Source: an uncultured Anaerolineales bacterium
Lineage (GTDB): Bacteria > Chloroflexota > Anaerolineae > Epilineales > Epilineaceae
DNA length: 64,000 nucleotides
Direction: 5' to 3'
Assembly (NCBI GenBank): GCA_964651245.1
Contig: CAZYVI010000016.1
Coordinates: 11,492 to 75,491, forward strand
Shown here: positions 1 through 64,000 of the stretch, piece after piece
Layout of the letters: the number at the start of each line of letters is the position of its first letter
Position numbering within the stretch: position 1 is the stretch's first letter
Notes under the pieces: model-generated
Told to the model about the DNA's origin: nothing
Database searches by the model: none
Seen by the model: only the letters and a program-made list of their open reading frames with translations
Program-made: the position numbers and the translations under genes

Positions 1-934
1 GGGCGAGGTCGTGGTGCCGTGGGACGACCATGGCGCCTGGAGCGCCGCCCGCACGACGCTGGCGCCCGCTCTCTTGACCGAGGCCGTGGCGTCGCCGGCC
101 GAACTGCCGGTGCGCTGGCGCGGCCTGGCCGCAGAGCGGCGCGCCGCCGCCGCGCTCGAGATGGCCGCGTGGGACGCCGCCGCCCGCCGCGCCGGCCTGC
201 CGTTCCATACCGTGCTCGGGATCGTGACGCGCCCCGTCGCCGTCGCCCAACGCCTCCACGGCGTGAGCGCGGCGGCGCTGGCCGAAGGCATCGATCGGGC
301 GCGGCGCGCGAACGTCGGTGCGGTCCACGTCCCGGCCCGTCCGAACGCCGACCGCCGTCTCCTGCCGGGGCTGGCGGCGGAGCTGTCGGGGCTGTGGTAC
401 GCCTTCGATCTGGACGCCGCGTATCGCATGGCGGACGTAGCCGCGCTGCGGGTGCTGGCCGACCTTCGTCCCGCCTTCCTGCACCGCGTGTTCGCCGCGG
501 ACGCCCTCGCCGACGTCCGCCACATGGGCCGCTGGCTCGACGTGCCGCTGTCCATCGGCGAGATCGGCGGGGCCGATGCGCTGGCCAACGCCCATGCGCT
601 GGGGGCGGCAGCCGTCGTCCAGGTGGACGTCGGCTGGGTGGGACCGTACGAGGCCCGCCGGATGCTCGAGCTGGCGTCCGCGCTCGGCGTCGCCGCCTGG
701 GTCGGCAGCCCGTCGCTCACGCCGATCGGCGCGCGCGCGTCGCTGGCGGTGGCCGCGTCGGCCGGCGCCGGCCTGCCGTGTGCGCCCGGCGACGGTTGGA
801 CGGCCTGGGAGTGCGTCGATGCGCTGGCATCCGACGGCACCTGGACGCCACCGCCCGGCGACGGCCTGGCGCTCGACCCGCCGACCGACTGGCTGGCGGC
901 GCACGAGGTGATCCACGAGCGGCTGCAGGCCTAG
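1..934 (+). CDS. Enolase-superfamily (mandelate racemase / muconate lactonizing enzyme-like) protein, C-terminal part; the 5' end lies upstream of the window
   Basis: Frame open from the window edge. The motif 'AAALEMAAWDAAARRAGLP' resembles the MR/MLE N-terminal capping-domain signature, and a TIM-barrel-like C-terminal region follows. Stop at 932-934. Confidence 0.55.
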   Translation, partial: GEVVVPWDDHGAWSAARTTLAPALLTEAVASPAELPVRWRGLAAERRAAAALEMAAWDAAARRAGLPFHTVLGIVTRPVAVAQRLHGVSAAALAEGIDRARRANVGAVHVPARPNADRRLLPGLAAELSGLWYAFDLDAAYRMADVAALRVLADLRPAFLHRVFAADALADVRHMGRWLDVPLSIGEIGGADALANAHALGAAAVVQVDVGWVGPYEARRMLELASALGVAAWVGSPSLTPIGARASLAVAASAGAGLPCAPGDGWTAWECVDALASDGTWTPPPGDGLALDPPTDWLAAHEVIHERLQA

Positions 935-1034
935 GCGCGGGACGCGCCGCCCCGCAACCCAGCCGGCGACCGCGGCCGTCCGGCCGACGACGTCGCGCTG
1001 GGCGGCAACGTGGCGCCGGGCGGCGACGATCGGC

Positions 1035-3863
1035 GTGGCGGGCAGCCTCGCCGGCGTGGCCGTGGCGGGCGCGATCCATCGACCGCCGGCCACGGCCGCC
1101 GCGTCGTCGGCGTCTCCCATCGTCGGTGCTGGACGATCCCCGCACGGCAACGCCGGACCGGCTTCGTCCCCGGCCGAGACGTCCGCGCCCATCGCCGCCG
1201 TCTGGGGCGTCACGGCGCCCGACGAGGATCCCGCGCGCGTCGCGGACGCGGCACGGGCGGGCGTCCGCCTCGTCCGATTCCGCGTCGACTGGGCCACGAT
1301 CGAGCCGGCGCCGGGGGCGTTCGAGGTGGCCGGCTGGGACGCGCTGGCCTCGGCAGCCCGCGCCGCCGGCGTCGGCCTCGTGGCGGTCGTCGACTCCGCG
1401 CCGGCGTGGGCGCGCCGCGACCCGCCGTGGCCGGCCGCGTGGTGGGTGTGCGACGAGCCGGCCGCCCTGGCGTCGCCGCCGTCGGCGCCGCCGACCGACG
1501 CGGCCGACCTGGCCCGCTTCGCGGCGCGCTTCGCCGAGCGCTACCGCGACGTGCTCGTCGCGCTCGAGGTCTGGCGCGAGCCCAACGTGCTGCCCCGTTG
1601 GCGGCGGACCGGCCCTGACCCCGAAGACTACGCCACGCTGCTGTGGGCGGTCACGGCTGCGGTCCGCCCCGCCGCGCCGGGCGTGCGCGTCGTCTCGGCG
1701 CCGCTGGCGCCGACCACGGACGTCGGCGTCTGCTACCTCTCTGACGTGGTGTACCTCGACCGCCTCGCGCGCACCGGCGCCCTGGCGGCGGTGGACGCGG
1801 TCGGCGTGGTGGCGGCCGGCTTCGGGCAGCCGCCGGACGCACCGGCGGGCGACCGCGAGGTCCTTAACGCGGCGCGGGTCGAGCTGCTGCGGCGCGTCGT
1901 CGCGCGCTTCGACGTCGACCGACCGCTGTGGGTCGTCGCCGACCCCGGCCCGACGTCCGACGGCGCCGCGCGCGACGACCTCGGGTGGTGGCGGGCGCTG
2001 CGACGGCGGTCCGATGCCGGGTGGCCGTTCGCGGCAGCCGTGTTCGCCGGCGTCGCGTCCGCACCGCCCGCGGCTGGCGGAGCCTGGGCCGACCGGCTGG
2101 CCGCGGCCGCCGGCGGGCCGCCGCCGGCGACGCTGCCGGCGGCCCGCCCGCCGGCCGAGGCGTCGATGCGGCCGCCGCGCGCGGGCTCGGCGCGGATCGT
2201 GCGGCCGTGGCCGACCGGGCCGGCCAGGCACTGGGCGCTGGGCGTCGCCCTGGTTTTGGCGGCGGGAGCCGCCGCCCTCGGCGCGCGCGCCGCTGCCGGG
2301 TGGCTCGGCCGCGTGGCCGCGACGCGCCCGCGCGGGCGCGCGAGGGTCCAGGGTTGGCTCGCCCAGCCCGACCGGCTCTGGCCGGGCGCCCTCGCCCTCG
2401 TCACGCTGGCCGTGGTCGACACCGTGTGGCCGTGGCCGGCGAACGCCCCGCTCGTGCCCCTGATGGTCGCCGTCGCCGCGCGCTGGCCACGATCGGCGCT
2501 GGCGACGATCGCCGGCGCGGCGCCGTTCGCGTTCGCCAGCTACCGCTTCGGCGTCGCGCCGCGGCTCGGCCCGCTGGCGGTCAACCCGGTCGAGCTGGCG
2601 ATCGCCGTGGCGCTGGGAGGTCACGCGGTACGAGCGTGGCTCGCCCGCGCGGTCGACGTCGGGCTCGACGGCGCGCCGCGCCGCGCGCGCCGGCCCATCG
2701 ACGCCCTGGACGCGGGCGTCGTCGCCGTCGTGAGCTGGGCCGCGCTCAGCCCGCTGTGGGCCGAGGAGCCGGTACTGGCCGTGCGCGAATGGCGCACCGT
2801 GGTGCTGGGACCGGCGCTGTACTACGGCCTGCTGCGGTCGTGGCCGGACCGTCGGTCCGCGGCGGGCGCGGCCTGGGTGGGGCTGGTGGCCGGGGCGGTG
2901 GTGGCCGCGGCGTGGGGCCTGGCCGGCGCCGCGGCGCACGCCCTGGGCTGGTCGGCGGCCGCTGTGCAGGCCGAGGGCGTGCTGCGGGCGAGCGGCCCGT
3001 ACAACTCGCCCAACAACCTGGCGCTGATCGCCGGCCGCGCGGCGATCGGCCTGGCGTCGGCCGGGTTGTGGCGGGCGACCGACCGCCGCGGCGGCGGCGC
3101 GCCGGCGCCACTGCGGCCGGCCGCCGAGCGGTCGGCGGGCTGGCGGTGGGCGCGGCTCGCCGCGTGGCTGGCCGGGACCGTCGTGTCGTTGGGCCTGATC
3201 GCCACGTTCAGCCGGGGCACGATCCTGGTCGGCCTGCCGGTGTCACTGGTCTGGCTCGTCTGGCTGGCCGGCCGCGGCCGACTGCGGCGGCGCGTGCTGG
3301 CGGCGGCGGCGGCCGTCGTCGCCGCCGTCGCCTTGGCGCTGCTCCCCTTCGCGCGCACCGAGCGCGTAACGGAGTCGTTCGCGCTTCGGCCCGGGACAAC
3401 GCTGTACTACCGGGTTCGGCTGTGGCAGTCCGCCTGGCGCATGGGGCTCGACCACCCGGTGCTGGGCGTCGGGCTCGACAACTTCATGGGCCTCTACCGC
3501 GATCGCTACGTCCAGCGCGACGTTGCCCAGGAGCGCTTCCTAAGCCACCCCCACAACGCGCCGCTGGACTGGTGGACGCGACTGGGCCTGCCGGGCCTCG
3601 CCCTGTTCGCGGCCTGGCTGGTGGCGTTCGCGCGCCGCGCGGCGCGGGGCGCGCGGACGATGGACGCCGGCGGCGGGACGCTGTGGGCGGCCGGCGTGGG
3701 CGCGCTCGTCTACGGCCTGGCCCACGGCGTGCTCGACAACCACTTCTTCCTGGTCGACCTGGCGCTCTACACCTGGACGGCGCAGGCCATGGTGCTGGCG
3801 TCGCTCGACGCGGCGCCCGATGTGGGCCCACCAGGATTCGAACCTGGGACCAACCGGTTATGA
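1035..3863 (+). CDS. Fusion membrane protein with an N-terminal glycoside-hydrolase-like (TIM-barrel, 'VRFRVDWATIEP') domain and a C-terminal multi-TM O-antigen ligase / Wzy_C (PglL/WaaL-like) domain
   Basis: Roughly 940-aa ORF. The N-terminal motifs 'RLVRFRVDWATIEPAPGAFEV...GLVAVVDSAPAW' are typical of GH5/GH42-like clans. More than 10 TM helices follow, with 'ATFSRGTILVGL...YYRVRLWQSAWRMGLDHPVLGVGLDNF...SHPHNAPLDWW', typical of Wzy_C. The start is uncertain (GTG at 1035). The 3' end runs antisense into tRNA-Met. Confidence 0.6.
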   Translation: MAGSLAGVAVAGAIHRPPATAAASSASPIVGAGRSPHGNAGPASSPAETSAPIAAVWGVTAPDEDPARVADAARAGVRLVRFRVDWATIEPAPGAFEVAGWDALASAARAAGVGLVAVVDSAPAWARRDPPWPAAWWVCDEPAALASPPSAPPTDAADLARFAARFAERYRDVLVALEVWREPNVLPRWRRTGPDPEDYATLLWAVTAAVRPAAPGVRVVSAPLAPTTDVGVCYLSDVVYLDRLARTGALAAVDAVGVVAAGFGQPPDAPAGDREVLNAARVELLRRVVARFDVDRPLWVVADPGPTSDGAARDDLGWWRALRRRSDAGWPFAAAVFAGVASAPPAAGGAWADRLAAAAGGPPPATLPAARPPAEASMRPPRAGSARIVRPWPTGPARHWALGVALVLAAGAAALGARAAAGWLGRVAATRPRGRARVQGWLAQPDRLWPGALALVTLAVVDTVWPWPANAPLVPLMVAVAARWPRSALATIAGAAPFAFASYRFGVAPRLGPLAVNPVELAIAVALGGHAVRAWLARAVDVGLDGAPRRARRPIDALDAGVVAVVSWAALSPLWAEEPVLAVREWRTVVLGPALYYGLLRSWPDRRSAAGAAWVGLVAGAVVAAAWGLAGAAAHALGWSAAAVQAEGVLRASGPYNSPNNLALIAGRAAIGLASAGLWRATDRRGGGAPAPLRPAAERSAGWRWARLAAWLAGTVVSLGLIATFSRGTILVGLPVSLVWLVWLAGRGRLRRRVLAAAAAVVAAVALALLPFARTERVTESFALRPGTTLYYRVRLWQSAWRMGLDHPVLGVGLDNFMGLYRDRYVQRDVAQERFLSHPHNAPLDWWTRLGLPGLALFAAWLVAFARRAARGARTMDAGGGTLWAAGVGALVYGLAHGVLDNHFFLVDLALYTWTAQAMVLASLDAAPDVGPPGFEPGTNRL

Positions 3864-3894
3864 GCCGGCTGCTCTCACCGCTGAGCTATAGGCC
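3822..3894 (-). tRNA. tRNA-Met (anticodon CAT; elongator Met or tRNA-Ile2-type). The 3' CCA is not encoded
   Basis: The reverse complement reads GGGCCTATAGCTCAGCGGT...GCCGGCTCATAACCGG...GGTTCGAATCC...TGGGCCCA. It has a 7-bp acceptor stem, D- and T-loops, and an anticodon loop CT-CAT-AA. Confidence 0.85.
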
Positions 3895-3920
3895 CGCGCC
3901 GCGCCGGCGGTGGGTGCGAT

Positions 3921-3992
<72 letters not shown>

Positions 3993-4020
3993 CGAACCCG
4001 GTCGGCACGCACCCACTCCA

Positions 4021-4097
<77 letters not shown>

Positions 4098-4107
4098 CGG
4101 CGGACCG

Positions 4108-4113
4108 ATTATA
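4108..4113 (-). promoter_or_regulatory. Candidate -10 element (TATAAT) for the tRNA-Pro/Gly/Met transcription unit
   Basis: The minus strand reads '...gccgcccTATAATcggtccgccgtc|GGGGCGTG(tRNA)'. The hexamer ends about 10 nt upstream of the mature tRNA 5' end. It matches the cTAtAaT-CGcc motif seen before other operons in this window. No convincing -35 was found. Confidence 0.4.
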
Positions 4114-4153
4114 GGGCGGCCGCCGGTCGCCGGCCAGCCCCTGTCGCCGGCCC

Positions 4154-7100
4154 TCAGGGCCGCCGGCGCGGCCAGTCCAGGTTGGCGCATGCGATCGTGC
4201 GGGCCACGGCGGCGTAGATGCCGGCCAGCTGGGATGGGTCCGGTGCCTCGAAGAAGTCGCCCGGGCTCGTGGCCAACTGCGTGAGCAGCGCGTAGTCGAG
4301 CTCGGTCGGGCTGCCGAGCCCGATCACGAAGAGCCGCGCCACCTGGGACTTGACCCGATCGGCCTGGACCACGATCGCGGCGTCGTCGATCTCGCTCTCG
4401 CCGTCGGTGAGCAGGACGACGGCCCGGGTGTGGTCCGGCGCGGCGCTCGGCCCGGTGAGCTCGTCGTACGCGGCGCTGAGACCGAGGTCGAGCCGCGTGC
4501 CAGCCGCTGTCTGCAGGCCGGCCAACTGGGTGAGCAGGAGCGCCTGGTCGCCGGTCATCGGCTGCACCAGGGTCGCCTCGCGGTTGAAGGCCACGATCGA
4601 GGCGCGGTCGCTGGGTCGCATCCGCTCGATGAGGGCCGCCGCCGCCGACACCGCCGCCGCCAGGCGCGTCGGACCGCCCTCGTGCACCGGCTCGGCCATG
4701 CTGCCCGAGTTGTCCATGACGATGACGACGTCGGTGGCGATGTCGGCCGACTCGCACGACTGGCGCAGCGTGATGGGCAGGTAGACCGGCACGGGGATCG
4801 CTGTCGCGGTCGGGCGCGGCGTCACGGTCGGCAGCGGCGTGAAGGTCGGGGTGACCGTGGGCTCGACGTCGAGCACCGCCACGATCGGGACCGGAAAGCG
4901 CAGCTGTCCTGGCCGGGCGAGCCCGTCGACGAACACGGCGTGGGCCTCGACGTTCGTGGGCCGCTGGCCGCGCGCGAGGGGCTCGACGGTATAGGCGAGT
5001 CGGACGCCGCCGAACGGCACGTCGACGAGGTCCCAGCGCAGCGTGCGGCCGGCGACGACGGGCGCCGGGCCCGCCACGGACGCGACATAACGCATGTCGG
5101 CCGGCAGCTCGTCGGTGATCGAGAGCGACCGGGCGAGGACGTCGGCTGTCAGCCGGTTGGCGATCTCGGTGTAGATGGCGGTCAGGGTGTCGGCCGAGGC
5201 GGCGATGTAGGCGTCCTCGGGCGTCGAGGCGGCCAGCGTCATGACCATCGGATCGACCTCGCCGAAGCCGATCGTGAAGATCTGGGCGCCGGCCTGCTTG
5301 GCGGCCGCCGCCGCCAGCAACGTCTCGTCCGGGCCGCGGCTCGGCCGCCCGTCGGTCAACACGATGACGACGGGCTTGGCGTCGTCGCGGCCCCGCGGCC
5401 CGAACAGCTCGGCCGCCGCCGCCTCGATGGCCTGGGCGATATCGGTGCCGCCGAGCGGCTGGAGGGCCGCGATGGCCGCCCGCGCGGCCGAGGGATCGTT
5501 CGTCAGCGGCTGGACCAGCGCGGCCGTGTTGTTGAAGGCCACCACCGCCACCCGGTCTTCGGCGAGGTCGATCGCGTCCAGGAAGGCCGTCGCCGCCGCG
5601 CGCGTGGCCGTGATGCCGTTGCCCTCGGTCATCGAGAACGAGCGATCGATGGCCAGCACGATGTCCGCCCGGGGCAGGGTGTTGGGGCACTCGCCGCCGA
5701 CGAGCAGCTCGACCGTGACCTGGCCGCCAAGCCGCAGGCTGGCCGGCGCGGCGCGCTTGTCGCCCCGCACCCGGCACGCCCCGCCGCGCGCTTGCGGCGG
5801 CTCGCCGCTGCCGTCCGGATCGCGCTCCCAGACGCGCACGGTGTGGCCGGCGCGGTCGAGGGTGTAGACGCGCCCGGCGCCGTCGACGGTCAGGTCGACG
5901 ATGTCGGTGCCGCTGGCCGAGAACGCGCCGGCGTCCCAGGCCGAGCGGGCAACGCCGTCCGCGGCCAGCTTCCAGACCAGGCCCTCGGTCGTCAGCACGT
6001 ACAGCGCGCCCGCGGCGTCGACGCTGACGCGGGTCGGCACGCCGTCGATCGGCCAGCGGGCGATGCGCGCGCCGGCCTCGAATACGTCGACGGTGTGCCC
6101 GGTGCGGTTCACGGCGTACAGCCGTTCCGGCTGACCCGCGGCCGCTGGGCGGCGCGCCACGTCCCAGTACAGCTGCCAGGGCTCGTCGGCCGCCAACAGT
6201 GGGAAGCCGCCCGCCGGGCGGAGCGTCGTCGTCAAGCCGACGTCGCGGGCCATGGCGTAGGCGCCGTCTGCCGCGCTCAGTCGGGTGTCGTCGGCCTGCA
6301 GCGACAGGCCGGTGACCCACCAGCGCCGGCCGGTCGGCCCGAGCTGCAGCGTGGCCTCGACGGCGCCCGCCGCGGTGAGCCGATGGAGGCGGCTCAGCTC
6401 CGCCGTCACCAGCCGCCCATCGCGCTGGACGCCCAGGTCGACCGCCGGCTGCGGCAGCGCCAGCTGGCCGCCGGCGCGGCCGTCGGCGCCGAACCACTGC
6501 GCCCGGGGCCAGGCGTCGGCGACCCAGATCGCCCCGTCCGGCGCGGCGGTGATCGCCGCCGGCTGGTGGAGACGCCCCAGCGGGTAGCCGGTCAGCCGCC
6601 ACGGCGTCGCCACCGCGCCCTCGCGCGGCCGCCACGGGAAGCGGACGATGCCGTGGAACTGCGTGCTCGGTCGGGCCGACGAGGCGTAGACGCCGAACGC
6701 CGACGCCACCGCCAACCCCTGCAGGCCGTCGTAGTACAGCGCCGCCGTCGAAGCGGCCTTGCCGCTCTCGAACCAGTAGACGACGTCGCTGGCCATGATG
6801 TAGAGATCGCCGCGCTCGTCGAGCGCCGCCTCGAGCGGCGGCCGCGGCACGGCCTGGCGCGCCACCTCGCGTCCGGTGGCGTCGTGCACCGTCACGAGGT
6901 TGGCGCCCGTCTGGGCGACGACCAGCCGGCCGTCGGGCGCGAACGAAACACCGGTCGGCCGCGCCAGGCCTGACAACCGCGCCACGGCGTTCGCGGTCGC
7001 GTCGAACACCGTGACCGTCCCCCGCTCTGGCTGGCTGACGGCGACGCGCCCGGCGGCCGCGGCCACGCCCCAAGGCGACTGCAGCTCCTCGGAGCGCCAC

Positions 7101-7540
7101 TGCGCCACCGGGGCGCCGGAGGCGTCGAACACGAGCACGGCCGGCCGGCCCGGATCGGTGACGTACACCCGCTCGCCGCTCGCCGCGACGTCGCGCGGGG
7201 CGCGGAAGTCGGCGTCGCCGCCCCCGCGCTGTCCCCACGCCGACACGAACGCGCCGTCGGTCGTGAACGACTGCACCCGGCCGTTGCCACGGTCGACGAC
7301 CCAGACCCGACCCGCCGCCAGGTCTACGCCGCCCGGGTCGAGCAACGACCCGGGTGCACCGACGCCCTCGCCCAGCCAGGTGTCGACCAGGCGGTAGGAC
7401 TCGGGCAGGTTCGGGCCCTGGGCCCGGGCCGCGCCGCCCGCCAGCCGCACGGCCAGCACGCCGAGGCCGAGCAAGGCTGCGGCGGCGACGGACGTGCCGG
7501 CGCGTCGGCGGGCCGTGGTCGTGGATCGGACGTGGCGCAT
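4154..7540 (-). CDS. Secreted NHL-repeat beta-propeller protein with two vWA domains (paralog 1)
   Basis: ATG at 7540 is preceded by GGGAGG. The signal peptide is '[40 protein letters not shown]'. NHL-like repeats follow ('[18 protein letters not shown]'), then '[11 protein letters not shown]...GGECP...[11 protein letters not shown]' (MIDAS DxSxS) and a Pro/Thr linker '[26 protein letters not shown]'. The second vWA is '[11 protein letters not shown]...TDGESE'. The protein ends '...[12 protein letters not shown]'. Confidence 0.8.
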
Positions 7541-7662
7541 GTCAGAGCCTCCCACCCCGCAGGGTGCGCGCAAGTCGGCAGTTGGGAGCGCGGCCGAGCG
7601 ACCGCCACCGGCCGACGCAGAGTCTATCGACACCACCGCGGCCGAGCCAGGTTCAGGGCGGG

Positions 7663-10600
7663 CTACGGCGTCCGGCGGTCGCACGGCAGATCGCGGGCGA
7701 TGGAACGGAAGATGCGCTCGAGGTCCTCGGCGTCCGGCGCGAGCAGCAGCTGCGTGGGTCGCGAGGCCACCCGCTGCAGCAGCGCCGCGTCGACGTCGTC
7801 GCCGAGGCCGATGGCGTACACCTCGGCGCCGGTCGCGCGCAGCGCGGCGGCCTGGGCGGCCACCGCGTCGGCCGTCGTGCCCGTCGGGCGTCCGTCCGTC
7901 AAGACGACGGCGGCGCGCAGGACGTCCGAGCCGCTCGGGCCGCCGGCCAGCGCGGCGGCGGCACTCACCAGACCGAGGTCGAGGCGCGTGCCGGCGCCGA
8001 CCTGGAGGCCCGCGAGCGCCGCGTCCAGCCGGCCGCGGTCGGCGGTGAACGGCTGGGCGAGCCGCGCCGTGTGGTCGAACTGGACCAGCGCGGCCTCGTC
8101 GCGGCCGAGCTCGAGGGCGTCCAGCAGCGTCCGCGCCGCGGCCACGGCCGCCTCGAGCTTCGTCCGGCCGGCGCGGGTCAGGGCGGTCATGCTCGACGAC
8201 GTGTCGAGGGCGAGTACGACGGCCAGCCGCGCGCGGGTCGGCTCGCAGCCGCGCGCCGCGACCGGCAGATAGATCGGCCGCGGCACCGGCGTCGGTCGGG
8301 GCGTCCCCGTCGTCGTCGGCGTCGCGGTGGGCGTCGCGCTCGGGCGCGCCGTCGTCGTTGCGGTCGGGGCCACGACCTCGACGACCGGCACCGGGAACAC
8401 GACGCGCCCCGGCGCGCCGAGGCCGTCGTTGCCCTCGGCCACCGCGACGACGTTCGTCGGATGGACGCCGGTCTCGGTCGGCTCGAGCTCGTAGCGCAGC
8501 TCAGTCCCGGTGAGCGGCACGTCGGCCAGTCGCCAGACGAGCCGCGGGCCGTCGATGGCGGGTGCCGGTTGGCCGGAGCCGTCGACGTAGCGCATGTTGG
8601 CGGGCACCTCGTCGACGACGGTGACGCTGCGGAACAGCACGCTGGCGGCGAGACGCTCGGCGATGCCGCGGTAGATGGCCTCAAGCGCCGCCGCGTCCGG
8701 CGCGAACGCGTAGTCGCCGGGCGACGAGGCCAGGTCGCGCAGCAGCGGCTCGTTGACGCCCGCGCCGAAGCCGACGGTGAAGATGCGCCCGCCCTCGAGC
8801 TTGGTGAGCTCCGCCTCGCGCTGCGCCGTCTGCGCGTCCGAGCCGCCGTCGGTCAGCAGCACGACCACCGCGTTCGCCTGTGGCCGCCGGCGTGGACCGG
8901 TGAGTTCCTGGCGGGCCGCCGTCAGGGCGCGCGCGATATCGGTGCCACCGCCGGCCTGGAGGCCGGCCACCGCCGCGACCACGGCCGCCGGGTTCGACGT
9001 CAGCGGCACCTCGAGCGTGGCGTCCTGGTTGAACGCCACCAGGGCTGTCCGCGCCTCGACGACATCGATCGCGGCCAGGAACGCCGTGGCCGCGGCCTTG
9101 GCGGCGTCCAACTTGGCGCCGATCATCGAGCCCGAGACGTCGAGAACGAGGACGATGTCGGTCGCCGACCGCACCGGCGGGCAGTCGCCGTCGATCTGCA
9201 GCGTGACCGTGGTGCGCTCGCCGAGGACGAGCCGGGTCGGCAGCGCCCGCTTGTCGCCGCGGGGCGCGCAGCGGGGCTCGAACGACGGCACGTCGCCCGG
9301 CGCGGCGGCCGGATCCGGCTGCCACACGGTCACCTCGTCGGCGGCGCTGTCGACGACGACGACCCGGCCCCGGGCGTCGACCGTGAGGTCGGTCGGCGTC
9401 GACGGTGCGCCGTCGCGCGCGACGCGCCACACGGCGCGCAGCGCACCGCTGTCGTCGTAGCGCCACACCCAGCCGTGACGGTTGAGCACGTAACCGTTGC
9501 CCGCGTCGTCCGAGGCCACCCGCAGCGGCTGGCCGGGCACCGTCCACGCCGACTCAAGCCCGAAGTCACCGCCGCGGCGCCATTCGATCGTGCCCGCGGT
9601 CCGGTTCACGACCCACCAGCCCCCAGGTCGAGGCGCGAGGTCCCACAGCGCCGTGAACACGCCGGGCGCCGACTGGAACGAGGTCGACCCTGCCGGCCCG
9701 CCGCCGGCGTCGAACCGCTCGAGGCGCTGCCGGCCGACGTCGAGAACCGTCGCCGCGCCGTCGGCCGCGTCGACGTGGAGGGCCCGCGCCCACGGCACGC
9801 CCCCCGTCGCCGGCAGCGGCGCGCGCCAGCGCAGCGAGCCGTCGGTGCCGATCCGCTCCACCTGCGCGTCGCGGACCACGACCACGCCGTCGGCCGTCGC
9901 GGCGACGTCGTTGACGTCGCCGATCGGCGCCTGGTCGACCGGTTGCCCGTCGAGGTCGTAGTGCTGCGCGCGGCGCCATCGGTCCACGATCCGGAGCCCG
10001 TCGCGCCCGGCGACGAGCATCGGCTGGTCCAGCAGGCCGAGCGGCACGGGCACCGTGCCCCACTCGTCGATCAGCTGCGTCCCGCGCCACACCCGGACCC
10101 CGTGCAGCGGCCGGGTGTCGTCGCGCAGCGACGTGAACACCGTGCCGTCGGCCGCGACGGCGACGCCGGCGATGCCCGCAGCCGGCAGCCGCGCCATCCG
10201 CGCCGGCAGGCCGGGCGACGTGTCGCGACTGACGGCCGCGTCTGGCCGGCCAGCAGCGCCCGACTCGGTCGACCAGAGCGTGCCGTTGGGCGCCACGACC
10301 ACGTCGTGGACGGCGGCGCCCAGCGGACCGCTCGAGTCGATGGCGACGCCCGCGGCGTCGAACACCGAGAGCCGCTGGTTGCCCGTGTTGGCGACGACGA
10401 TGCGCCCGTCCGGCAGCACCGCCAACCCCTCGGGACGGTTGAGCGCGTCCCCGCCGCCGAACACGCCCCACGTCGCGCGCCGCTCGCCGCCGGCGCCGAA
10501 GACGGCGATGCGGCTGGCGCGGTTCTCGCTGACGAACACGGTCCGTCCGTCGGGCGAGGTGGCCACGCCCCACGGGCCCGCCAGGCCGCTCCAGGCGCCC

Positions 10601-11022
10601 CGGTAGACACCGTCGATGCTGAAGACGGCGACGCGCTCGTTGCCCGTGTCGGCCACGAAGACGCGGCCACCGCTCAGCGCCACGCCGCGCGGGTTGGCCA
10701 GCGCCTCGGGCGCCGCGTCGCCGCCGATCGTCCGGACGAACCCGCCGGCGCGGTCGAACACCTGAACGCGGTCGTTGCCGCTGTCGACGACGAGCACGAG
10801 GTCGTCGAACGGGTCGACGGCGATACCGCTGGGCGACTCGAACGCCGTGGGGGGCAGCGGCAGCGCCGCCGACGGCCAGGTGGCGGCGAGGCGCCATCCC
10901 TCCCGTGCTTGCGCCGACGAACCGACCGGCCGGGCCCCCGCGGGGGCCCGGCCGGTCGTGACGGCAAGCGCGGCGAGAAGGAGGATCGGTCCGGCTGCGC
11001 GCCGGCGACGCCCCGCCGTCAT
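7663..11022 (-). CDS. Secreted NHL-repeat beta-propeller protein with two vWA domains (paralog 2)
   Basis: Same architecture as 4154-7540. Signal peptide 'MTAGRRRRAAGPILLLAALAVTTGRAPAGA'. NHL repeats ('LVLVVDSGNDRVQVFDRAGGFVRTIG'). 'CAPRGDKRALP...DGDCP...IVLVLDVSGSM', then PT linker 'TATTTARPSATPTATPTTTGTPRPTPVPRPIYLP', then 'LAVVLALDTSSSM'. The C-terminus is '...DLPCDRRTP'. There is no clear SD, so the start is approximate. Confidence 0.8.
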   Translation of the reverse strand: MTAGRRRRAAGPILLLAALAVTTGRAPAGARPVGSSAQAREGWRLAATWPSAALPLPPTAFESPSGIAVDPFDDLVLVVDSGNDRVQVFDRAGGFVRTIGGDAAPEALANPRGVALSGGRVFVADTGNERVAVFSIDGVYRGAWSGLAGPWGVATSPDGRTVFVSENRASRIAVFGAGGERRATWGVFGGGDALNRPEGLAVLPDGRIVVANTGNQRLSVFDAAGVAIDSSGPLGAAVHDVVVAPNGTLWSTESGAAGRPDAAVSRDTSPGLPARMARLPAAGIAGVAVAADGTVFTSLRDDTRPLHGVRVWRGTQLIDEWGTVPVPLGLLDQPMLVAGRDGLRIVDRWRRAQHYDLDGQPVDQAPIGDVNDVAATADGVVVVRDAQVERIGTDGSLRWRAPLPATGGVPWARALHVDAADGAATVLDVGRQRLERFDAGGGPAGSTSFQSAPGVFTALWDLAPRPGGWWVVNRTAGTIEWRRGGDFGLESAWTVPGQPLRVASDDAGNGYVLNRHGWVWRYDDSGALRAVWRVARDGAPSTPTDLTVDARGRVVVVDSAADEVTVWQPDPAAAPGDVPSFEPRCAPRGDKRALPTRLVLGERTTVTLQIDGDCPPVRSATDIVLVLDVSGSMIGAKLDAAKAAATAFLAAIDVVEARTALVAFNQDATLEVPLTSNPAAVVAAVAGLQAGGGTDIARALTAARQELTGPRRRPQANAVVVLLTDGGSDAQTAQREAELTKLEGGRIFTVGFGAGVNEPLLRDLASSPGDYAFAPDAAALEAIYRGIAERLAASVLFRSVTVVDEVPANMRYVDGSGQPAPAIDGPRLVWRLADVPLTGTELRYELEPTETGVHPTNVVAVAEGNDGLGAPGRVVFPVPVVEVVAPTATTTARPSATPTATPTTTGTPRPTPVPRPIYLPVAARGCEPTRARLAVVLALDTSSSMTALTRAGRTKLEAAVAAARTLLDALELGRDEAALVQFDHTARLAQPFTADRGRLDAALAGLQVGAGTRLDLGLVSAAAALAGGPSGSDVLRAAVVLTDGRPTGTTADAVAAQAAALRATGAEVYAIGLGDDVDAALLQRVASRPTQLLLAPDAEDLERIFRSIARDLPCDRRTP

Positions 11023-11035
11023 CGGGTCGAGTGGC

Positions 11036-13363
11036 TCACGGCCGGTCGCGGGGGCACGGGATGAGCCGGGCGATGTCGCGGTAGATCAGCTCGAGGTCGT
11101 CGGTCGTCGGGGCGTGCCGGTAGTTCTCCGGCGTCGTCGCGATGGCCCGCAGCAGGTCGGCGTCGATGTCCGACTCGAGCCCCAGCCCGACCGTGAACAC
11201 CGCCACGTCGGCGGCGCGCAGCTGGTCGGCCAGCTGCCGGACGCGCGCATCGTCGCCGTTGTTCACGCCGTCGGTGACCAGCACGATCGAGCGCGTGCTG
11301 CCCGGGCGCCGCCGCGGGCTGTCGAGCTCGTCGATCGCCGCCTGCAGGGCGCGATCGATGAACGTGCCCTGCGCTTGCAGCGACGGCACGCGGTCGAGCG
11401 CCGCGTCCACCGCCGAGCGGTCGCCGGTCAGCGTGGTCATGACCGTCGCGTTGAGGTTGAAGGCGATCACCGCGGCCTGGTCGCCGCTGCCGTCGGCGTT
11501 CAACTTCAGCAGACCGACCAACGTCTTGCCCGCGACGATCGCCGCCTGAAGCTTCGACTGCGACCCGCCGGTGGTGCCGCTCATCGACGTCGAGTTGTCG
11601 ACGACGATCGCCAGGTCGACGCGCTGCAGCTCCGGCGGACACGGGTCGACGGTCGCGGTTGGCGTCGGCTCGGGCCAGCTGCGAATCGCGATCGGGAAGT
11701 ACCGCGCCTCGGGCGTCGGCGTGTCGGTCGGCGTGGCGGTCGGCGTGACGGTCGGCGTCGGGGTCGACGTCGGCGTCTGGGTCGGTGTGGGGGTAGGCGC
11801 CACCACGTCGATGAAGACCTGCGGGAAGACCGCCAACCCGTCCCCGCCCGTGGACTCGTGCCACTCGGCGGCGGCCAACTCGCTGACCGGCAGGCTGCCG
11901 GCGGCCAGCGGCCGGACCCGATAGGACATCGTCATCCGGCCGGTGACCGTCATGAGATCGGTCACCCGGATGCCGCTGCCCGGCGTGATCACCGAGTGCG
12001 CCCAGTGCCAGTTCGTCGTGGTCACGGGCAGCGACGGATGGACGCCCCACCACTCGGTGCGCGGGCCGCGCACGACCGAAGCGGGCGGGTTCGCCGCGCC
12101 GTCGAGCGCCATATCCGGCGCCACGGTGTCGTGCACGAGCAGTTGATCCATGCGCGTCGGAACGGCGGTTGAGAGCTCCTGCTGGTACAGCTCGAAGATC
12201 TGCTTGAGCTCGCGGGCGCTGAACGCGTAGCGGCCCTCGCTGGCGAGCTGGTCCAGGCGCCGGCGCCACGAGCCGCGACCCACGAACACGGTGACCACGT
12301 CGATGTCGTTGCCGACGCGGGCCCGCGCGAGGTCCCGCGAGCAGAACGCGCCGTCGGACAGCACCAGGATCACCTTGCGGCGCTCGCTGTCGGCGCCCTT
12401 GTTCTTGTTCGGCTTCAGGAGCTCGGTCTCCGCCTGACGGAGGCCGAGATCGACCCGCGACAGCCCCTGTCCGGTCAGCCGATTGCCCGAGGTCCCGACC
12501 CGCTTGCCCAACTCGCCGGTGTTGAGGCTGAGCAGCGTGCGTCCACGGTTGCCGAACGCGGCGAACCCGACGCGCAGCAGGCCGGAGTCCAGGTCCGCCT
12601 CGATCTGCGGATCGCGCAGGAACTCCTGCATGAACTTCGACACCTCGCGCAACAGGTCCTCGGTGCCGGCGGGCTCAGGTTCGGCCGGGCGGTTCGGACC
12701 GCCCGGCGACATGTCCGTCGGCACGCTCGGCGGGCCGGGGTTCGTGTCGGGGGTCTTGGTCGGCGGCGCCTGATCGGGCGCCCACAGCGCGCCGAGGCGC
12801 GCGACGAGCGGTGCGGGCGGCACCGGGTCGGGCGGACCGCCGCGCGGCGTCGGCGTCACCCGCGGCGCCGGCGTGCCGGGCTCGATGCCGCCGCCGACCG
12901 GCGTCGTGATGCAGCCCGGCGGCTCGCCGCGGTCCCGGCCCACGTTGTTGCCCCCGCCCGGTTCGCCGGGCTCGCCCGGCCCCGGCCCCGAGGTGGGGGC
13001 CGGCGGAGCCGGCTCCGACGGATCCGGCGTCGGCGGCGGCACCCGCGGCGTGGTCGTGGGCAGTTCGATGCTCGCGCGCTGGCGCGTCATCGAGTGCGAC
13101 TCGTCCGCCAGGATCATGATGTCGATGGGCACGCGCTTGGCGACGCAGGTCTGCGTGAACACAAGCGTGACCTGCGTCGTCTGGCCGAGGATCAACTCGG
13201 TGGGATCCGCCGACTTGAAGGCACCGGCGGTGCACAGCGGCGCCTCCGGCGGCGCGCTGCCTCCTGGCTGGGCGAACGGCGCCGCGCGGGTCAGCGCGGC
13301 GAACGACAAGAACGCGACGGTCAGTGGGGCCAGAGCCAGCCCCCAGCGGCGGATACGGCGCAT
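11036..13363 (-). CDS. Secreted double-vWA protein with long Pro-rich/PT linkers (paralog 3)
   Basis: ATG at 13363 is preceded by AAGGAG (11-nt spacer). Signal peptide 'MRRIRRWGLALAPLTVAFLSFAALTRA'. 'C...DPTELILGQTTQVTLVFTQTC...IDIMILADESHSM', then a proline-rich linker of about 120 aa, then 'TPTPTQTPTSTPTPTVTPTATPTDTPTP', then 'LAIVVDNSTSM...VLVTDGVNNG'. The C-terminus is '...LIPCPRDRP'. Confidence 0.8.
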   Translation of the reverse strand: MRRIRRWGLALAPLTVAFLSFAALTRAAPFAQPGGSAPPEAPLCTAGAFKSADPTELILGQTTQVTLVFTQTCVAKRVPIDIMILADESHSMTRQRASIELPTTTPRVPPPTPDPSEPAPPAPTSGPGPGEPGEPGGGNNVGRDRGEPPGCITTPVGGGIEPGTPAPRVTPTPRGGPPDPVPPAPLVARLGALWAPDQAPPTKTPDTNPGPPSVPTDMSPGGPNRPAEPEPAGTEDLLREVSKFMQEFLRDPQIEADLDSGLLRVGFAAFGNRGRTLLSLNTGELGKRVGTSGNRLTGQGLSRVDLGLRQAETELLKPNKNKGADSERRKVILVLSDGAFCSRDLARARVGNDIDVVTVFVGRGSWRRRLDQLASEGRYAFSARELKQIFELYQQELSTAVPTRMDQLLVHDTVAPDMALDGAANPPASVVRGPRTEWWGVHPSLPVTTTNWHWAHSVITPGSGIRVTDLMTVTGRMTMSYRVRPLAAGSLPVSELAAAEWHESTGGDGLAVFPQVFIDVVAPTPTPTQTPTSTPTPTVTPTATPTDTPTPEARYFPIAIRSWPEPTPTATVDPCPPELQRVDLAIVVDNSTSMSGTTGGSQSKLQAAIVAGKTLVGLLKLNADGSGDQAAVIAFNLNATVMTTLTGDRSAVDAALDRVPSLQAQGTFIDRALQAAIDELDSPRRRPGSTRSIVLVTDGVNNGDDARVRQLADQLRAADVAVFTVGLGLESDIDADLLRAIATTPENYRHAPTTDDLELIYRDIARLIPCPRDRP

Positions 13364-13642
13364 GTGATTCACGACTCCTTGTGGAGCGTCGTGCGCGCCG
13401 GCGCCGCATCCCCCATCGACGGCGCCCCCCACGCGACGACGCATGCAAACGGCCGACCATCGTGTATAGGCCGGCCCCCCCTTCTAGCCACCCATTATAG
13501 GCGGGTTGACGGCCGGCGACCACCGGAGTTCTGCACATCAACTCCACACCTGTCCGCCGGCCGTCGCAGCGCGTGGTGAGAGGGGCGCAGCCCGACGAGC
13601 GCTCCGATGCGGCGCCGAGCCGGCGCCCGCGGCCGGAGAACG

Positions 13643-13676
13643 CGACGGCCGGTCCCCCGCGGGGGACCGGCCGTCG
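13643..13676. terminator. Perfect GC palindrome (15+15 nt, 'acggccggtcccccg|cgggggaccggccgt'). Candidate intrinsic terminator hairpin downstream of CDS 13745-15676
   Basis: It lies 70 nt 3' of the stop of the minus-strand gene. No U-tract follows, which is common in high-GC genomes. A near-identical palindrome occurs inside the CDS at 10924-10957. Confidence 0.35.
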
Positions 13677-13744
13677 TCGTCATCGGCTGTGCGGGCGGGC
13701 GACGGCAGGCGCCGTGGGCGCCGCCGGGCTGCCCGTGTCGGACC

Positions 13745-15676
13745 TCAGTCGCTGCCGCCCCGACCCGCCGGCGGCCACGGCTGCGACCAGTCATGGCGGC
13801 CGCGGCACGAGTAGGTGTCGGCGATCTGGGCGTAGATGCCCTCGATGCGATCGCTCCGCGGCTCGACGAAGCTCAAGCTCGGGCTCGTCGCACAGGTCTC
13901 CAGCAGCCATGGCAGCACGCGGTCGATGATGTCCGGCGCGTCGGCGCGGCCGAAGCCGATCGTGTAGACGGTGATGCCCGCGTCCTTGGCCACCTGGGCC
14001 GCGTCGATCACGGTGCCTTCCTGGTTGCCCGTCACCGGGTGGATCGGCACGCGGTTCGGCAGACCGTCGGTCAGCATGACGAGCACCGGCGTGCTGTACG
14101 CGTGCCGCTGGGCGGCCGGGAGGGCCTCGATGCCCCGCTGGAACGCGAGGTCGAGGCGCGTGCCCTCGGCCTGCCGACGCTCGAGCCGATCGAGTGCGGC
14201 GATCGTGGCCGCCTTGTTGTTCGTGAGCTTCGACTCGATCCAGGCCGTGTCGTTGAAGCCGACGATCGCCACCTGGTCGAACTGGCCGAGATGATTCGGC
14301 GTCAGGCTCAGCATGTTCACGAACGTCTTGGCGGCGGCGATGACGGCGGCCTTCTTCTGGATGCCGTCGACGCTGAGGCGGTTCATGCTCGTCGACATGT
14401 CGATGACGAGCGCGACGTCGACCAGCTGATCTTCGCAGTACTCCTTGACCGAGATCGGCAGGTAGATCGGGCCCGGTCGCGGCGTCGGCGTGACGGTCGG
14501 CGTCGGCGTGTCGGTGGGCGTCGGACCCGGGGTGTTGGTCGGCGTGTTGGTCGGCGTCGGCGGCGGGGTGGGCGGCGGCGTGCCGGTTGCCAGCGGCTCG
14601 GGCTGCAGCACGAGCACCCACGGGTCGCGGAAGATGAAGTCGCCGCTGCGGTTCTTGTTGTCGGTGTAGGTGCCGTAGGCACCCTTGTTCGTGCGGTGGT
14701 ATCCGACCTCGAGCGGCCGGACCTTGAACGTGAACGTGACGCCGTCCTTGGGGATGTGCGTCTGGCGCCACTCGAGGTACTCGCCGTTGGCCCCGATCGC
14801 GTTGGGCTCGGGTTGGGCCGAGCCCTCGATGTAGTCCATGTTCTCGGGGATGTTGTCGATGACGGTCAAGCCCTTGAGGATGATGTTCTGGAACTGCTTG
14901 CGGATGGCGTCGAAGACGTTGACCAGCTGGCTCGCCTGCCGCGCCTCGAAGAAGTAGCGCGGGCTCGTCGCCGCCTGGCGCATGCACTGAACGTCGCAGC
15001 CGGTGCCGACACAGACGGTGATGACCAGGATGCCCGCGCCCTTGGCCTGCCCGGCGGCGGCCAGGACCGGGCCGCAGCCGGCGTTGTTCTCGCCGTCCGA
15101 CAGGACGACCATGACCTCGCGGATCGTGTCGCGGTCGGCGGCGTTCGTCCGACCGCGGGTCATCACGCCGACGCCGGCTTTGATGCCGCAGTCGATACAC
15201 GTACCGCCTGCCGCGCCGACGCGACCCACGCAGCCGTTCGCCTGGTTCGGAAGGTTCGTAAGCTGGCACAGCACCTTGGCGGCGTTGTTGAACATGACGA
15301 CGCCGACCTTGGTGGCCGGGTTGTCCTTCAAGTTCAGGCGGTCGATCAGCTCGCGACACGCCTTCTTCATCTGCTGGTTCGGGTCGCCCTGCATCGAGCC
15401 CGAGCCGTCGAGCACGAGCACGATGTGCAGCGGGAACGACTCGCCGGCGCACAGGGCGGTCACGGTCAGCGTGACGTCGACCGTTTCACCCAGCAGCACC
15501 ATCTGCGGATCGGCGATCTTCTTCTGGAGCGCGATGCACGAACTCTTCAGGTTGCCCTGCTGGAGCGCGGCCTCGGCCGGACTGGCCTTGGCCGGCGCAC
15601 CCTGCGTGAGCGCCAAACCCAAGGCGGCCAGGATCACGATCCCGACCGCTACCCCCATCGATCGATACCGGCGCAT
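13745..15676 (-). CDS. Secreted, Cys-rich double-vWA protein (paralog 4) with atypical composition (lower GC, Lys/Asn-rich)
   Basis: ATG at 15676 is preceded by GGAGAAGGAGA. Signal peptide 'MRRYRSMGVAVGIVILAALGLALTQGAPAKA'. 'SSCIALQKK..DPQMVLLGETVDVTLTVTALC...IVLVLDGSGSM', then PT linker 'GTPPPTPPPTPTNTPTNTPGPTPTDTPTPTVTPTPRPGPIYLP', then 'VALVIDMSTSM'. The DNA is about 60 % GC versus about 75 % in the neighbours. Confidence 0.8.
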   Translation of the reverse strand: MRRYRSMGVAVGIVILAALGLALTQGAPAKASPAEAALQQGNLKSSCIALQKKIADPQMVLLGETVDVTLTVTALCAGESFPLHIVLVLDGSGSMQGDPNQQMKKACRELIDRLNLKDNPATKVGVVMFNNAAKVLCQLTNLPNQANGCVGRVGAAGGTCIDCGIKAGVGVMTRGRTNAADRDTIREVMVVLSDGENNAGCGPVLAAAGQAKGAGILVITVCVGTGCDVQCMRQAATSPRYFFEARQASQLVNVFDAIRKQFQNIILKGLTVIDNIPENMDYIEGSAQPEPNAIGANGEYLEWRQTHIPKDGVTFTFKVRPLEVGYHRTNKGAYGTYTDNKNRSGDFIFRDPWVLVLQPEPLATGTPPPTPPPTPTNTPTNTPGPTPTDTPTPTVTPTPRPGPIYLPISVKEYCEDQLVDVALVIDMSTSMNRLSVDGIQKKAAVIAAAKTFVNMLSLTPNHLGQFDQVAIVGFNDTAWIESKLTNNKAATIAALDRLERRQAEGTRLDLAFQRGIEALPAAQRHAYSTPVLVMLTDGLPNRVPIHPVTGNQEGTVIDAAQVAKDAGITVYTIGFGRADAPDIIDRVLPWLLETCATSPSLSFVEPRSDRIEGIYAQIADTYSCRGRHDWSQPWPPAGRGGSD

Positions 15677-16212
15677 ACGTGTGGTCTCCTTCTCCCTCGT
15701 CCCTGTCCGCATCCCGCGCCGCCGGTCGCCTTGGGTGTGCACAAGGCGACCGGCGGGCACGGCGCGGCTCGTCGACCGCGGCCACGCCCCGCCACCGTCC
15801 TCGCGCGTCGCTTCGAAGGGCCGACGGTTGGATCGGGTGGCAACGGCGCCACCGCGGAGCGGCGCCTGGGCGGCAGTATAGGTCTGCCGCCAGCAAGTTG
15901 TCAACGACTCGTCAGGATCCGGTCACGTTGGGCCGTTGGCGCACGTTGTCCATGAAAAGGTGGCCCGACGCAGGTTCCCGTCGCCCGAAGAGCCGGTCAC
16001 ACCAGGAGGGCGATTGGCTATCGCCGTATCCCTTCCGACGTTAATAACCCGTGACGGCGACGTTGTGGACACCCCGGACCGAAACCCGGTCCGGGTCGGC
16101 GCCGTCACGGTTCGTCGGCCGCGACCGTAGCGGTCGGCGCAGCGCATCGTCACCATTCGCATGGCCGGGTCGCGGCGAGGGTCGCGGGCCGATCTCGAGG
16201 AGGAGCCGACGG

Positions 16213-17670
16213 ATGAAGGAACCCAGCTGTGGTCGCCGGCCGGCCCGCATCGCCGCTGCATTGGCGCTCGCCGCCGCGGCGGCCGGGGGCGTTGCCGCTC
16301 TCCCGTCGCATCGGCTGTCGGCCCAAGAGCCACTGCAGTGCGTGATCAGCGGCACGAAGACGGCGTCGCCGGCGCGCATCCGACTGGGAGAGTCGGTGCA
16401 GATTCGGCTGACGCTGTCGGCGGCGTGCCCGCCCGCGCAGTATCGCTCCGCCGACATCGTGGCCGCGATCGACACCAGCCTGTCGATGAACAGCCTCGGC
16501 AAGCTGGAGGCCGCCAAGCAGGCCGCACGCAACTTCGCCGACAACCTCGACTTCTCGCTGCAGCGCATGGGGGTGCTGAGCTTCTACGGCAGCGCCCGAA
16601 TGCTGATCGGGCTGTCCGCGGATCCGGTCGCCATCAAGGCCGCCGTCGATGCGCTGCCGATCGACCGCGGCACGAACATCGCCAATGCCATCGACACCGC
16701 CCAAGAAGAGTTGTCGCGCAACGGCCGGGCCGATGCGCGCCCCGTCATCATCCTGATCACCGACGGCTCGCCCAACGAGCCGGCGAGCGGTCCGGAGCAG
16801 GCGGCGATCCTGAGCGCCAACGCGGCCAAGGTTGCCGGCACCGTGATCTACACGATCGGCCTCGGGAGCGGCGCGGCGGAGACGCTGCTCAAGCAGATCG
16901 CCTCGGGTCCGGAGTACTACTTCTTCGCGCCGGGCAACGCCGACCTCGACGCGATCTACGAGCAGATCGCGCTCGTCGTCGCCAACTACACCGTGCGCAA
17001 CGTCGGCCTCACCGACGACCTGGGGACCTGGATGCCGTTCGTGGCCGGCTCGGGCGCCCCGGCGCCGACCGTGGCGGCCGACGTCCTGGGCTGGGGCGTC
17101 GACCCGCTGACCGAGATGCCGGTCGAGCTGGTCTACGAGATCAAGCCGACGAAGGTCGGTACGCACCCAGCCGCCGACCGCACCGCGGCCCGCTACGTCG
17201 ACCTCGACGGGGTGGTGCGGGAGTTCGTGTTCGCGCAGCCGATGGTCGAGGTGCTCGATCCGCCCAACGCGTGCGGCGACGGTCGCGGCTGGAGCATCAA
17301 CGTCCAGTCGTTTCCCGACAGCGTGGGCGTGTCGTCGGTGCGGGCGCAGGGCTGCAACCTGCGCTTCGACGCCGGCGACTGGGCCACGGGCACGGCCTAC
17401 CGCCTGCCGCCCTTGGAGTTCGTGCTGACGGACGGCACCGGCACCAAGGAGCTGTTCCGCGGCTCCGCCGTCCAGAGGCCGGGACGCGTCGACCAGTATC
17501 TGCCGATCCGCGTCTGCCAGCCGCCGCCCTACAAGCTGCGGCTCGTCACGACCGAGCTCAACGGCTACCAGCTCTGCCCCAACGCGTGGCGCGAGCGGAC
17601 GATCACGCTGCGCGACTTCCGGCCGGTGAACTTCCGCAACACGCTGGAGCGCTACGGCTTCGTCCGCTGA
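16213..17670 (+). CDS. Secreted single-vWA protein (paralog 5), divergent from the tandem array
   Basis: ATG at 16213 is preceded by GAGGAGGAG. Signal peptide 'MKEPSCGRRPARIAAALALAAAAAGGVAALPSHRLSAQ'. 'C...ARIRLGESVQIRLTLSAACP...IVAAIDTSLSM...ILITDGSPN' with a 'IYEQIA' terminal helix, then a C-terminal beta-rich domain. Confidence 0.8.
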   Translation: MKEPSCGRRPARIAAALALAAAAAGGVAALPSHRLSAQEPLQCVISGTKTASPARIRLGESVQIRLTLSAACPPAQYRSADIVAAIDTSLSMNSLGKLEAAKQAARNFADNLDFSLQRMGVLSFYGSARMLIGLSADPVAIKAAVDALPIDRGTNIANAIDTAQEELSRNGRADARPVIILITDGSPNEPASGPEQAAILSANAAKVAGTVIYTIGLGSGAAETLLKQIASGPEYYFFAPGNADLDAIYEQIALVVANYTVRNVGLTDDLGTWMPFVAGSGAPAPTVAADVLGWGVDPLTEMPVELVYEIKPTKVGTHPAADRTAARYVDLDGVVREFVFAQPMVEVLDPPNACGDGRGWSINVQSFPDSVGVSSVRAQGCNLRFDAGDWATGTAYRLPPLEFVLTDGTGTKELFRGSAVQRPGRVDQYLPIRVCQPPPYKLRLVTTELNGYQLCPNAWRERTITLRDFRPVNFRNTLERYGFVR

Positions 17671-17677
17671 GGGCGCT

Positions 17678-19498
17678 TCAGCCCCGCTCTTCCTGGCCGA
17701 GCTTGAGCACGGCCAGGAACGCGTCCTGCGGGATGTCGACATTGCCGAGGCGCTTCATCCGCTTCTTGCCCGCCTTCTGCTTCTCCAGCAGCTTGCGCTT
17801 GCGCGTGATGTCGCCGCCATAGCACTTGGCCAGCACGTCCTTGCGCAGCGCCTGCACCGTCTGGCGGGCGATGATCCGCGTGCCGACCGCGGCCTGGATC
17901 GGCACCTTGAACAGCTGGCGCGGGATCACGTCCTTGAGGCGGCGGGTCAACGCCTCGCCGACCGGGTAGGCCTTGTCGCGGTGGACGATGAGCGACAGCG
18001 CGTCGACGACCTTCTCGTTGATCAGGATGTCGAGCTTGACGAGCTCGCCGGCGCGGTAGACGTCGAAGTGGTAGTCCATCGAGGCGTAGCCGCGGGTTCG
18101 GCTCTTGAGTTGGTCGTAGAACTCGGTGATCAGCTCGCCCAGCGGGATGCGGAAGTGCATCATCACCCGCCCTTCCGACGGGTACTCCATCGACTCGAAC
18201 ACCCCGCGGCGCTCGGTGACGAGGTCCATGATCGGGCCGATGTAGGTGCTGGGCGCCCAGACGGTGAGCCGCATCCACGGCTCCTCGATCTCGTCGATGC
18301 TCGTCGCGTCCGGCAGCGCGGCGGGGTTGTCCACCTCGATGATGTCGCCCGAGTTCAGCAGGACGCGGTAGATGACGGACGGCGCCGTTTGCAGGAGGTC
18401 GAGGTCGTACTCGCGCTCGAGCCGCTCCTGGACGATTTCCATGTGGAACAGGCCCAGGTAGCCGCAGCGGAAGCCCGGCCCAAGGGCGACCGAGCTCTCG
18501 GGCTCGATGACGAGCGCGGCGTCGTTGAGCCGCAGCTTGTCGAGTGCATCGCGCAGCGCCTCGTAGTCCTCGGACTCCGTCGGATAGAGTCCGGCGAACA
18601 CCATCGGCTTGGCGGCGCTGTAGCCCGGCAGCCCCTCGTCGGCCGGCTGCGCGGCGGTCGTCAGCGTGTCGCCGACCTGGATATCGCGCAGCGACTTGAG
18701 ACCGGTGGCCACGTAGCCGACCTCGCCGACGCCGAGGCTGTCGACCGGCCGCATTTCGGGGGCGAACGTGCCGATCTCGATCGGCTCGTGTTGCTGCCCG
18801 GTCGCCATCATCTTGAGGCCGCCGGGCTGTCGGCCGCGGATCTCGCCATCGACGACGCGGACGTAGGCGATCACGCCCTTGTAGCTGTCGTAGTGGCTGT
18901 CGAATACGAGCGCCCGCAGCGGGGCGTCGGTCCGGCCGCTCGGCGGCGGCACCTGGCGCACGATCGCCTCGAGGACGGCGCGGATGTTCGTGCCCTCCTT
19001 GGCCGAGACGCAGATCACGTCGTCGACGCGGCAGCCCAGCAGCGTCGCGACCTGGGCGCTGACCGCCTCGGGGTCGGCCGCCGGGAGGTCGATCTTGTTG
19101 ACGACCGGGATGATCGCGAGGTCGTTGTCGAGCGCCAGGTAGAGGTTGGCCAGCGTCTGCGCCTCGATGCCCTGCGTCGCGTCGACGACGAGGATGGCGC
19201 CCTCGCACGCGGCGAGCGCCCGGCTGACCTCGTAGGCGAAGTCGACGTGCCCGGGCGTGTCGATGAGGTGGAGGACGACGTCGTCGCCGGCCTCGGTGCG
19301 GTAGCGCATCCGGACCGCGCTGGCCTTGATCGTCACGCCGCGCTCGCGCTCGAGGTCCATCGAGTCGAGCGCCTGCGCCACCATGCGCCGCCCGTCGATC
19401 GTCGCCGTCAGCTCGAGCAGCCGGTCGGCCAGCGTGCTCTTGCCGTGGTCGATGTGCGCGATGATGCAGAAGTTGCGGATCCGGCTCGGGTCGGTCAT
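17678..19498 (-). CDS. lepA: Elongation factor 4 (LepA), translational GTPase
   Basis: '[31 protein letters not shown]...[16 protein letters not shown]...[11 protein letters not shown]' carries the G1-G4 GTPase motifs plus the LepA C-terminal domain. The ATG at 19498 was chosen over the upstream Arg-rich extension. It is convergent with 16213-17670. Confidence 0.9.
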
Positions 19499-19740
19499 CG
19501 CGGCGGCTCGGCGGGCCAGGCGGTGGCGTCGCCGCCGTCGTGCACGGAGGAGCGACGGCGCCCTTCGGCGGGCGGCGCGCAAGTGTAGCACAGCCGCGGC
19601 GGCCGCCTGTGGCGCGCCGCGACCGCCGCGGCGCAACCGCGCGCCCCAGATCGGCGTACACTTGGCCGGCCTGCCCGGTGGGCGGCGCCAACGTATCGGA
19701 CGCACCGCACGTGCCTCCCGACCTCAGGAGATGGACGATC

Positions 19741-20343
19741 ATGGACGAGACCCCCCCCGTTCCGCCCGGCACCGAGACGACGCCGCCCAGCCCCGGCCAG
19801 CGCCTGGCCGGCGCCGCCGACGAGATCCTGCACGATGCCCAGCGCCTCCTCGACAAGGCGGGCGACAAGGCCGACGAGGCGATCGATCGCCTCGACGAGG
19901 CCTCGGGCGCGGCGCGCGAGCGCGCGACACAGGCCGCCGAGGGCGTGATCGAGGAGCTGCGCGGCATCGGCAGCCGCCTGGCCAGCGCCCTGCAGGCCGC
20001 GGCGACGACGCCCGAGGCGGAAGGGCTCAAGAACGACATCCGCGAGGGCGCGCAACGCCTCGTCAACGAGCTGCAGGCGGCGATCAAGTCGTCGCCGATC
20101 GCGAAGATCGGTGGGCGGGCCGAGACGGGCGCCGCCGCGGCCGATGCGCCGACGGACGCGGCGGCCCCGTCCGCCGCCGCCCCGACCGCGCCGCCGTCGC
20201 AGCGCGTGGCCTCGACCGTTCGCGTCGAGCTCGCGAGCGCGCTGCGCAGCTTGAACCGCGCCCTCGACCGCCTGGCGGGCCAGCTCGCCCCGGACGCCCC
20301 GACCGCCACGTCGGCCGACGGCGACGATGCGCCCCGGGCCTGA
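19741..20343 (+). CDS. Hypothetical Ala-rich alpha-helical (apolipoprotein/phasin-like) protein
   Basis: ATG at 19741 is preceded by a GGAG SD 10 nt upstream. Repetitive amphipathic segments ('AADEILHDAQRLLDKAGDKADEAIDRLDEASGAARERATQAAEGVIEELRG'). No catalytic motifs. Confidence 0.5.
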   Translation: MDETPPVPPGTETTPPSPGQRLAGAADEILHDAQRLLDKAGDKADEAIDRLDEASGAARERATQAAEGVIEELRGIGSRLASALQAAATTPEAEGLKNDIREGAQRLVNELQAAIKSSPIAKIGGRAETGAAAADAPTDAAAPSAAAPTAPPSQRVASTVRVELASALRSLNRALDRLAGQLAPDAPTATSADGDDAPRA

Positions 20344-20542
20344 CGGCCCGTCGGCGTGCGGGCGGCCGCGATGACCGGCGGCGACGGCGGTCGCGACGCG
20401 GCCTGCGCCGCCGCCTGGCGCAAGTACCCGGCGCTGGCCGGCGTCGCGCCGACGGCTCGCCGCGACGGCGACGGCCAGGTCTTCACGTTTCGCGCCACCC
20501 GCGCCACCGGCGCCGGCCCGGCGCTGTCGCTCGTCGTGCGGG

Positions 20543-21601
20543 TCAGCGTCGGGCCGGACGGTCGCGTCCGCCGGATCGTGGCCGGCCGCTGACCCGGCGC
20601 TGGCCGCGCCGCAGCAGCCAAACGCCGCCCTGGACGTCGCGCGCACAGAGCCCATGGTCGACCAGCCAGTCGACGACGCCGACGATCGCGACGAGGGACC
20701 GTCGCGCGTCGACGTCGCCGCGGGCCAGGCCGACGCGGTCGGCGAGCTGCCACGCGGTGATCGGCGCGTCGTCGAGGGCGTGGCGGGCGGCGAGTAGCTG
20801 AGCGCGCAGGGCGGCCAGCCGCCGGGCGACCAGCACGCGCGGCGCGCGGACGGCCGGCCCGTGGCCGGGCAGCCACGTCGAGAGCGGCAGGCGCGCCAAG
20901 CGGCGCCACGACGACCGCAGCGCGTCGAGCTGCGGGGCCCGACGTCCGTCCGCCCGGCTGGGCAGCAGCGCGGCCGCCGTGGCGTGGTCGCGCGCGATCA
21001 AGTCCCCGGTCGCCGCCAGGCCGATCGTCTCGTCGACGAGGGCCACGTGGTCGACCGAGTGGCCGCCCATCCAGCGCACCGTCCAGGCGGTCGCGTCGGC
21101 CGGCCCCAGCGGCACGGGGTCGCCGTCGGCGGCGGGACGGCCCGCCGAGCGGGGCAGGGCGAGCGGCGCGGCGCCGATCTCGGCGTCGAGCGTCGCGCGC
21201 CACGCGCCGAGGGCGCCGTCGGCGAGCGCGGCCGGCAGGCCCGCCGCGCGGGCGGCGCGCCGGGCCGTGTCGAAGCGCGCCGCCACGTGTTCGGCCGGCG
21301 CCGCGAGGGCGGCCAGGGCGGACGGATGGGCGACGACCGGGGCGCCGGCCTCGGCGTGCAGGCGCGCCGCGAGCGCGGCGTGTCCGCCATGGCCATGGCT
21401 GACGACGATCGTGTGGATGTCGCGCAGCCCAAGGTGGCGCTGCGTCAGCGCGTCGCGGACGGCGCCGTAGGCCGCCGGCGTGTCCGGTCCCGGATCGACG
21501 AGGCAGACGCGCGGCGAAAGCAGCAGCCAGGCATTGCGCGGCGCGTCGCCCGCGGGCGACGGGACGACGATGCGGTGGACGCCCGCGCGCGGCCCGCCCA
21601 C
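20543..21601 (-). CDS. Metallo-beta-lactamase-fold hydrolase with a C-terminal winged-helix-like extension
   Basis: The 'IVVSHGHGGH' HxHxDH-type metal-binding motif is followed by further His/Asp ligands ('WMGGHSVDH'). It sits 21 nt downstream of the MaoC gene, so the two probably form an operon. The start is approximate. Confidence 0.65.
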   Translation of the reverse strand: MGGPRAGVHRIVVPSPAGDAPRNAWLLLSPRVCLVDPGPDTPAAYGAVRDALTQRHLGLRDIHTIVVSHGHGGHAALAARLHAEAGAPVVAHPSALAALAAPAEHVAARFDTARRAARAAGLPAALADGALGAWRATLDAEIGAAPLALPRSAGRPAADGDPVPLGPADATAWTVRWMGGHSVDHVALVDETIGLAATGDLIARDHATAAALLPSRADGRRAPQLDALRSSWRRLARLPLSTWLPGHGPAVRAPRVLVARRLAALRAQLLAARHALDDAPITAWQLADRVGLARGDVDARRSLVAIVGVVDWLVDHGLCARDVQGGVWLLRRGQRRVSGRPRSGGRDRPARR

Positions 21602-21622
21602 GGGGCGCGGCCCCGGCGCGCG

Positions 21623-22123
21623 TCAGCCGGACGCGGCGACGCCGTCGGTCGGGGCGTCGGCGGTCAGGGCGCGGCTCTTGAGGAGGATCTCCCAGCGGCC
21701 GCGCTGCACCACGTCGCCGTGCTGGTTGTGGAGCTTGATCATGAACGTCACGAGGCCGCCGCCCAGCGCCCGCGCCAACTTGGTCTCGACGACGTCGATC
21801 TCGAGGTAGACGGTGTCGCCCGGCACGACGGCCTTGCGGAACTTCCAGTCGAGCCCGAGGAAGGCCAGCGTCGTGCCGTCGATGATGTTCATCCGCGCCG
21901 CCAGCCCGGTGGCGATCGAGAGGCCCAGCACGCCGTGCGCGATGCGCTGGCCGTACGGCGTCGTCGCGGCGTAGCCGTCGTCGGTGTGCAACGGGTTGTA
22001 GTCGCCGGAGAGGCCGGCGAACGCCTGGATGTCGTGGTCGGTGATCGTGCGCGCCGGGCTGCGGCCGCTGAAGCCAGCCTGAAAGTCCTCGAACCACAGG
22101 CCCTGCGGCCCTTCGACGCGCAT
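21623..22123 (-). CDS. MaoC-like (R)-specific enoyl-CoA hydratase / hot-dog fold dehydratase
   Basis: ATG at 22123 is preceded by AGGAGGAC. 'FAGLSGDYNPLHTDDGYAATTPYGQRIAHGVLGLSIATG' is the MaoC dehydratase signature. Confidence 0.8.
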   Translation of the reverse strand: MRVEGPQGLWFEDFQAGFSGRSPARTITDHDIQAFAGLSGDYNPLHTDDGYAATTPYGQRIAHGVLGLSIATGLAARMNIIDGTTLAFLGLDWKFRKAVVPGDTVYLEIDVVETKLARALGGGLVTFMIKLHNQHGDVVQRGRWEILLKSRALTADAPTDGVAASG

Positions 22124-22221
22124 CGTGTCCTCCTGGCCGACCCGAGCGGCGGCGCCGCGATTGTAGGCACGGCCTCGACCGACCGCAACCAACCTCGGCG
22201 GCGGCGACCTACAATGGGCGG

Positions 22222-22923
22222 GTGGAACGCAGCACGAGGCGGTCGTGGCGGCGGCAGGCCGGGCGGTGGATGGGCGGCGTTGCGGCGCTGGCCGTGGCGG
22301 CCTGTGGTCCCGCGGTGGCGCCGCCGACGAAGCGGGTGCCGCTGCCTTCGGTGGCGGGCGACGGTCCCGTTCCGGCGTTCGCCGCCGACCTCGACCACGG
22401 CGCGCGCCTGTTCGCCCGGCACTGCGCCCGCTGCCACGGCGAGGGCGGGGCCGGGGACGGTGTGCTGGCGGCGGGGTTGTCGCCGCCGCCGTCGGATTGG
22501 ACCGCGCCCGACGCGCTGCGCGAGGTGGCACCGGCCGAGCTCTATCGGTCGATGTGGCGCGGCAAGCTCGGCACCTCGATGCAGCGGTTCGATACCGTCC
22601 TCGATGAGGCGTCGACATGGGATGTCGTCTTCCATATCTGGTCGCTGGGCGCCGACGCGGCAGCCATCGAGTCCGCGGCGGCGTACGACCGGCACTGCCA
22701 GGCCTGCCACGGGCCGCACGGCGTGCCGGGTAGCGCGGCGCCCGGCCCGCCGTTGCTCCGACCGGAATGGGTCGCGCAGAGCCGCGCCTGGCTCGAGGCC
22801 ACGGTGGCCAGGGCCCATCCCGGCCTCGACGCCGGCGCGCGGGCGGCGGCCAGCGAGCGCATCTGGCAGTTCCTGACCGTCCCCGCCGCGGACGGGGCGA
22901 TCCGATCGGCGCCGGCGCGATGA
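22222..22923 (+). CDS. Di-haem c-type cytochrome, probable lipoprotein
   Basis: Two CxxCH motifs ('CARCHG', 'CQACHG'). The N-terminus is 'RRSWRRQAGRWMGGVAALAVAAC' (positively charged n-region, hydrophobic core and a lipobox-like AVAAC). The start may be the GTG at 22222 or the ATG at 22270. Its stop overlaps the next start (ATGA at 22920-22923). Confidence 0.7.
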   Translation: MERSTRRSWRRQAGRWMGGVAALAVAACGPAVAPPTKRVPLPSVAGDGPVPAFAADLDHGARLFARHCARCHGEGGAGDGVLAAGLSPPPSDWTAPDALREVAPAELYRSMWRGKLGTSMQRFDTVLDEASTWDVVFHIWSLGADAAAIESAAAYDRHCQACHGPHGVPGSAAPGPPLLRPEWVAQSRAWLEATVARAHPGLDAGARAAASERIWQFLTVPAADGAIRSAPAR

Positions 22924-24770
22924 GCCCGGTCCCCCCCGTGGCGGCGCGGCGGGCCCGACGGGCGGCCGCCGGGGCGCTCGTGGCGTCGGCGGCGCTGGCG
23001 CTGGCGGCGACGGGGCGGCTGCCGGCGGCCGCCGAGGACGCATCGCCGTGCCCCGCGAGCGCGACACGGACCGTGGCGCCGGCGACGGTAACGGTGGGCC
23101 AGCCGGCGACCGTCACCGCCGTGCTGCGGATCGGCTGCCCGGCGCTGGCGGGACCGCTCGACGTGGCCCTGGCCCTGGATCGGTCGGCGTCGATGCTCGG
23201 CGAGTCGTTGGCGGCGGCCAAGCATGCGGCGGGCGTGTTCGTCGACGTCGCCGAGCTCGGACGCGTCCGGGTGGCGGTCGTCGCGTTCGACGACCGGGCG
23301 ACGATCGAGGTGCCGCTGTCGAGCTGGCACAGCCGGCTGCGCGGGGCGATCGCGTCGATCCAGGTGCCGCCGGCGGCCGGCACCGACCTCGTGCGCGCGC
23401 TCGCCGCCGGCGGCCGGGCGCTGGATGCGGGCGCCGGCGATGGCCGCGCCGGTCGGCTGGCGGCGATGATCCTGCTGACGGACGGGCAGAACAACGGCGG
23501 CCGCGTGCCGGTGTTGCAGCAGGCGGCCGTCCAGCGCGCCAACGGCGTGCACCTGACCACGATCTCGCTGGGACGGCGGGCCGATCGCGACCTGCTGGCG
23601 CAGGTGGCTACGACCCCGGCCGACCACTGGCCGGCGCCCACCCGCGACGACCTGGCCGCGATCTACGCCCGGCTGCCCGGCCACCTCGATCGCCTGGCGG
23701 TGCGGTCGATCGACATCGACGACGTCGTCGGCGCCACGCTCGCCCTGCGCGAGGGCACGTCGCGGCCGCCCGCGTCGCTGGCCGGCGGCCGGCAGCGGTT
23801 CACGATCCCGGCCGCGGCGGCGGACGCGGTCACGATCACCTACGGCATCGTGGCATCGCAGCCCGGTCGCTGGCCGGTGAGCGCCGGCACCCAGGCCATC
23901 TACACCGACGTCACCGGCCGGACCGGATCCGTTGCCGTGCCGGTGCCGATCCTCGAGGTGGTGGCCGTGCCGACACCGGGTACCGCCGCGCCGGCCACGG
24001 CCACGGCCGCGCCGACGAGGCCCGGCGAGCCGACCACGACGCCGACGGCGACGGCGGCGCCGCCCACCGCGACGGCGACCGCGGCCCACCCGCCGCCGGC
24101 CACCGCCGCTGCCACCGCGACCGCCACCCCCGGCGCCGCGCGCCACCGGCGGTTCCTGCCGGTGGCACTGGCCGGCGCCTGTCTGCCCGGCGCGGTGCCG
24201 CTCGACCTCGTCGTCGTCGTCGACACCTCGACGACGATGTTGGGCCGGACGGCGAGCGGCGAGCGCAAGCTCGACCTGGCGGTCGACGGGATCGGGCGGC
24301 TCGTGGACGGCCTGTCGGGGCGGGCGTCGACGCGGATCGGCGTCGTGCGGTTCAGCGCCGCCGCCGCCGTGTGGTCGCCGCTCACCGCGGACCTCGCGGC
24401 CGTCCGGCGCGCGCTGGCCGAGCCCATCGCGGCGGGCCAGGGCTCGCGCATCGACCTGGGGTTGCGGCTCGCGGTCGACCTGTTCGCCGACGACACGACG
24501 GCCGGGCCGCCCTACCGGGCGGTCGTGCTGGCCTCCGACGGCCTCGTGTTCGGCGCCACGCCGGCCGATGTGCGCGACGCCGCGGACAGCGCGCGGCGTC
24601 GCGGGGCCGTGGCCTACGCCGTGGGGGTCGGGCCCGGCGCCGATCGGGCGCTGCTGGCGGCGGTAGCCGGCGACGCGAGCCGGACATTCGACGCCGGCGA
24701 CGGCGATGGGTTCGCGGCGGCGTTCCGCGCCGTGGTGGCCGCGCTGCCGTGTGCGCGCGCGGCGCCGTGA
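22920..24770 (+). CDS. Secreted double-vWA protein (paralog 6), translationally coupled to the cytochrome c gene
   Basis: The ATG at 22920 overlaps the upstream stop. Signal peptide 'MSPVPPVAARRARRAAAGALVASAALALAATG'. 'SPCPASATRTVAPATVTVGQPATVTAVLRIGCP...VALALDRSASM', then Pro/Thr/Ala linker 'TPGTAAPATATAAPTRPGEPTTTPTATAAPPTATATAAHPPPATAAATATATPG', then 'LVVVVDTSTTM'. The C-terminus is '...ALPCARAAP'. Confidence 0.8.
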   Translation: MSPVPPVAARRARRAAAGALVASAALALAATGRLPAAAEDASPCPASATRTVAPATVTVGQPATVTAVLRIGCPALAGPLDVALALDRSASMLGESLAAAKHAAGVFVDVAELGRVRVAVVAFDDRATIEVPLSSWHSRLRGAIASIQVPPAAGTDLVRALAAGGRALDAGAGDGRAGRLAAMILLTDGQNNGGRVPVLQQAAVQRANGVHLTTISLGRRADRDLLAQVATTPADHWPAPTRDDLAAIYARLPGHLDRLAVRSIDIDDVVGATLALREGTSRPPASLAGGRQRFTIPAAAADAVTITYGIVASQPGRWPVSAGTQAIYTDVTGRTGSVAVPVPILEVVAVPTPGTAAPATATAAPTRPGEPTTTPTATAAPPTATATAAHPPPATAAATATATPGAARHRRFLPVALAGACLPGAVPLDLVVVVDTSTTMLGRTASGERKLDLAVDGIGRLVDGLSGRASTRIGVVRFSAAAAVWSPLTADLAAVRRALAEPIAAGQGSRIDLGLRLAVDLFADDTTAGPPYRAVVLASDGLVFGATPADVRDAADSARRRGAVAYAVGVGPGADRALLAAVAGDASRTFDAGDGDGFAAAFRAVVAALPCARAAP

Positions 24771-24915
24771 CGCCCGGCCGACGTCGCCGCGACGGCCCTC
24801 GGCCGCCGCGGCCGTAACCGCCGTGCGTCCGTCTGTGGCCCGGCGAAGCGTTGCGGGGCTCGCCCGGCTCTGCTACACTCGCCGGCCGTTGCGCCCGGCG
24901 ACCTGACGCCCACCG

Positions 24916-25932
24916 ATGACCCGCCCCCGCGGCGGCCTGGAGGAACGCGCCTTGGTCGAGGACCTGACGCCCGATCGCATCGAGCCGTCCGGCGCCGCGC
25001 GCCGCGGTGACGCTGCGTGGCCGTTCGATGCGGCGCGGCTGGCGCGGATGCTGGCCAACGAGGCCGACATGTCGTTCAAGCGCCGGGCCGAGGCGGTGTA
25101 CGACTTTCTGCGCATCGGGCCGCACGACCGCGTGCTGGACATGGGCTGCGGCCGCGGCTTCTACCTCAAGTTCAGCCGCGAACTCTACCCCGACGCCGAC
25201 GTGGTGGGCGTTGAGCTCGATCGGCCGCTGTTGTCGACGGCGCGGGCGGCCGTGCCCGGGGCCGCGGTCGTGAACGGCAACGTCTATCGGCTGCCGTTCG
25301 CCGACGGCGCGTTCACGCGAATCCTGTTCACCGAGGTGATCGAGCACATCCCCGACGACGTGGCGGCGCTGCGCGAGCTCGCGCGCGTCTTGGCGCCGGG
25401 TGGTCGGCTGGCGATCACGACGCCGCACGCGGGCTACCCGCTGGCGTGGGACCCGCTCAACCGCATCCTCGAGGCGACCGTGGGCCGACCGATCCGCCGC
25501 GGCGTGCTGTCCGGCATTTGGGCGAACCACGAGCGGCTCTACACGCCCGAGGCGCTGAGCGCCAAGATCGCCGCGGCCGGGCTCGTCGTCGACGAGGTCC
25601 GCTTCTTGACCCGCTTCGCCTTTCCGTTCATCCACAACCTGGTCTACGGCTTGGGCAAGGAGCTGCTGGTGGCGGGCCGACTGCCGGACGCGATGGCGCG
25701 CGCGGCGGACCGCTTCGAGACCGGCGGGCAGCGCGGCGCATGGTGGAACCCGGTCCGCTGGGGGCTGGCGGCGTTCAACGTGGTCGACCGGCTGAACGAT
25801 GTCGTTCCGCCGCGCGGCGACGCGCCGTTCCTGATCCTGGCCGTCGCCGCGCGCAAGCCGGGCGAGCCGGACCCGGCCGCACGCGCCGCGGCGGCCGCCA
25901 TGCCGATCGCGCACCCGGAGCCGCAGCCATGA
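24916..25932 (+). CDS. Class I SAM-dependent methyltransferase
   Basis: 'RVLDMGCGRGFYL' is SAM motif I, and 'ILFTEVIEHIPDD' is the post-II region. The stop overlaps the start of the downstream giant membrane protein (ATGA at 25929-25932). Confidence 0.8.
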   Translation: MTRPRGGLEERALVEDLTPDRIEPSGAARRGDAAWPFDAARLARMLANEADMSFKRRAEAVYDFLRIGPHDRVLDMGCGRGFYLKFSRELYPDADVVGVELDRPLLSTARAAVPGAAVVNGNVYRLPFADGAFTRILFTEVIEHIPDDVAALRELARVLAPGGRLAITTPHAGYPLAWDPLNRILEATVGRPIRRGVLSGIWANHERLYTPEALSAKIAAAGLVVDEVRFLTRFAFPFIHNLVYGLGKELLVAGRLPDAMARAADRFETGGQRGAWWNPVRWGLAAFNVVDRLNDVVPPRGDAPFLILAVAARKPGEPDPAARAAAAAMPIAHPEPQP

Positions 25933-28900
25933 CCGAGCCCCTCGACCCGGTCGCCGCCGGCGACGCGGGCCACCTCGCGTCGCGCGAGGACCGCGACGGG
26001 CGGGCGTCGGCGCCGTCGTGGCGCCAGCGGCTGACGTCGCGCCGGCGGGGCCCCACGACGACCGCGCTGCTGCTGGGCGCGATCGTCGCCTGCGGCTTCT
26101 ACCTGCGGACGGTCGGCATCGACTGGGACGCCGGCCATCACCTTCACCCCGACGAGCGCTTTCTCACCGACGTCGCCAGCTCGCTGGCGATGCCGAACGA
26201 CCTGCTGCACTACCTCGACACCGACACCTCGCCCCTCAACCCGCGCAACCAGGGCAAGGCGTTCTTCTCGTACGGCACCTGGCCGATCACGATCGCGCGC
26301 GTCATGGCCGACGCCGCCGGGCCGCTCGGGCTGGGGATGACGGACTTCGGCTCGGTCTACATCGTGGGCCGCTACATGAGCGGCGTGCTCGACCTGTTGA
26401 CCGTGCTCTTCGTGTTCGGGCTGGGCGCCGTGCTGTACGATCGCCGCGTCGGCCTGCTGGCGGCGCTGTTCACGGCGTTCACGGCCTTCCACATCCAGCA
26501 GTCCCACTTCTTCACCGTCGACGCCGCGTTGACCTGTTTCGTGATGTGGACGCTGTTCGGGTTGGCGCTGGCCGTCCGGCGCCGCACCTGGTGGCCGCTG
26601 GCGCTGGCGGGCGCGGGCCTCGGGATGGCCCTGGGGAGCAAGGTCACGGTCTGGCTCTTGGTGCCGATCGCCGTGTTGACGATCGTCGCGGCCGAGCTGC
26701 GGCAGTCGCGGGCCGAGACCGCGGACGCGGACACCGATGCCCGGCCCCCGCACCCGATGGGGCGGGCGGCCGCCAAGGTCGCCTTGCTGGGCGTCGTCAG
26801 CTACGCCGCGCTGCGCTTCGCCCAGCCGGACATGTGGGCGGGGCCGGGCTGGCCGAACGTCGTCGGCAACAGCGCCCGCTTCACCGAGGTGACGGCCGGC
26901 AACTGGCATCCGCCGAAGCTGTGGTTCGACCTGCAAGCGGCCCTGCCGGACGCACTCGAAAAGTACCTGCTGCCCGACCCGCGCTGGATGGACAGCATGG
27001 CCCGCATCAAGGGCCAGGTGACGGGCTTCGGCATGGACTGGCCACCCAACCACCAGTGGTGGGGCCGCAAGGGGTACCTGTTCCCGTGGCGGAACATGGT
27101 GCTGTGGGGCATGGGCCCGGCGCTGGGGCTGGCCGCCTGGGGCGCGTGGCTGGCCGCGGGCGTCGCGATCTGGCGGGGCCGGCGGCGGCACCTGTTGCCG
27201 TGGCTCTGGGTCAGCGTGTACTTCGGCTACACCGGCATCCAGTGGGCCAAGACGATGCGCTACGCGCTGCCGATCTACCCCGCGCTGGCGGTGCTGGCGG
27301 CGTGGGGCCTGGTCGCCTGGCTCGACGCCGCGCGCCGCGCGCCCGCTGACGGCGCGCCCGACCCCGCGCCCGTCCCCGACCGGTCGCGGCGGTGGGCCGC
27401 ATTCGTCTTCGACCGGCGCGTCGCCGTGGCCGCGACCGCCGTCGTCGCGCTGGGCACGGTGGTGTGGGGCACGATGTTCTCGCGGCTCTACACCCGCCAC
27501 CACAGCCGCATCGCCGGCAGCCACTGGATCTACCACAACCTGCCGACAGCGGTGGGCGTCCGGATCGCCGACGACCCGGCCGGCCTCTATCCGGGACCAT
27601 GGCTGCCGGCGCTGGCGCCCGGCGACCTGCGCACCGTCGACGGCGTGCGCTGGCCGCTCGACGCCGCGTTCACCGGGCCGATGCGGCTGCACCTGCCCGA
27701 CGAGTCGTGGCAACAGCACCTCACCGGCGGCTCGTTCGGCGCCCGCCCCGATCTCTGGACGCCGCGCCGCGGCGACGCCACCGACGTCGCGTCGCTGCCG
27801 CGGCTGACCGTGGACGCCGTGCGGCTGGCGTACGCCCAGGCCGACGCGGCCTCGTCGCGCACCGTGCGGGTCGTGCTCAGTCAGGGCGCCGCGTTGCGAC
27901 CGGGCGGCGCGCCGGAGCGCGCGATCGCCCAGGGGCGGGCCGAGGTGCGGGTCGGGCCGGGTGAGGCGGCGCTCGAGGTCCCGCTCGACGCGCCGCTGTC
28001 GCTGCACCTGGGCCAAGAGGTCTACGTCTGGGTGGCCGTCGACGGTGGGCCGATCACCTGCCGGCCGGCGCGGATGGCCTACGAGACGAGCTGGGACGAC
28101 ATCGTGCCCGAGGGCATGTACGGCTACGCCGGCTACGACGATGCGACCACCGACTGGGTCGACGGCCTGTTCGGCGTGACGAACCTCGAGATGTACGGCG
28201 AGGACTATCCGGACTGGCTCGACCAGACGCTCGACCAACTCAGCCGCGTCGACTACTGGGTCTCGTCGTCAAACCGCGTCTACGGCGCGGTGGCCCAGCT
28301 GCCGATGCGCTATCCGGCCACGATCGCCTTCTACGAGAACGTGCTGTTCGGCGAGACGCTGGGCTGGCGGCACCGGGCGTCGGTCCAGTCGTTCCCGAGC
28401 CTCGGACCGCTGCGGGTCAACGACCAGGGGGCCGAGGAGGCCTTCCACGTCTACGACCATCCCCAGGTCGACGTCTTCGAGCGCCCGACGCCGTTCGACG
28501 CCGAGGCGCTGCGGGCCTACCTGGCGCCGATCACCGCCACCCGACGCTGGTCGTTCCCGCCGGTCTCGCCCAACCCGATCGTGCGCTTCGCCGACGCGCT
28601 CTTCGGCCGGATCCCGGTCGACCGCGCCGCGCCGGCCGGCGCCACCGTCGACGGCGGTGCCGCGCGCACGCGCACCGTCGACGCCGTCCTGCTCGACCCG
28701 GCGCGGCTGGCCGAACAGCGCGCCGGCGGCACCTGGCGCGACCGGTTCGACGTCGACGGCGTGCTGAACCGGTACCCCGTCCTCGGCGTCGTGGCGTGGT
28801 ACCTCGTGCTGGCGCTGCTGGGCCTGGCGGCGTTCCCGCTCGTCGCCGTCGCGCTGCCGCGGCTGCCGGACCGCGGCTGGTCGCTGGCGCGGACGGCCGG

Positions 28901-31391
28901 GCTGCTGGCGACGAGCTATGGCGCGTGGCTGGCGGCGTCGACGGGCGTCGCACGCCACGGGCGCGGACTGCTCGTGGTCGCCGCTGTCGGCGTGGCGCTG
29001 CTGTCGACGGCGGTGGCGCGCTGGGCCGGCTTCGAGGTTCGCGCCTGGCTGCGCGAGCACCGAGGCCGGGTGGCGACGATCGAGGCGGTCTTCCTGGCCC
29101 TGTTCGTCGTGTTCCTGGCGATCCGCATGGGCAACCCCGACCTCTGGCACATCTCCAAGGGCGGCGAGAAGCCGATGGACTTCGCCTACCTCAACGCCAC
29201 GCTGCGCAGCGTGCGCTTCCCGCCCTACGACCCGTGGTTCGCCGGCAGCAAGCTGAACTACTACTACTTCGGCTTCGTGTTCGTCGGGGCGCTGATTCAG
29301 CTGACCGGCATCGTGCCGTGGGTGGCCTACAACCTGGCCATCCCGACGCTGGCGGCGCTGACCGGTACCGGCGTCTGTGGTGTCGTGATCGGGCTGGCCG
29401 ACCGGCTGGCGGTGCGCGCCGCGGTCGGGCGGGCGGCGGGCGTCATCGCCGCCGGCATGACGGTGCTCATGGGCAACCTCTACCAAGCGCCGTGGCTGGC
29501 GGCGCGGTTGGCCGAGGCGGCGCCGCCGATCGGCCATGCCGGGCTGCGCAGCGCCATGCTGCGCGTCGAGGCGGTGCCGATCCTGGGGCAGTTCGTGCAG
29601 ATGCTGCGCGGCGCCTACGCCTTCGCCACGGACCCCGGGGCCCGCAACCTGTTCCCGCTCGACTGGTGGTACTGGAACGCGTCGCGCGCCATCCCCAGCG
29701 TCAGCGGCGACGTCCAGCCGATCACCGAGTTCCCGTTCTTCACGTTCCTCTACGCCGACCTGCACGCCCACATGATGGCGATGCCGATCGCCGTGCTCGC
29801 CTGCGGCCTGGCGCTGGGGTGGGCCACGCCCGGCCGGCCGGCGTCGTTCCGCCAGCCGTGGGTCGCGCCCGAGCCGGTCGTCCGCCTTTCCCTCGGCGCC
29901 CTGGCGATCGGCGCGCTCTGGCCGACGAACACCTGGGACTACCCAACCTACGGCCTCGTGGCCGCCGGCGCGATCGCCATCGGCGCGTATGCCCGTTCGC
30001 GGCGCTTCGACGTGCTCTGGTTCGGCCGCGTCGCCGCCACGGGCGGCGCGCTCTTGGCGCTCAGCCTGGCGCTGTTCCTGCCGTACCACCGCGCCTACGT
30101 GACGCCCTATTCGGAGTTCCAGGCGTGGCACGGCTTCCGCACGCCGGCGAGCGCCTACCTGACGGTGCACGGCATCTTCCTGTGCGCCATCGCCAGCTGG
30201 GCCGCGCTCGCGCTGGCCGACCACCTGGCCCGCCGCGCCGAGCGCGACGCTCTGGCGTGGCGGCTGGCGCTGGCGCTCGGCGTCGCCGTCGTCGCGGCGG
30301 TGGTCGCCTGGCAGTGGTCGCTGCGGTCGTTCCAGGCCGACCTGCCGCCCGACGTGCCTCGGCCCGAGCTCGCCACGCCGCTGCTCGTGGCGGTGCTCAT
30401 GGCCGTCGGCCTCGTGCTGGCGCTCCACGGCGCGGCGCGGCCGGCGGAACGGCTCCTCGGCTGGCTGCTGTTCGTCGGCGCACTCCTCACCGGTTTCGTC
30501 GAATACGTGGTCCTCAGCGGCGACATCGGCCGGATGAACACCGTGTTCAAGTTCTACATCCACGTCTGGATCCTGTGGTCGATCGCCGGCGGCGCGGCGC
30601 TGGCGGCGCTGCTCGACCGCGCCGGCGGCGGCGAGTCCGGCCGGCCTTCGCTGCCGCGCTCCGGCGCGGCCGCCCTGGCCGCCGCGGCGACGCTCGTGCT
30701 GGTGTCGAGCGGCATGCTCTACACGGTCACCGCGGCGCGGGCCAAGATCCTGGACCGCTTCCCGGCCGACCGCTCGATCGGCGACGAGCGGGCGGCGGCG
30801 CTGCGCCGGCCCGGCCTGTCGGGGATCGACTACATGGCCCATGCCGCCTACGTGGAGTACGGCGCCGACGACCAACCCGCGGTGCTCGATCTGCGCGCCG
30901 ACCTCGAGGGTATCCGCTGGCTGCTGGAGAGCGTCGACGGCACGCCGACGATCCTCGAGGGCACCTGGCCGATCAACTACCACTGGGGATCGCGCTTCAG
31001 CATCTACACCGGCCTGCCGACGGTCATCGGCTGGGACTGGCACCAAAAGCAGCAGAAGGCGGCGATCGTCGACGACCCGGTCGGCAACCGCCTCAACGAC
31101 GTCCGCACGATCTACGAGACGACGGACGACGCGCTGGCCAACCACCTGCTCGACCGCTACGGCGTCGAGCTCGTCATCGTCGGCCAGCTCGAGCGGATGC
31201 GCTACGACGCGGCCGGCCTCGCCAAGTTCGAGCGGTGGGCCGAGCAGGGCGCGGTCGAGGCGGTGTTCGCCAACGACCAGCTGACGATCTACCGTCGGCC
31301 GCTGCCCGAGTCGCCGGCCGCCCTGCCGGACGCGGCGCGGTCGCCGGCCGGGGCGCGCGGCGGTCCGGGGCGCGCGGTGCGCCCGGCATGA
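25929..31391 (+). CDS. Giant (about 1820 aa) polytopic GT-C-type membrane glycosyltransferase-like protein (PMT/ArnT-like N-terminus with an 'HPDERF' motif; 'DUF2298'-like C-terminal half)
   Basis: Overlap-coupled ATG. More than 25 predicted TM helices. An N-terminal loop 'GIDWDAGHHLHPDERFLTD' carries a DE-type motif as in the GT-C fold. The C-terminal half contains 'GGEKPMDFAYLNATLRSVRFPPYDPWFAGSKLNYYYFG', which is shared with the next gene. Confidence 0.75.
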   Translation: MTEPLDPVAAGDAGHLASREDRDGRASAPSWRQRLTSRRRGPTTTALLLGAIVACGFYLRTVGIDWDAGHHLHPDERFLTDVASSLAMPNDLLHYLDTDTSPLNPRNQGKAFFSYGTWPITIARVMADAAGPLGLGMTDFGSVYIVGRYMSGVLDLLTVLFVFGLGAVLYDRRVGLLAALFTAFTAFHIQQSHFFTVDAALTCFVMWTLFGLALAVRRRTWWPLALAGAGLGMALGSKVTVWLLVPIAVLTIVAAELRQSRAETADADTDARPPHPMGRAAAKVALLGVVSYAALRFAQPDMWAGPGWPNVVGNSARFTEVTAGNWHPPKLWFDLQAALPDALEKYLLPDPRWMDSMARIKGQVTGFGMDWPPNHQWWGRKGYLFPWRNMVLWGMGPALGLAAWGAWLAAGVAIWRGRRRHLLPWLWVSVYFGYTGIQWAKTMRYALPIYPALAVLAAWGLVAWLDAARRAPADGAPDPAPVPDRSRRWAAFVFDRRVAVAATAVVALGTVVWGTMFSRLYTRHHSRIAGSHWIYHNLPTAVGVRIADDPAGLYPGPWLPALAPGDLRTVDGVRWPLDAAFTGPMRLHLPDESWQQHLTGGSFGARPDLWTPRRGDATDVASLPRLTVDAVRLAYAQADAASSRTVRVVLSQGAALRPGGAPERAIAQGRAEVRVGPGEAALEVPLDAPLSLHLGQEVYVWVAVDGGPITCRPARMAYETSWDDIVPEGMYGYAGYDDATTDWVDGLFGVTNLEMYGEDYPDWLDQTLDQLSRVDYWVSSSNRVYGAVAQLPMRYPATIAFYENVLFGETLGWRHRASVQSFPSLGPLRVNDQGAEEAFHVYDHPQVDVFERPTPFDAEALRAYLAPITATRRWSFPPVSPNPIVRFADALFGRIPVDRAAPAGATVDGGAARTRTVDAVLLDPARLAEQRAGGTWRDRFDVDGVLNRYPVLGVVAWYLVLALLGLAAFPLVAVALPRLPDRGWSLARTAGLLATSYGAWLAASTGVARHGRGLLVVAAVGVALLSTAVARWAGFEVRAWLREHRGRVATIEAVFLALFVVFLAIRMGNPDLWHISKGGEKPMDFAYLNATLRSVRFPPYDPWFAGSKLNYYYFGFVFVGALIQLTGIVPWVAYNLAIPTLAALTGTGVCGVVIGLADRLAVRAAVGRAAGVIAAGMTVLMGNLYQAPWLAARLAEAAPPIGHAGLRSAMLRVEAVPILGQFVQMLRGAYAFATDPGARNLFPLDWWYWNASRAIPSVSGDVQPITEFPFFTFLYADLHAHMMAMPIAVLACGLALGWATPGRPASFRQPWVAPEPVVRLSLGALAIGALWPTNTWDYPTYGLVAAGAIAIGAYARSRRFDVLWFGRVAATGGALLALSLALFLPYHRAYVTPYSEFQAWHGFRTPASAYLTVHGIFLCAIASWAALALADHLARRAERDALAWRLALALGVAVVAAVVAWQWSLRSFQADLPPDVPRPELATPLLVAVLMAVGLVLALHGAARPAERLLGWLLFVGALLTGFVEYVVLSGDIGRMNTVFKFYIHVWILWSIAGGAALAALLDRAGGGESGRPSLPRSGAAALAAAATLVLVSSGMLYTVTAARAKILDRFPADRSIGDERAAALRRPGLSGIDYMAHAAYVEYGADDQPAVLDLRADLEGIRWLLESVDGTPTILEGTWPINYHWGSRFSIYTGLPTVIGWDWHQKQQKAAIVDDPVGNRLNDVRTIYETTDDALANHLLDRYGVELVIVGQLERMRYDAAGLAKFERWAEQGAVEAVFANDQLTIYRRPLPESPAALPDAARSPAGARGGPGRAVRPA

Positions 31392-33898
31392 CCGCCGTGC
31401 TCGGCGCGGCGCTGGCGTGGTGGGCGGCGACGACGGTCGTCGGCCTGGCCGCGGCGCCGATCGCCCGGACGTTGATGCCGACGCTGCCCGACCGGGGCTG
31501 GTCGGTGGCGCGACCGCTCGGGCTGCTCTTGGTCGGCTACGCCTGGTGGCTGTTCGTCACCGCCGGCGTCCTGCCGAACTCGCGGCTGGGCGTCGTCGTG
31601 GCGATCGTCGTCGTCGCCGCGGGCGGCGCGTTGCTGGTGTCCGGCGACGCCGCGGCGTGGCGCCGCGAGCTCTGGCAGCGCCGCCGGCTCATCGTCGGGC
31701 TGGAGCTGCTGTACCTGGCGGCGCTCGTGCTCTGGGCCGTGTACAAGGCGTTCACGCCGGAGGTCACCGAGTCGGGCGGCGAGAAGATGATGGAGATGGC
31801 CTTCCTGTCGGCCATCCTCCAGAGCCCGTCGTTTCCGCCGAACGACCCGTGGCTCAGCGGTCACTCGATCAGCTACTACTACTTCGGCTACGTCATCCAG
31901 GCGATGCTCGTCCAGTTGACGGGCCTGTCACGCTTCGTCGCCTTCAACCTCGTGGTGCCGTCGACGCTGGCGATGACGTTGGCGGCGGCCTTTGGGTTGG
32001 GCTGGTCCTTGGTGGTGTTGTCCCCGCGCGCATCGCGCGGGCTGGCGCTCGCCGGCGGGGCGGTGACCGCCGCCGTGCTCGCCCTCGCCGGCAGCTTGGC
32101 GGGCTTCCTGGAGCTGGCCTACATGCGCGGCTGGCTGCCGGCGGCGCTGTTCGACCACCTGAACATCCGCAACCTGACCATCGCCGCCGACGCCTGCGGC
32201 GAGCCGGGCAGCGGGTTCGGCTTGGGCGGCGTCTTCCCGTCGCGGTTCATGTGGTGGTGGCGCACGTCGCGCATCATCCGCGACGACTGCCGCGACGTGA
32301 TCCACGAATATCCGTTCTTCAGCTTCCTGCTGGCCGACGTCCACCCCCACGTCATGGCGCTGCCCTACGCGCTGCTGGTGCTGGCGCTCGCGCTCGCGCT
32401 GTGGCGGGGGGCGTCGGCGCGCTGGCCCGGGCCGCGCCTCTGGTCGCCCGTCTGGCTGCTGCTGCCGCTGATCGTGGGCGCGTTGGGCTTCCTCAACACC
32501 TGGGACCTGCCGACCTACGGCCTCGTGGCCGGGGCCGCTTGGGCGGTGTGGCGCTGGCGCCGCGGCGGGCGGGCGCTGCCGGAGATCCTCGGGTTCGGCG
32601 TCTGGCTGCTCGGCCTGGCGATCGTGTTCTACCTGCCGTTCTATGCCGCATTCCGTTCGCAGGCGGCCGGCATCGGCGTGGCGCGCTACGCGTCGCGGCC
32701 CGACCACTGGCTCGTCCACTTCCTGCCGCTGGCCTTCTTGGCGACGACGGTGGTCGTGGCGGCGCTGCGGCGGCTCGGCGCGCCGCGGGCGCTGCGGTTG
32801 TGCGGGGCGGCGCTGGGCGTGGCGGCGCTGGTGACGGTGGTGCGGTACGCCGGCGCGGCCGCGCTCGTCCCTCCCGACCGCGAGGCCGGCTGGACGCCGT
32901 GGACGCCGTTCGCCGTGCTGTTCCTGGCCACGCTGGCCCTGCTGGCGGCGCTGGCCGACGCGGGCATCTGGGGCGCGGGCGGCCGCCGCGCGGCCGAGTC
33001 CGGGTCGTCGTCGGACACCACGTCCCGCGACGCGGCCGCGGCGGCCGTTCCGCCGAGCGCGGCCGGCTTCGCGCTGCTGTGCGTCGCAGTCGGGGCGGTG
33101 ATGGCGGCGGTGCCGGAGCTCGTCTACCTCAAGGACGTGTTCGACGACCGGATGAACACCGTCTTCAAGTTCTTCTTCCAGGCCTGGGTCCTGTGGAGCG
33201 TCGGCGGTGGCTACGCCGTGGCGGCCATCTGGACGGGGCGGCCGGCGGACGACGCGGGCCGGTCGCCGGCGCGGCGCGGACCGGCCGCGGCGCTGGCGAC
33301 GCTGGGCGCCGGCGGCACCGCGTGGTTCGCGGCGCTCGCGCTCCTCGGCCTGATGGTCCTCTACACCCCCGTCGCGGCCGTCTTCAACCGCACCGACGGC
33401 CTGCGCTGGGTGGTGCTGCGCAGCCAGGGCTGGGCGGCGTGGTCGGCCAGCCTCCACCTCGACGGGCTGCGCCACTGGGAGCGCGACAACCCGGACGACC
33501 TGGCCGCGGCCCGCTGGTTGGCGCAGCATGCCGCCGGCACGCCGGTGATCGTCGAGGCGGCCGGCGGCGGCTACGACCGCGCCGGGCGCATCGCGATGAT
33601 CACCGGCTTTCCGACGATCCTGGGCGCCGACAACCACGAGTCGCAGTGGCAAGGCACCCGGGAGGACATCGACCCGCGGCTGGCGGACGTCGAGGCGTTC
33701 TACACCCGCGCCAGCGCCGCCGAACAAGCCGAGATGGTGCGCCGCTACGGCGCGCGCTACGTGATCGTGGGCGCGCGCGAGCGCGAGCGCTACGCCGGCA
33801 TGGCGCCCGACCTCGACGCCAAGCTCGATACGTTCATGACCCCCGTGTACCAGGCGGGCCAGACAACGGTCTGGTCCGTCGACGACCCCGCCCGCTAG
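31388..33898 (+). CDS. Polytopic membrane protein paralogous to the C-terminal half of 25929-31391 ('DUF2298'-like / GT-C family)
   Basis: ATGA overlap with the upstream gene. 'GGEKMMEMAFLSAILQSPSFPPNDPWLSGHSISYYYFG' matches the motif of the previous gene. About 20 TM helices. A C-terminal soluble domain resembles the previous protein ('GTPVIVEAAGGGYDRAGRIAMITGFPTILG...'). Confidence 0.75.
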   Translation: MTAVLGAALAWWAATTVVGLAAAPIARTLMPTLPDRGWSVARPLGLLLVGYAWWLFVTAGVLPNSRLGVVVAIVVVAAGGALLVSGDAAAWRRELWQRRRLIVGLELLYLAALVLWAVYKAFTPEVTESGGEKMMEMAFLSAILQSPSFPPNDPWLSGHSISYYYFGYVIQAMLVQLTGLSRFVAFNLVVPSTLAMTLAAAFGLGWSLVVLSPRASRGLALAGGAVTAAVLALAGSLAGFLELAYMRGWLPAALFDHLNIRNLTIAADACGEPGSGFGLGGVFPSRFMWWWRTSRIIRDDCRDVIHEYPFFSFLLADVHPHVMALPYALLVLALALALWRGASARWPGPRLWSPVWLLLPLIVGALGFLNTWDLPTYGLVAGAAWAVWRWRRGGRALPEILGFGVWLLGLAIVFYLPFYAAFRSQAAGIGVARYASRPDHWLVHFLPLAFLATTVVVAALRRLGAPRALRLCGAALGVAALVTVVRYAGAAALVPPDREAGWTPWTPFAVLFLATLALLAALADAGIWGAGGRRAAESGSSSDTTSRDAAAAAVPPSAAGFALLCVAVGAVMAAVPELVYLKDVFDDRMNTVFKFFFQAWVLWSVGGGYAVAAIWTGRPADDAGRSPARRGPAAALATLGAGGTAWFAALALLGLMVLYTPVAAVFNRTDGLRWVVLRSQGWAAWSASLHLDGLRHWERDNPDDLAAARWLAQHAAGTPVIVEAAGGGYDRAGRIAMITGFPTILGADNHESQWQGTREDIDPRLADVEAFYTRASAAEQAEMVRRYGARYVIVGARERERYAGMAPDLDAKLDTFMTPVYQAGQTTVWSVDDPAR

Positions 33899-33906
33899 CA
33901 ACCCGG

Positions 33907-36900
33907 ATGGACGCAGAGATGGACGAGTTCACGACGCAACCCGACGACCGCGCGGCCGAGCCGCCGCGCGCCGACCGCGCCCGCCGCCGCGCCCGCACCG
34001 GGCCGACGATCGCCGAACGATGGGCGGCGTTCCGGTGGGACTGGGAGGCGGTGGGCTGGCTGGTCGTGATCGCGCTGGCCGTCGTCAGCCGCCTCGTCTT
34101 CCTCGGCGAGCGGGCGATGTCGCACGACGAGAGCCTCCACACCTTCTACTCGTGGCAGCTGGCCGTCGGCAAGGGCTACCGCCACGACCCGATGATGCAC
34201 GGTCCGATCCTGTACCACTGGACCGCGCTGATGTACCTCCTGTTCGGCGTCAGCGACTTCACCGCCCGCTTGTTCGGCGCCCTGAGCGGCATCGCCTTGG
34301 TGGCGACGCCGTTGCTGCTGCGCAAGTGGCTGGGCCGCTTCGGCGCGCTGGCGGCGGGGGTGCTGCTGCTGCTCTCGCCGTCGATCATGATGTACTCGCG
34401 CTACATCCGCCACGATATCTCGATCGAGCTCGCCACGGTGCTCATGCTCATCGGCTTCATCCGGTACCTCGACGACCGCCGGCCGCGCTGGATCATCACC
34501 GCGTTCGTCGGCGCCGCGATCGGCATCACCTCGGCCGAGATGTCCTACATCACCGGTTTCGTGCTGGTGGCCTTCATCGGGCTGGCGCTGTGGGTCGAGT
34601 GGGCCGGCGCGGGCGACGGCGCGCGCGGGCCGTGGGGGGTGCGGCTCGGCATCGCCGCCGTGCTCGTCGCGGCGGCCTTCGGCGTCCGGCGCCTGGCCGA
34701 CGTCGCCTCGTTGACCTCGATGCCCGCCGCCGCGCTGGCGGCGGTCGGCGTCGCCCTCGCCATCGCGCTCGCCGCCGTCGGCTGGCTGCTGGCGCGCGCC
34801 GCCGGCGCCGCCGGAAGCGACCGCGGCGCCACCGCGGTCGCCGGCGACCCGGGCTGGTTGACGCCGGTGAAGCTTGGGCTGGCCCTGCTCGCCGTGGGCG
34901 CGCTGCTGCGGCTGCCGCTCGACCCGAGCGCGGCGGCCAACTCGGCGCAGTGGTACCTCGGCAAGGTCGGCGTCAGCCTGATGGTGGCCGGCGTGCCGTT
35001 CGTGGCGGTCGGCGCCGTGGCGGCCTTCGTGCCGCTGCCGGCCGCCGCCGACCGGCTGGCGCAGCTCGTCGTCGGGGCGGTGGCGGCGCTGACCTACATC
35101 CTGTTCGCCGAGGGCTTCGTCAGCCACGGCGTCACCACGGCGTTCGACGCCGCGTACTACGCCTGGTCGATCGCCGGCGTGCTCGCCCTGGCGGTGGCGG
35201 CCGTGTGGCTGCTCCTCCAGCTGCCGCGCCGCCGCGTCTGGGCGCTGCTGGCCGTGGTCGGCTGGGCGCTGCTGGCATTCGACCTCGCCGTCCAGTACGG
35301 CGGCGCAGCCGACCGTTTCGCCGGCTGGCAGAGCACCAGCGCCATCGTCGGCGGCCTGCTCTTGGCGGTGGGCGCGGCGGTCATGGCGTTCGACCTGGCG
35401 GGGCGGGCCGCCGAGGCGCCCGCCGCCTGGCGGCGCTGGCTCGGCGCAGCCTGGCCGAACGCGATCGGCATCGGCCTTGGGATCGTCGCGTTCGCCCTGG
35501 CGGTGCGCGGCCAGGGCGACGTGTCGCACCTCACGAAGATCGCCGAGCCGCTGGCCGTGGCGTCGGGCATCGTGCTGGCGCTGGCGATCGGCGCGGCGAT
35601 GCTTGCGCCGGGCGCGCGGCCGGAGCGCGGCGTGTTGCGGCAGCTCAACGCCGTGCCGTACGAGGGGGTCGTGATCGCCGGCGTCGCGTTCATCGTGCTC
35701 TACCTGGCGTTGTTCACGACGTGGTTCCAAGAGACCGATCTCGCCAACGGCTTCGCCCGCTCGCTGAAGTACTGGTGGTCGCAGCACGACGTCCAACGCG
35801 GCGGCCAGCCGTGGTACTTCTACATCCTGGTCATCGGGCCGCTCTACGAGTGGCTGCCGATGGCGCTGAGCGCCGTGGCGCTGGGGCTGTACGCCCGCCG
35901 GCCGGCGCTGCGCTTCGGGCGCGGCAACGACAGCGGCGACGACGGCGCGCCGTCGCCGGCGGCGTGGGCGTTCGTGCCGATGATCGTGGTGTGGATGCTG
36001 GGCGTGTGGTGGATCTTCAGTTGGGCCGGCGAGAAGATGCCGTGGCTGATCACCCACATGGCCGTGCCGATGATCCTCCTGGCCGCGCGCGCCGTGGCCG
36101 ACCTCGGCGCGCAGGTCGACCTCGCCGCCTGGCGAGCCAAGGGCTGGCAGGTCACGTCGCTGACGATCGCGGCGCTGGCCCTGCTGGCCGGGCTGGTCGC
36201 GCGCTCGACGTCGCTGGCCGCGGCCGAGGCGGCGCGGCCGGCGTGGGTCGGTTGGGCCGTGGCGGCCGTCCTCGTCGTGGCGCTGCTGTCGGGCGTGCGC
36301 GCCGTCGGCGGCGAGCTCGCGCCCGCGGCGCGGCGTCACGCGCTGGGCCTCGGCGTCGGGATGTTCGCGCTGGCCGTCAGCGGCGGCTATGCCCTGCTGG
36401 CCAACTTCAAGAACAGCGAGCTGGGCACCGAGTACCTGGTCTATGCCCACGGCACGCCCGAGGACAAGGACGTCTACGAGCTCCTGCAGCGCATGGACCA
36501 GGCCCGGCCCGACCAGCCGCTGAAGGTCGGGTTCGACAACGAGGTGAGCTGGCCGTTCACGTGGTACTTCCGCAACATCTGCCCGCCGCGGGCGCGCGGC
36601 CTGGCCGCCGATCTGGCCTGCCTCCTCGGCCAAGGCTGCCCCGATCCGACGGCGTGCAGCGATTGGCGGGTCGATCCGAAGTACCTGGCCGACGGCAAGA
36701 ACCCGCCGGTCGACGTCGCCGGGCTCAAGGAACTCGACGCCGTGCTCGTCGGCTCGCCGAACTACGGCAACTTCGAACCGTACCTGCGCAAGGACTTCGT
36801 CGAGGTCGAGGTCAACCGGATGTACTGGCCCAACGAGGGATACAAGGGCCTCACCTGGAGCCGGATCCGCGACGCCCTCGTCGTGCCCGAACTGCGCGCC

Positions 36901-38214
36901 AACCTGCTGCGGATCATCGTGCACCGCGAGTACGTCGTCGACCCGCTGGCCAAGCCGCTCGCGCCCAAGTCGCTCGACGACTGGTTCTACCACGCCAAGA
37001 TGAAGCTCTGGGTCAAGAAGTCCACCGCGCAGGCGCTGGAGGCCACCGGTCAGGACTGGCCGGAGTGGATGAAGGGCGTTTCGATCGAGCCCGAGGCCGA
37101 CCACAGCGTGCCGTTCGAGATCGACCGCGCCTTCACCGAGGCCGACGGGCTGGCCTTCAACGCCCCCAAGGACGTGGCCGTCGCCCCCGACGGCAGCTTC
37201 TACGTGGTCGACCACGGCAACAAGCGCCTCGTCCACCTGGCGGCCGACGGGACGCTCGTCGCGGCGATCGACGCGCCCGTCCTGGAGTACAGCGACGACA
37301 ACGCCGGCATCCAGCCCAGCGCCTGGGGCGTCGGCGTCGGCCCGGACGGTGCGGTGTACCTGGCCGATACCTGGAACAACCGCCTGCTCGTCTACCGCGA
37401 CGATGCGTTCACCGAACGCACCTTCGGCACGGGCGGCGTCCCGGCCAGCGCCGATGTCGACCTCGACAAGCTCTTCGGACCGCGCGACGTGGCCGTGGGG
37501 CCCGGCGGCGAGCTGTTCCTCACCGACACCGGCAACAAGCGGATCATCGTCATCGGGCCGGACCTCACGGCGGTCCGTTCGATCGGCAAGGAGGGCAACG
37601 CGGCCGGCGAGTTCAGCGAGCCGGTGTCGGTGGCCTTCGATCCCGAGACCGGGGAGATGGTCGTCGCCGACCTCTGGAACCTCCGCATCCAGGTGTTCGA
37701 CCGCGACCTCATGCCGGTGCGGCAGTGGGCCGTCGACGGTTGGGGCAGCAAGGAGGCCGCGCACAAGGCGTACGTCGCCGTGGGGCCCGGCGGCACCGTC
37801 CTGGTGACCGACCCGCAGGGCGCGCGGGTCTGGATCTACGACCGGCAGGGCGCCGTCCTGGGCACGCTCGACCTGGAGAACGACCCGACCGGGCTGCTGC
37901 AGCCGATCGGCATCGCCGTCGCGCCGGACGGCTCGATCTACGTCGCCAGCTCCGAGAAGAACATCGTCACCCGCTACCGCTGGCCCGAGAGCCTCCGTGC
38001 CGCGGTCGGACTCGACGCCGCCCCGGCCGCCACGGCCGACCCCAACGCCGCGACCGCCACGGCCGGCTCGCCGGCCGCCGCGACCGCCACGCCGCCGCCC
38101 ACCGCCACCGCGGCCGACGCGGCGGGCGACGCCGGCGGGGCGGCGGGAGCCGACGATCCGGCCGCGGGCGCGCCGCTGCCCAGCCCAACGCTGGGCCAGG
38201 CGGCGCGCCCGTGA
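33907..38214 (+). CDS. GT-C / family-39-like (PMT/ArnT-type) membrane glycosyltransferase fused to a C-terminal periplasmic NHL-repeat beta-propeller
   Basis: N-terminus 'MSHDESLHTFYSWQL...HGPILYHW...LLLLSPSIMMYSRYIRHD' is the ArnT/PMT_2-like DE motif region. Many TM helices follow. The C-terminus has at least 4 NHL-like repeats ('FYVVDHGNKRLVHLAADG', 'VYLADTWNNRLLVYRDD', 'LFLTDTGNKRIIVIGPD', 'MVVADLWNLRIQVFDRD') and an Ala/Thr/Pro-rich tail. The start is 33907 or 33919. Confidence 0.75.
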   Translation: MDAEMDEFTTQPDDRAAEPPRADRARRRARTGPTIAERWAAFRWDWEAVGWLVVIALAVVSRLVFLGERAMSHDESLHTFYSWQLAVGKGYRHDPMMHGPILYHWTALMYLLFGVSDFTARLFGALSGIALVATPLLLRKWLGRFGALAAGVLLLLSPSIMMYSRYIRHDISIELATVLMLIGFIRYLDDRRPRWIITAFVGAAIGITSAEMSYITGFVLVAFIGLALWVEWAGAGDGARGPWGVRLGIAAVLVAAAFGVRRLADVASLTSMPAAALAAVGVALAIALAAVGWLLARAAGAAGSDRGATAVAGDPGWLTPVKLGLALLAVGALLRLPLDPSAAANSAQWYLGKVGVSLMVAGVPFVAVGAVAAFVPLPAAADRLAQLVVGAVAALTYILFAEGFVSHGVTTAFDAAYYAWSIAGVLALAVAAVWLLLQLPRRRVWALLAVVGWALLAFDLAVQYGGAADRFAGWQSTSAIVGGLLLAVGAAVMAFDLAGRAAEAPAAWRRWLGAAWPNAIGIGLGIVAFALAVRGQGDVSHLTKIAEPLAVASGIVLALAIGAAMLAPGARPERGVLRQLNAVPYEGVVIAGVAFIVLYLALFTTWFQETDLANGFARSLKYWWSQHDVQRGGQPWYFYILVIGPLYEWLPMALSAVALGLYARRPALRFGRGNDSGDDGAPSPAAWAFVPMIVVWMLGVWWIFSWAGEKMPWLITHMAVPMILLAARAVADLGAQVDLAAWRAKGWQVTSLTIAALALLAGLVARSTSLAAAEAARPAWVGWAVAAVLVVALLSGVRAVGGELAPAARRHALGLGVGMFALAVSGGYALLANFKNSELGTEYLVYAHGTPEDKDVYELLQRMDQARPDQPLKVGFDNEVSWPFTWYFRNICPPRARGLAADLACLLGQGCPDPTACSDWRVDPKYLADGKNPPVDVAGLKELDAVLVGSPNYGNFEPYLRKDFVEVEVNRMYWPNEGYKGLTWSRIRDALVVPELRANLLRIIVHREYVVDPLAKPLAPKSLDDWFYHAKMKLWVKKSTAQALEATGQDWPEWMKGVSIEPEADHSVPFEIDRAFTEADGLAFNAPKDVAVAPDGSFYVVDHGNKRLVHLAADGTLVAAIDAPVLEYSDDNAGIQPSAWGVGVGPDGAVYLADTWNNRLLVYRDDAFTERTFGTGGVPASADVDLDKLFGPRDVAVGPGGELFLTDTGNKRIIVIGPDLTAVRSIGKEGNAAGEFSEPVSVAFDPETGEMVVADLWNLRIQVFDRDLMPVRQWAVDGWGSKEAAHKAYVAVGPGGTVLVTDPQGARVWIYDRQGAVLGTLDLENDPTGLLQPIGIAVAPDGSIYVASSEKNIVTRYRWPESLRAAVGLDAAPAATADPNAATATAGSPAAATATPPPTATAADAAGDAGGAAGADDPAAGAPLPSPTLGQAARP

Positions 38215-38232
38215 CGATCGCCCTGGCCGTGG

Positions 38233-38322
38233 CGGGTTAGAGGGCCTAACAAGACCACACGGCCACGGATCTCTACCGGGCCGAGGCACGTTGTCGCGCC
38301 GGTCTTGTCAGGGTCTCTTAGG
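38233..38322. repeat. Copy 1 of an approximately 90-nt intergenic repeat with internal inverted repeats (partner at 59975-60062)
   Basis: '...gagggcctaacaagaccacacggccacgga...ggccgaggcacgttgtcgcgccggtcttgtcagggtctcttaggg' is about 85 % identical to the second copy. The arms 'gacaagacc' and 'ggtcttgtc' are reverse complements. It lies between convergent genes. Confidence 0.5.
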
Positions 38323-40056
38323 GCAGCAGCGGGCACCCGACCCGCCAGACCGGGGTGTTGAAGATCGGGTGGTAGCGCTGGTGGATGTTGCGCACGGTCA
38401 GGCAGGTCCGCTCCGGGTTCATCGGCCCGGCGGGCTTGCCGGGGTCGAGGCGGTAGCGCCAGCCGTAGTACTGCTCGGGGTGGGCCAGCGCCGCCGCGAT
38501 GACGGCCGGCGGCACCTTGCGGCGGGTGTCCTCGCAGACGCAGGCGACCGGCGGCGTCGGCCCGGCCGTTGCGGTGGGCGTCGAGGGCGGGCGCGCCGTC
38601 GCCGTCACCGCGGCGGTGGCGGTCGGCGGCGGCTCGTCCGGCTCGCGGCAGAGCTGTTCGACGTCGCCCAGGCCGTTCGCCTTGGCGAACAGATGGGCGC
38701 CGACCTGATGGTAGATCTGCCGCCGTGCGGTGTTCGCGGCGCTCGGAACGTCGAACCACAGCGCGCCGGCCGACACGATGTCGAGCGGCGCGGCGGCGCT
38801 CGTGACGACCTCGCGGCTGGCGTCGATCCGCGCCAGGCCGCCGAACGCCGTCTCGTCGTGGACCGGGATGGCGCCGAAGCTCGGGCCGAAGTCCTCGGCG
38901 AAGTACTCGGGCGTCGTCTGGGCCACCCAACGGTCGCCGGACGGCAAGGCGATCACGATGTCGCCGGCCGGGATCATCGAGCCCTCGCCGTCGGGGTTCA
39001 GGCCGCTGGGATCGTAGAAGCCCATGTCGCCGTAGCGGTCGCGGAAGCCGAGCACCATCTCGCCGCCGGGGCCGAAGACGATGTCGGTCAGCATCGGCTG
39101 CGGGTTGATGTTCCAGCCGGTGCCGGGCGTCGGGCCGGGCGTGAACTCGAAGCGGTCGTTCCACGGCCGCCATCGGGCGGGGACGCGGGCGGGATGGTCG
39201 ACCACGCCGCGCTCGAGCGCGAGCGGGAAGCGGACAACCTCGCGCATCCCGGCGCCGTCGAGGCTCGAGGCGTAGACCCGCGCCTCGAGCTCGCCCGGCA
39301 GTTGCGAGCGCTCGGCGCTGGCGACGACGCCGTGGTAGAGCGTGTCGGCCGTCACCGCCAGGCCGAACGGTCGCGCGTCGACCGACCACGAGGTCGTCGC
39401 CGCCCCGTGGGGCAGCGTGCCGAGCAGCGCGCCGTCCTCCGTCCGGTAGCGGTAGATCTGCCGATCGGCCAGGTTCGTGACGAACAGCTCGCGGCCGTCG
39501 GGGGTCAGGTCGATGTCGCCCAAGCCCGTCCGCCCTACCGCGCCGCGGCCCGCCGCATCAGGGAAGTGGCCGCCCGCCGGATCGTGGCCGTCCACGCCCG
39601 CGTTGGGGACGGTGAGCCAGAGCGACGCGACGGAGCTCCGGATGTCGATCGCGTAGATCGCCCCTGGGCCGGCCGGGCCGAACGGCGCGCCGCGCTTGTG
39701 GTAGGCCGCGGCGTAGAGGCGCTGCGTCGACGGGTCGAAGGCCAACCCGTAGGCCGCGCCGACGTCGCGCTGCGCGGCCAGTGGGCGGACCGGCGTCGTC
39801 GCGCCGCGCCGGAACGACACGACAGCCGGCTTGTCCGGGTGCGCACCGCGCGCGAACTGCGTCGTGGCCAGGATCGGGTCCGGCTCGAGGCAGGCGCTGG
39901 CGGCGGCGACCCGGTCGTCGGCGGTCGCGGCCGGCGCGGCCGTCACGCCCACCGCGGCCGCCACCGCAGCCGTGGCGGCCCACCAGGCCAAGCTCCGCAG
40001 CGGCCATGGATCGGCGTCGACGAGGCGGCGAAGGCGTCTGGCGTGCGGTCGGTGCA
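38318..40056 (-). CDS. Secreted beta-propeller-like protein (YVTN/NHL/SMP-30-like repeats) with a Cys-containing C-terminal domain
   Basis: ATG at 40056 is preceded by AGGAGAG. Signal peptide 'MHRPHARRLRRLVDADPWPLRSLAWWAATAAVAAAVGVTAAPAATA'. 'DIDLTPDGRELFVTNLADRQIYRYRTEDGALLGTL'. A C-terminal 'CVCEDTRRK...RTCLTVRNIHQRYHPIFNTPVWRVGCPLLP' follows a TATA-type linker. Only this part of the 1437-aa track ORF is credible. Confidence 0.65.
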
Positions 40057-40300
40057 TCGTGTCTCTCCTGTCCGTGATGGCGGCGATGGTTCGTCGTCGC
40101 GCGGCCCGTCGTGCCCGATCCGCACCTGTCGCGCTGCGGGCCGTTGTCGGCTCCGGACGGCCGTGCTGGCGGGGCGTACGCGCGCCGCGACCGCCGGTTG
40201 CGCCGTCGGGTGCAGACGCTGCGGCCGCCAGCGCGGTCGATTGGCCGTATACTGCCGCGCGACCGCGGCCCATGCCACTTGACACCACCCGGAGGAATCG

Positions 40301-42685
40301 GTGACGACGCCTTCCAAGCTGCCGCGCATGACGCCACCGCGCCGCCGCTGGCGACCGCCCCGGCTGACGTGGTGGCCCGCGGCGAAGCGACACGCCCCGT
40401 CGACGACGGCCGCGCCGGCGCCGCCGCCCGCCGCAGTGGGCGCCGAGCGCGCGGCCGCGCCCACCGTGTCCAGCGCCGGGCCCGCGGCGCCGCCGGCCGT
40501 CGCCGCACCCTCGGCGGCGGTCGGCGACGCGTGGCCGCAGGCCACAGCAGCAGGCGTGCGGAGCTGGCCGCGGCTTTCGACGCCGGCCGCCCGCCGCGCT
40601 GCGGCCGCCACGGCTGCGCTGGCTCTCGCGCTGTGGGCACAGGCCACGATCGAGCGGCGCCTCGTCGCGCGCCAGGCGATCCTGGCCCTGCCCGTCGTCC
40701 TGCCGCTCGTCGGAATGACGGTTGCGTGGTGGTGGTCGCTGCGGGACGACGACCGCGCCGTGGCCGACGCGCCGATGCCCGTCGTCGCCGGGCCGGCTGC
40801 CGCGCCGGCGCGCCGGCGGGACGCGGCGATCGCGCTCGGCCTGCTGGCGCTGACGACCGTCGTCGCCCCGGCGCTGCCCGGACCGCTGTTCGCGTCGCTG
40901 GCGCTGATCCACTATCCCCTGGGCCCGACGAGCCCAGAGAACACGTTCACGGCGGTCGGCGCCGCGTTGTGGATCGTTGCGATCGTCCTCTACCTGCGGG
41001 CGGTCGCCGAGCGGCCGTCGGGTTGGGACGTCGGCGCCGTCGGCCGCTGGCTGCGGCGGCCGGAGGTGCGCGTCGTCTTCGGCCGCGAGGCGCTCGTCGT
41101 CGCCGCCGTGCTCGCCGTCGCCGCCGTCTACCGCTTCCACGACCTTGCGCTCGTGCCGCGCGCGATGACGAGCGACCACGTCGAGAAGCTCATCGACATC
41201 CACGAGCTGACCGGCGGCCAGGCCCGCGCCTTCTTCTGGCGCAACACTGGGCGCGAGCTGTTCCAGTTCTATTGGACGGCGCTCTTCGTCTGGCTGGGCG
41301 GGCTGCCGGTGTCGTTCCTCACGCAGAAGATCGCGATGGCGACGCTGAGCGTCATCGCGATCACCTTCACCTACGGCCTGGGCCGCCGCGTCGCCGGCCC
41401 GGCGGTCGGCGCGGCCGCGGCGTTGGCGCTGGCGCTGTGCCCGTGGGACGTCCAGATCACCCGCGTGGCGCTGCGGTACGAGCTCTCGGCCGTGTTCGCC
41501 GGCCTGTCGCTGTGGCTCCTGGTACGGGCGCTGCAGCTGGGAACGCGCAACAGCTGGCTGGCATGCGGCGCGGCCATGGCCGTCGGCCTGCACGGCTACA
41601 CCGGCTTTCGGCCGATCCTGTTGGCCGCGCTGGCCCTGGTGGCGCTGCGCCTGGGCTATGACGCGGCGGCCCGCCGGCGATCCGGCGTCGCGGCGCCCGC
41701 CGGGCTCTGGCGGGTCCTCGCCGGCCATGTCGTCGCGACGGCGGGTCTTGGGCTGCTGCTGCTCGCGCCGCTCCTGCGCTACGCCGTCGACCAGCCCGGC
41801 CTCTTCCTGGAGCGGGCCCTGACGCGCACGACCGGCGTCGAGCAGGCGCTCGCCAACCCGCCGCTCGTGCAGTTTGCGATCAACATGCGCCAGGCGCTGC
41901 TCATGTTCAACGTCCTGGGCGACAGCGCCTGGCTCGTCAACCCGGCCGGCCGCGTCGCGCTCGAGACGGCTGGGGCGGCGCTGTTCCTCCTCGGCGTCGT
42001 CACGGCCGCCTGGCGGGCGCGGCGCGGCGACTGGCGGGGCGCGGCACTGCTGGCCACCGTGCCGCTCATGCTGACCGCGGCGGCGATGGCGCTGGCGTTC
42101 CCCAACGAGGTGCCGCACCTGGCCCGCTCGGCCGGCGCGCTGCCGGCGGTGGCCGTCCTCGTGGCCCTGCCGCTCGGCGAGATCGCCCGACGGTACCAGG
42201 GCGCCGCCGGTCGGACCGGCCGGATCGCGGCGCTCGTCGTCGCCGCCGCCCTGTTCGTCGGGATGGGGCGCAACACCTGGCGGCGCTACTACAACGAGTA
42301 CCGGCCGCAGTACAACGGCTCGACCCACAACACGTTCGAGGGCGCCGAGGTGGCGCGCGGCTTCATCGCCCTCGGCGGCGACCTCGACCACGTCTACCTC
42401 GTCGGCTGGTCGGACGGCTGGGACTACCGGGCGATCGGCGTCGAGCTGGGCGACTTCGACTACGCCGGGCTGCTGTGGGGTCGGGAGGCGGACGGATCCG
42501 ACGCCGTCGACCAGGCCGCCGCCCATGTCGACGACCCGGCGGCCAAGCTCTACATCGTGGCAGGTCCCCGCACCGAGGCCAACGTCGACGCGCTGCGCAC
42601 GTTGTTCCCCGCGGCGGTGGTCGTCGCCCACCCGCGCCGCGACGTCGGCGAGGCGTTCACGACCGTCTACGTCCCGGCGCGCTGA
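40301..42685 (+). CDS. Polytopic membrane protein, glycosyltransferase family 39 / ArnT-like (putative lipid-linked sugar transferase)
   Basis: GTG at 40301 is preceded by GGAGGAATCG. A Pro/Ala-rich N-terminal region of about 100 aa is followed by about 12 TM helices and a C-terminal soluble domain. The true start may be internal. Confidence 0.6.
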   Translation: MTTPSKLPRMTPPRRRWRPPRLTWWPAAKRHAPSTTAAPAPPPAAVGAERAAAPTVSSAGPAAPPAVAAPSAAVGDAWPQATAAGVRSWPRLSTPAARRAAAATAALALALWAQATIERRLVARQAILALPVVLPLVGMTVAWWWSLRDDDRAVADAPMPVVAGPAAAPARRRDAAIALGLLALTTVVAPALPGPLFASLALIHYPLGPTSPENTFTAVGAALWIVAIVLYLRAVAERPSGWDVGAVGRWLRRPEVRVVFGREALVVAAVLAVAAVYRFHDLALVPRAMTSDHVEKLIDIHELTGGQARAFFWRNTGRELFQFYWTALFVWLGGLPVSFLTQKIAMATLSVIAITFTYGLGRRVAGPAVGAAAALALALCPWDVQITRVALRYELSAVFAGLSLWLLVRALQLGTRNSWLACGAAMAVGLHGYTGFRPILLAALALVALRLGYDAAARRRSGVAAPAGLWRVLAGHVVATAGLGLLLLAPLLRYAVDQPGLFLERALTRTTGVEQALANPPLVQFAINMRQALLMFNVLGDSAWLVNPAGRVALETAGAALFLLGVVTAAWRARRGDWRGAALLATVPLMLTAAAMALAFPNEVPHLARSAGALPAVAVLVALPLGEIARRYQGAAGRTGRIAALVVAAALFVGMGRNTWRRYYNEYRPQYNGSTHNTFEGAEVARGFIALGGDLDHVYLVGWSDGWDYRAIGVELGDFDYAGLLWGREADGSDAVDQAAAHVDDPAAKLYIVAGPRTEANVDALRTLFPAAVVVAHPRRDVGEAFTTVYVPAR

Positions 42686-42798
42686 GCCGAGCGTGCTATA
42701 CTCGCCCGCGGCCCGCGCCGGATCGTCGCGCGGGCCACGACATGTCCCACGCCGGGCCGAGGGGCTTCCCGTCGGCCCGCGGTAGCGAGCGAGGCACG

Positions 42799-43944
42799 AT
42801 GGATCTTCTCGAGTACCAGGCCAAGCGCCTCTTCGACGCGCACGGCATCCCGATCAAGCGCGGCGACGTCGCCCGCACGCCCGAGGAGGCGCGCGCGGTG
42901 GCGGCGCGCCTGGGCGGCCGCGTCGTCGTCAAGGCCCAGGTCCTGACCGGCGGCCGCGGCAAGGCCGGCGGCGTGAAGCTGGCGTCCTCGCCGGACGAGG
43001 CCGCGGCCCGCGCCGCCGACATCCTCGGCCTCGACATCCGCGGCCATACGGTGCGGCTCGTCCTCGTCGACCCGGCGGTCGACATCGACCGCGAGATCTA
43101 CGTGGCCGTGACGCTCGACCGCACCGCGCGGCGGGCGCTGATCATGGCCTCGGCCGAGGGCGGCGTCGACATCGAGACGGTGGCGGCCGAGAAGCCCGAG
43201 GCGATCCGGCGCGTCCACGTCGACCCGGCCGTCGGGCTGCAGCCGTACCAGGTGCGCCAGCTGGCGTTCGGGATCGGACTTCCGCAGCCGCTGCACGCCG
43301 CGTTCGGCGACGTCGTGACGCGCCTCTTCCGCGTCTTCGAGGCGGCCGACGCGACGCTGGCCGAGATCAACCCGCTGATCGTCACGCCCGCCGGCGAGGT
43401 GATCGCCTTGGACGGCAAGGTGACGATCGACAACAGCGCGCTCTTCCGCCAACCCGAGCGCGCCGCCGAGCGCAGCGACGCCGAGCTGACCGACGCCGAG
43501 CGCGCCGCCCGCGACGCCGGCTTGAACTACGTCGACCTCGACGGCTCGATCGGCTGCTTGGTGAACGGCGCCGGCCTGGCGATGGCGACGATGGACGTCA
43601 TCCAGCTGTTCGGCGGCTCGCCGGCCAACTTCCTGGACATCGGCGGCGGGGCGCAGGCCGACAAGGTCGAGGCGGCGCTGCGGATCATCCTGGCCGATGC
43701 GCGCGTCCAGGCGGTGCTCATCAACATCTTCGGCGGCATCACGCGCGGCGACGAGGTGGCGCGCGGCATCGTCGCCGCGCTGGGCAACATCGCCACCGAC
43801 GTGCCGTTCGTGGTGCGCATCGTCGGCACGAACGCCGAGGCGGCGCAGGCGATCCTCGCCGACGCCCAGCTGCACTCCGGCGCTACGCTGGCCGAAGCCG
43901 CCCGCACGGCCGTCGCGCTCGCCGCCGCACGGGGGGCCGCATGA
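42799..43944 (+). CDS. sucC: Succinyl-CoA synthetase (ADP-forming) beta subunit
   Basis: '[18 protein letters not shown]...[19 protein letters not shown]...EINPLIVT...[30 protein letters not shown]' aligns along its whole length with E. coli SucC. Confidence 0.9.
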
Positions 43945-44825
43945 GCATCTACGTCGACGCTGCTTCGCGCGTGCTCGTCCAGGGCATCACGGGCCGCGAG
44001 GGTACGTTCCACACCACCCACATGGTCGCCAGCGGCACGAACGTCGTGGCCGGCGTCACGCCCGGCAAGGGCGGGCAGCCGATCGAGGGCGCGCTGGCCG
44101 GCGTGCCGGTGTTCGACACCGTCGCCGACGCCGTCGCCGCCACCGGCGCCAACGTCAGCTGCATCTTCGTGCCGGCCCGGTTCGCCGCCGACGCCGTGCT
44201 CGAGGCGGCCGACGCGCGGATCGGCGTCATCGTCACGATCACCGAGGGCGTGCCGGTCCACGACATGATCGCGGTCACGAACTCGGTCCGCAGCCGCGGC
44301 ATCACGATGATCGGCCCGAACTGTCCGGGCCTCATCTCGCCCGGCGGCGCCAAGGTCGGCATCATCCCGGCCTCGATCTGCACGCCGGGTCCGGTCGGCG
44401 TCGTCAGCCGCTCCGGCACGCTGACCTACGAGGTGCTGCACGCCCTGACCAGCCGCGGCATCGGCCAGACCACCGCCGTCGGCATCGGGGGCGACCCGGT
44501 GCAGGGCACGAAGTTCGTCGACGTGCTGGACCGGTTCGAGAAGGATCCGGCGACCGAGCTGATCGTGATGATCGGCGAGATCGGCGGCACCGACGAGGAG
44601 GCGGCAGCGGCGTACGTGGCCGCCCACGTCACCAAGCCCGTCGTCGGCTTCATCGCCGGCCAGACGGCGCCGCCGGGCAAGACGATGGGGCACGCCGGCG
44701 CGATCATCGCCGGCGGCAAGGGCACGGCGGCGGAGAAGATCGCGGCGCTCCAGGCGGCCGGGATCGCCGTGGCCCGCCACCCCGACGAGATCGCCGAGCT
44801 GGTGGCGGCGCGGCTGGCCCGCTAG
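43941..44825 (+). CDS. sucD: Succinyl-CoA synthetase alpha subunit
   Basis: ATGA overlap with sucC. '[15 protein letters not shown]...SRSGTLTYE...GIGGDP...MGHAGAII' includes the CoA-binding motif and the phosphohistidine loop. Confidence 0.9.
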
Positions 44826-44870
44826 CGCCCGCAGGCGCATCGGCGCCGCCGCGCCACGCGGCGCGCTACC

Positions 44871-46349
44871 ATGCGCGCCATGATGGATCCGCTGTCGGCG
44901 CTGCGGGCCACGCTGGCCGGGCGCGGCGTGCCCGGCTGGTTGGTCGGCGGCGCGGTGCGCGACCGGCTGCTGGGCCGCGCCGCGCTCGACGTCGACGTCG
45001 TCGTGGCCGCCGGCGCCGTGGCGGCGGCGCGGGCCGTGGCCGCCGCGACCGGCGGCGCCTTCGTCCCGCTGTCGCCCGAGCGCGGCATCGCCCGCGTCGT
45101 CTGGCCGGGGCGCGACGGCGCCGCCGACGCCGTCCTCGACGTGACGGACTTTGTCGGCGGGGGGCTCGAGCGCGACCTGGCGGCGCGCGACTTCACCGTC
45201 AACGCCCTGGCCGTGCCGCTCGACGAGGTGCCGGATGCGACGAGCGGGTTGCGGCGCGAGACCGTCATCGACGTCGCCGGCGGCCTCGCCGACCTCGACG
45301 CGGGCCGCGTGCGCATGGTCGCCGCCGCGGCGTTCGACGCCGATCCGCTGCGCCTGCTGCGCGGCCAGCGCCTCGCCGCCGAGCTGGGCTTCGCGCTCGA
45401 CGACGCCACGTCCGCGGCGATCGCGGCGCGCGCGGCGTCGCTGCGGCGCCCCGCCGGCGAGCGCGTCCGCGACGAGCTGGCGCGGCTGCTGGCCGTCGAC
45501 GACGCCGCCAACTGGGTTCGGCGCCTCGACGCGCTGGGCCTGCTGGCGGTCGTGCTGCCGGAGGTCACCGCCTGCCGCGATGTCGGTGGCGCGTCCCACG
45601 ACGTGCTCGCGCATGCCCTGGCGGTGCTCGACGGCGCCTGCCGGCTGACGCGGCGGCTCGCCGGTGACGGCCGCGCCTCGGTCGCCGCCGCCGCCGACGC
45701 GGTGATCGACGGCCGGCGGGCCGGCCTGGCCGACCACGCGGCGCAGCGGATCGGCGGGCGGCGCTGGGCCGTGTGGTGGCGGCTGGCGGCGCTGCTCCAC
45801 GACATCGGCAAGCCGGCGACGGCGCACTGGGACGCGGCGGCGGCGCGCTGGCGCTACCTGGGCCACGATGCGGTCGGCGCCGAGCAGGTCGCGGGCGTGG
45901 CGCACCGCTTGCGCCTCGGCGCCGACGAGGCGGAGCGCATCACGGCCGTGGTGCGCCACCACCTGCGCCCGCTGGCGCTGGCCGACGATCCGCCGCCCAG
46001 CCGGCGGGCCGTCTACCGCTTCTTCCGCGCCACCGGTCCGGCCGGCGTCGACGTCGCCCTCCACGCCCTCGTCGACCGCGCCGCCAAGCCCGAGCCCGGC
46101 CACGCCGACCTCGCGGCCGTGGCGGGCACGGTCGACGTCCTTCTGGCGGCCTGGTACGACGCCCCGGAGGTCGCCGTCGCTCCGCCGCCGCTGCTCGACG
46201 GCCGCGACGTCATGGCCCGCTTCGGCGTCGCGCCCGGACCGCGCCTGGGCGCGCTGCTGGCCGGCCTGCGCGAGGCGCAGGCGGCGGGCGAGGTCGGGAC
46301 GATCGATGAAGCGTACGCTTGGATTGCGGACGCGGTCGGAAGCGGCTAG
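44871..46349 (+). CDS. cca: CCA-adding enzyme / poly(A) polymerase-family tRNA nucleotidyltransferase with an HD domain
   Basis: 'WLVGGAVRDRLLGR...DVDVVV' is the head-domain GGxVRD motif with DxD. 'LLHDIGKP' is the HD domain. This is consistent with the tRNAs in this window lacking an encoded CCA. Confidence 0.75.
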   Translation: MRAMMDPLSALRATLAGRGVPGWLVGGAVRDRLLGRAALDVDVVVAAGAVAAARAVAAATGGAFVPLSPERGIARVVWPGRDGAADAVLDVTDFVGGGLERDLAARDFTVNALAVPLDEVPDATSGLRRETVIDVAGGLADLDAGRVRMVAAAAFDADPLRLLRGQRLAAELGFALDDATSAAIAARAASLRRPAGERVRDELARLLAVDDAANWVRRLDALGLLAVVLPEVTACRDVGGASHDVLAHALAVLDGACRLTRRLAGDGRASVAAAADAVIDGRRAGLADHAAQRIGGRRWAVWWRLAALLHDIGKPATAHWDAAAARWRYLGHDAVGAEQVAGVAHRLRLGADEAERITAVVRHHLRPLALADDPPPSRRAVYRFFRATGPAGVDVALHALVDRAAKPEPGHADLAAVAGTVDVLLAAWYDAPEVAVAPPPLLDGRDVMARFGVAPGPRLGALLAGLREAQAAGEVGTIDEAYAWIADAVGSG

Positions 46350-46440
46350 CCTCCGCCGTCAAGCGATCGGGCGACTCGAGGTCGCTTCGGCCAGCGCGCG
46401 GCTCCCTCGCCGTCGCCACCCAACGCACGCGGAGTGTCCC

Positions 46441-47844
46441 ATGGCCCGCACATCTCGCTCGACGGCCCGACGACTCGTTGCGGCGCTCGCCCTCGGGCTG
46501 GCCGGGGCCGCAGGGGCCGCGACCGCCCACGCCGACGTCGCGCCGCCGCCGGCGGCGCCCGGAGCGGCGCTCGCTCCCGAGGCGACGACCCAGGTGCGGA
46601 TGGTGCGCGAGCGGGTCGTCCTGACGATCACGTCCGGCGCGAGCTCCGACGCGGACGCGCAACGGGCCAGCGATCGGATGACCGGCTCCGTCGAGGCCGA
46701 CTTCACGCTGCGCAACGAGGGCGACGCGCCCGAGACGATGGCGGTGCGCTTCCCGCTGTGGCGCGACGCGTACGAGGTGGCGCTGCCCGAGGGCTTCGAA
46801 GCCGAGGTCGACGGGCGCTCCGTCGGCGTCGACACCGTCGATGGCGACGGTGCGCCGATCGACGCATCCGCACCGGGCGAGCGCAGCGACCAAGGCTGGG
46901 CCGCGTTCGAGGTGACGTTCGCGCCGCGCACCGACACCCGCATCGTCGTCCGCTATGGCGTCGAGCCGACCGGCTACCCGCCGTACGGGACGTTCCGCTA
47001 CGTGCTGGACACCGGCGCCGCTTGGGCCGGGGTCATCGAGGCCGCCGAGGTCGTCGTGCGGCTGCCGTACGCCGTCGACCCGGCCAACGCCGCGCTCGAT
47101 CCGGCCTCGATGTGGGACACCGGCCCGCTGCCATCGGGCTTCGTGGTCGAGGGCACCGACGTCGTCTGGCGCTTCGCCGACCTCGAGCCGACGGAGGCCG
47201 ACAACATCCGGCTGACGGTGTTGGCGCCGACGGTGTGGTCCGCCATCGTCGACGCCCGCGCCGCCGCGGCGGCCGAGCCGGAGCCGACGGCGGCGTCGCA
47301 GCTGGCGCTGGCCCGCGCGCTGGCGGCCGGCGTCTACACGAGCCGCGACGTCGGCGTCGTCTCGATCGCCGACAGCGGAGCCTTGGCCGACGAGGCGATG
47401 GCGGCCTTCGCGCGTGCCCAGGAGCTCGCGCCCGACGACCCCGAGACCCTCGTCCACTACGCCCTGTTCGCGGGCGGCGTCGACAGCGCGCTCTTGTACG
47501 GCGACCTGAGGGCCGAGACGCGCGACGTGATCGAGCGGGCCCTGGCGGCGGCGCCAGACGACGAGCGCTTGACGGGTGTGCGCGATGCGCGCGAGTGGTT
47601 CCTGCGCGCGAGCCCGACCTGGACGGCCGATGCCGCGGCGCACGCAGCAGCAGCGGCGGACGCCGAGGCGCAACCGACTTCGACGGGCGCGCCCCTACCG
47701 CTCGTCGCCGCGACGGCGCCGCCCGACGGGGACGCCCCGGCCGGGCGATCGCTGCCGGTGACGACGCTGGGCGCGGGCCTGGTCGCGCTGCTCGTCGTCG
47801 CCGTCCTCGCGTTGCTGCCGTTCCGCCGCCGTCGCGGGCGCTAG
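46441..47844 (+). CDS. Hypothetical exported protein with a C-terminal membrane anchor and a sortase-like tail
   Basis: ATG at 46441 is preceded by GGAG. Signal peptide 'MARTSRSTARRLVAALALGLAGAAGAATAHA'. The C-terminus is '...SLPVTTLGAGLVALLVVAVLALLPFRRRRGR' (motif, hydrophobic stretch, Arg tail). Confidence 0.6.
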   Translation: MARTSRSTARRLVAALALGLAGAAGAATAHADVAPPPAAPGAALAPEATTQVRMVRERVVLTITSGASSDADAQRASDRMTGSVEADFTLRNEGDAPETMAVRFPLWRDAYEVALPEGFEAEVDGRSVGVDTVDGDGAPIDASAPGERSDQGWAAFEVTFAPRTDTRIVVRYGVEPTGYPPYGTFRYVLDTGAAWAGVIEAAEVVVRLPYAVDPANAALDPASMWDTGPLPSGFVVEGTDVVWRFADLEPTEADNIRLTVLAPTVWSAIVDARAAAAAEPEPTAASQLALARALAAGVYTSRDVGVVSIADSGALADEAMAAFARAQELAPDDPETLVHYALFAGGVDSALLYGDLRAETRDVIERALAAAPDDERLTGVRDAREWFLRASPTWTADAAAHAAAAADAEAQPTSTGAPLPLVAATAPPDGDAPAGRSLPVTTLGAGLVALLVVAVLALLPFRRRRGR

Positions 47845-47851
47845 CGGCCCG

Positions 47852-48673
47852 TCAGGCGCGGATCACCCTCCGCCGGGCGACGACGACGAGCGTCATCCCG
47901 CGCTCGAGGCGCCGAAAGACGCGGTCGACGCGCAGCAGCCACGGCATGACGCGGGCATAGGCGCGGTAGGGCAGGCTGTCGCCGATCGCGCCGAAGGTGT
48001 GGGCGCGACCGCTGCGCCGCAGCCATCGATCGTAGCCGCGCATGACCAGCCGCTGGAACGGGAAGCCCTCGGTCCCGATCTCGACGACGTCGAAGTCCCA
48101 CAGCAGCCGCCGCAGCTCGTCGGCCGTGAAGCGTGTGACGTGGCCGGCGTAGTCGTCCATCGCCGTCCAGAGGCGGCGGTCGTGGGGGGTGGTGAGGATC
48201 AGGACGCCGCCGGGCCGGAGCACCTGGCGGGCGTACTCGACGACCCGCTCGGGCGCCTCGACGTGCTCGATCACCTCGCTGCAGACGGCCAGCCCGAACC
48301 GGCCGACCCACTCGGCCGGCGGCGCGGCGGTGGCGTCGCCCACGCGGAACGCGGCCCGTCCCTCCAGCCCCTCGGCCGCCGCCGTCGCCGACGCCAGCGC
48401 CACGGCGCGATCGGACGGGTCGACGCCGTGGACGGCGTAGCCGGCGCGCGCCAGCGCCAGCGACGTTCGCCCGACGCCGCAGCCGATGTCGACCGCCGCC
48501 GCGTCGCGCCCGGCGGCGACGGCGGCCGGCGCGTCCGGCAGCGGCGCGTGGCGGCGCGCCAGGGCCACAATCGTGCGGGTGAGGTGGCGCAGGAGCGGGT
48601 CGCGGTGCTGGCTGTCGAGCAGGGCCGCCGTCGGCGCGTCGTAGATCGCCATGTGCCCGACGGACTGCGTCAT
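47852..48673 (-). CDS. Class I SAM-dependent methyltransferase
   Basis: 'VDIGCGVGRTSLALARAG' is motif I, followed by 'CSEVIEHV'. Its ATG (48673) overlaps the pdxT stop (ATGA). The stop is 8 nt from the convergent gene's stop. Confidence 0.7.
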   Translation of the reverse strand: MTQSVGHMAIYDAPTAALLDSQHRDPLLRHLTRTIVALARRHAPLPDAPAAVAAGRDAAAVDIGCGVGRTSLALARAGYAVHGVDPSDRAVALASATAAAEGLEGRAAFRVGDATAAPPAEWVGRFGLAVCSEVIEHVEAPERVVEYARQVLRPGGVLILTTPHDRRLWTAMDDYAGHVTRFTADELRRLLWDFDVVEIGTEGFPFQRLVMRGYDRWLRRSGRAHTFGAIGDSLPYRAYARVMPWLLRVDRVFRRLERGMTLVVVARRRVIRA

Positions 48674-49299
48674 CGCCCGTCTCCGGCGGCCGCGGTGCTC
48701 GCCGCGATGTCCGCCGCGGGCGCGCCGTGGGCCTGGCACAGCGCCACGAACAGGCGGTGGAGCCGGTCGTCGCCGGTCAGCTCGGGGTGGAACGCCGTCG
48801 CCAGCAGCCGCCCCTGCCGCACCGCGACGATCCGCCCGTCGTCGAGCGTCGCCAGGACCTCGACGGTCGGACCGGCGTGGCGAACGGCCGGGGCGCGGAT
48901 GAACACGGCCCGGAACGGCCCGCCGGGCAGGCCGGCGATCACCAGGTCCGTCTCGAACGAGAACACCTGCGGGCCGAACGCGTTGCGGTCGACCGCGACG
49001 TCGAGGCCGCCGACGAGCGGCTGCGGGTGGCCGGCGTCGCGGGCGAGCAGGACGAGGCCGGCGCACGTGCCCCAGACGGCGCCGCCGTGCTCGACATAAC
49101 GACGCAGGGCATCGAGGACCCCGTCCTCGCGCGCCACGAGCCCGATCGCCGTCGACTCGCCACCCGGGAGGACCACACCGTCGAGTCCGTCGAGGTCGGC
49201 TGGGCGGCGGACGAGCCGGACCTCGGCGCCGCAGCGGCGCAGGGCGGCGGCGTGCTCGGTCACGTCGCCCTGGATGGCCAGCACGCCGACGGTCGTCAC
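48670..49299 (-). CDS. pdxT: Pyridoxal 5'-phosphate synthase glutaminase subunit PdxT
   Basis: '[17 protein letters not shown]...[10 protein letters not shown]...[10 protein letters not shown]...HPE' contains the class I glutamine amidotransferase Cys-His-Glu triad. The GTG start (49299) overlaps the pdxS stop (GTGA). Confidence 0.85.
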
Positions 49300-50186
49300 C
49301 AGCCGCGCTCCGCCAGGCGCTCGGCGGCGGCGATGTCGGCCACCTGGCGGCCGCGCATCGGGGCGCCGATGCCGCGGCTCACCTCGACCAGGACGGCCGG
49401 ATCGTCGAAGTGCGCCGTGGCGCGGACGATGGCCCGCGCCGCCTGGGCGGGTTGCTCGCTCTTGAAGATGCCCGAGCCGACGAACACGCCATCGACCCCC
49501 AGCTGCATCATGAGCGCCGCGTCGGCCGGCGTCGCCACGCCGCCGGCGGCGAAGTTCACGACCGGCAGCTGGCCGCTCGCGGCGACGCCGCGGATGAGCT
49601 CCAGCGGCGCGCCGAGGTCCTTGGCGGCGCCGACGAGCTGCTCGGCGCCGAGCGTCGTCAGGCGGCGCATCTCGCCGACCACCGCCCGGGCGTGGCGCAC
49701 GGCCTCGACGATGTCGCCCGTGCCGGCTTCGCCCTTGGTCCGGATCATCGCCGCGCCCTCGCCGATCCGGCGCAGCGCCTCGCCGAGGTTGCGGCAGCCG
49801 CAGACGAACGGCACCGTAAACGCGTGCTTGTCGATGTGGTGGGCCTCGTCGGCCGGCGTGAGCACCTCGCTCTCGTCGATATAGTCGACGCCGAGCTGCT
49901 GCAGGATCTGGGCCTCGACGAAGTGCCCGATGCGGGCCTTGGCCATCACCGGGATCGTGACCGTCCGGACGATCTCCTCGATCTTCTCGATCGCCGCCAT
50001 ACGCGCCACGCCGCCCTCGGCGCGGATGTCGGCCGGCACGCGCTCGAGCGCCATCACGGCCACGGCGCCGGCGTCCTCGGCGATCTTGGCCTGTTCGGCG
50101 GTGGTGACGTCCATGATGACGCCGCCCTTGAGCATCTGCGCCATGCCGGTCTTGACCCGCCACGTTCCGGTCTCGCGCTCCACCGT
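49296..50186 (-). CDS. pdxS: Pyridoxal 5'-phosphate synthase lyase subunit PdxS
   Basis: '[51 protein letters not shown]...' is a near-canonical PdxS. The GTG start at 50186 is preceded by AGGAGGG. Confidence 0.9.
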
Positions 50187-50317
50187 GCCGCCCTCCTGTC
50201 TCGCAGACCCGCGTCGCCCGCGGCGCCGCCCGAACGCCGGCCGATCGATCACGGCGCGGCCGGTCGCGCCAAGTGTGCCACGCCGCCGCTCCGCGGCCCA
50301 AGCTACGGCGCGGACGC

Positions 50318-50347
50318 TTGACCGTGACGCGTCGCCCTTCCTATAAT
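50318..50347 (+). promoter_or_regulatory. Sigma-70-like promoter upstream of secD (TTGACC, 18-nt spacer, TATAAT)
   Basis: 'cgcTTGACCgtgacgcgtcgcccttccTATAATcgcccgcc'. The -10 element is followed by CGCC, as at several other operon starts in this window. The leader to the secD start is about 115 nt. Confidence 0.45.
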
Positions 50348-50467
50348 CGCCCGCCGCTGCGCCGCCAGGTCGCGCCGGCGATGCCGTGAACCCCACCGTC
50401 CGCGCCGCGCCGCGCCCTCGGGCCGCGTCACGGTCAGGTCGACCACCATCCGCCGTGTCGAGGTGCC

Positions 50468-52237
<1,770 letters not shown>

Positions 52238-52317
52238 GCCGCGGCTGAACGGGGCCGGCGCCAGCGCGGCGCCGGCGGCACGGGTCGGCCCGCGGCCGGG
52301 ATCGAGGGAGGCGCACC

Positions 52318-52758
52318 GTGCAGCAGCTGCTCGTCCGCGACTGGATGACCCGCGACCCGTTGACGTGCGGCGCCGACATCAGCGTCGCTGCGGCCCGCGC
52401 CCGGATGGAGCGCGACGACGTCCACAGCCTGCTGGTCGTCGACCCGGACGGCCGGCTGCGGGGCGTGGTCACCTGGACCGACGTCGTGGCCGCCTGGCCG
52501 TCGCCGTTCGACGACCTCGAGTCGGCGGCGGTGCGCGAGCTCATGGCCCGCGTCGGCGTCGAGGAGATCATGAGCCGCGATGTCGTCGCCATCGAGCCCG
52601 ACGCCACCGTGGCCGAAGCGGTGAACCTGATGTTCGAGCGCAAGATCGGCCTGTTGCCGGTCGTGGCCGAGGGGCGCGTCGTCGGGATCGTGACGAACGG
52701 CGACCTGCGGCAGGGCTTGGTGCGCGTCCTGGCCGAGCGCGGCGGGGGCGGCGGGTGA
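52318..52758 (+). CDS. CBS-pair domain protein
   Basis: GTG at 52318 is preceded by GGGAGG. Two CBS motifs ('VRDWMTRDPLTCGADISVAAARARMERDDVHSLLVV', 'IMSRDVVAIEPDATVAEAVNLMFERKIGLLPVV'). The stop overlaps the next start (GTGA). Confidence 0.7.
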   Translation: MQQLLVRDWMTRDPLTCGADISVAAARARMERDDVHSLLVVDPDGRLRGVVTWTDVVAAWPSPFDDLESAAVRELMARVGVEEIMSRDVVAIEPDATVAEAVNLMFERKIGLLPVVAEGRVVGIVTNGDLRQGLVRVLAERGGGGG

Positions 52759-53690
52759 CGTCCGCGCCGTCCGGCGCGGCGATCGAGGTCGCGGGCCTCG
52801 TCAAGCGCTACGGCGCGTTCGTCGCGGTCGACGATCTCTCGTTCGATGTCGGCCGCGGCGAGATCTTCGGCCTGCTCGGGCCGAACGGGGCCGGCAAGAC
52901 GTCGACGATCCGGATGCTGCTGGGCCTGTTGGCGCCGTCGGCCGGCCGGATGGCGGTCCTCGGTTCCGACGACGTCCGCACCGTCCTGCCCCAGATCGGC
53001 TACCTGCCCGAGGAGCGCGGCCTCTACCGCGACGTCCGCGTCGGCGATTGCCTCGCCTACCTGGCCGGGCTCAAGGGCGTGTCGTCGGCCGATGCGCGCC
53101 GGCGCATCACGGCGGGCTTGGAGGCGCTCGAGCTGCCGGGCATGGAGCGGCGCGTCATCAAGACGCTGTCGCGCGGCCAGCAGCAGAAGGTCCAGTTCCT
53201 GGCCACCGTCGTCCACCGCCCGGCCTTGCTCGTGATCGACGAGCCGTTCAGCGGCCTCGACCCGGTGAACACGCGCGTCCTCAGCGAGTTCCTGCGCGGC
53301 CTGCGCGCCGACGGGACGACGATCGTCATGTGCTCGCACCAGATGAACCGCGTCGAAGAGCTCTGCGACCGGCTGCTGATGCTCCACGGCGGTCGGCGCG
53401 TGCTCTACGGCGGCGTCACCGAGATCCGGCGCACCTACGCCGGCGACCGCGTGCGCGTCGACGTCGCCGGCGGGCCCGCCCTGGCGCGCCTGGCGAACCT
53501 GCCGGGCGTGGCCGGCGCCGAGGCCGACGGCGACGCCGCCCTGCTGCGGCTGGCGCCGGGCGCCTCGCTCGCCAGCCTGCTGCGGGAGCTCGCCGGCCAC
53601 ACCGATTTCGACCTCCAGCGGATCGAGGTCTACTTGCCGTCGCTCGAGGAGATCTTCCTCGAGGTGGCCGACGGCCCGCGCGCGGCATGA
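52755..53690 (+). CDS. ABC transporter ATP-binding protein (ABC-2 / DrrA-like)
   Basis: Walker A 'GPNGAGKTST', the signature 'LSRGQQQKV', and Walker B 'LLVIDEPFSGLD'. It is overlap-coupled on both sides. Confidence 0.85.
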   Translation: MTSAPSGAAIEVAGLVKRYGAFVAVDDLSFDVGRGEIFGLLGPNGAGKTSTIRMLLGLLAPSAGRMAVLGSDDVRTVLPQIGYLPEERGLYRDVRVGDCLAYLAGLKGVSSADARRRITAGLEALELPGMERRVIKTLSRGQQQKVQFLATVVHRPALLVIDEPFSGLDPVNTRVLSEFLRGLRADGTTIVMCSHQMNRVEELCDRLLMLHGGRRVLYGGVTEIRRTYAGDRVRVDVAGGPALARLANLPGVAGAEADGDAALLRLAPGASLASLLRELAGHTDFDLQRIEVYLPSLEEIFLEVADGPRAA

Positions 53691-54871
53691 CGTCCTTCGG
53701 TCGGGTGGCGCGGTTCGAGTACCTGCGCCACCTGCGCTCGAGGCAGTTCTTGGGCACGACGCTGGGCATGCCGGCCTTCATGCTGGTGGTCGGGGCGTTC
53801 GCCGCATGGTCGGGTCGCGCGGCGGAGCGCCAGACGGTCCAGCCGTGGGGCATCGTGCGCGACGGCCTGCCGGCCGCGTCCGACACCGCCCTCGAGGCCG
53901 CCCGCTGGACGCCGTTCGTCGATGCGGCGGCGGCCGAGGCCGCGCTGCAGGCCGGATCGATCGGCGGCTACGCCGTGCGCGACGGCGTGGCGCGCTACGC
54001 GGTACGGGCGTGGGAGCCACTGCCGGACGGCCTCGCCGCCTCGCTGCGCGCGGCCGTCGCGGCCGAGGCCGCCGCGGCCGCGCCCGCGGACGTCCGTCCG
54101 GCGTGGGCGGAGCCTGCGCGCGTTCGGTTCGCCCTCGCCCAGGCCCCCGACGACGCCCGCTCGGAGTCGAGCCTTTGGGTCACGTTCGGGCTGGCCTTCG
54201 CCGTCCCGCTGGCCCTCACGCTGGCGGTGCTGTTCTCCACCACGCTCTTGGTGACGGCGGTGGCCGAGGAGAAGTCGAACCGGCTGCTGGAGTGCCTCGC
54301 GACGTCGGTGTCGCCGACGGCGCTGGTGTCGGGCAAGGTCGTCGGCCTCGGTCTGCTGGCGCTCACCCAGCTGACGGTCTGGGCGATCGCCGGCGCCGCC
54401 GCCGTTCAGCTCGCGCTGCGGGTCGGGCTGCCGGCCGACGCGCTGGCCGCGCTGCCGTGGTCGGCGATCGCGTGGTCCTTGCTCTGGCTGCTGGGCGGCT
54501 TCCTGCTCCAGGCGGCCGTCGTCGTCGCGCTCGGGATCGCCGTCGGCGAGCCGCGCGAGGCCCAGCAGCTGGCGTCCCTCGCCAGCCTCGGCCTCGTCGT
54601 GCCGTTCAGCCTGACCGGGCTGCTGCTCTTCCGCCCGGCCAGTCCCGCCGCCGTCGCGCTGTCGATCGTGCCGCTCACGTCGCCCGTGGCGATGCCGATC
54701 CGGCTGCTGCTGTCGGCGGTGCCGACGCGCGACATGGTCTGGTCCGGCGCGCTCTTGGCCGTGACCGCCGTCGCCGCGCTGCGCGCGGCCGGGCTGGTGT
54801 TCCGCTGGGCGATGCTGCGGCCGCCGCTGCGCCTGCCGCGCCTCGGTAGCCGCCGGACGGTTGCGGCGTGA
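53687..54871 (+). CDS. ABC-2 type transporter permease
   Basis: ATGA overlap. An N-terminal TM helix and a large extracytoplasmic loop are followed by a 6-TM bundle ('VAEEKSNRLLECLATSVSP' is the ABC-2 conserved region). Confidence 0.7.
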   Translation: MTSFGRVARFEYLRHLRSRQFLGTTLGMPAFMLVVGAFAAWSGRAAERQTVQPWGIVRDGLPAASDTALEAARWTPFVDAAAAEAALQAGSIGGYAVRDGVARYAVRAWEPLPDGLAASLRAAVAAEAAAAAPADVRPAWAEPARVRFALAQAPDDARSESSLWVTFGLAFAVPLALTLAVLFSTTLLVTAVAEEKSNRLLECLATSVSPTALVSGKVVGLGLLALTQLTVWAIAGAAAVQLALRVGLPADALAALPWSAIAWSLLWLLGGFLLQAAVVVALGIAVGEPREAQQLASLASLGLVVPFSLTGLLLFRPASPAAVALSIVPLTSPVAMPIRLLLSAVPTRDMVWSGALLAVTAVAALRAAGLVFRWAMLRPPLRLPRLGSRRTVAA

Positions 54872-56175
54872 TCGCGGCCCGGCTGTCGGCGGTCGGGCTG
54901 GTGGCGCGCCGCGAGTTCGCGTGGCACGTGCGCCGTCGCTCGTTCCTGGTCACGACGTTCGGCCTGCCGGTACTCGGGCTGCTGGTGGCCGGTTCGACCG
55001 CCCTGTTCGGCGCCGGGGCGGCGCTCCAGGTCGGGGCGTCCGTCGGGCGCGCGCTCGAGGTGGACGAGCTGCGCCGCGCCGCCAGCCAGCCGCGCGTGGG
55101 GCTCGTCGTGGCCGGCGGCGACGGCGCGGCGGTCGCCGCGGCCGCGAAGGCCGCCGGCGCCGACGCGACCCTGCTGGATGACCTGGCCGCCGCCCGCGCC
55201 GCGCTGGCCGACGGCACCGTCGACAGCGTGTTCGTCGTCCCCGACCGCACGACGGGCACCGTCGACGTCGTGCGCTTGGCGCGGTCGTGGGCGCCGCCGA
55301 GCGCTGACGTATCGGCGGTTGTCGCCGCCCTGCGAACCCGCGCCTGGCCATTGGCGCCGGCCGACCTGACCGCGGCGCTGGCGCGGCCCCAATCGCGCAT
55401 CGCCGTGACGACGGTGCCGCCGCCCGCGCCGGTGGCGGCCGCGGCCAGCGCCGCCCGCGAGGCCGACGATCCGTCGCGCATCGGCCTGGCCGTGGCGGTC
55501 GGCCTGCTGCTCTACACGACGATCTTCACCGCGTCGTCATTCCTGATGCAGAGCGTGACCACCGAGAAGGAAAGCCGCGTGATCGAGGTCCTGCTGACCT
55601 CGATCACGCCGCTGGAGCTGCTGGCCGGCAAGGTGATCGGGCTCGGCTGGTTGGGGGCGCTGCAGCTCGCGGTTTGGGCCGGTTTCGGCTTGGCGGGGCT
55701 GAACATCGCCGCCGTCGCCGCCGCGGCGTTGGCCACCGCCCATTTCGGACCGGCGACGATCGTGTTGGCCGCGACCTACTTCGTGCTGGGCTACGTCTTC
55801 TATGCCAGCCTGATGGGCGCGGTCGGCGCGCTGGTGCCGTCGTTCCAGGAGAGCGGCCCGTTGACGTTCGTCGTGCTGCTGCCGGCGTGGCTGCCGTTCT
55901 TCGTCTTCGAGCTGCTCCTTCGGCATCCCCACGGCTGGATCAGCCGCGGGCTGAGCCTGTTCCCGCCGACCGCGCCGCTGGTCATGACGCTGCGGCTCAC
56001 CAGCGGCGGCGTCCCGTGGACCGACGTGGCGCTCAGCCTGGCCCTGCTGCTCGTCGGCGCCGGCGCCGTGCTCGTCGGCGCCGCGCGGGTGTTCAACACG
56101 TCGCGGCTGCTGGCGGGCGAGGGCTTCTCGCTGCGGCGCGGCTGGGTGCTGCTGCGCGGCCGGTCCGCCGCCTGA
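54868..56175 (+). CDS. ABC-2 type transporter permease (second membrane subunit)
   Basis: GTGA overlap. 'SVTTEKESRVIEVLLTSITP' is the ABC-2 motif. The topology matches the previous gene. Confidence 0.7.
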   Translation: MIAARLSAVGLVARREFAWHVRRRSFLVTTFGLPVLGLLVAGSTALFGAGAALQVGASVGRALEVDELRRAASQPRVGLVVAGGDGAAVAAAAKAAGADATLLDDLAAARAALADGTVDSVFVVPDRTTGTVDVVRLARSWAPPSADVSAVVAALRTRAWPLAPADLTAALARPQSRIAVTTVPPPAPVAAAASAAREADDPSRIGLAVAVGLLLYTTIFTASSFLMQSVTTEKESRVIEVLLTSITPLELLAGKVIGLGWLGALQLAVWAGFGLAGLNIAAVAAAALATAHFGPATIVLAATYFVLGYVFYASLMGAVGALVPSFQESGPLTFVVLLPAWLPFFVFELLLRHPHGWISRGLSLFPPTAPLVMTLRLTSGGVPWTDVALSLALLLVGAGAVLVGAARVFNTSRLLAGEGFSLRRGWVLLRGRSAA

Positions 56176-56276
56176 CGGACCGCCGCCGACGCCGGGCGGC
56201 CTCGCGCCTTGCCCGCGCGCGGTGGCCGTGATAGCATCGCCCGGTCCGATTCCCCGTGCCTTGGAGTCCGCCGGCT

Positions 56277-57224
56277 ATGTTCGACATCATCGGCAAGCGC
56301 TACTGGTTCCTGGCCTTTTCGGCCCTGATCCTGATCCCCGGGCTGATCAGCATCGCGCTGTGGCGCATCCCGGTGTCGATCGACTACAAGGGCGGCACCG
56401 TCTACCACATGGAGTTCCCGGCCGGCACGGCCGTGACGGACGCCGACGTGGCGGCGGTCTATGCCGAGCAGGCGATCTCCGACGCCCAGGTCGTGACGGT
56501 CGTCGGGGATGAAGGCGCGCCGCCGGCGTTCCAGGTTCGCTCGAGCGAGGTGACGCCGGAGGCCAAGGCGAAGCTCGACGCGGCGCTGGAAGCGCGCTTT
56601 GGCCCGCACACCACGATGCGCTTCGAGTCGGTCGGCGCCTCGGTCGGCCGGATGGTGACCGTGAACGCCGCGATCGCCGTGCTGCTGTCGGCGTTGGCCA
56701 TCTGCTTCTACCTCACGGTCCAGTTCCGGCACATGCAGCACCCGGTGCGCTACGGCGTGGCCGCCATCGTCTCGCTGATCCACGACGTGCTGCTGGTGCT
56801 GGGCGTCGCGTCGCTGCTGGGCCACTTCCTGCACTGGGAGATCGACGCGCTGTTCCTCACCGCGCTCCTGACGGTGATCGGCTTCTCGGTCCACGACTCG
56901 ATCGTCGTCTTCGACCGGATCCGCGAGAACAGCGGGCGGCTGCGCGGCATGCCGTACGAGCGCATCGTCAACCACTCGATCGTCCAGACGCTCGATCGGT
57001 CGATCAACACCCAGCTCACGGCGCTGTTCACGCTGGTAGCCATCTACGTTTTCAGCTCCGGCCAGCTCGAGCGGTTCCTGTTCTGGCTCATCCTCGGGCT
57101 GATCAGCGGCACCTACTCCTCGATCGCCAACGCCGCGCCGATCCTGGTGATCTGGGCCAACCGCGAGTGGCGCGGCTGGTTCGGCCGCGGCCGCCGCGAT
57201 GGCGGCGTCGTGACGGCCGCCTGA
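56277..57224 (+). CDS. secF: Protein translocase subunit SecF
   Basis: 'MFDIIGKRYWFLAFSALILIPGLISIAL...IDYKGGT...' with six TM helices and the SecF signature 'HDVLLVLGVASLLG...DSIVVFDRIREN'. ATG at 56277 with GGAG 10 nt upstream. Confidence 0.85.
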   Translation: MFDIIGKRYWFLAFSALILIPGLISIALWRIPVSIDYKGGTVYHMEFPAGTAVTDADVAAVYAEQAISDAQVVTVVGDEGAPPAFQVRSSEVTPEAKAKLDAALEARFGPHTTMRFESVGASVGRMVTVNAAIAVLLSALAICFYLTVQFRHMQHPVRYGVAAIVSLIHDVLLVLGVASLLGHFLHWEIDALFLTALLTVIGFSVHDSIVVFDRIRENSGRLRGMPYERIVNHSIVQTLDRSINTQLTALFTLVAIYVFSSGQLERFLFWLILGLISGTYSSIANAAPILVIWANREWRGWFGRGRRDGGVVTAA

Positions 57225-57312
57225 TCGACTTGGGTGCGACGGCGACGATCCGATCGCTCTCCGCCGCATCGCGCGCGCCGGGCTTGGCACCGCGCTTGCT
57301 CAGCCGCTGCCC

Positions 57313-58128
57313 GTGATCCCGCCGCCCAGCGACCTCGATCCGGCCACGGCCGCGCCCAGCGACGGCGGTCCGTGGATGGTCGAGGCCGTCGATCTCGTCA
57401 AGCGCTACGGCGACGTCGACGCCCTCGACGGGCTGACGTTGCGCGTCGGCCGGGGCGAGATCTTCGGCTTCCTCGGCCCGAACGGCGCCGGCAAGACGAC
57501 GACGATCCGGATCCTTACCGGGCTCCTGCAGCCGAGCTCGGGCGTGGCCCGCATCGGCGGCCACGACCTGGCCACCGACCCGCTGGCGGCGCGGGCGCTC
57601 ATGTCGTTCATCCCCGACACGCCCTACCTCTACGAAAAGCTGACCGGCCGCGAGTTCATCCACTTCGTGGCCGGGCTCTACCGCACCCCGCCCGAGGTGG
57701 CCGAGCGACGCATGGCCGAGCTGCTGGCCGTGTTCGACTTGGCCGACCGCGCCGACGACCTCATCGAGGGCTACTCGCACGGGATGCGGCAGAAGACGCT
57801 GATGATCGCCGCGCTCGTCCACGACCCGGCGGTGCTGTTCCTCGACGAGCCGACCGTCGGCCTCGACCCGCGCTCGGCCAAGCTGATGCGCGACGTCTAC
57901 CGCCAGCTGGCGGCGCGCGGTACGACGATCTTCCTCTCGACCCACATCCTCGAGATCGCCGAGCGAATGTGCGACCGGATCGGCATCGTGAACCACGGCC
58001 GGCTCATCGCGCTGGGGACGATGGACGAGCTGCGGCACATGGCCGCCCAGAACGCGTCGCTCGAGGACATCTTCCTCGAGTTGACCGGCGGGGCGGCGTT
58101 CGCCGAGATCGCCCGGGTCCTGGCGTGA
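57313..58128 (+). CDS. ABC transporter ATP-binding protein
   Basis: Walker A 'GPNGAGKTTT', the signature 'YSHGMRQK', and Walker B 'VLFLDEPTVGLD'. The start is the GTG at 57313 or the ATG at 57376. The stop overlaps the next start (GTGA). Confidence 0.8.
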   Translation: MIPPPSDLDPATAAPSDGGPWMVEAVDLVKRYGDVDALDGLTLRVGRGEIFGFLGPNGAGKTTTIRILTGLLQPSSGVARIGGHDLATDPLAARALMSFIPDTPYLYEKLTGREFIHFVAGLYRTPPEVAERRMAELLAVFDLADRADDLIEGYSHGMRQKTLMIAALVHDPAVLFLDEPTVGLDPRSAKLMRDVYRQLAARGTTIFLSTHILEIAERMCDRIGIVNHGRLIALGTMDELRHMAAQNASLEDIFLELTGGAAFAEIARVLA

Positions 58129-59948
58129 CCGCCGCGGCCGCCCGCCGGCCGCGGCGCCGGCGCAGCGCGTTCGGCTACCTGGTCCGGTCGCGGTGGACGA
58201 TCGCCTGGAACACCGTCGCCCGCGGCTCGCGCTGGCGGCGCGTCACGTATGCCGTCGTGGCCGGCGCGCTGGGCGTGATCTGCCTGGCCGTGTTCGGCAC
58301 GGGGTGGGCGGCGACCGCGTTCCTGCGCAGCTTCACCTTCCGCGACTTCACGCTCGAGCAGCAAGCGGCCGGGCTCGACGCGCGGCCGGCCACCGACGTG
58401 ATCCTGGCGTCGTCGCTGTCGGGGGCGATGCTGCTGTCGGCGATGGTCGGCTTCACGGTGGCCTTGGCCGCCCTCTACCTGGCGCGCGACCTCGACATGC
58501 TGCTCGTGTCGCCGGTGCCGCGACGGGCCGTGTTCGCCAGCAAGCTGCTGGGCGGCCTGCTGCCCGGCTACGGCCTCGTGGCCACGCTGACCGTGCTGCC
58601 GCTCGTCGGGCACGGCATCGCCAACGACTACGGCGTGTCGTACGCCCTGGCGCTGGCGCTGGCGATCGTGCTGCTGCCGATCCTCCCCACGGCGCTCGGC
58701 GCCGTCGCCGTGGTGCTCATCGTGCGCCGCGTGCCGGCCCATCGGCTCGGCGAGATCGTCGGCTTGCTCGTCGTGGCCATGACGATGACGATCGTGCTGC
58801 TGCTGGGCAGCGCGAACCGGCTGCAGGAGGCGCTGAGCTTCCAGGAGGTCCTGGCGTACCTCGGCCGAGTCCGCCACCCGTACTCGCCCGCCGAGTGGCT
58901 GACCCGCTTCGTCGCTGCCGCCGCGCGGCACGAATGGCCGGTGGCGCTGCGCTGGCTGGCGGTCAACCTCGTCGTGGCGGCGGCAGCGTTCGCGCCGCTC
59001 TACGCCGTTTCGGATCGCCTCTACCAGGAGGGCTGGATCCGGATGCAGTCGGCCAACCTGCAGCGCACCGTGCGCCGCGGCTGGCTGTGGTGGCAGCGTC
59101 CGGAGCGGGCCGCCGACCTCGGCCGGCCGTCCGGCTGGCTGGCCTGGCTGCCGGCGCCGATGGTCGCGGTGATCCGCAAGGACGCCCGCCTGTTGCCGCG
59201 CGACCTGACGAACTCGGCCCAGGTGCTGTCGCCGCTGGCGTTCGGCGTGTTCTTCATCATCCAGCAGCTGCTCTACCCGCTGCGCATCGGCGGCGGCGAG
59301 AGCGGCACCGCCTACACCCAGCCGGTGCTGACGATGTTCGCGTCGTTCGTGGCCACCGGCGTGGCGTCGATGGTCTTCGCGCGCTTGGCGCTCACCGGGA
59401 TCTCGATCGAGGGCAAGCACTTCTGGCTGCTCAAGAGCGCGCCGATCCACCCGCGCCAGCTCGTCGCAGCGAAGTTCCTCGTCGCGCTGCTGCCGTACGC
59501 CGCCCTGTCCGGCGCCCTGATCGCGCTGTTCGAGGCGGCGCGGCTCATCAGAACGGCGGTGGACCTCGGCCTCGGGTTCGGCGCAACGGCGGCGCTGGTG
59601 CACCTGCCGTCGCTCGCCTACGCCTGGGCGGTGTCGATCGTCGTCGGGGCGGGCGTGTGCGCGGTGAGCCTGGCGGTCGGCGCGGCCCGGCCGAACCTGA
59701 AGTGGGACAGCCCGCACGAGATGATGACGCCCGACGTCGGCTGCCTGTCGATCGTGTTCTACGGCGTCTATGCCGCCGTCACGCTGCCGGCGCTGGCGCT
59801 GCCGGCGGCGATCGGCCGCTTCCCGATGCTCGACCACGTCTGGGCGTACTGGCTGGCCGGTCTGACGATCGGACTGGGGACGACGGCGGTCGTCGTCGCC
59901 GGCAGCCTATGGCTCGCGGCGCGGGAAGTGCCCCACATCCACGCCTGA
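58125..59948 (+). CDS. Large (about 600 aa) polytopic ABC exporter permease ('putative ABC exporter' family-like)
   Basis: GTG overlap-coupled to the ATPase gene. At least 12 TM helices. There is no soluble domain. Confidence 0.65.
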   Translation: MTAAAARRPRRRRSAFGYLVRSRWTIAWNTVARGSRWRRVTYAVVAGALGVICLAVFGTGWAATAFLRSFTFRDFTLEQQAAGLDARPATDVILASSLSGAMLLSAMVGFTVALAALYLARDLDMLLVSPVPRRAVFASKLLGGLLPGYGLVATLTVLPLVGHGIANDYGVSYALALALAIVLLPILPTALGAVAVVLIVRRVPAHRLGEIVGLLVVAMTMTIVLLLGSANRLQEALSFQEVLAYLGRVRHPYSPAEWLTRFVAAAARHEWPVALRWLAVNLVVAAAAFAPLYAVSDRLYQEGWIRMQSANLQRTVRRGWLWWQRPERAADLGRPSGWLAWLPAPMVAVIRKDARLLPRDLTNSAQVLSPLAFGVFFIIQQLLYPLRIGGGESGTAYTQPVLTMFASFVATGVASMVFARLALTGISIEGKHFWLLKSAPIHPRQLVAAKFLVALLPYAALSGALIALFEAARLIRTAVDLGLGFGATAALVHLPSLAYAWAVSIVVGAGVCAVSLAVGAARPNLKWDSPHEMMTPDVGCLSIVFYGVYAAVTLPALALPAAIGRFPMLDHVWAYWLAGLTIGLGTTAVVVAGSLWLAAREVPHIHA

Positions 59949-59974
59949 GCCCCGCGTCGCGCGGTTACGGCCGC

Positions 59975-60062
59975 CTGAGACGGCCTGACAAGACCACACG
60001 GCCACGGAACTCGACATGGCCGAGGCACGTCGTCGCGCCGGTTTGTTAGGGACGCTTAGTCG
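59975..60062. repeat. Copy 2 of the approximately 90-nt intergenic repeat (partner at 38233-38322)
   Basis: 'tgagacggcctgacaagaccacacggccacggaactcgacatggccgaggcacgtcgtcgcgccggtttgttagggacgcttagtcg'. It again lies between convergent genes. It overlaps the last few codons of the minus-strand permease gene. Confidence 0.5.
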
Positions 60063-61069
60063 CCCTGGCTGTAGCGCGGGTCGAGGATGTCGCGCACCGT
60101 GTCGCCGATCAGGTTCCAAGCCAGCGAGAACAGCGCCAGCGCCGCGCCGGGGTAGACGACGATGTACCAGTCGCGGTGGATCGTCGAGATCACGTCGCGG
60201 GCCGTGGCGATCATCTGGCCCCAGTCGGCGTAGCCCTTGGGCACGCCCAGCCCGAAGAAGGCGAGGGCGGCAAACGACTGGACGACCGTGCCGATGTCCA
60301 GCGACGCTACGACGAGCACCGGGAAGATGCTGTTGGGCAGGACGTGCTGGACGATGATCCGCAGGTCGCCGGCGCCCACGGCGCGCGACGCCATCACGAA
60401 GTCGCGTTCCTTGATCGACAGGATGTCGGCGCGGATCAGCCGGGCGTAGCCCATCCAGCCGAACGCCACCAGCGGGATGATCGCCGGCGCGATCGAGTTG
60501 GCGCCGAACATCGCCTCGAGCCAGGCGCCGCCGCCACCGCGCAGGATCGTCGCCAGCGTGAGGGCGGCCAGAAGGTACGGGAACGCCTGGAACACCTCGA
60601 CGATGCGCATCAGCACCTCGTCGATCCAGCCCCCGTAGTAGCCGGCCACCGAGCCGACCGTCAGGCCAATGAGCAGCGCCAGGGCGATGATCGTCACGCC
60701 GGCCTTGAAGGCGGTGCGGGTGCCCCAGATGACGCCGTAATAGATGTCGTTGCGCTGCGGCGTGATGCCGAACGGGTGCTCGGCGCTCGGTGGCGACGGC
60801 TGCGTCGTGAAGCCGTAGCGCGGCACCTTGTAGACGTGCTGCTGGCAGGTGATCTTCTGATCGGCCGGGCACGGGGCCAGCACCGGCGCCGCCAGGGCCA
60901 CGACGCCGAAGCCGACGAGCAGCGCCGTCCCCAGGATCGACGACGGGGCGCCGAGCAGGCGGCGAGTGACGTAGCGCACCGAGCGCCGGTTCGGCGCCGG
61001 GCGTGCCGTCGGCGCCGCGTCGAGCGTGGCGGCGGCGGGGCGGGCGGAGGCGTCGGGCGCGTCGGGCAC
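60056..61069 (-). CDS. ABC transporter permease, OppC/DppC family
   Basis: An N-terminal extension, then six TM helices, with an EAA-like loop 'SRAVGAGDLRIIVQHVLPNS'. Confidence 0.8.
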   Translation of the reverse strand: MPDAPDASARPAAATLDAAPTARPAPNRRSVRYVTRRLLGAPSSILGTALLVGFGVVALAAPVLAPCPADQKITCQQHVYKVPRYGFTTQPSPPSAEHPFGITPQRNDIYYGVIWGTRTAFKAGVTIIALALLIGLTVGSVAGYYGGWIDEVLMRIVEVFQAFPYLLAALTLATILRGGGGAWLEAMFGANSIAPAIIPLVAFGWMGYARLIRADILSIKERDFVMASRAVGAGDLRIIVQHVLPNSIFPVLVVASLDIGTVVQSFAALAFFGLGVPKGYADWGQMIATARDVISTIHRDWYIVVYPGAALALFSLAWNLIGDTVRDILDPRYSQGD

Positions 61070-61111
61070 GGCGGTGTTCCTCGTGTGGCGGAGGGCGGGC
61101 GGCGCTCGCCC

Positions 61112-62152
61112 TCAGCCCAGGCGGATGCGCGGGTCGATGACCGCGTACAAGATGTCGACGATCAGGTTGCCGATGACCAGGATCACGCCCTGGAACAGCA
61201 CGAAGCCCAGCACCGTGACCGCGTCGAGGTTGGCGGCGGCGTCGGCGAAGCGCTTGCCGATGCCCGGGTAGTTGTAGACCGTCTCGGTGATCGCCGCGCC
61301 GTTCATCAGCGCCACCATCGTCAGGCCGCCGACCGTGACCACCGGCAAGAGGGCGTTCGGCCGGGCGTGCTTGCGCACGACGTCGTGCCAGCTCAGCCCT
61401 TTCGCCTGCGCCATCCGGACGTAGTCTTGCCGCAGTGTGTCGAGCATGCTCGAGCGGGTCACCCGTAGCAGCACGGCACAGTTCAGCGCCGACAGCGACG
61501 TGACGGGCAGCAGCAGGTGGCGCAGCGCGTCGACGAACACGGCCAGGTTGCCGCGCAGCAGCGCGTCGAGGGTGTAGATGCCCGTCACGGGCGCCCAGCC
61601 GGACCGCCACGCGGCGCTGTCGACCAGGGCCTGGTTCAGCTGCGACAGCCGGTCGCCCGGCGGCAGCCAGCGGAGTCGGGCGGCGAACAGCATGAGCAGC
61701 AGCAGGGCGAAGACGAAGATCGGCAGGCTCGTCAAGATGATGGAGATGATGCGCAGCACGACGTCGGGGAGTCGATTGTGGTTGAGCGCCGCCATCATCC
61801 CGAGCCAGATGCCCAGCGCGATGAGCGGCACCGTCGACCACAGCGCGAGCTCGACGGTGGCGGGGAACAGCCGGAGGAACATCTCGGCCACCGGCTCCTT
61901 GCCGGTCTTCGAGAAGCCCAGGTCGCCGCGGACGACGTTGCCCAGCCAGCGCACGTACTGCTGGGGGATCGGGTCGTTCAGGCCGTACTCGCGGATGATG
62001 CGGTCGATCGTCTGCGGCGACGCCTGCTCACGGGTGTAGAGCGCCGCGCGCTGCCCCGGCGAGAGCTGCGACAGCATCACGAAGATCAGGATCGTGACGC
62101 CGAACAAGATCAGCGGCAGGATCATCAATCGGCGAAGGATGTAGTTCGTCAT
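61112..62152 (-). CDS. ABC transporter permease, OppB/DppB family
   Basis: 'MTNYILRRLMILPLILFGVTILIFV...' with an EAA loop 'MAQAKGLSWHDVVRKHARPNALLPVV'. Confidence 0.8.
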   Translation of the reverse strand: MTNYILRRLMILPLILFGVTILIFVMLSQLSPGQRAALYTREQASPQTIDRIIREYGLNDPIPQQYVRWLGNVVRGDLGFSKTGKEPVAEMFLRLFPATVELALWSTVPLIALGIWLGMMAALNHNRLPDVVLRIISIILTSLPIFVFALLLLMLFAARLRWLPPGDRLSQLNQALVDSAAWRSGWAPVTGIYTLDALLRGNLAVFVDALRHLLLPVTSLSALNCAVLLRVTRSSMLDTLRQDYVRMAQAKGLSWHDVVRKHARPNALLPVVTVGGLTMVALMNGAAITETVYNYPGIGKRFADAAANLDAVTVLGFVLFQGVILVIGNLIVDILYAVIDPRIRLG

Positions 62153-62273
62153 CGTCCCTCACCGGGCGCGGCGGTCCGAGGTGAAGCGGCCGAAGGAGCG
62201 CCGGCCGCGCCCGCCCCGGTGCAGGGCGGGTGCGGCCGGCGCGAAGGTCCCACGCGAAGCGGACCAGGATCGA

Positions 62274-64000
62274 CTACGGCTGCTTCGACAGCCCGTAGTA
62301 GTACTCCTCCGGGATCAGCGGGTTGGCGAACCAGCCCTTGAGCTCCTTGCGCTGGTAGTGCCGCCCGGTGGCCTGGTAGAGGAAGATGTCGATCGCGTTG
62401 TCGTAGGCCTGCTGCTGGAGCTGGGCGTAGATCGCGGCGCGGGCCGTCGGATCCGCCTCGGCCAGCCCGTCGGCGATGAGGGCGTCGAACGTGGCCTGCA
62501 TGTCGGCCGGGAACGTCTGGGCGCGGCTGTAGGCGCCGGCGCTGTGCATGAACGGGTGGACCCAGTTCGACGCGTCCATGTAGTCGGCCGACCAGCCCGA
62601 GATCGAGATCGGCAGCTGCTGCAGCCGGCGGGCCTCGAGGAACGACGCCCACTCCAGCGACTGGACCTCGATGACGTACTTGTCGCTGACGGTGGCGATG
62701 TTGGCCGCCAGGATCTCGGCCGCGGTGCGGCGGGCCTCGTTGCCCTCGTTGTAGGCCAGCGTCATCTTGAAGCCCTTCTCGGCCACCTGACCGCCCCACG
62801 CCTTGCCGAGGTGCTCGCCGCACTTCTCGAGGTCAAAGGCGTACGCGGTCGAGTTGGCGTCGTAGCCGGCCAGGCCCGAGATGATCGGGCCACGCGCCTG
62901 CACCGCCTCACCCTGCAGACCGTCGCGGATCATCGTGTCCCAGTCGAAGCAGTAGTTGAACCCCTTGCGGACGTCGACGTCGCTGAAGAAGTCGGTCGGG
63001 ATGCCGTCGCCGAGCTGGCCGGAGCCGATGAAGGCGCTGGCGTCGTCGATGTCGAACGTGAACATCGCCGCCGTCATCTGGGCCAGCGGGTACCCGACGT
63101 AGGCCTGCAGGATGCCGTCGGCCGCGCCGGCGGTGCTCGGCGCCGAGGCATCACCGCCCTGGTATGTGACGGCTACCATCGGCTCGACCGTCGTCACCTG
63201 GTCGCGCGGCACCTCGACGATGTCGGCCTCGCCGGCCTGGAGCTTGGCGAGGCGGGTCGACCACTCGTCGACCTTCTGGAACACGACGCGCTTGATCGCC
63301 GGCGGGCCCGACGGGCCGTCGGCCCACAGCGGCTCGGTGCGCCAGTACGCCTCGTTGGCGGTGAGGACGATCTCCTGGCCCTTCTTCCAGCTCTCGAGCT
63401 TGTAGGGGCCCGTGCCGTTCGCGCGGTCGAAGAGGATCGTCTCCTGGGCCTCCGGTCCGTTCCACTTCGTCCAGGTGGCCTCGCCGGCGTCGTTGGCGCA
63501 GTTGCCGTCCCAGTCACCCTGCTCGATCATCCACTCCATGTCGAGGGCAGCGCCCCAGGGCTGGGCCAGGAGCTGCAGGAACCACGGCGTGGCCGCCTTG
63601 AGCCGGATCGTCACCGTCTTGGCGGCGTCGTCGGCCGTCACGGCCGCCTTGACCTCCTCGCACAGGCCGACCAAGACGTCCGCCGGCACGTCGGCCAGCG
63701 TCGCGTCCTCGGCGGTGATCCCGCCGCGCTCGAGGGCCAGCGCCTGCACTGAGCTGGTGCCCAGGATCGGCTCGAGGAACAGCGCCTGGGGTCCGTCGAC
63801 GCGGTCCTGGAGCATCGCCCGCTGCAGGCTGTAGGCGATGTCGTGCGGCTCGAGCGTGCCGCCCTCGTGGAATGTGACGCCGTCGCGCACCGTGAACGTG
63901 TAGCTCAGCCGGTCGTCGGCCTCGGTCCACTCCGTGGCCAGGTTGGGGACGAACGCGTCGTACTTCTCGCGGTCGAAGAAGACCAGGCCGTCGTAGAGCA
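62274..64000 (-). CDS. ABC transporter substrate-binding protein, family 5 (OppA/DppA-like). The N-terminus lies beyond the window
   Basis: 538 aa are visible with no signal peptide, so the gene probably continues past position 64000. 'RVVFQKVDEWSTRLAKLQAGEADIV' is typical of SBP_bac_5. Confidence 0.8.
   Translation of the reverse strand, partial: LYDGLVFFDREKYDAFVPNLATEWTEADDRLSYTFTVRDGVTFHEGGTLEPHDIAYSLQRAMLQDRVDGPQALFLEPILGTSSVQALALERGGITAEDATLADVPADVLVGLCEEVKAAVTADDAAKTVTIRLKAATPWFLQLLAQPWGAALDMEWMIEQGDWDGNCANDAGEATWTKWNGPEAQETILFDRANGTGPYKLESWKKGQEIVLTANEAYWRTEPLWADGPSGPPAIKRVVFQKVDEWSTRLAKLQAGEADIVEVPRDQVTTVEPMVAVTYQGGDASAPSTAGAADGILQAYVGYPLAQMTAAMFTFDIDDASAFIGSGQLGDGIPTDFFSDVDVRKGFNYCFDWDTMIRDGLQGEAVQARGPIISGLAGYDANSTAYAFDLEKCGEHLGKAWGGQVAEKGFKMTLAYNEGNEARRTAAEILAANIATVSDKYVIEVQSLEWASFLEARRLQQLPISISGWSADYMDASNWVHPFMHSAGAYSRAQTFPADMQATFDALIADGLAEADPTARAAIYAQLQQQAYDNAIDIFLYQATGRHYQRKELKGWFANPLIPEEYYYGLSKQP

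Follow-up and report, generated by a model that had tools for sequence, protein, structure and literature searches.

Six neighbouring paralogous genes, here called V1 to V6, form an old, syntenic and chromosomally fixed set assembled from known domains in an uncultured filamentous, Ardenticatenales-like member of the Anaerolineae (Chloroflexota), from which a stretch of 64,000 nucleotides, the window, was analysed. On balance, V1–V6 are best explained as a conserved set of exported, disulfide-stabilised and metal-ion-dependent vWA proteins, which would carry out MIDAS-based adhesion or matrix assembly, probably in non-redundant roles and possibly as a hetero-complex.

The window has a GC content of about 75%, and spurious ORFs are abundant in it. 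GC3 frame analysis supports the six frames and strands of V1–V6, and exactly those, with ATG as the start codon of each gene, as placed in the first-pass annotation. For V1, V4 and V5, a public collection contains gene calls whose products have exactly the same length and sequence. By frame analysis and these gene calls, the six neighbouring paralogs are real genes; SD-like sequences lie 5′ of V1, V3, V4 and V5. The same annotation had spoken of a six-fold expansion. Read as a recent amplification, this does not hold, since the vWA cores of the paralogs are only 21–49% identical to one another, while 1:1 orthologs at 45–83% identity occur in at least eight Anaerolineae MAG loci in the same order, with V5 diverging from V4-V3-V2-V1 and a cytochrome c gene preceding V6. 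In loci L001 to L010, these orthologs keep a fixed order, the score of the best paralog being two to six times that of the second best. By sequence comparison, the six genes are anciently diverged and not the outcome of a recent expansion.

The identity of the central domain is well supported. Pfam VWA/VWA_2 matches (PF00092/PF13519) in V1–V6 have E-values of 1e-20 to 1e-43 (74–150 bits against a cutoff of 23.8) and define 11 vWA domains, two stretches each in V1, V2, V3, V4 and V6 and a single one in V5. The MIDAS residues DxSx[ST]...T/S...D, the last being the D of [TS]DG, align in all 11, with variants in the first domain of V3 (S for T) and the second of V6 (DxSTT, S for T), the latter kept in three orthologs; among 39 V4 homologs, they are invariant or at least 90% conserved. 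In AF2 models, both vWA regions alternate strands and helices, with pLDDT mostly above 90, fitting an alpha/beta Rossmann-like fold, and Foldseek matches them to the vWA domains of TEM8/CMG2 (TMt 0.78–0.85, rmsd 2.3–3.5 Å). These results agree in placing the MIDAS-like motifs inside true vWA folds. The NHL repeats (PF01436) proposed for two members were also recovered against a cutoff of 20 bits, in V1 with 57 bits over one stretch and in V2 with 89 bits over three. The structural form of the NHL family is a closed six-bladed propeller.

Module A, the first of the recurring elements, is present once in each of the six proteins and consists of a beta-hairpin bracketed by C-x28-C, a vWA domain and the remainder of a beta-sandwich; the Cys-bracketed module first described is found in all six, with an exact C-x28-C spacing. 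With the hairpin before the vWA domain and the rest of the sandwich after it, the order looks like that of a sandwich into which a vWA has been inserted, and the AF2 models (pLDDT 83–84) give the order hairpin, vWA and 7–8 beta-strands, with a disordered PT linker. This insertion topology, together with MIDAS geometry and Cys proximity, is deduced from secondary-structure order and fold matches. In V1 (1128 aa; 4154..7540, minus strand), module A spans aa 589 to about 905 (nt 4826–5776, minus; Cys589/Cys618), behind a signal peptide and an NHL-containing propeller region (aa 41–585, nt 5786–7420, minus). V2 (1119 aa; 7663..11022, minus) likewise starts with a signal peptide and a region of three NHL stretches, its module A hairpin lying at nt 9181–9270 (minus; Cys585/Cys614). 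Directly after DESHSM, the first vWA of V3 (775 aa; 11036..13363, minus) has an insert of about 165 aa, rich in P, G and T and with a conserved (E/D)PPGC (about nt 12578–13087, minus). V4 (643 aa; 13745..15676, minus) has its module A at nt 14606–15538 (minus), and its first vWA contains extra Cys pairs that covary (C137–C149, C201–C231 and C222–C227). V5 (485 aa; 16213..17670, plus), divergent from V4, has neither PT linker nor module B, and its module A (aa 43–348, plus) is followed by a rare C-terminal 4-Cys beta domain (aa 350–485, nt 17260–17667, plus). V6 (616 aa; 22920..24770, plus) begins with module A (Cys44/Cys73). V1, V2 and V6 have only four Cys each, all at the positions of the two modules, and the columns C47/C76 and C414/C624 (V4 numbering) are occupied in 38–39 of 39 homologs, so both Cys pairs are conserved. 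The module had also been described as usually repeated twice, but the Cys hairpin precedes the first vWA only, and the second vWA belongs to a different cassette; there are two distinct cassettes, A and B, and not one repeated module.

The RGD tripeptide reported for V1 and V2 lies at aa 592–594 of V1 (nt 5759–5767, minus), in the motif C-R-V-R-G-D-K-R-A, and at aa 588–590 of V2 (nt 9253–9261, minus), and these are indeed the same alignment position. Its conservation, however, is confined to the V1 lineage (7/7 V1 orthologs versus 1/8 V2 orthologs), and the equivalent residues in the AF2 models of V4 and V5 are predicted to fall in strand A (48–56 and 44–52), not in a loop, whereas an integrin-type RGD ligand motif would lie on an exposed loop and bind a MIDAS site. 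Since about 0.5 RGD is expected per 1100-aa protein of such composition, its presence alone is not significant.

Module B ends V1, V2, V3, V4 and V6, and runs from a PT linker through [IV]YLP, a Cys, a vWA domain and a terminal Cys to the end of the protein. It extends in V1 from VYLP at aa 920 to Cys1118 (nt 4187–4783, minus), in V2 over nt 7681–8271 (minus; Cys926/Cys1114), in V3, after a PT linker and YFP, over nt 11054–11701 (minus), in V4 over nt 13805–14467 (minus), next to a PT linker at nt 14468–14596 (minus), and in V6, after a long PT/A linker and FLP, over nt 24153–24752 (plus; Cys421/Cys611), with the conserved variant MIDAS DxSTT...S...D. In these five proteins, the second vWA is preceded by the linker and by the 'P[IV]YLP'-type element noticed earlier, the latter as [YF][LF]P[IV]. 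Both Cys of the second vWA are found in all five copies, one 12–14 aa before the MIDAS Asp and the other 5–20 aa from the C-terminus. Across 39 homologs, C414 never varies and C624/625 occurs in 39/39, and in the AF2 model of V4 they are placed five residues before strand 419–426 and three residues after helix 608–621, respectively. This conservation and placement are consistent with the N-to-C disulfide clasp that had been suggested, with the bond itself predicted. Such a clasp resembles that of vWF A1/A3.

Module B could alternatively be a lineage-specific surface-display or docking cassette that uses its MIDAS to tether varied secreted passengers to one shared receptor. V1–V6 would then be those members that carry module A, alone or together with NHL, as their passenger, and V5 or another protein could act as receptor or anchor. 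A regex-based census, biased towards loci retrieved with the module B pattern itself, found the module in 77 complete ORFs from the window and 55 Chloroflexota loci; the last Cys lies within 16 aa of the end in 63 of them and within 48 aa in all, and the 45 aa upstream contain at least 40% P+T in 74. Per MAG, the number of module B genes runs from several to 10 or more, and their passengers vary, from NHL with module A or module A on its own to a duplicated 'GPGGPGAIYRIDL' domain, among others. The YLP residues are conserved (P407 invariant, Y405/L406 at least 90%) although AF2 gives this stretch no structure. Against this, the receptor is only hypothetical, a C-terminal vWA could equally be a second ligand-binding head, and the literature searched held no precedent for sorting or docking by a vWA domain. 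We consider this explanation possible but rather unlikely.

The arrangement of the genes bears on whether the proteins act together. V4, V3, V2 and V1 are co-directional, with intergenic gaps of 381, 13 and 122 bp, and a sigma-70-like TTGACA-18-TATACT that lies roughly 200 nt 5′ of V4 (15875..15904, minus; 11/12 positions matching) is a candidate promoter of this unit; it is the sole such site in 14 kb, where shuffled sequence gives a mean of 0.2. On the other side, the stop codon of a di-haem c-type cytochrome gene (22222..22923, plus; two CxxCH, lipoprotein-like N-terminus) overlaps the start of V6 (ATGA), and the two genes adjoin, co-oriented, in three loci (L001, L002 and L004). The GT-C genes expected beside the set are found 3′ of V6, where a SAM methyltransferase (24916–25932) is followed by three PMT_2/DUF2298 membrane-protein genes, namely a GT-C-like PMT_2+DUF2298/Chlor_Arch_YYY protein (25929–31391), a DUF2298 protein (31388–33898) and a PMT_2 protein with three NHL stretches (33907–38214). 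All four are co-directional with V6 on the plus strand, each meeting the next in an ATGA overlap or across a gap of 8 bp, and this group (24916..38214) is a candidate for glycosylating the PT linkers. Convergent with V1, a gene for a Wzy_C (O-antigen-ligase-like) membrane protein of 942 aa (1035..3863, plus) keeps its place next to V1 in five loci (L002, L003, L004, L005 and L010). The block is syntenic throughout, with LepA, MBL and MaoC included, and as it takes in housekeeping genes such as LepA, the conserved Wzy_C and GT-C neighbours may reflect general synteny and not a functional link. In line with the first-pass annotation, Pfam detected no MoxR, kinase or above-cutoff DUF58 partner among the window genes, and PADLOC anti-phage defence models matched V1–V6 with 0 families.

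The same synteny leaves room for V1–V6 to be independent adhesins or binders, each recognising an external ligand of its own, be it a polysaccharide, a mineral or another cell, and without a complex, their order being that of the block as a whole. The divergence of the heads (21–49% identity) and the differing accessory domains, namely NHL, the V3 insert and the V5 C-terminal domain, would suit distinct specificities. Adhesin repertoires, however, usually turn over and do not keep strict 1:1 orthology, and V3 and V2 are separated by just 13 bp behind a single promoter-like site; the absence of V3 alone from two loci that retain the other members fits either view. We regard this account as comparably improbable. 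Since every paralog has been retained in single copy and at its place in the gene order, non-redundant roles are probable for the preferred set of cooperating proteins, and a hetero-complex is possible.

The six proteins had been predicted to carry signal peptides, and all have Sec-type N-termini by heuristic sequence features, with an n-region of net charge +3 to +5, an uncharged h-region of 12–19 aa and AXA-like sites, from which we infer that V1–V6 are exported. A 19-mer scan found no hydrophobic segment beyond the N-terminus in any of them, and none of the anchoring signals LPXTG, lipobox, TM or SLH was found, which counts against the preferred reading. Another reading would make V1–V6 substrate adhesins of a gliding apparatus in filamentous Chloroflexota, comparable to the vWA adhesins CglB of Myxococcus and TRAP of Plasmodium. 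vWA adhesins mediate Myxococcus gliding, and the machinery of gliding Chloroflexota is not known (PMC13104615); TRAP is also among the Foldseek hits. The homologs, however, were seen only in Anaerolineae-class MAGs, whereas the lineages known to glide, Chloroflexus and Herpetosiphon, yielded none, and no motor or Glt-like gene lies nearby among the window genes, making a gliding role very unlikely.

Among the closest structural relatives are pilus-tip vWA adhesins, namely RrgA (2ww8), SpaC (6m3y), PitA (7w6b), GBS104 (3txa) and Mfa5 (6to1), which are the top Foldseek matches of V5 and V4. V5 has its best overall fold matches here (TMq 0.42–0.44 to SpaC/PitA; Mfa5 with E 1.6e-21). Like V4 and V5, these extracellular proteins nest a MIDAS vWA in a beta-sandwich and carry further beta domains after it. 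Sequence identity is only 12–18%, however, and the V proteins lack LPXTG/sortase, pilin partners and the lipoprotein-type processing of type V pili, and they have predicted disulfides; their PT linker with a second, terminal vWA is missing from the pilus-tip adhesins. That V1–V6 are themselves sortase-assembled tip adhesins of the RrgA/SpaC/PitA type, as the V5 fold matches and the vWA-in-sandwich topology might suggest, is hardly credible: the missing sorting signals contradict this identity, as the C-terminal LPXTG, hydrophobic segment and charged tail are all absent, the proteins end 5–20 aa past the last Cys, and Pfam finds no sortase or backbone pilin genes in the 64 kb.

Other extracellular vWA proteins share parts of the design. 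The best PDB sequence-profile matches are PTMP1 (4cn8; E 9e-41), collagen VI alpha2 (1.6e-22) and vWF A3 (about 1e-12), with further Foldseek or profile matches to integrin alpha1/alpha2 I domains, integrin beta3 and 4fx5. PTMP1 has two vWA domains, as do five V proteins, but in a different relative orientation (rmsd about 20 Å), and the V set differs from metazoan matrix and collagen-binding vWA proteins in being bacterial, with a sandwich-nested first vWA and a PT linker. Integrin beta, with many Foldseek hits, resembles module A in that its vWA-like beta I domain is inserted in the beta-sandwich hybrid domain; its ligand binding is MIDAS-dependent, and propellers belong to the same system, as NHL does in V1 and V2. 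In contrast to integrins, V1 and V2 carry a propeller of the NHL type within their own chain, and the V proteins have no TM, cytoplasmic tail, PSI or EGF domains. When vWA and beta-sandwich are superposed as one rigid body, the best fit is to 4fx5, a structural-genomics vWA protein of Catenulispora acidiphila (TMt 0.57, rmsd 4.5 Å over 355 columns), and ArnB/VWA2 (8s05, 5a8j) also superposes over both (TMt 0.51–0.55 for ArnB), but 4fx5 and ArnB lack the Cys hairpin, PT linker and module B, and ArnB acts in the archaeal cytoplasm as a regulator whose partner is the FHA protein ArnA. A cytoplasmic or regulatory identity of the Mg-chelatase ChlD, MoxR/BatA or ArnB-like type, suggested by the JGI label 'Mg-chelatase subunit ChlD' on homologs, by the ArnB fold matches and by low-scoring NCBIfam matches (BchD-ChlD, BatA, cobaltochelatase), has a negligible probability, as all NCBIfam scores are far below their cutoffs (TIGR02031 for ChlD/BchD 19.5–22.7 bits against 499.6; BatA and BatB 31–66 bits against 350–380, BatA reaching 66 against 380), no AAA+ domain, MoxR, above-cutoff DUF58, FHA or kinase was found, and signal peptides and paired Cys point to export.

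For V1–V6 as a cooperating exported set, the export route, disulfides, glycosylation, MIDAS ligands and complex formation would fit together as follows. After Sec export and oxidative folding, module A would form a head in which a MIDAS vWA is inserted in a beta-sandwich whose first hairpin is pinned by the C-x28-C disulfide, a layout shared with the beta I/hybrid pair of integrins and with the pilus-tip adhesins of Gram-positive bacteria and of type V pili. Except in V5, a spacer rich in Pro and Thr, probably extended and O-glycosylated, would lead from the head to the disulfide-clasped second vWA of module B; V1 and V2 would add their NHL propeller regions, and V5 would have its rare 4-Cys beta domain in place of module B. 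The MIDAS sites would bind acidic side chains of protein ligands, and candidates for these are fellow members of the set, further surface proteins and external substrates. Domain type and location suggest a role in adhesion, matrix or S-layer, and on the surface of the filament the set may form an assembly for adhesion or matrix building.

The array comprises six genes for secreted vWA-domain proteins: V1 (4154-7540), V2 (7663-11022), V3 (11036-13363) and V4 (13745-15676) on the reverse strand and V5 (16213-17670) and V6 (22920-24770) on the forward strand, each with an ATG start. The window has a G+C content of about 75%, with overlapping ORFs in several frames throughout, and the coding frame was chosen by a GC3/GC2 frame plot, which supports one frame per region and exactly the six genes that the first-pass annotation had named. 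Public gene calls on a 109-kb contig agree with the V1, V4 and V5 products at every residue, and GGAGG-like sequences lie 5′ of the V1, V3, V4 and V5 starts. The G+C content falls to 0.68-0.71 in the stretch of V4, V5 and LepA (14000-20000), compared with 0.73-0.79 elsewhere.

Pfam identified VWA or VWA_2 domains in all six proteins (E-values of 1e-20 to 1e-43), two each in V1, V2, V3, V4 and V6 and one in V5, so that the folds first read from motifs are borne out for 11 domains; the NHL repeats ascribed to two members were likewise found, in V1 (57 bits) and V2 (89 bits, three repeats). The first-pass annotation had described one module, usually repeated twice. Alignment of the six proteins retains a Cys-bracketed module in every member, but places it once per protein and assigns the second vWA domain to a different cassette. 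The former, module A, is present in one copy in each protein and begins with a Cys, eight residues, [AD]P, a strand with LG[EQ], a second strand and a further Cys, the spacing of the Cys pair being exactly 29 residues in all six; after another 5-8 residues follow the DxSxSM metal-site motif (MIDAS), the vWA domain and about 90 residues of beta structure carrying motifs such as ‘GxxPTN’. The latter, module B, occurs in V1, V2, V3, V4 and V6 and is absent from V5. It consists of a Pro/Thr-rich (PT) linker, the element [YF][LF]P[IV] (in these five proteins the form taken by the ‘P[IV]YLP’ that had been noted, with the linker, before the second vWA), a Cys 12-14 residues before the MIDAS Asp, the second vWA domain and a terminal Cys three residues past the last helix, the protein ending 5-20 residues further on.

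AlphaFold2 models of V4 (39-sequence alignment, pLDDT 83.4) and V5 (33 sequences, pLDDT 83.7) place strands before the first vWA at residues 48-75 and 44-71, respectively, and seven or eight strands after it. On our reading of this secondary-structure order and of the fold matches, module A would be a vWA domain inserted into a beta-sandwich. The module B linker of V4 (residues 361-403) is modelled as disordered (pLDDT <50); in place of module B, V5 has a C-terminal beta domain with four Cys, about 125 aa long.

Cysteines are sparse and regularly placed: V1, V2 and V6, proteins of 616-1128 residues, have only four each, every one of them at the two module positions. Across 39 aligned sequences (V4, 37 homologs and V6; V4 numbering), C47 is present in 38 and C76 in all; C414 is invariant and the terminal Cys, which falls in either of two neighbouring columns, is found in 39/39, in agreement with the conservation proposed for a clasp around the second vWA. 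C47 and C76 bracket an antiparallel hairpin; C414 flanks beta1 at its start and C624 the last helix at its end, positions whose equivalents are bridged in vWF A1/A3. The additional cysteines of the first V4 vWA are lost pairwise (C137/C149, C201/C231 and C222/C227 covary). These patterns have the look of disulfide-bonded extracytoplasmic proteins, the bonds themselves being predicted from them. The signal peptides attributed to all six are upheld by heuristic features only, namely N-termini with a net charge of +3 to +5, an uncharged core of 12-19 residues and AXA-like sites; outside the N-terminus, V1-V6 contain no hydrophobic 19-mer, lipobox or LPXTG. RR pairs occur in the N-termini but fit the Tat pattern S/T-RRxFLK poorly, and the paired cysteines would favour Sec over Tat export. 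A cytoplasmic role for the V proteins is contradicted.

The MIDAS residues, DxSx[ST], a Thr or Ser and the Asp of [TS]DG, are kept in 11/11 vWA domains and are invariant or at least 90% conserved among V4 homologs, and metal-dependent ligand binding at both ends of the proteins is therefore likely; the variant MIDAS of the second V6 domain (DxSTT...S) is itself kept in V6 orthologs. In V3, a Pro/Gly/Thr-rich, low-complexity insert of about 165 aa (aa ~93-262; ~12578-13087, reverse strand) directly follows the DxSxSM of the first vWA, and is thus located at the ligand-binding face; it measures about 150-170 aa in all V3 orthologs examined and contains a conserved (E/D)PPGC motif. The RGD tripeptide, claimed as conserved in V1 and V2, does occupy the same alignment position in both, right after the first Cys, and ‘CR[VL]RGDK’ is invariant in 7/7 V1 orthologs; in V2 orthologs, RGD persists in one of eight, the others having GGD, NGD, SGD, VGD, SGN or DGR. 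The position lies in strand A of the V4 and V5 models, and about 0.5 RGD per protein of such size and composition is expected by chance. The V1 RGD is taken here as a conserved feature, but not as an established integrin-like ligand.

Foldseek matched V4 to PTMP1 of the mussel byssus, which has two vWA domains (E 1.5e-23), to Mfa5, ArnB, SpaC, PitA, RrgA and GBS104, to integrin beta subunits, ITIH1 and CMG2/TEM8, and to 4fx5, an uncharacterised Catenulispora vWA protein (TMt 0.57, rmsd 4.5 Å over 355 columns); V5 as a whole is nearest to Mfa5, PitA and SpaC (TMq 0.42-0.44). A V4-family sequence profile retrieved PTMP1 (9e-41), collagen VI chains, vWF A3 and the I domains of the collagen-binding integrins alpha1 and alpha2, all of them extracellular adhesion or matrix proteins. 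The nested topology is also that of the pilus-tip adhesins, but these rely on sortase signals, which the V proteins lack, and this argues against V1-V6 being pilus tips. To such proteins the V set would add a bacterial vWA nested in a beta-sandwich and apparently braced by disulfides, without sortase or isopeptide chemistry.

None of V1-V6 reached a curated NCBIfam cutoff for any family, and PADLOC returned no match for the six. The JGI name for homologs, ‘Mg-chelatase subunit ChlD’, is a misnomer, since the BchD/ChlD score is 19.5 bits against a cutoff of 499.6. Public annotation already calls the V proteins ‘VWA domain-containing protein’, and every part is of a known domain kind; literature searches on von Willebrand proteins in Chloroflexi, Anaerolineae and Ardenticatenales, on DUF2298 and on Chloroflexus gliding returned nothing on the V family, nor any description of its architecture, of the fixed six-gene set or of the terminal cassette.

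The six-fold expansion first proposed does not stand as a recent event. All-vs-all comparison of the 11 vWA cores, as had been suggested, gave mutual identities of 21-49%, and in related Anaerolineae MAG loci (L001-L010) each vWA ORF has one clear best counterpart among V1-V6 (for V4 orthologs, a score of 500-990, with the next paralog at 160-190), with the order V5(←) V4 V3 V2 V1(→) kept. Together these argue for an ancient set of specialised paralogs. V3 is missing from L005 and L010, and the longer order V6-cytochrome c-MaoC-MBL-unknown-LepA-V5-V4-V3-V2-V1-Wzy_C is found in L001, L002 and L004. The V1 ortholog of L001 (GCA_016703025.1, 18001-21510) is split between two frames, matching V1 aa 21-620 and 620-1128, through either a frameshift or an assembly error; among the public calls in this region, two ORFs on the opposite strand are probably spurious. 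The MAGs that carry V4 homologs are labelled Ardenticatenales, Caldilineae, Anaerolineae, ‘Anaerolineales’ and Ca. Epilinea brevis, and the window LepA is 87-89% identical to that of three Ardenticatenales MAG loci.

V4, V3, V2 and V1 run in one direction, separated by 381, 13 and 122 bp. About 200 nt 5′ of V4 is TTGACA-18-TATACT (11/12), the one sigma-70-like site in 14 kb, and V5 is divergent from V4. V6 starts within the stop codon (ATGA overlap) of a gene for a di-haem c-type cytochrome (22222-22923, forward strand; CARCH, CQACH) with a lipoprotein-like N-terminus (AVAAC); the two are apparently translationally coupled, and the pair is kept in L001, L002 and L004. A metagenome scan with V6 orthologs returned paralogs only. 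After V6 come a 145-bp gap, a SAM methyltransferase gene and genes for three giant polytopic membrane proteins of the forward strand (GT-C genes): a PMT_2 and DUF2298/Chlor_Arch_YYY protein (from 25929; 1820 aa, about 19 hydrophobic segments), a DUF2298 protein (31388-33898; 836 aa) and a PMT_2 protein with a C-terminal three-repeat NHL propeller (33907-38214; 1435 aa), the latter two framed by GC3 phase. These three genes follow one another with ATGA overlaps or an 8-bp gap, and a weak PMT_2 protein (40301-42685; 794 aa, 12 segments) is the fourth of the cluster (25929-42685). A special link between the NHL region of the GT-C protein and the V1/V2 propellers was rejected, the similarity being generic (~30%).

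At the other end, a Wzy_C/O-antigen-ligase-like membrane protein (1035-3863, forward strand; 942 aa) is encoded convergently with V1 here and in five other loci; it scores 30 bits, weakly, against the exosortase-associated putative O-glycosylation ligase TIGR03097 (cutoff 188). The host lineage is generally considered to be without LPS. Wzy_C-family enzymes include protein O-oligosaccharyltransferases, and Pro/Thr linkers are classic O-glycosylation sites of PMT-type enzymes in Actinobacteria; glycosylation of the PT linkers could reasonably be proposed as a candidate role of the PMT_2 and Wzy_C neighbours, although their adjacency may be mere block synteny. Genes for tRNA-Met (CAT), tRNA-Gly (TCC) and tRNA-Pro (TGG) at 3822-4096 lie directly 3′ of V1 on the same strand, and tRNA-Met overlaps, on the opposite strand, the last ~40 nt of the Wzy_C ORF, whose 3′ end is therefore uncertain. 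These tRNAs were the only RNA matches in Rfam, which gave no regulatory RNA in the array. As the first-pass annotation had reported for MoxR and kinase partners, neither is present in the 64-kb window, nor are DUF58, sortase or pilin genes. The window further carries secD (50468-52237) and secF (56256-57224), with genes for a CBS-pair protein, an ABC ATPase and two ABC-2 permeases between them.

Module B extends beyond the array. In the window and 55 Chloroflexota loci retrieved by the module-B pattern, a sample biased by that retrieval, 77 complete ORFs contain it; the protein ends within 16 residues of the last Cys in 63 of them and within 48 in all, and 74 have at least 40% Pro+Thr within the 45 residues upstream. 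The N-terminal parts vary, from NHL plus module A to module A alone and others, among them a duplicated ~450-aa ‘GPGGPGAIYRIDL’ domain, and the pattern suggests that module B may serve as a common cassette for docking or anchoring. A search for module-B-only proteins gave mostly short fragments and little extra passenger diversity. The ~450-aa passenger domain also occurs in a secreted 579-aa protein of the window (38318-40057, reverse strand), which has no Pfam match; this copy (‘GPAGPGAIYAIDI...’) is 32-49% identical to the N-terminal passengers of about 30 module-B proteins from other Anaerolineae loci, and after it come a PT-rich linker and a C-terminal domain of another kind, with four Cys in ~75 aa. 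The C-domain of V5 (aa 350-485; 17260-17667, forward strand) is a confidently modelled beta domain with four invariant Cys; it has no match in Pfam or among PDB sequences, and out of 1.84 billion cluster representatives its profile retrieved only 84 (E≤1e-3). Some of these have it C-terminal to an S8 subtilase, and others are an SH3_3 protein, a propeller-vWA protein and small secreted proteins of ~200 aa; it appears to behave like a rare accessory binding domain.

The description of V1-V6 as secreted adhesin-like vWA proteins is sustained for protein type and location, adhesion being their putative function. The mechanism that we favour is extracellular binding through the MIDAS sites, by modular proteins braced by disulfides and extended by linkers, with V1-V6 probably acting as a conserved set, in a complex or matrix. 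Less likely alternatives are that they are independent adhesins or members of a module-B display system; a role as gliding adhesins or as pilus tips is improbable. Beyond the conserved-set mechanism, we consider it rather unlikely that the terminal cassette is a new surface-display or docking system of Anaerolineae-class Chloroflexota, tethering dozens of unrelated secreted passengers per genome, with V5|V4-V3-V2-V1 and cytochrome c-V6 as the core hetero-oligomeric scaffold of a surface layer and the PT linkers glycosylated by the adjacent GT-C and Wzy_C enzymes.

Activated sludge, sediments and hot springs harbour abundant filamentous Anaerolineae and Ardenticatenales, most of them uncultured, and to our knowledge almost nothing has been characterised of their cell surface, filament cohesion or attachment. 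The six conserved, single-copy, eukaryote-like vWA proteins are a candidate surface-adhesion or matrix apparatus, and the stereotyped C-terminal vWA cassette of many secreted proteins is a further candidate for such a surface apparatus; both are targets for proteomic and structural studies and for heterologous binding assays.

Follow-up and report, generated by a model that had tools for sequence, protein, structure and literature searches.

The locus analysed here is a gene cluster, conserved across the Chloroflexota, that encodes five GT-C-fold glycosyltransferase-like membrane modules together with a methyltransferase. The window (the whole 64,000-nt stretch of DNA under study) is Chloroflexota DNA with a GC content of 75%, and its nearest relative belongs to the Ardenticatenales. 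The module probably adds sugars to something beyond the cell membrane. The explanation that we prefer, and to which we give an even chance, is that it represents the Chloroflexota form of a conserved GT-C glycosylation module, which would act at the outer face of the membrane with polyprenyl-phosphate sugars, a protein being the likelier acceptor.

Gene content and organization of the locus

Codon-usage/GC3 calling recovered five module genes, all in the forward orientation (Table 1), at the coordinates given in an earlier sequence-only reading of this DNA. The stop codon of the methyltransferase (MT) gene and the start codon of YYYL overlap within an ATGA at position 25929, and YYYL and YYYS are joined by a second ATGA at position 31388; both overlaps, noted previously, were confirmed by direct inspection of the sequence. 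The gene of the Agl23-like protein follows YYYS after a gap of 8 nt. The overlaps constitute translational coupling of MT, YYYL and YYYS, which we count in favour of the module.

The cluster is interrupted by an oppositely oriented gene whose product has a linker rich in Pro, Thr and Ala and a C-terminal part that contains Cys. Pfam searches with this protein gave no match, also at E ≤ 10, and a counterpart is absent from all 80 related loci; the gene is probably not a member of the module. A promoter and terminator scan of positions 24000-43000 was uninformative in a genome of such GC content. A "tRNA-???" predicted by ARAGORN at 30259-30350 is a false positive, since it falls within the coding region of YYYL.

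Table 1. Genes of the module and its immediate surroundings
Product	Coordinates	Strand	Remarks
SAM methyltransferase (MT), 338 aa	24916..25932	+	First module gene; Methyltransf_11 E 5e-20
YYYL, 1820-aa fusion	25929..31391	+	PMT_2-type GT-C + soluble domain + DUF2298/TIGR03662
YYYS, stand-alone Chlor_Arch_YYY (DUF2298), 836 aa	31388..33898	+	DUF2298/TIGR03662 alone
Agl23-family GT-C protein with NHL, 1435 aa	33907..38214	+	TIGR03663, PMT_2 and NHL matches
Secreted protein, ~557 aa	38318..39991	-	No family match; interrupts module
GTC5, fifth PMT_2-like polytopic protein, 794 aa	40301..42685	+	Start maybe 40436; weak PMT_2
Secreted double-vWA protein with PT-rich linker	22920..24770	+	VWA E 3.5e-33; context only

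Domain architecture and conserved residues

YYYL is composed of (i) an N-terminal PMT_2-type GT-C domain (matching PMT_2 with E 5e-12 and PMT with E 1.5e-7 over aa 140-256) with an HPDE motif at aa 73-76, which lies within the previously quoted HLHPDERF (aa 71-78), (ii) an unassigned soluble domain, some 400 aa long (aa ~540-940), and (iii) a C-terminal YYY domain (aa 952-1789), which scored 350 bits with DUF2298 and 500.6 bits with TIGR03662 (cutoff 300.25). YYYS gave 338 and 457.4 bits, respectively, with the same two models. Its description as a half-paralog of YYYL is borne out by this shared membership and by the BLASTP alignment of the C-terminal parts (E 7e-24). Both proteins carry the YYYxG motif in a strongly hydrophobic domain of about 700-900 aa, as NYYYFGF at aa 1110-1116 of YYYL (YYYFG at 1111-1115) and SYYYFGY at aa 162-168 of YYYS.

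Alignment of the orthologues revealed that H73, P74, D75, E76, R148, H193, D198, E1080 and Y1111-1113 of YYYL are invariant, as are D1277, H1279, H1281, D1532, R1535, N1537, K1541, H1705 and Q1708 in its C-terminal part. In YYYS, which has about 14 hydrophobic segments, Y163 and Y164 are invariant and Y165 is at least 90% conserved. The invariant or near-invariant acidic motifs of the YYY proteins are E132/K133, which follow a TM helix, D153 and D317-x-H-P-H321.

The AlphaFold model of YYYS (pLDDT 89) has a GT-C fold core; the conserved GT-C membrane core is present in this model and in that of the Agl23-like protein. The last TM helix of modelled YYYS is followed by an alpha/beta domain resembling the globular domain of AglB/STT3/PglB, and the best Foldseek match was the protein C-mannosyltransferase DPY19. 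Searches of PDB sequences with YYYS, the N-terminal half of YYYL and a 59-sequence YYY profile returned nothing meaningful, and no STT3 or other OST; the link of YYY to known enzymes is at the fold level only. Pfam searches at E ≤ 10 with the isolated soluble domains (the YYY C-terminal domains, the middle domain of YYYL and the post-membrane domain of the Agl23-like protein) likewise gave no match.

The Agl23-like protein scored 200.7 bits with TIGR03663, "flippase activity-associated protein Agl23" (cutoff 126.25), and matched PMT_2 (E 7e-9) and NHL repeats (E 1e-28). It contains HDE at aa 73-75, within the MSHDESLHT (aa 71-79) quoted earlier, HGP at aa 98-100, a low-confidence TM insertion (aa ~230-440), an alpha/beta domain after the membrane part (aa ~840-1046) and an NHL beta-propeller (aa ~1075-1400), which confirms the assignment of such a propeller to one of the GT-C proteins; NHL repeats are also found in two vWA proteins. 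The TIGR03663 family is described as having a conserved DE dipeptide, an HGP tripeptide and two Arg residues close to the N-terminus. In our alignment of 54 sequences D74 and E75 are at least 90% conserved, and H98, G99, P100, R121, R139 and R165 are invariant. The model of this protein is an ArnT/PMT-like GT-C structure, whose fold strongly matches those of ArnT and Pmt4. Agl23_C (PF26681) was found in the haloarchaeal homologue P0228 and gave no match in the window protein, although the Pfam set used may not include this model.

GTC5 matched PMT_2 weakly (E 1.2e-3; 19.5 bits, below the gathering score of 26.1), whereas its orthologue in locus L031 clears the cutoff (27.4 bits) and PF13231 was found in several homologues. 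D292 of GTC5 is invariant, as are several Arg residues, and S291, H293, E295 and K296 are at least 90% conserved. The invariant or near-invariant HPDE, HDE and D292 each follow a TM helix, and their putative orientation, like that of E132/K133 in YYY, comes from charge distribution only. The three PMT_2-like domains could not be aligned significantly with one another by BLASTP, and hhalign of the YYY against the Agl23 profile gave a probability of only 27%, which indicates that the five modules, with the exception of the two YYY domains, are not recent duplicates.

The MT is a class I SAM-dependent enzyme according to Pfam, and no NCBIfam model reached its cutoff with this protein. Its alignment contains 78 invariant residues over 9 sequences, the C-terminal extension included.

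Conservation in related loci

The order (MT)-GTC5-YYYL-YYYS-Agl23/NHL recurs collinearly among the 80 related genomes/loci. The YYYL fusion is kept as one ORF of 1500-1930 aa in 40 loci, a PMT_2-type N-terminal domain is encoded upstream of YYYS in 45 of the 54 loci with enough flank, and the Agl23+NHL gene is conserved in order in 30 of 51. In 28 of 45 loci YYYL is preceded by a GTC5 counterpart, which usually lies directly 5′ of it; in the closest relative (L001) it is placed between MT and YYYL, and in the window it is displaced to the downstream side of the module. Strong MT orthologues (at least 200 bits) occur upstream of the module in 9 of the 45 loci with enough flank.

In other lineages the two YYY genes are merged, encoding single proteins of 2400-2700 aa, and Rosetta-stone fusions of the types PMT_2+YYY+YYY and YYY+YYY+TPR are found. 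Some relatives' homologues carry PA14, a carbohydrate-binding domain (PMC8756737). No YYY gene is present within 8 kb of the haloarchaeal Agl23 homologue in locus L082, which suggests that the tight linkage may be specific to the Chloroflexota. Neither the Pfam-scanned genes of the window nor the scanned genes of the L031 cluster include a polyprenyl-phosphate sugar synthase, and a search for a cytoplasmic glycosyltransferase inside the module was negative; the intervening genes in L031 encode a TIR protein, an unknown protein and an ECF sigma/anti-sigma pair.

Proposed function and alternative explanations

The mechanism that we favour involves two kinds of modules. Three are PMT_2/ArnT-like (the YYYL N-terminal domain, the Agl23-like protein and GTC5), each with an acidic motif just after a TM helix; the other two are the DUF2298 YYY modules, which are predicted to adopt a GT-C fold and to end in a domain similar to that of oligosaccharyltransferases. 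On the external side of the cytoplasmic membrane, these proteins would draw sugars from polyprenyl-phosphate carriers and add them step by step to an acceptor on that side. All GT-C enzymes characterised so far serve as the analogy for the proposed donor type and outer-face transfer. In addition, the Agl23-type member may aid the crossing or presentation of a lipid-linked sugar, as reported for archaeal Agl23. The cytoplasmic MT, coupled to YYYL, would most likely modify the donor or the glycan before export, while the NHL propeller and OST-like domains would serve to recognize the acceptor. In favour of this mechanism we count the family memberships, the predicted GT-C folds of YYYS and the Agl23-like protein, the invariant or near-invariant acidic motifs, the collinear gene order, the translational coupling and the Rosetta-stone fusions.

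As acceptor we consider a secreted or surface protein in general (bearing Ser/Thr O-linked glycans) likelier than a wall polysaccharide, and not specifically one of the neighbouring vWA proteins. A protein acceptor is plausible because of the OST-like C-terminal domain of YYY, the fused NHL and TPR modules and the archaeal link between Agl23 and S-layer glycoprotein glycans; the DPY19 match of the predicted YYYS structure may be counted in the same direction, as may the probable O-glycosylated Thr of a Chloroflexota archaellin (PMC12488501). Against our preferred reading we count that none of the analyses run picked out a donor or an acceptor, that YYY has no WWDYG-type motif and no STT3 sequence link, that PA14 occurs in relatives, that no polyprenyl-phosphate sugar synthase was seen in the genes scanned, and that MT accompanies the module in about a fifth of loci only. 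The low similarity to haloarchaeal Agl23 (only approx. 30% identity over approx. 150 residues) and the haloarchaeal homologue lacking a nearby YYY gene count in the same sense.

A somewhat unlikely alternative is that the module assembles an envelope glycan or glycolipid (a wall-linked polysaccharide, sheath polymer or lipoglycan), in the manner of mycobacterial Emb, AftA-D and PimE, in which case NHL and PA14 would bind the growing glycan and the MT would make O-methyl sugars. The walls of Chloroflexus contain polysaccharide with O-methyl sugars, ArnT and ALG12 are top matches, PA14 fusions occur in relatives, and the module resembles a core housekeeping locus and often has sucC or lepA next to it (in L001, sucC lies directly after Agl23-NHL). 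However, Pfam and NCBIfam gave no match to Arabinose_trans, GT87 or another polysaccharide-specific family, the OST-like domain and the NHL/TPR modules suggest that peptides or proteins are recognized, and the family is shared with Archaea, where the genetics of Agl23, as summarised in PMC11182771, concern S-layer glycoprotein glycans.

The sequence-only reading had proposed PMT-like O-mannosyltransferases dedicated to the Pro/Thr linkers that occur in the vWA/NHL proteins nearby, with the Wzy_C protein encoded at 1035-3863 as a PglL-type O-oligosaccharyltransferase. We consider this quite improbable. The PMT/PMT_2 matches and DE motifs do fit it, and so do the Pro/Thr linkers, claimed for every vWA protein and present in five of the six secreted paralogs (the quoted string occupies aa 527-554 of the product of 11036-13372, complementary strand), and the NHL repeats common to the Agl23-like protein and two vWA proteins. 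Moreover, a vWA gene lies directly upstream of MT (intergenic gap of 145 nt), likewise in L001 and L003. These, the two closest, are however the only ones of the 80 related loci in which a vWA homologue adjoins the module, the remaining apparent vWA matches being NHL-to-NHL cross-matches; the NHL similarity is generic (about 30%), and lepA, MBL-fold, MaoC and cytochrome c genes lie between the vWA cluster and the module. The role of the vWA proteins as clients was therefore not upheld.

The Wzy_C domain itself was found (aa 717-859, E 2.4e-22), but the GH-like TIM barrel said to be fused to it is unconfirmed, as only GH35 at E 0.43 was obtained, and the nearest NCBIfam model, PEP_O_lig_1, scored 30 bits against a cutoff of 188. 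The gene is 21 kb off, beyond lepA and other housekeeping genes, and none of the 80 loci has a Wzy_C counterpart closer than 10 kb to the module, which argues against its being part of the system. A specific PMT/GT39 O-mannosyltransferase assignment is also not sustained: Pfam found no MIR or PMT_4TMC in the module, the PMT/PMT_2 matches are partial (aa 140-256 and 98-231), and PMT_2 also includes ArnT-like lipid glycosyltransferases. What stands of the surface-protein glycosylation reading are the PMT-style DE motifs, invariant or nearly so in orthologues, and the plausibility of a protein acceptor.

Very improbable, finally, is a translocation machine in which the Agl23-like protein, and perhaps YYY too, would flip or scramble polyprenyl-phosphate-linked sugars for transferases encoded elsewhere: the NCBIfam name of TIGR03663 agrees with it, as does the activity of purified Haloarcula hispanica Agl23, which is reported to translocate M5GN2-PP-Dol in proteoliposomes and to rescue yeast rft1-delta (PMC11182771), but the Agl23-like model is an ArnT/PMT-like GT-C structure in which residues of catalytic type (HDE, HGP, Arg) are invariant or nearly so, its strong structural matches include no MOP/Wzx/MurJ/Rft1-type flippase, and five GT-C modules with large extracytoplasmic domains would be excessive for flipping only. 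The flippase activity of Agl23 and its role in N-/O-glycan completion come from H. hispanica genetics and proteoliposome assays only (PMC11182771).

Significance

TIGR03662 and TIGR03663 (the latter being the Agl23 family) were already catalogued as a co-occurring pair, which the sequence-only reading had missed, and their bacterial function is uncharacterised. Clustered at 50% identity, the YYY (DUF2298) family has about 10,400 representatives, and it has no assigned function; the literature searched contains passing mentions (an appendix gene table and a DUF database paper) and no discussion of its function. New here are the predicted GT-C fold of YYY with an AglB/STT3/PglB-like C-terminal domain and the ArnT/PMT-like GT-C structure modelled for the Agl23-like protein. 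Such a fold, together with the conserved operon or, in some lineages, the single polypeptide shared with PMT_2- and Agl23-type proteins, provides a testable enzymatic hypothesis for YYY.

A broader proposal, which we regard as doubtful, is that DUF2298/YYY is an unrecognised, divergent OST-like branch of the GT-C enzymes, forming with its Agl23- and PMT_2-type partners a self-contained extracytoplasmic protein-glycosylation pathway of Chloroflexota and Archaea. If true, this pathway could be the missing machinery behind the O-glycosylation of surface proteins, for example of the Chloroflexota archaellin, for which a probable O-glycosylated Thr has been reported (PMC12488501), and the "flippase" Agl23 would really, or additionally, be a polyprenyl-P-hexose-dependent glycosyltransferase. 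The module provides a concrete candidate for the machinery that O-glycosylates surface proteins in the Chloroflexota, and raises the question of whether archaeal Agl23, now labelled flippase-associated, is a glycosyltransferase. Should it build a wall glycan instead, it would be the first entry point into the synthesis of envelope polysaccharides in a poorly understood, monoderm-like phylum.

Comparison with known systems

The closest known system is the TIGR03662/TIGR03663 pair of Chloroflexi and Archaea. The window proteins score far above the curated cutoffs and share its side-by-side genes and its signatures (YYYxG and DE/HGP/Arg, with the double-YYY + TPR fused form in relatives). Unlike in that pair, the first YYY domain of the window forms one polypeptide with a PMT_2 GT-C domain and a soluble domain of 400 aa, the second is encoded by a separate, overlapping gene, the TIGR03663 member has a TM insertion of about 200 aa and an NHL propeller, and MT and a fifth GT-C protein are attached to the module.

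H. hispanica Agl23, a putative hexose-P-dolichol flippase of archaeal N-/O-glycosylation, belongs to the same TIGR03663 family and has the N-terminal ~180 residues in common with the window protein, DE and HGP included; the identity given above was measured with P0228, a haloarchaeal stand-in and not H. hispanica Agl23 itself. The bacterial protein is more than twice as long, and its model has the fold of a GT-C enzyme, not that of a known flippase.

The likeness to STT3/AglB/PglB lies in the modelled globular (CC-unit-like) domain that follows the last TM helix of YYY. No PF02516 match was obtained, and TIGR04154 reached only 16 bits (E 2e-3) against a cutoff of 450. The YYY proteins contain no WWDYG/WWD motif; unlike STT3, they conserve GGEK, PPxDPW, YYYFG and DxHPH.

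With PMT/TMTC and ArnT (PMT_2 superfamily, GT39/GT83/GT105-like) the module shares PMT_2/PMT matches, a DE motif in the putative first outer loop and ArnT/Pmt4 fold matches. The fusion of a GT-C core with protein-binding repeats recalls TMTC (TPR) and PMT (MIR), with NHL here in place of TPR or MIR; unlike these enzymes, the window proteins sit in a multi-GT-C operon together with YYY proteins.

Gene content and organization of the module

Because the G+C content of the window is approx. 75%, raw ORF lists were full of artefacts. The genes were called from third-position GC combined with a codon-usage log-odds model for which long ORFs served as the training set. This approach recovered, on the plus strand, the genes proposed by the sequence-only reading, and direct inspection of the sequence revealed the ATGA start/stop overlaps that it had described, at 25929 (methyltransferase gene MT with YYYL) and 31388 (YYYL with YYYS). 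The Agl23-like gene follows after a spacing of 8 nt, and 145 nt lie between the upstream vWA gene and MT. An ARAGORN hit (‘tRNA-???’, 30259-30350) is located inside the coding region of YYYL and is almost certainly a false positive. Elsewhere in the window, secD and secF are not adjacent, as a CBS-domain gene and a three-gene ABC-2 transporter intervene.

Coordinates of the module genes and of other features of the window
Feature	Coordinates	Strand	Remark
Wzy_C protein gene	1035-3863		
tRNA-Met/Gly/Pro cluster	3822-4096	-	
vWA genes	4154-17670 and 22920-24770		six genes
Cytochrome c gene	22270-22923		
MT	24916-25932	+	third-position GC/codon-usage call
YYYL	25929-31391	+	third-position GC/codon-usage call; 1820 aa
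YYYS	31388-33898	+	third-position GC/codon-usage call; 836 aa
Agl23-like	33907-38214	+	third-position GC/codon-usage call
Secreted protein gene between Agl23-like and GTC5	38318-39991	-	same gene calling
GTC5	40301 (or 40436)-42685	+	third-position GC/codon-usage call
secD	50468-52237		
secF	56277-57224		

Pfam and NCBIfam searches identified MT as a class I SAM methyltransferase, with no specific NCBIfam cutoff reached. YYYL combines a PMT_2/PMT match (aa 140-256) with a DUF2298/TIGR03662 ‘Chlor_Arch_YYY’ domain (YYY; aa 952-1789; 500.6 bits, cutoff 300.25), and YYYS consists of TIGR03662 alone (457.4 bits). The Agl23-like protein matches TIGR03663 (200.7 bits, cutoff 126.25), currently named ‘flippase activity-associated protein Agl23’, as well as PMT_2, and carries an NHL propeller at its C-terminus. 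GTC5 matches PMT_2 weakly (E 1.2e-3); its orthologue in L031, the locus of an Anaerolineae relative, exceeds the PMT_2 gathering score, and PF13231 is present in GTC5 homologues. The earlier observations on gene content and motifs are confirmed: all of the quoted motifs were found in the window, as were the NHL repeats and, in five of the six vWA proteins, the PT linkers.

Conservation and gene order

A scan of the genome collection with YYYS as the query yielded 398 relatives, the closest of which (63% identity) originates from an Ardenticatenales MAG; a protein 100% identical to the Agl23-like protein (P0121) is present in public data. The best 80 of the 398 loci all bear Chloroflexota labels (Anaerolineae, Ardenticatenales, Caldilineales, Thermoflexales and Dehalococcoidia MAGs) except L063, a full Chloroflexota-type module on a MAG labelled Roseobacter sp., whose contig is probably mis-binned.

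Comparison of the window proteins with these best 80 of 398 loci by tblastn revealed a collinear, same-strand module, [MT]-GTC5-YYYL-YYYS-Agl23/NHL-[sucC]. Among loci with enough flank, the PMT_2-type N-terminal domain of YYYL lies ahead of YYYS in 45 of 54 (YYYL is one complete ORF of 1500-1930 aa in 40 loci), GTC5 is found upstream in 28 of 45 and a strong MT orthologue in 9 of 45, while an Agl23-like gene and an NHL match are each located downstream in 30 of 51. The closest relative (L001) has GTC5 between MT and YYYL, and sucC directly after Agl23-NHL. GTC5 of the window is displaced downstream, behind an unrelated secreted protein gene whose counterpart is absent from all of the best 80 of 398 related loci. 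The product of this gene has no Pfam family; its linker is rich in Pro, Thr and Ala, and its C-terminal region contains Cys. In L031, a TIR-domain gene (1814-2809) separates MT from GTC5, and a 611-aa gene of no known family plus an ECF sigma/anti-sigma pair (13361-16328) are placed between YYYS and Agl23-NHL.

Approx. 10,400 YYY proteins were detected when 1.84 billion cluster representatives were searched with a profile. Some of these, 2000-2700 aa in length, show PMT_2+YYY+YYY or YYY+YYY+C-terminal TPR architectures; these giant proteins of other genomes (P0244, P0261, P0299 and P0319) are Rosetta-stone fusions of the two overlapping YYY genes of the window.

Neighbouring vWA genes and the Wzy_C protein

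The sequence-only reading had regarded the neighbouring vWA proteins as clients of a protein O-glycosylation system, and the Wzy_C protein as its PglL-like fifth component. Both proposals lack support, because only the two closest relatives have a homologue of the adjoining vWA protein beside the module, and no counterpart of the Wzy_C protein lies within 10 kb of the module in any locus (best 80 of 398). Apparent ‘vWA1’ matches in other loci are repeat cross-hits, their positions falling on the Agl23 NHL domain. Moreover, the genes for LepA, a MaoC dehydratase, cytochrome c and a protein of the MBL fold intervene between the module and five of the six vWA genes. As to the suggested fusion of a GH-like and a Wzy_C domain, the latter is present and the former was unconfirmed (GH35, E 0.43 at best).

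The six vWA genes form a local paralogue family of secreted proteins, most with a PT-rich linker and two vWA domains, and two with an NHL propeller at the N-terminus. The genes lie around lepA, and this expansion is not kept beside the GT-C module in other genomes. The start of the last vWA gene lies within the cytochrome c gene (4-nt overlap), and the order cytochrome c-vWA-methyltransferase is also present in L003, a related locus. At its 3′ end, the Wzy_C ORF overlaps the opposite-strand tRNA-Met, and its last approx. 14 codons (…PGFEPGTNRL) may read through tRNA sequence.

Structure models and conserved residues

YYY proteins gave no sequence match to PDB chains, even with a profile. The AlphaFold2 model of YYYS, for which 59 homologues were used, was confident (pLDDT 89.3, pTM 0.93), and Foldseek matched it to DPY19 (E 4e-4) and 3vu0 (probability 1.00, TM 0.53). 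Two new points are that DUF2298 has a predicted GT-C/oligosaccharyltransferase (OST)-like fold and that the ‘flippase-associated’ Agl23 family has a predicted ArnT/PMT-like fold. No WWDYG motif was found in the YYY C-terminal domain.

Invariant in YYYS are E132/K133 (GGEK), D153 (PPxDPW), Y163-Y164, W289-W290/R295, E307, D317-x-H319-P-H321, N370/W372/D373, D583/R588/N590/K594, H750/Q753/W754 and E798. Since these residues are likewise invariant in the YYY part of YYYL, both copies look active. Putative PMT-style acidic motifs directly follow TM helices in the other domains: HPDE (73-76) of YYYL and D292 of GTC5, invariant in orthologues, and HDE (73-75) of the Agl23-like protein, at least 90% conserved; HGP of the latter is invariant. 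This protein also contains approx. 200 extra residues of predicted TM helices (aa ~230-440), with low AlphaFold confidence and poor conservation in the family alignment.

Proposed function and comparison with known systems

We interpret the locus as a conserved module for extracytoplasmic glycosylation that comprises five GT-C modules. By analogy to the GT-C enzymes characterised so far, all of these would draw on sugars linked to polyprenyl phosphate at the outer face of the membrane. Gene coupling, conserved order and fusions imply joint action of the proteins, probably in sequence or as a complex. A further contribution of the Agl23-type member may be to present or translocate the lipid-linked donor; for MT, it is coupling alone that suggests a role.

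A serious rival is that the module assembles a wall glycan or lipoglycan in the manner of mycobacterial Emb/Aft, consistent with ArnT, ALG12 and Aft being among the best fold matches and with PA14 fusions in relatives. We favour proteins, and not specifically the vWA neighbours, as the putative acceptor, because of the OST-like domain, the DPY19/PMT similarity, the repeated fusion of protein-binding NHL or TPR modules, archaeal genetics and the unexplained O-glycoproteins of Chloroflexota.

The two central families of the module, TIGR03662 and TIGR03663, are already catalogued, and their co-occurrence in Chloroflexi and Archaea is recorded in the TIGRFAM descriptions. The function of DUF2298/TIGR03662 is undiscussed in the literature searched, which contains passing mentions only (an appendix gene table and a DUF database paper). 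Cryo-EM of the archaellum of Litorilinea aerophila (Chloroflexota) in 2025 revealed densities on Thr66 and Thr145 of the archaellin that are likely O-glycans, the machinery for which is unidentified (PMC12488501). For Agl23 of Haloarcula hispanica, translocation of M5GN2-PP-Dol by the purified protein was observed in liposomes, and Agl23 suppressed yeast rft1-delta (PMC11182771). Between P0228, a haloarchaeal member of the family, and the Agl23-like protein, the alignment is limited to aa 48-196 (30% identity); P0228 has no YYY gene within 8 kb. The module is real, conserved and well-delimited, and is composed of known families that are functionally uncharacterised in bacteria; the conserved five-module operon and its fused forms are newly defined here.

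Follow-up and report, generated by a model that had tools for sequence, protein, structure and literature searches.

The gene at positions 33907..38214 (+) of the window, the 64,000-nucleotide stretch of DNA that was analyzed, encodes a TIGR03663/Agl23-family GT-C membrane protein of 1435 aa that continues into a C-terminal alpha/beta domain and an NHL propeller. The locus raises the question which reaction such a membrane protein carries out, what its propeller binds and which of the neighboring genes encode its partners. The host is a Chloroflexota bacterium, apparently a relative of Ardenticatenales.

Family, fold and topology of the membrane domain

On the NCBIfam model TIGR03663 ("Agl23") the protein scored 200.7 bits versus a cutoff of 126.25, with the best stretch at aa 52-232, and Pfam PMT_2 matched aa 98-231 with 36.5 bits (gathering cutoff 26.1). 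Pfam PMT (PF02366) and MIR did not match the protein. The term 'GT39-like', used in the first-pass annotation, is therefore loose. The AF2 model of aa 1-1070 had a pTM of 0.83, and its best fold matches in the PDB were all GT-C transferases, namely ArnT, AglB, Pmt1/Pmt2 and Pmt4 (Foldseek probability 1.00 each), with further matches to STT3/OST, PglB, AftD, ALG9 and Emb (probabilities 0.33-0.99). Global TM-scores of the membrane-domain model versus solved GT-C structures were low (0.16-0.33), and a profile search with the membrane part found no solved relative by sequence. The N-terminal module could be superposed on Pmt1/Pmt2/Pmt4 over ∼215 columns at 3.9-4.6 Å, with a sequence identity of 14-19%.

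This conserved N-terminal GT-C module (aa 46-234; 34042..34608 (+)) comprises TM1, the first extracytoplasmic loop with amphipathic helices and TM2-TM6, and was modeled with a pLDDT of mostly 84-98 over aa 31-230, down to 72 at aa 91-100. Its R-x-M-S-H-D-E-S-L-H motif (aa 69-78) is nearly invariant, and H98-G99-P100, R121, R165 and R168 were invariant in family alignments. Asp74-Glu75 (34126..34131 (+)), located in the first extracytoplasmic loop, is by its conservation a putative catalytic acidic pair; it was present in at least 90% of 77 family members, invariant in a 13-sequence alignment, and presumably corresponds to the DE motif known from GT-C enzymes of the PMT/ArnT type. Over the 77 homologues the DE, HGP and Arg residues were invariant or nearly so, and these are presumably the family signatures of the TIGRFAMs description of TIGR03663.

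The module is followed by a variable hydrophobic insertion (aa 235-575; 34609..35631 (+)) that adds about ten TM helices with a high content of Ala, Gly, Val and Leu, and in which alignment occupancy fell to 0.06-0.7 and AF2 confidence was low at aa 301-422. As the number of helices is even, the insertion would leave the topology unaltered. Conservation resumes in the C-terminal half of this domain (aa 576-835; 35632..36411 (+)), which has invariant columns and a pLDDT of 80-98. It includes a long extracytoplasmic loop, Y622-W623...R631-G-x-Q634-P635, along with A707-G-E-K-M-P-W713 as a further motif; 886 representative clusters matched this segment at E ≤ 1e-3. A hand count of the predicted helices gives ∼23 transmembrane segments and puts the N-terminus inside and the C-terminus outside, and the stretches DDRRPR, QLPRRR, ARRPALRFGR and APAARRH all lie on one side, in a positive-inside pattern. 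Based on the helix count and this pattern the C-terminal domains were placed outside, and the propeller is thus probably located outside the cell.

Because NCBIfam names TIGR03663 after Agl23, a lipid-linked-oligosaccharide translocator, the family can be tied to polyprenyl-linked sugars. The full name is 'flippase activity-associated protein Agl23', and with a score above the cutoff the protein could, like archaeal Agl23, mainly translocate lipid-linked sugars or oligosaccharides as a flippase or scramblase, without being a transferase; its outside-facing alpha/beta and NHL domains would then serve only to attach it to the glycosylation machinery further downstream, such as the TIGR03662 proteins. 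Purified Haloarcula hispanica Agl23 indeed moves lipid-linked oligosaccharide in proteoliposomes, flipping M5GN2-PP-Dol/Phy and M3GN2-PP-Phy, and rescues yeast rft1-delta, and its authors described it as a putative hexose-P-dolichol flippase (Nat Commun 2024, PMC11182771). However, the protein at 33907-38214 has the fold of GT-C transferases and, in its first outer loop, their invariant acidic pair, and a scramblase is not expected to need a large, conserved extracytoplasmic domain of the ligand-binding type. A role as translocator without transfer is consequently regarded as possible, though rather unlikely, and a transferase is preferred.

Flippase and transferase activities are mutually compatible. 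Experimental support within the TIGR03663/Agl23 family is for flipping only, rather than for transfer.

Predicted extracytoplasmic domains

The membrane domain leads into a predicted extracytoplasmic alpha/beta domain (aa 847-1046; 36445..37044 (+)), the standard C-terminal domain of the family, in which helices and strands alternated in the AF2 model. Its pLDDT was ∼66-94, with the minimum at an insert with four cysteines (C892, C905, C911 and C917) that is absent from most homologues (occupancy 0.31-0.64). An HMM of the alpha/beta domain matched 125 of the 150 closest representatives, and 44 of these had the domain without NHL.

Some of these 44 representatives may be truncated, but many are 620-870 aa long and end just past the alpha/beta domain, so the propeller may be dispensable for the core function.

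NHL repeats had been proposed for the C-terminal ∼450 aa, with four repeat peptides quoted as examples. All four were found, at aa 1098-1115, 1150-1166, 1203-1219 and 1251-1267, and the NHL-repeat HMM search that had been suggested gave a Pfam NHL match with E 1.3e-28 (98 bits, 5 stretches). The propeller covers aa 1071-1358 (37117..37980 (+)) and has six blades rather than four, at about aa 1080-1124, 1133-1176, 1184-1228, 1232-1276, 1281-1322 and 1326-1362. The propeller thus takes up ∼290 aa and not ∼450 aa, the remainder being the alpha/beta domain and a low-complexity tail of ∼70 aa (aa 1365-1435; 37999..38211 (+)), which is seen in the translation to be rich in Ala, Pro, Thr and Gly and is not conserved (alignment occupancy 0.3-0.4).

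The AF2 model of aa 835-1375 had a pLDDT of 90.6 and a pTM of 0.86, with aa 1071-1358 all-beta and a pLDDT of 89-98 in the propeller region. By Foldseek the propeller matched the NHL domains of TRIM2, TRIM3, TRIM71 and Thin with E 1e-21 to 1e-19, at TM-scores of 0.84-0.87 versus solved NHL propellers (∼0.86 versus TRIM2/TRIM3 NHL), and a profile search of PDB sequences found Pizza, TRIM71 and PknD. With solved NHL propellers matching at E ∼1e-21, the C-terminal region folds as a beta-propeller, as had been supposed. In blades 2-4, the motifs D-T-W-N-x-R, G-P-R-D...D-T-G-N-x-R and E-P...D-x-W-N-x-R are invariant across the family.

Alternatively, the propeller could be catalytic in its own right, as a metal-dependent lyase or lactonase like PAL, SGL or strictosidine synthase, which would make the protein bifunctional. 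Foldseek and profile searches also matched peptidyl-alpha-hydroxyglycine alpha-amidating lyase (3fvz, E 2e-17) and streptogramin B lyase, and weak Pfam matches to SGL, Phytase-like and SSL_N occurred in the protein or its homologues; the top matches, however, were non-catalytic NHL binding domains (TRIM2/3/71, Thin, Brat and the PknD-derived Pizza). The metal site of PAL is His-based, and because no His is among the listed family-invariant residues (Asp, Thr, Trp, Gly, Pro, Arg, Glu), a PAL-like site is, by this indirect argument, not evident here. An enzymatic propeller is accordingly considered very unlikely. The most reasonable idea, already put forward in the first-pass annotation, is that the propeller is a putative carbohydrate- or protein-recognition module.

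Gene neighborhood and candidate partners

Two genes directly upstream encode TIGR03662 proteins. The first (25929..31391 (+), 1820 aa) is a fusion in which a PMT_2-type GT-C module (aa 140-256) precedes a TIGR03662 'Chlor_Arch_YYY'/DUF2298 part (aa 952-1789), as assigned by Pfam for PMT_2 and DUF2298 and by a TIGR03662 score of 500.6 bits, and there is a 4-nt overlap between its stop and the start of the gene that follows. The second (31388..33898 (+)) encodes a TIGR03662/DUF2298 membrane protein of 836 aa (Pfam DUF2298 E 1.4e-100; TIGR03662 457.4 bits) and ends 8 nt before the start codon at 33907. The TIGR03662 genes and the orthologue of the 33907-38214 gene occur in the same order in 10 related loci, homologues of the first gene lying upstream of the orthologue in L002, L004-L009, L013, L020 and L022. 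At 40556..42685 (+) a PMT_2-like multi-pass membrane protein of ∼709 aa, with uncertain start, is encoded. Its Pfam PMT_2 match was below threshold (E 1.9e-4, 22.1 bits versus a cutoff of 26.1), and tblastn found homologues beside the orthologous gene cluster in L002, L004, L006, L008, L009 and L022. Judged from this synteny, the conserved partners comprise the two TIGR03662 ("YYY"/DUF2298) membrane proteins encoded upstream, together with the PMT_2-like gene. Among the window genes scanned, which included all but a few at 58-64 kb, no polyprenyl-phosphate sugar synthase (GT2/Dpm1-like) was found, a point against the transferase reading.

The propeller had also been likened to those of neighboring proteins. 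NHL repeats were confirmed in the vWA proteins 4154-7573 and 7663-11022, but in the 38318-40057 (-) product, for which they had been claimed as well, none were detected: Pfam returned no relevant match up to E ≤ 10, and with a family-specific NHL HMM the E value was 0.066 in a 12-sequence set. With the vWA proteins the propeller shares the repeat class but no closer kinship, as the identity was 29-32% over 156-171 aa versus 45-57% to orthologous propellers in other genomes. It was suggested that the propeller mimics or dimerizes with the NHL domains of these proteins, which would then be its substrates or partners. Their common Pfam repeat class within ∼23-30 kb of the same contig and the weak pairwise match (E ∼5e-9 in a tiny database) are in line with this, but the NHL-vWA genes lie on the opposite strand, with housekeeping genes such as lepA in between, and the propeller is far nearer to its orthologues. 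Moreover, tblastn identified no separate NHL-vWA homologue in any of the 25 related loci: in 24 the sole NHL-vWA-type matches fell on the orthologue's own propeller, and L022 had one additional NHL-like stretch without a vWA match. Such a partnership is therefore highly improbable.

Integrity and distribution of the fusion

The translation of 33907-38214 (+) is free of stops over 1435 aa, and the GC3-based coding score indicated a single gene. An alternative start, the ATG at 33919, four codons downstream, yields the 1431-aa database protein P0001, which is otherwise identical and recorded in NCBI and ENA sources. A merger of two genes by assembly or sequencing error, for which no evidence was found, is refuted, its probability being negligible, by the continuous frame, by a separate 5.4-kb ENA contig that encodes an identical protein and by the presence of both halves, membrane domain and NHL, in 68 of the 70 representative homologues that are 900 aa or longer, which together also exclude a missed stop or frameshift.

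The architecture had been called unusual, which did not hold. PMT_2 and NHL were combined in 119 of the best 120 database matches, 81 of the 150 representatives of 50%-identity clusters that lay closest to the membrane domain had the propeller, and 25 GTDB species genomes encode such a protein; all of these classified below domain level are Chloroflexota, mostly of the class Anaerolineae. Both halves are already annotated, as 'predicted membrane-bound mannosyltransferase/DNA-binding beta-propeller fold protein YncE' by JGI and as 'TIGR03663 family protein' or 'Agl23' by NCBI. The protein is thus an ordinary member of an uncharacterized family, of a design that is common and already catalogued in Chloroflexota.

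Proposed function

From the observed domain architecture, folds, family membership, conservation and synteny we infer topology, donor type, transferase activity and an acceptor-binding role of the propeller, and propose with moderate confidence that the protein faces outward and is a glycosyltransferase dependent on polyprenyl-phosphate sugars, possibly with an additional Agl23-like role as a translocator of lipid-linked glycans, and that it acts with the TIGR03662 proteins. The conserved loop with Asp74-Glu75 would lie on the outer face of the cytoplasmic membrane, as would the alpha/beta domain and the six-bladed propeller. There, the membrane domain would bind a polyprenyl-phosphate-linked sugar at the outer leaflet, perhaps also aiding its membrane crossing as reported for archaeal Agl23, and hand the sugar on to an acceptor outside the cytoplasm. 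Situated above the active site, the alpha/beta domain and propeller would capture or position this acceptor, which would be either a glycan of the cell envelope or a secreted protein; the retention of the propeller with the membrane domain and its invariant Trp, Arg, Asp and Glu in blades 2-4 are consistent with such a role. Cooperation would be with the co-transcribed TIGR03662 membrane proteins rather than with the nearby NHL-vWA proteins.

Comparison with known systems

The protein is connected to Haloarcula hispanica Agl23, on which an earlier study was reportedly made by Lu et al. (2020, Mol Microbiol 114:762), through the TIGR03663 family, whose curated cutoff it exceeds. Like the family, the protein has the DE, HGP and Arg residues; it adjoins TIGR03662 genes and is presumably linked to polyprenyl-phosphate sugars. 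It differs from H. hispanica Agl23 by the ∼ten extra TM helices, by the propeller added after the alpha/beta domain and by its bacterial host. Other NHL-bearing Chloroflexota TIGR03663 proteins, such as P0003 from an Ardenticatenales bacterium (67% identity), have an identical domain order and the same TIGR03662 operon context, although the TM insertion is longer in the protein and its closest relatives (protein lengths of 1380-1460 aa versus about 970-1300 aa). A short TIGR03663-like paralogue between the DUF2298 gene and the orthologue, present in L002-L005 and L007, is absent from the window.

With the protein O-mannosyltransferases Pmt1/Pmt2 and Pmt4 (GT39) and with ArnT (GT83) the protein shares the GT-C fold, the acidic pair in the first outer loop and the PMT_2 match, but it differs from them in the low identity and in lacking PF02366 and MIR. 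Like PMTs, it combines a GT-C core with an outside-facing beta-rich binding domain, which in PMTs is the MIR beta-trefoil, inserted in a loop, and here a C-terminal propeller. The ER O-mannosyltransferases TMTC1-4 carry luminal TPR repeats, and the mycobacterial GT-C proteins Emb and AftD carry C-terminal carbohydrate-binding modules; in both groups the large C-terminal extracytoplasmic domain is thought to select the acceptor. The succession of a GT-C membrane core and such a domain is common to all of these, and AftD and EmbA/B were among the fold matches, whereas the appended domain is TPR or CBM there and NHL here and the sequences are not closely related. Finally, the sensor domain of Mycobacterium tuberculosis PknD (PDB 1rwi) is likewise a membrane-anchored six-bladed NHL propeller outside a bacterial membrane, found with a profile E of 2.5e-28 (up to 5e-95 for the PknD-derived Pizza designs), but there it is attached to a Ser/Thr kinase via a single TM helix and here to a polytopic GT-C domain.

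Gene identification and family membership

Because of the ~75% G+C of the window, long open frames are found on every strand, and spurious long ORFs dominated the stop-to-stop ORF lists in all six frames. Genes were picked by a codon-position score (high GC3, lower GC2) instead of from plain ORF lists, and this score selected a single gene at 33907-38214 (+), the translation of which comprises 1435 residues with zero internal stops. In-frame ATGs are located at 33907 and 33919, four codons apart, and no clear Shine-Dalgarno sequence could be identified before either of them. From the second ATG onward the translation is identical to a database protein of 1431 aa (P0001), which is recorded in NCBI and ENA sources; its gene was located on another ENA contig of 5.4 kb, which adds no further gene context. 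Since the same protein was recorded from a separate contig, a missed stop or frameshift joining two genes is ruled out, and the open reading frame represents one intact gene. In a promoter and terminator scan of 24-43 kb, the number of sites did not exceed that of shuffled sequence, which is to be expected at 75% GC.

The protein matched the NCBIfam HMM TIGR03663 with 200.7 bits (E 4.3e-59; curated cutoff 126.25), in two stretches because a transmembrane insertion interrupts the membrane domain. Alignment with 20 homologues showed conservation of the N-terminal membrane module (aa 26-230), of the second half of the membrane domain (aa 576-835) and of the soluble region that follows (aa 835-1360). 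The hydrophobic insertion between the two membrane parts (aa 235-575) is variable, and the Ala/Pro/Thr-rich C-terminal tail is not conserved. D74-E75, H98-G99-P100, R121, R165 and R168 are at least 90% conserved among 77 family members or invariant in a set of 13 sequences. An N-terminal DE dipeptide, an HGP tripeptide and two Arg are what we take to be the TIGR03663 signature, and the DE, HGP and Arg features are all present. Adjacency to TIGR03662, a trait of the family, was also observed, as two TIGR03662 proteins are encoded directly upstream. Pfam PMT_2 (PF13231) matched aa 98-231 above the gathering score. Neither PF02366 (PMT) nor MIR was found at E<=1, so that the protein lacks the combination of PF02366 and a luminal MIR domain that characterizes the GT39 protein O-mannosyltransferases; a precomputed PF02366 match is present in some homologues.

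Predicted fold and topology of the membrane domain

A search of PDB sequences with the profile of the membrane part retrieved no solved relative, just designed helical bundles (E ~0.4), and therefore comparison at the level of the fold was needed. Two AlphaFold2 models were generated, both from the 77-sequence alignment. The model of aa 1-1070 had a pLDDT of 79.9 and a pTM of 0.83, with low confidence at aa 301-422. Its best PDB matches in Foldseek were ArnT, AglB, Pmt1/Pmt2 and Pmt4 (probability 1.00, E 9e-4 to 7e-3), and the top-probability matches were GT-C glycosyltransferases without exception. Further matches were STT3/OST, PglB, AftD, ALG9 and EmbA/B (probability 0.33-0.99). The N-terminal module superposed on the PMTs over ~215 columns at 3.9-4.6 A; global TM-scores to solved GT-C structures were low (0.16-0.33), for which the extra helices are one likely reason. 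As modelled, the protein is of the GT-C fold, its membrane domain being polytopic and its first outer loop bearing an acidic motif.

About 23 membrane spans were counted manually from the predicted helices. The loops rich in Arg (DDRRPR, QLPRRR, ARRPALRFGR and APAARRH) are all on the side of the N-terminus, and because they share this side in the helix count, the first loop, which contains the nearly invariant MSHDESLH motif, the long YW...RGxQP loop and the whole C-terminal soluble region are predicted to be extracytoplasmic. The insertion adds an even number of helices (~ten), which leaves the topology unchanged.

The alpha/beta domain and the NHL propeller

The four peptides that the first-pass annotation had quoted as NHL repeats are all present in the translation, and Pfam NHL matched the protein in five stretches (E 1.3e-28; 98 bits versus a cutoff of 20). 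In the AlphaFold2 model of aa 835-1375 (pLDDT 90.6, pTM 0.86), an alpha/beta domain (aa 847-1046) precedes an all-beta domain (aa 1071-1358) with ~24 strands and a pLDDT of 89-98. The beta domain was matched by Foldseek to the NHL domains of TRIM2, TRIM3, TRIM71, Thin and Brat and to the PknD-derived Pizza proteins (E 1e-21 to 1e-15, target-normalised TM-score 0.78-0.87), with TRIM2/TRIM3 at 0.84-0.87 and E 1e-21. A family profile search by sequence recovered the same NHL set, PknD itself included. The C-terminal beta-propeller proposed in the first-pass annotation is thus reproduced by the model; its estimate of at least four repeats can be replaced by six, the number visible in the blade alignment. 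According to the model, the NHL domain is a six-bladed beta-propeller that superposes on solved NHL domains. The domain architecture of the protein is considered nearly certain.

In blades 2-4 the motifs DTWNxR, GPRD...DTGNxR and EP...DxWNxR are invariant across the family, with W1156, R1193, R1212 and W1257 among the invariant residues. The family-specific invariant Trp, Arg, Asp and Glu in these blades would fit a candidate conserved ligand site, and the ligand of the propeller might be a glycan.

The alpha/beta domain also contains an insert with four Cys (C892, C905, C911 and C917; aa 892-917, 36580-36657), which has an occupancy of 0.31-0.64, i.e. is present in between about one third and two thirds of the homologues in the alignment, and in which the model is less confident. 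Disulfides in this insert are possible and would fit an extracytoplasmic location.

Distribution of the domain combination

The fusion of a GT-C core with a propeller had been regarded as unusual, a view which the database searches contradict. Searching 5.8 billion proteins with the whole protein yielded 129 matches, and 119 of the best 120 contain both PF13231 (PMT_2) and PF01436 (NHL). The named matches among those listed come from Ardenticatenales, Anaerolineae/Anaerolineales, Caldilineaceae and 'Chloroflexi'. By their sources they are named, for instance, 'TIGR03663 family protein', 'flippase activity-associated protein Agl23' and, from JGI, 'predicted membrane-bound mannosyltransferase/DNA-binding beta-propeller fold protein YncE'. 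A scan in which each GTDB species was represented by one genome identified 25 loci encoding an orthologue, which belong to Chloroflexota throughout where classified below domain level, mostly to the class Anaerolineae.

So that the propeller would not bias the result, an exhaustive search of 1.84 billion cluster representatives was made with the second membrane half (aa 590-850) alone; it yielded 886 clusters at E<=1e-3, of which 373 reached E<=1e-10. A search with the N-terminal 210 aa alone returned almost only short metagenomic fragments and was uninformative on architecture. The best 150 of the 886 clusters were screened with one HMM for the alpha/beta domain and one for the propeller: 81 contained both domains, 44 only the alpha/beta domain, and 25 neither, the last being mostly short entries and probably fragments. 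Many of the 44 are 620-870 aa long with an apparent end just past the alpha/beta domain, and among the 70 proteins with a length of 900 aa or more, 68 have the propeller. These counts indicate that the alpha/beta domain is the standard outer domain of the family, and judged from sequence the NHL propeller is a very common add-on defining a large subfamily. The protein studied here belongs to this populous, already catalogued subfamily, and the combination already appears in automated product names. As the propeller is found on more than half of the closest family representatives, it is suggested that NHL-bearing TIGR03663 proteins bind a specific extracellular ligand.

Conserved and non-conserved neighbors

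The gene is the last one of a tightly packed run on the + strand. The run starts with a methyltransferase gene (24916-25932, +), which overlaps by 4 nt with a gene for an 1820-aa PMT_2-TIGR03662/DUF2298 fusion (25929-31391, +; TIGR03662 500.6 bits). This again overlaps by 4 nt with a gene for an 836-aa TIGR03662/DUF2298 protein (31388-33898, +; TIGR03662 457.4 bits), and 8 nt further the TIGR03663-NHL gene begins. The fusion protein combines a PMT/PMT_2-type GT-C module (aa 140-256) with a full TIGR03662 'Chlor_Arch_YYY'/DUF2298 domain (aa 952-1789).

When the window proteins were compared with the 25 related loci by tblastn, the order fusion, DUF2298, TIGR03663-NHL was observed in ten of them (L002, L004-L009, L013, L020 and L022), and the PMT_2-TIGR03662 fusion is kept in L004-L008 with 43-50% identity. 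A homologue of the PMT_2-like gene at 40556-42685 often adjoins in the related loci. Conserved linkage of the methyltransferase is ruled out, with zero homologues in the 25 loci. L002-L005 and L007 possess an extra multi-pass gene (~575-606 aa; 8043-9770 in L005, 8020-9840 in L007) between the DUF2298 gene and the orthologue, which is weakly similar to the N-terminal module of TIGR03663 (32% identity over 90 aa). This gene is absent from the window, where only 8 nt lie between the DUF2298 gene and its TIGR03663-NHL neighbor.

Six von Willebrand A-domain proteins are crowded in 4154-17670 and 22920-24770, namely at 4154-7573 (-), 7663-11022 (-), 11036-13444 (-), 13745-15760 (-), 16213-17670 (+) and 22920-24770 (+), most of them with two VWA stretches. 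N-terminal NHL repeats, as previously annotated, are present in the first two. It had been proposed that these NHL-vWA proteins act as dimerization partners of the glycosyltransferase-like protein. Their propellers are only 29-32% identical to its own, and their genes are located on the opposite strand at a distance of 23-30 kb, with lepA and further housekeeping genes in between. No separate homologues of the vWA genes could be identified by tblastn in the 25 loci; NHL-vWA-type matches were confined to the orthologue's own propeller in 24, and L022 contained one further NHL-like stretch without a vWA match. Not being conserved neighbors and having such divergent propellers, they are not favored as partners, and the ~30% identity rules out a recent propeller duplication from them.

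The convergent gene at 38318-40057 (-) encodes 579 aa for which no Pfam or NCBIfam family was found. The NHL repeats attributed to it gave no signal with Pfam, even at E<=10, or with the family-specific HMM, and no homologue was found by tblastn in the 25 loci. It contains a Pro/Thr-rich stretch (PPPTATAAVTATARPPSTPTATAGPTPP), and an Ala/Pro/Thr-rich tail is also found in the TIGR03663-NHL protein itself. Such stretches are conceivable glycosylation sites.

Elsewhere on the contig, another envelope glycan-handling gene at 1056-3863 (+) encodes a 935-aa membrane protein in which a Wzy_C/O-antigen-ligase domain was identified (E 2e-22), together with weak similarity to an exosortase-associated putative O-glycosylation ligase. 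SecD-like (50468-52237) and SecF-like (56256-57224) genes lie within 50468-57224 (+); between them are a gene for a CBS-domain protein and an ABC-2 transporter set (one ATPase, two permeases). The genes of the window that were scanned did not include a donor synthase.

Discussion

Three features argue for an outward-facing GT-C enzyme, namely the fold, the acidic pair conserved in the first outer loop, and the association of the family with polyprenyl-linked sugars. Such an enzyme would use a polyprenyl-phosphate sugar to glycosylate an acceptor on the extracytoplasmic side, with the alpha/beta domain and the propeller serving as the acceptor-binding module. The choice of a polyprenyl-phosphate sugar as putative donor, and of transfer to an acceptor on the outer face, is based on fold and family only. 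We lean slightly towards this mechanism as a whole.

The main alternative is a pure flippase. To our knowledge, the sole biochemistry for the TIGR03663 family is the flipping by archaeal Agl23. NCBIfam named the family 'flippase activity-associated protein Agl23' after the protein of H. hispanica, which after purification translocates lipid-linked oligosaccharides and is considered a putative hexose-P-dolichol flippase by its authors (PMC11182771). A conserved propeller facing the outside fits a transferase better than a pure flippase; the two roles are compatible. It is also conceivable, but rather improbable, that NHL-TIGR03663 and TIGR03662 'YYY' proteins constitute an undescribed extracytoplasmic glycosylation machine of Chloroflexota, in which one GT-C protein would both translocate and transfer a polyprenyl-linked sugar and the conserved Trp/Arg-rich face of blades 2-4 would select a specific envelope glycan or a Pro/Thr-rich secreted protein as the acceptor.

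A literature search on TIGR03663, DUF2298 and NHL repeats with GT-C glycosyltransferases retrieved nothing relevant. The finding itself is ordinary, as it concerns a well-populated, database-recognized subfamily. Its wider value is modest but real, and the propeller is a soluble domain that could be expressed for an acceptor search. The one point of interest lies in the targets that TIGR03662/TIGR03663 would glycosylate in Chloroflexota, and in whether the TIGR03663 family performs transfer, flipping or both. An appended outer binding domain will not surprise specialists on GT-C enzymes. PMTs carry MIR domains, TMTCs TPR domains and Emb/AftD CBMs, and the module formed by the alpha/beta domain and the propeller is analogous to these in concept.

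Follow-up and report, generated by a model that had tools for sequence, protein, structure and literature searches.

MITEs are gene-less DNA transposons of the cut-and-paste kind and are not autonomous. The RUP (repeat unit of pneumococcus) of Streptococcus pneumoniae, a MITE of 107 bp, is attributed to IS630-Spn1. The Correia elements (CREE/NEMIS) of Neisseria are present in hundreds of copies per genome and have promoter and IHF-binding features, and the Stowaway MITEs of plants, derived from Tc1/mariner, are flanked by a TA duplication. Duplication of TA at a CTAG/YTAG target is the signature of the IS630/Tc1-mariner superfamily; some subgroups of the IS5 family likewise make TA-containing duplications of 2-3 bp. 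As for IS630 itself, it reportedly inserts at 5'-CTAG-3' and duplicates the TA (work of Tenzen and Ohtsubo). According to PMC10969869, in which RUP is named, prokaryotic MITEs are shorter than 500 bp, have inverted repeats of ~4-30 bp and direct repeats on their flanks, and give transcripts that form stable stem-loops.

We analyzed a stretch of DNA of 64 kb (the window, meaning the whole of that stretch) with two copies of a short intergenic repeat. With a probability of about 85%, we read this repeat as a miniature gene-less transposon, a MITE, that inserts at the rare CTAG/TAG sites of stop codons and would be mobilized in trans by a transposase of the IS630/Tc1-mariner type. Read in this way, the repeat belongs to a well-known kind of element, of which it forms a new family; it is not a gene for a new RNA.

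With respect to the definition of prokaryotic MITEs, the element was 79 nt long, had no coding capacity and ended in imperfect terminal inverted repeats of 17-18 nt. It was flanked by a direct repeat, seen as a TA duplication at the third locus and as TA/TA and TG/TA at copies 1 and 2 of the window, respectively. Copies resided at three unrelated loci of one species-level population. Mobility was visible in the filled and empty alleles of copy 3 (10 vs 4 contigs) and in the empty orthologous sites of copies 1 and 2. A TA duplication at an NTAN target (CTAG) was observed directly for copy 3 and, judging by the flanks, probably accompanied copies 1 and 2 as well; it is this TA/CTAG signature that suggests an IS630/Tc1-mariner-like parent.

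The two window copies, ~79 nt each, were ~85% identical and lay 21.7 kb apart; their coordinates, along with those of their parts, are given in Table 1. An earlier note, made from the letters of the window, had reported two copies of this identity, each at a junction of convergent genes, and both observations held. The MAFFT alignment of the two intergenic regions had a mean column identity of 85%, while the BLAST alignment of copy 1 to copy 2 showed 90% identity across a 61-nt core. Probes of 22 and 25 nt made from the element matched only the two window copies, with 0 matches expected (100 shuffles). The covariance model built from the three copies gave ~103 bits for each window copy, and the runner-up in the window scored 22.7 bits. 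Homology of copies 1 and 2 ended at the element boundaries, and the genes flanking them were unrelated.

Table 1. Positions of the element copies, their parts and the CTAG sites in the window.
Feature	Position	Strand	Basis and remarks
Copy 1, left TA duplication	38238..38239	+	Sequence; TA model taken from polymorphic copy 3; the 3-bp reading would be TTA 38237-38239
Copy 1 of the proposed MITE, 79 nt, GAGGGCCTAACAAGACC...GGTCTTGTCAGGGTCTCT	38240..38318	+	103.4 bits; orthologous junction of relative L048 is without the element
Copy 1, left terminal inverted repeat GAGGGCCTAACAAGACC	38240..38256	+	Pairs with 38301-38317 at 15/17 positions
Copy 1, internal hairpin 1 (CGGCC...GGCCG)	38260..38283	+	Loop is the most variable part among copies
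Copy 1, internal hairpin 2 (GGCACGTTGTCGCGCC)	38285..38300	+	Stem pairs invariant in all copies; the loop alone varies (T in copy 1, C in the others)
Copy 1, right terminal inverted repeat GGTCTTGTCAGGGTCTCT	38301..38318	+	Pairing with left arm
Copy 1, right TA duplication	38319..38320	+	With base 38318, forms the minus-strand TAA stop of the 579-aa gene
Copy 2, left duplication remnant TG	59976..59977	+	Putative: TA with one substitution, from the TA model
Copy 2 of the proposed MITE, 79 nt, AGACGGCCTGACAAGACC...GGTTTGTTAGGGACGCT	59978..60056	+	103 bits; found in strain contigs L001, L050, L051
Copy 2, left terminal inverted repeat	59978..59995	+	Fold/alignment
Copy 2, right terminal inverted repeat	60040..60056	+	Shorter by a 1-nt deletion than in the other copies
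Copy 2, right TA duplication	60057..60058	+	With base 60056, forms the minus-strand TAA stop of the ABC permease gene 60056-61069
CTAG sites (central TA)	932, 13485, 33896, 44823, 46347, 47842		The non-stop site is 13485, intergenic

Both copies occupied convergent junctions of 103-107 nt. At copy 1 the gene ends were at 38214 and 38318; the neighbors, identified by frame plot and Pfam, were a PMT_2/NHL protein of 1,435 aa, whose gene ends with TGA at 38212-38214, and a minus-strand protein of 579 aa (stop at 38318-38320), the start of whose gene, ~40057, was placed by hand. At copy 2 the gene ends were at 59948 and 60056; the neighbors were an ABC_tran_2 membrane protein (stop at 59946-59948) and the minus-strand ABC permease (60056-61069, stop at 60056-60058). 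The best named homologs came from MAGs of Ardenticatenales, Ardenticatenia, Caldilineae and Anaerolineae, and the uncultured host probably belongs to the Chloroflexota.

The window had several other features. The PMT_2/NHL gene is the last of three consecutive, very large membrane glycosyltransferase-like genes (25929-38214) that code for PMT/PMT_2 with DUF2298 (1,820 aa), DUF2298 (836 aa) and PMT_2 with NHL (1,435 aa), an order kept in the 69% relative L048. The 579-aa protein is homologous to a part of VWA proteins of other Chloroflexota. The window itself has six clustered genes for paralogous proteins with VWA domains, of which some also have NHL repeats (4154-17670 and 23094-24770); the cluster contains GC-rich repeats with a 12-nt period (family D1, at ~4770, 8276-8382, 11688-11818 and 14457-14605), which probably encode low-complexity linkers. 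In a 550-nt intergenic region between minus-strand VWA genes there is a GC-rich palindrome (13619-13700) with 47-nt arms that are 79% complementary; its match to the element model was weak and non-specific (20.6 bits), and it is not a family member. Three tandem tRNA genes (Rfam, 63-79 bits) lie on the minus strand at 3823-4096, in the junction where the first VWA gene converges with a Wzy_C gene (O-antigen ligase-like). Two paralogous genes of ABC-transporter ATPases situated 4.6 kb apart share segments with 71-77% identical DNA (52783-52937 vs 57380-57534, and 53169-53264 vs 57775-57870); this is a case of ordinary paralogy unrelated to the MITE.

In every copy, the terminal inverted repeats, with the consensus (A)GAGNCCCTRACAAGACC, form an outer stem enclosing a 44-nt core with two small hairpins. 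The element termini read (A)GAG and are ambiguous by 1 nt. If a duplication of TA is assumed, all three copies are exactly 79 nt long between the flanking dinucleotides. The left and right arms differ alike in every copy, GGCC on the left and WCCC on the right, which points to descent from one master sequence. No frame was open in all copies, and a search with the concatenated six-frame translation of the element against 5.8 billion proteins produced no match.

The long-range inverted repeat claimed in the earlier note was present, and the strong hairpin fold is due to it. Copy 1 folded far better than shuffled sequences, with RNA z-scores of -3.9 for the plus strand and -6.0 for the minus strand (the latter with a folding energy of -47.8 kcal/mol) and a DNA z-score of -6.2. 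The fold of copy 2 was marginal in this respect, with RNA z-scores of -1.7 (plus) and -1.2 (minus) and a DNA z-score of -2.0. The claim that substitutions preserve the pairing stood in a weak form: one arm position was A.C, G-U or A-U across the three full copies, but the overall covariation was no better than in controls, with three pairs changed on both sides vs 2.8 in shuffles.

A scan of a metagenome collection with the split 22-base pattern ACCACACGGCC-N8-30-GGCCGAGGCAC produced 22 matches, a single one of which was genuine: copy 3, in a 1,185-nt contig (L028) of GCA_009612775.1, at an unrelated locus. Such a low yield says little on copy number because the collection is without the ERZ795105 contig, which carries copy 2. 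Among 185,579 representative genomes, the same pattern had 18 chance matches, all in coding DNA, and no true copy. The viral contigs scanned gave chance matches only, and the BLAST search of PLSDB plasmids gave no match; thus, neither the plasmids nor the viral contigs nor the representative genomes contained a detectable relative of its sequence. The covariance model found no copy beyond those known in the window and ~170 kb of related loci, nor was a full-length element with matching ends found there. A search of the window for a full-length IS by 12-nt inverted repeats returned only the elements themselves. Domains of transposases, integrases, Y1 transposases or RAYTs, as well as tyrosine recombinases, were absent among the 36 window genes (three of which had no Pfam match at all). 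The documented loci of the element are three, within one species-level population, and a high copy number is thus not implied.

Copy 3 is situated between two co-directional genes, directly after the TAA stop of an unrelated 167-aa gene. A near-identical allele of this gene was present in samples ERZ795105 and ERR7015672, which also hold versions of the window region that are 97-100% identical; this puts locus 3 and the window in one species-level population. We observed that locus 3 is polymorphic. The element was present in 10 metagenome contigs (L028/L082 and nine contigs that Logan assembled from the SRR254358xx series) and absent from four contigs of four other samples (L070-L073), with flanks 98.6-100% identical. 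ERR7015672 and ERZ795105 were among the samples with the empty allele. The empty allele reads ...TACCGC TAG GCGGTGG... (CGC-TAG-GCGG), while the filled allele reads ...TACCGC TA[AGAAGGCC...GGGACTC]TA GGCGGTGG... (CGC-TA[AGAAGG...GGGACTC]TA-GGCGG). The difference is an insertion of 79 nt with a duplication of TA; the target of copy 3 is CTAG, and the stop of the gene changed from TAG to TAA.

We also considered a duplication of 3 bp, TNA, which makes the arms more symmetrical and would indicate the IS5/IS1031 group. The TA duplication was preferred since the 3-bp reading requires an extra mutation, G to A, at the polymorphic site. With TA as the duplicated dinucleotide, the flanks indicate that the target of copy 2 was probably CTAG and that of copy 1 probably TTAG.

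The copies differed in orientation: the right end abuts the stop codon in copies 1 and 2 and the left end in copy 3. Both orientations are expected for insertion into a palindromic target and not for a strand-specific RNA. Besides, 18 Logan contigs from one run series, representing two loci (L056-L063 and L074-L083), had 3' ends 13-69 nt inside the element. This pattern fits a repeat with multiple copies; strain variation within a sample could have the same effect, and we did not count it as proof.

The orthologous junctions of relatives were empty. The nearest relative found for the site of copy 1 (L048/L049, with a neighboring protein 69% identical) had the same two convergent genes and no element; the genes were 19 nt apart (TGA...CTA) and the same C-terminal peptide, VGCPLLP, was encoded. 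At the site of copy 2, strains whose permease is identical (L050, L051) had the element with one substitution. L052, a relative whose permease is 89% identical and converges with the same partner gene, had a 45-nt spacer with no element. The divergence of ~15% between the window copies is a lot for two insertions made after the split from this 89% relative, unless the source copies had diverged. In the 72% relatives, which have a different neighboring gene (L064-L069), the covariance model found no match.

A permease 80% identical to that of window positions 60056-61069 was found in a Logan contig of SRR31776071 (L055, 1441-1479). After its stop codon TAG comes AGAGCCGGGCAAGTAATCCCTGAGG, and only 39 nt remain to the end of the contig. 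This segment starts with AGAG, which resembles the terminus of the MITE, and a different, related element may have inserted at the same stop codon in this relative.

What unites the three copies is that each has its TA/CTAG target within a stop codon. The GC content of the window is 70-79% throughout (~74% overall), and it contains just six CTAG tetranucleotides, of which five form C-TAG stop codons. If the less strict patterns YTAG/CTAR are counted, there are 12 sites: stop codons account for seven and the elements, within them or at them, for three, while one of the remaining two is intergenic elsewhere and the other is coding. Since CTAG is almost restricted to C-TAG stops at such a GC content, insertions land on stop codons. 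The five C-TAG stops of the window are potential target sites, at present unoccupied. The 36 window genes use TGA 27 times, TAG seven times and TAA twice, and both TAA stops (38318-38320 and 60056-60058) are at the elements. Because copy 3 is positioned between co-directional genes, convergence of genes is not the common factor; the convergent position of the window copies is a by-product.

Several other origins of the repeat have to be weighed. The earlier note had listed a repeat family along with a small-RNA gene or 3'-UTR-derived RNA, a bidirectional terminator and a REP-like element. The family was borne out by the third copy at an unrelated locus and by the presence-absence differences between strains and relatives; the other three were not supported. 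A structured non-coding RNA, be it a small-RNA gene or a 3'-UTR element with a three-way-junction fold kept by selection, would explain why copy 1 is so stable, the more so on the minus strand, and why the stem pairs of the two inner hairpins barely vary among the copies. We consider it very unlikely, given that Rfam returned nothing at the gathering score and, even at E <= 10, only two chance miRNA matches, and that the covariation is at the level of shuffles. Pairs are broken without compensation by the A.C of copy 1, by an A to T change in L050 and by the 1-nt arm deletion in copy 2, and copy 3 has lost hairpin 1 in its distal part. Neither the two orientations relative to the adjacent gene, nor the absence from orthologous junctions of relatives, nor the polymorphism with a TA duplication within the species agrees with such an RNA. 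A bidirectional intrinsic terminator or an mRNA-stabilizing hairpin that evolved in place at the ends of convergent genes agrees with the location of both window copies and with a palindrome that would fold in transcripts of either strand. Yet none of the stems is followed by a T/U tract, and scanning the two window loci for terminators yielded 0 terminator-like sites. The element is missing from four other convergent junctions of the window (two of 7 nt, one of 199 nt and one of 290 nt), as it is from the 19-45-nt junctions of the relatives, and copy 3 does not separate convergent genes. Besides, an identity of 85-90% between unrelated loci requires common origin and not convergence. We regard evolution in place as highly improbable.

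Common origin is also offered by mobile elements of other kinds. The repeat is intergenic and palindromic, as would be a REP/BIME palindrome spread by a RAYT (Y1) transposase or a palindrome associated with an element of IS200/IS605 type. REP and IS200/IS605-type elements are not known to make a target duplication; at locus 3 the duplication of TA is directly visible, and the window genes had no Y1-transposase domain. REP sequences are 20-40 bp long and bear a tag, GTAG or CGTC, on one of their ends (PMC3733652), whereas the element has 79 nt and no such tag at either terminus. We consider this origin extremely unlikely. The possibility that the earlier note had set beforehand against its own reading, that the copies are remnants of a duplicated gene 3' end (or of a segmental duplication), would suit the small number of known copies, but the similarity is confined to the inverted-repeat termini and what lies between them, the flanking genes are unrelated at the three loci, and empty and filled alleles differ by the element only; its chance is negligible. 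There is just as little to be said for an integron attC site. The R''/R' boxes of attC have the consensus RYYYAAC...GTTRRRY, which the arms GCCTAAC...GTTAGGG resemble: RYYYAAC is matched by the GCCTAAC of copies 1 and 3, the GTTAGGG of copies 2 and 3 departs from GTTRRRY at a single base, and the length of the element is within the attC range. Still, the final base of the core-site consensus is unmatched in every copy, and the window copies are solitary, far apart and located among housekeeping genes (LepA, PdxS/T, SucCD, SecDF, ABC transporters) with no tyrosine recombinase or integrase gene among those of the window. What was inserted, with its TA duplication, was the palindrome alone, with no cassette or array.

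The MITE interpretation suggests the following course of events. A DDE transposase encoded elsewhere in the genome would bind the terminal inverted repeats, insert the element at the TA within CTAG/YTAG and duplicate the TA. The duplicated TA and the terminal A of the element would then rebuild a TAA stop, as can be seen directly at locus 3. With its stop rebuilt, the interrupted gene would remain intact, and the insertion would therefore be near neutral. The hairpin could incidentally influence the 3' ends of mRNA. Such targeting and repair of stops follows from the known behavior of IS630-type elements and would not surprise a specialist.

For annotation, the case means that a conspicuous conserved intergenic 'structure' is explained as a mobile element, and that labeling it as an sRNA or a terminator is unwarranted. 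It is a clear example of how CTAG specificity combined with an extreme GC content steers a transposon to stop codons, where the TA duplication and the terminal A repair TAG to TAA. The rare TAA stops in this lineage may flag insertions of the MITE genome-wide. The polymorphic copy 3 can serve as a strain marker, and the element appears to break short-read assemblies. A MITE family is added in a poorly sampled uncultured lineage, while the knowledge of MITEs is otherwise unchanged.

It is conceivable, though we think it unlikely, that a MITE that seeks and rebuilds stop codons has been co-opted as a bidirectional transcription stop without a U tract or as an RNA-stabilizing hairpin; a further possibility of this rank is that the mobilizer belongs to a transposase family not yet linked to MITEs. 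A co-opted role, if true, would be of consequence in a Chloroflexota lineage whose GC content is high and whose intergenic spacers are very short.

Among known systems, the element read as a MITE can be compared with RUP. Like RUP, it is a small intergenic sequence that codes for nothing, ends in terminal inverted repeats and is flanked by a TA duplication, and mobilization in trans by an IS630-family transposase is presumed for both. On the other hand, there is no detectable sequence similarity between the two, the element described here is shorter and resides in an uncultured host with 74% GC, and all of its known copies are on stop codons.

With the Correia elements it shares a size of ~100 bp, long inverted repeats, the TA duplication and the position beside genes, as well as hairpin-forming transcripts that can affect mRNA. 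The Correia repeat contains TTAACAAAAA, which resembles TAACAAGACC of our element; we take this as a lead only. The copy numbers in the hundreds and the promoter and IHF features belong to Correia.

The Stowaway elements likewise duplicate TA, have inverted repeats that are short, lack coding capacity and give rise to transcripts that form hairpins. They are eukaryotic, however, and unrelated in sequence, and the likeness is an analogy of mechanism only.

Finally, although IS630 differs from the element in carrying a transposase gene, the two agree in their target: CTAG with a TA duplication at the polymorphic copy 3 and, as the flanks suggest, CTAG at copy 2 and TTAG at copy 1.
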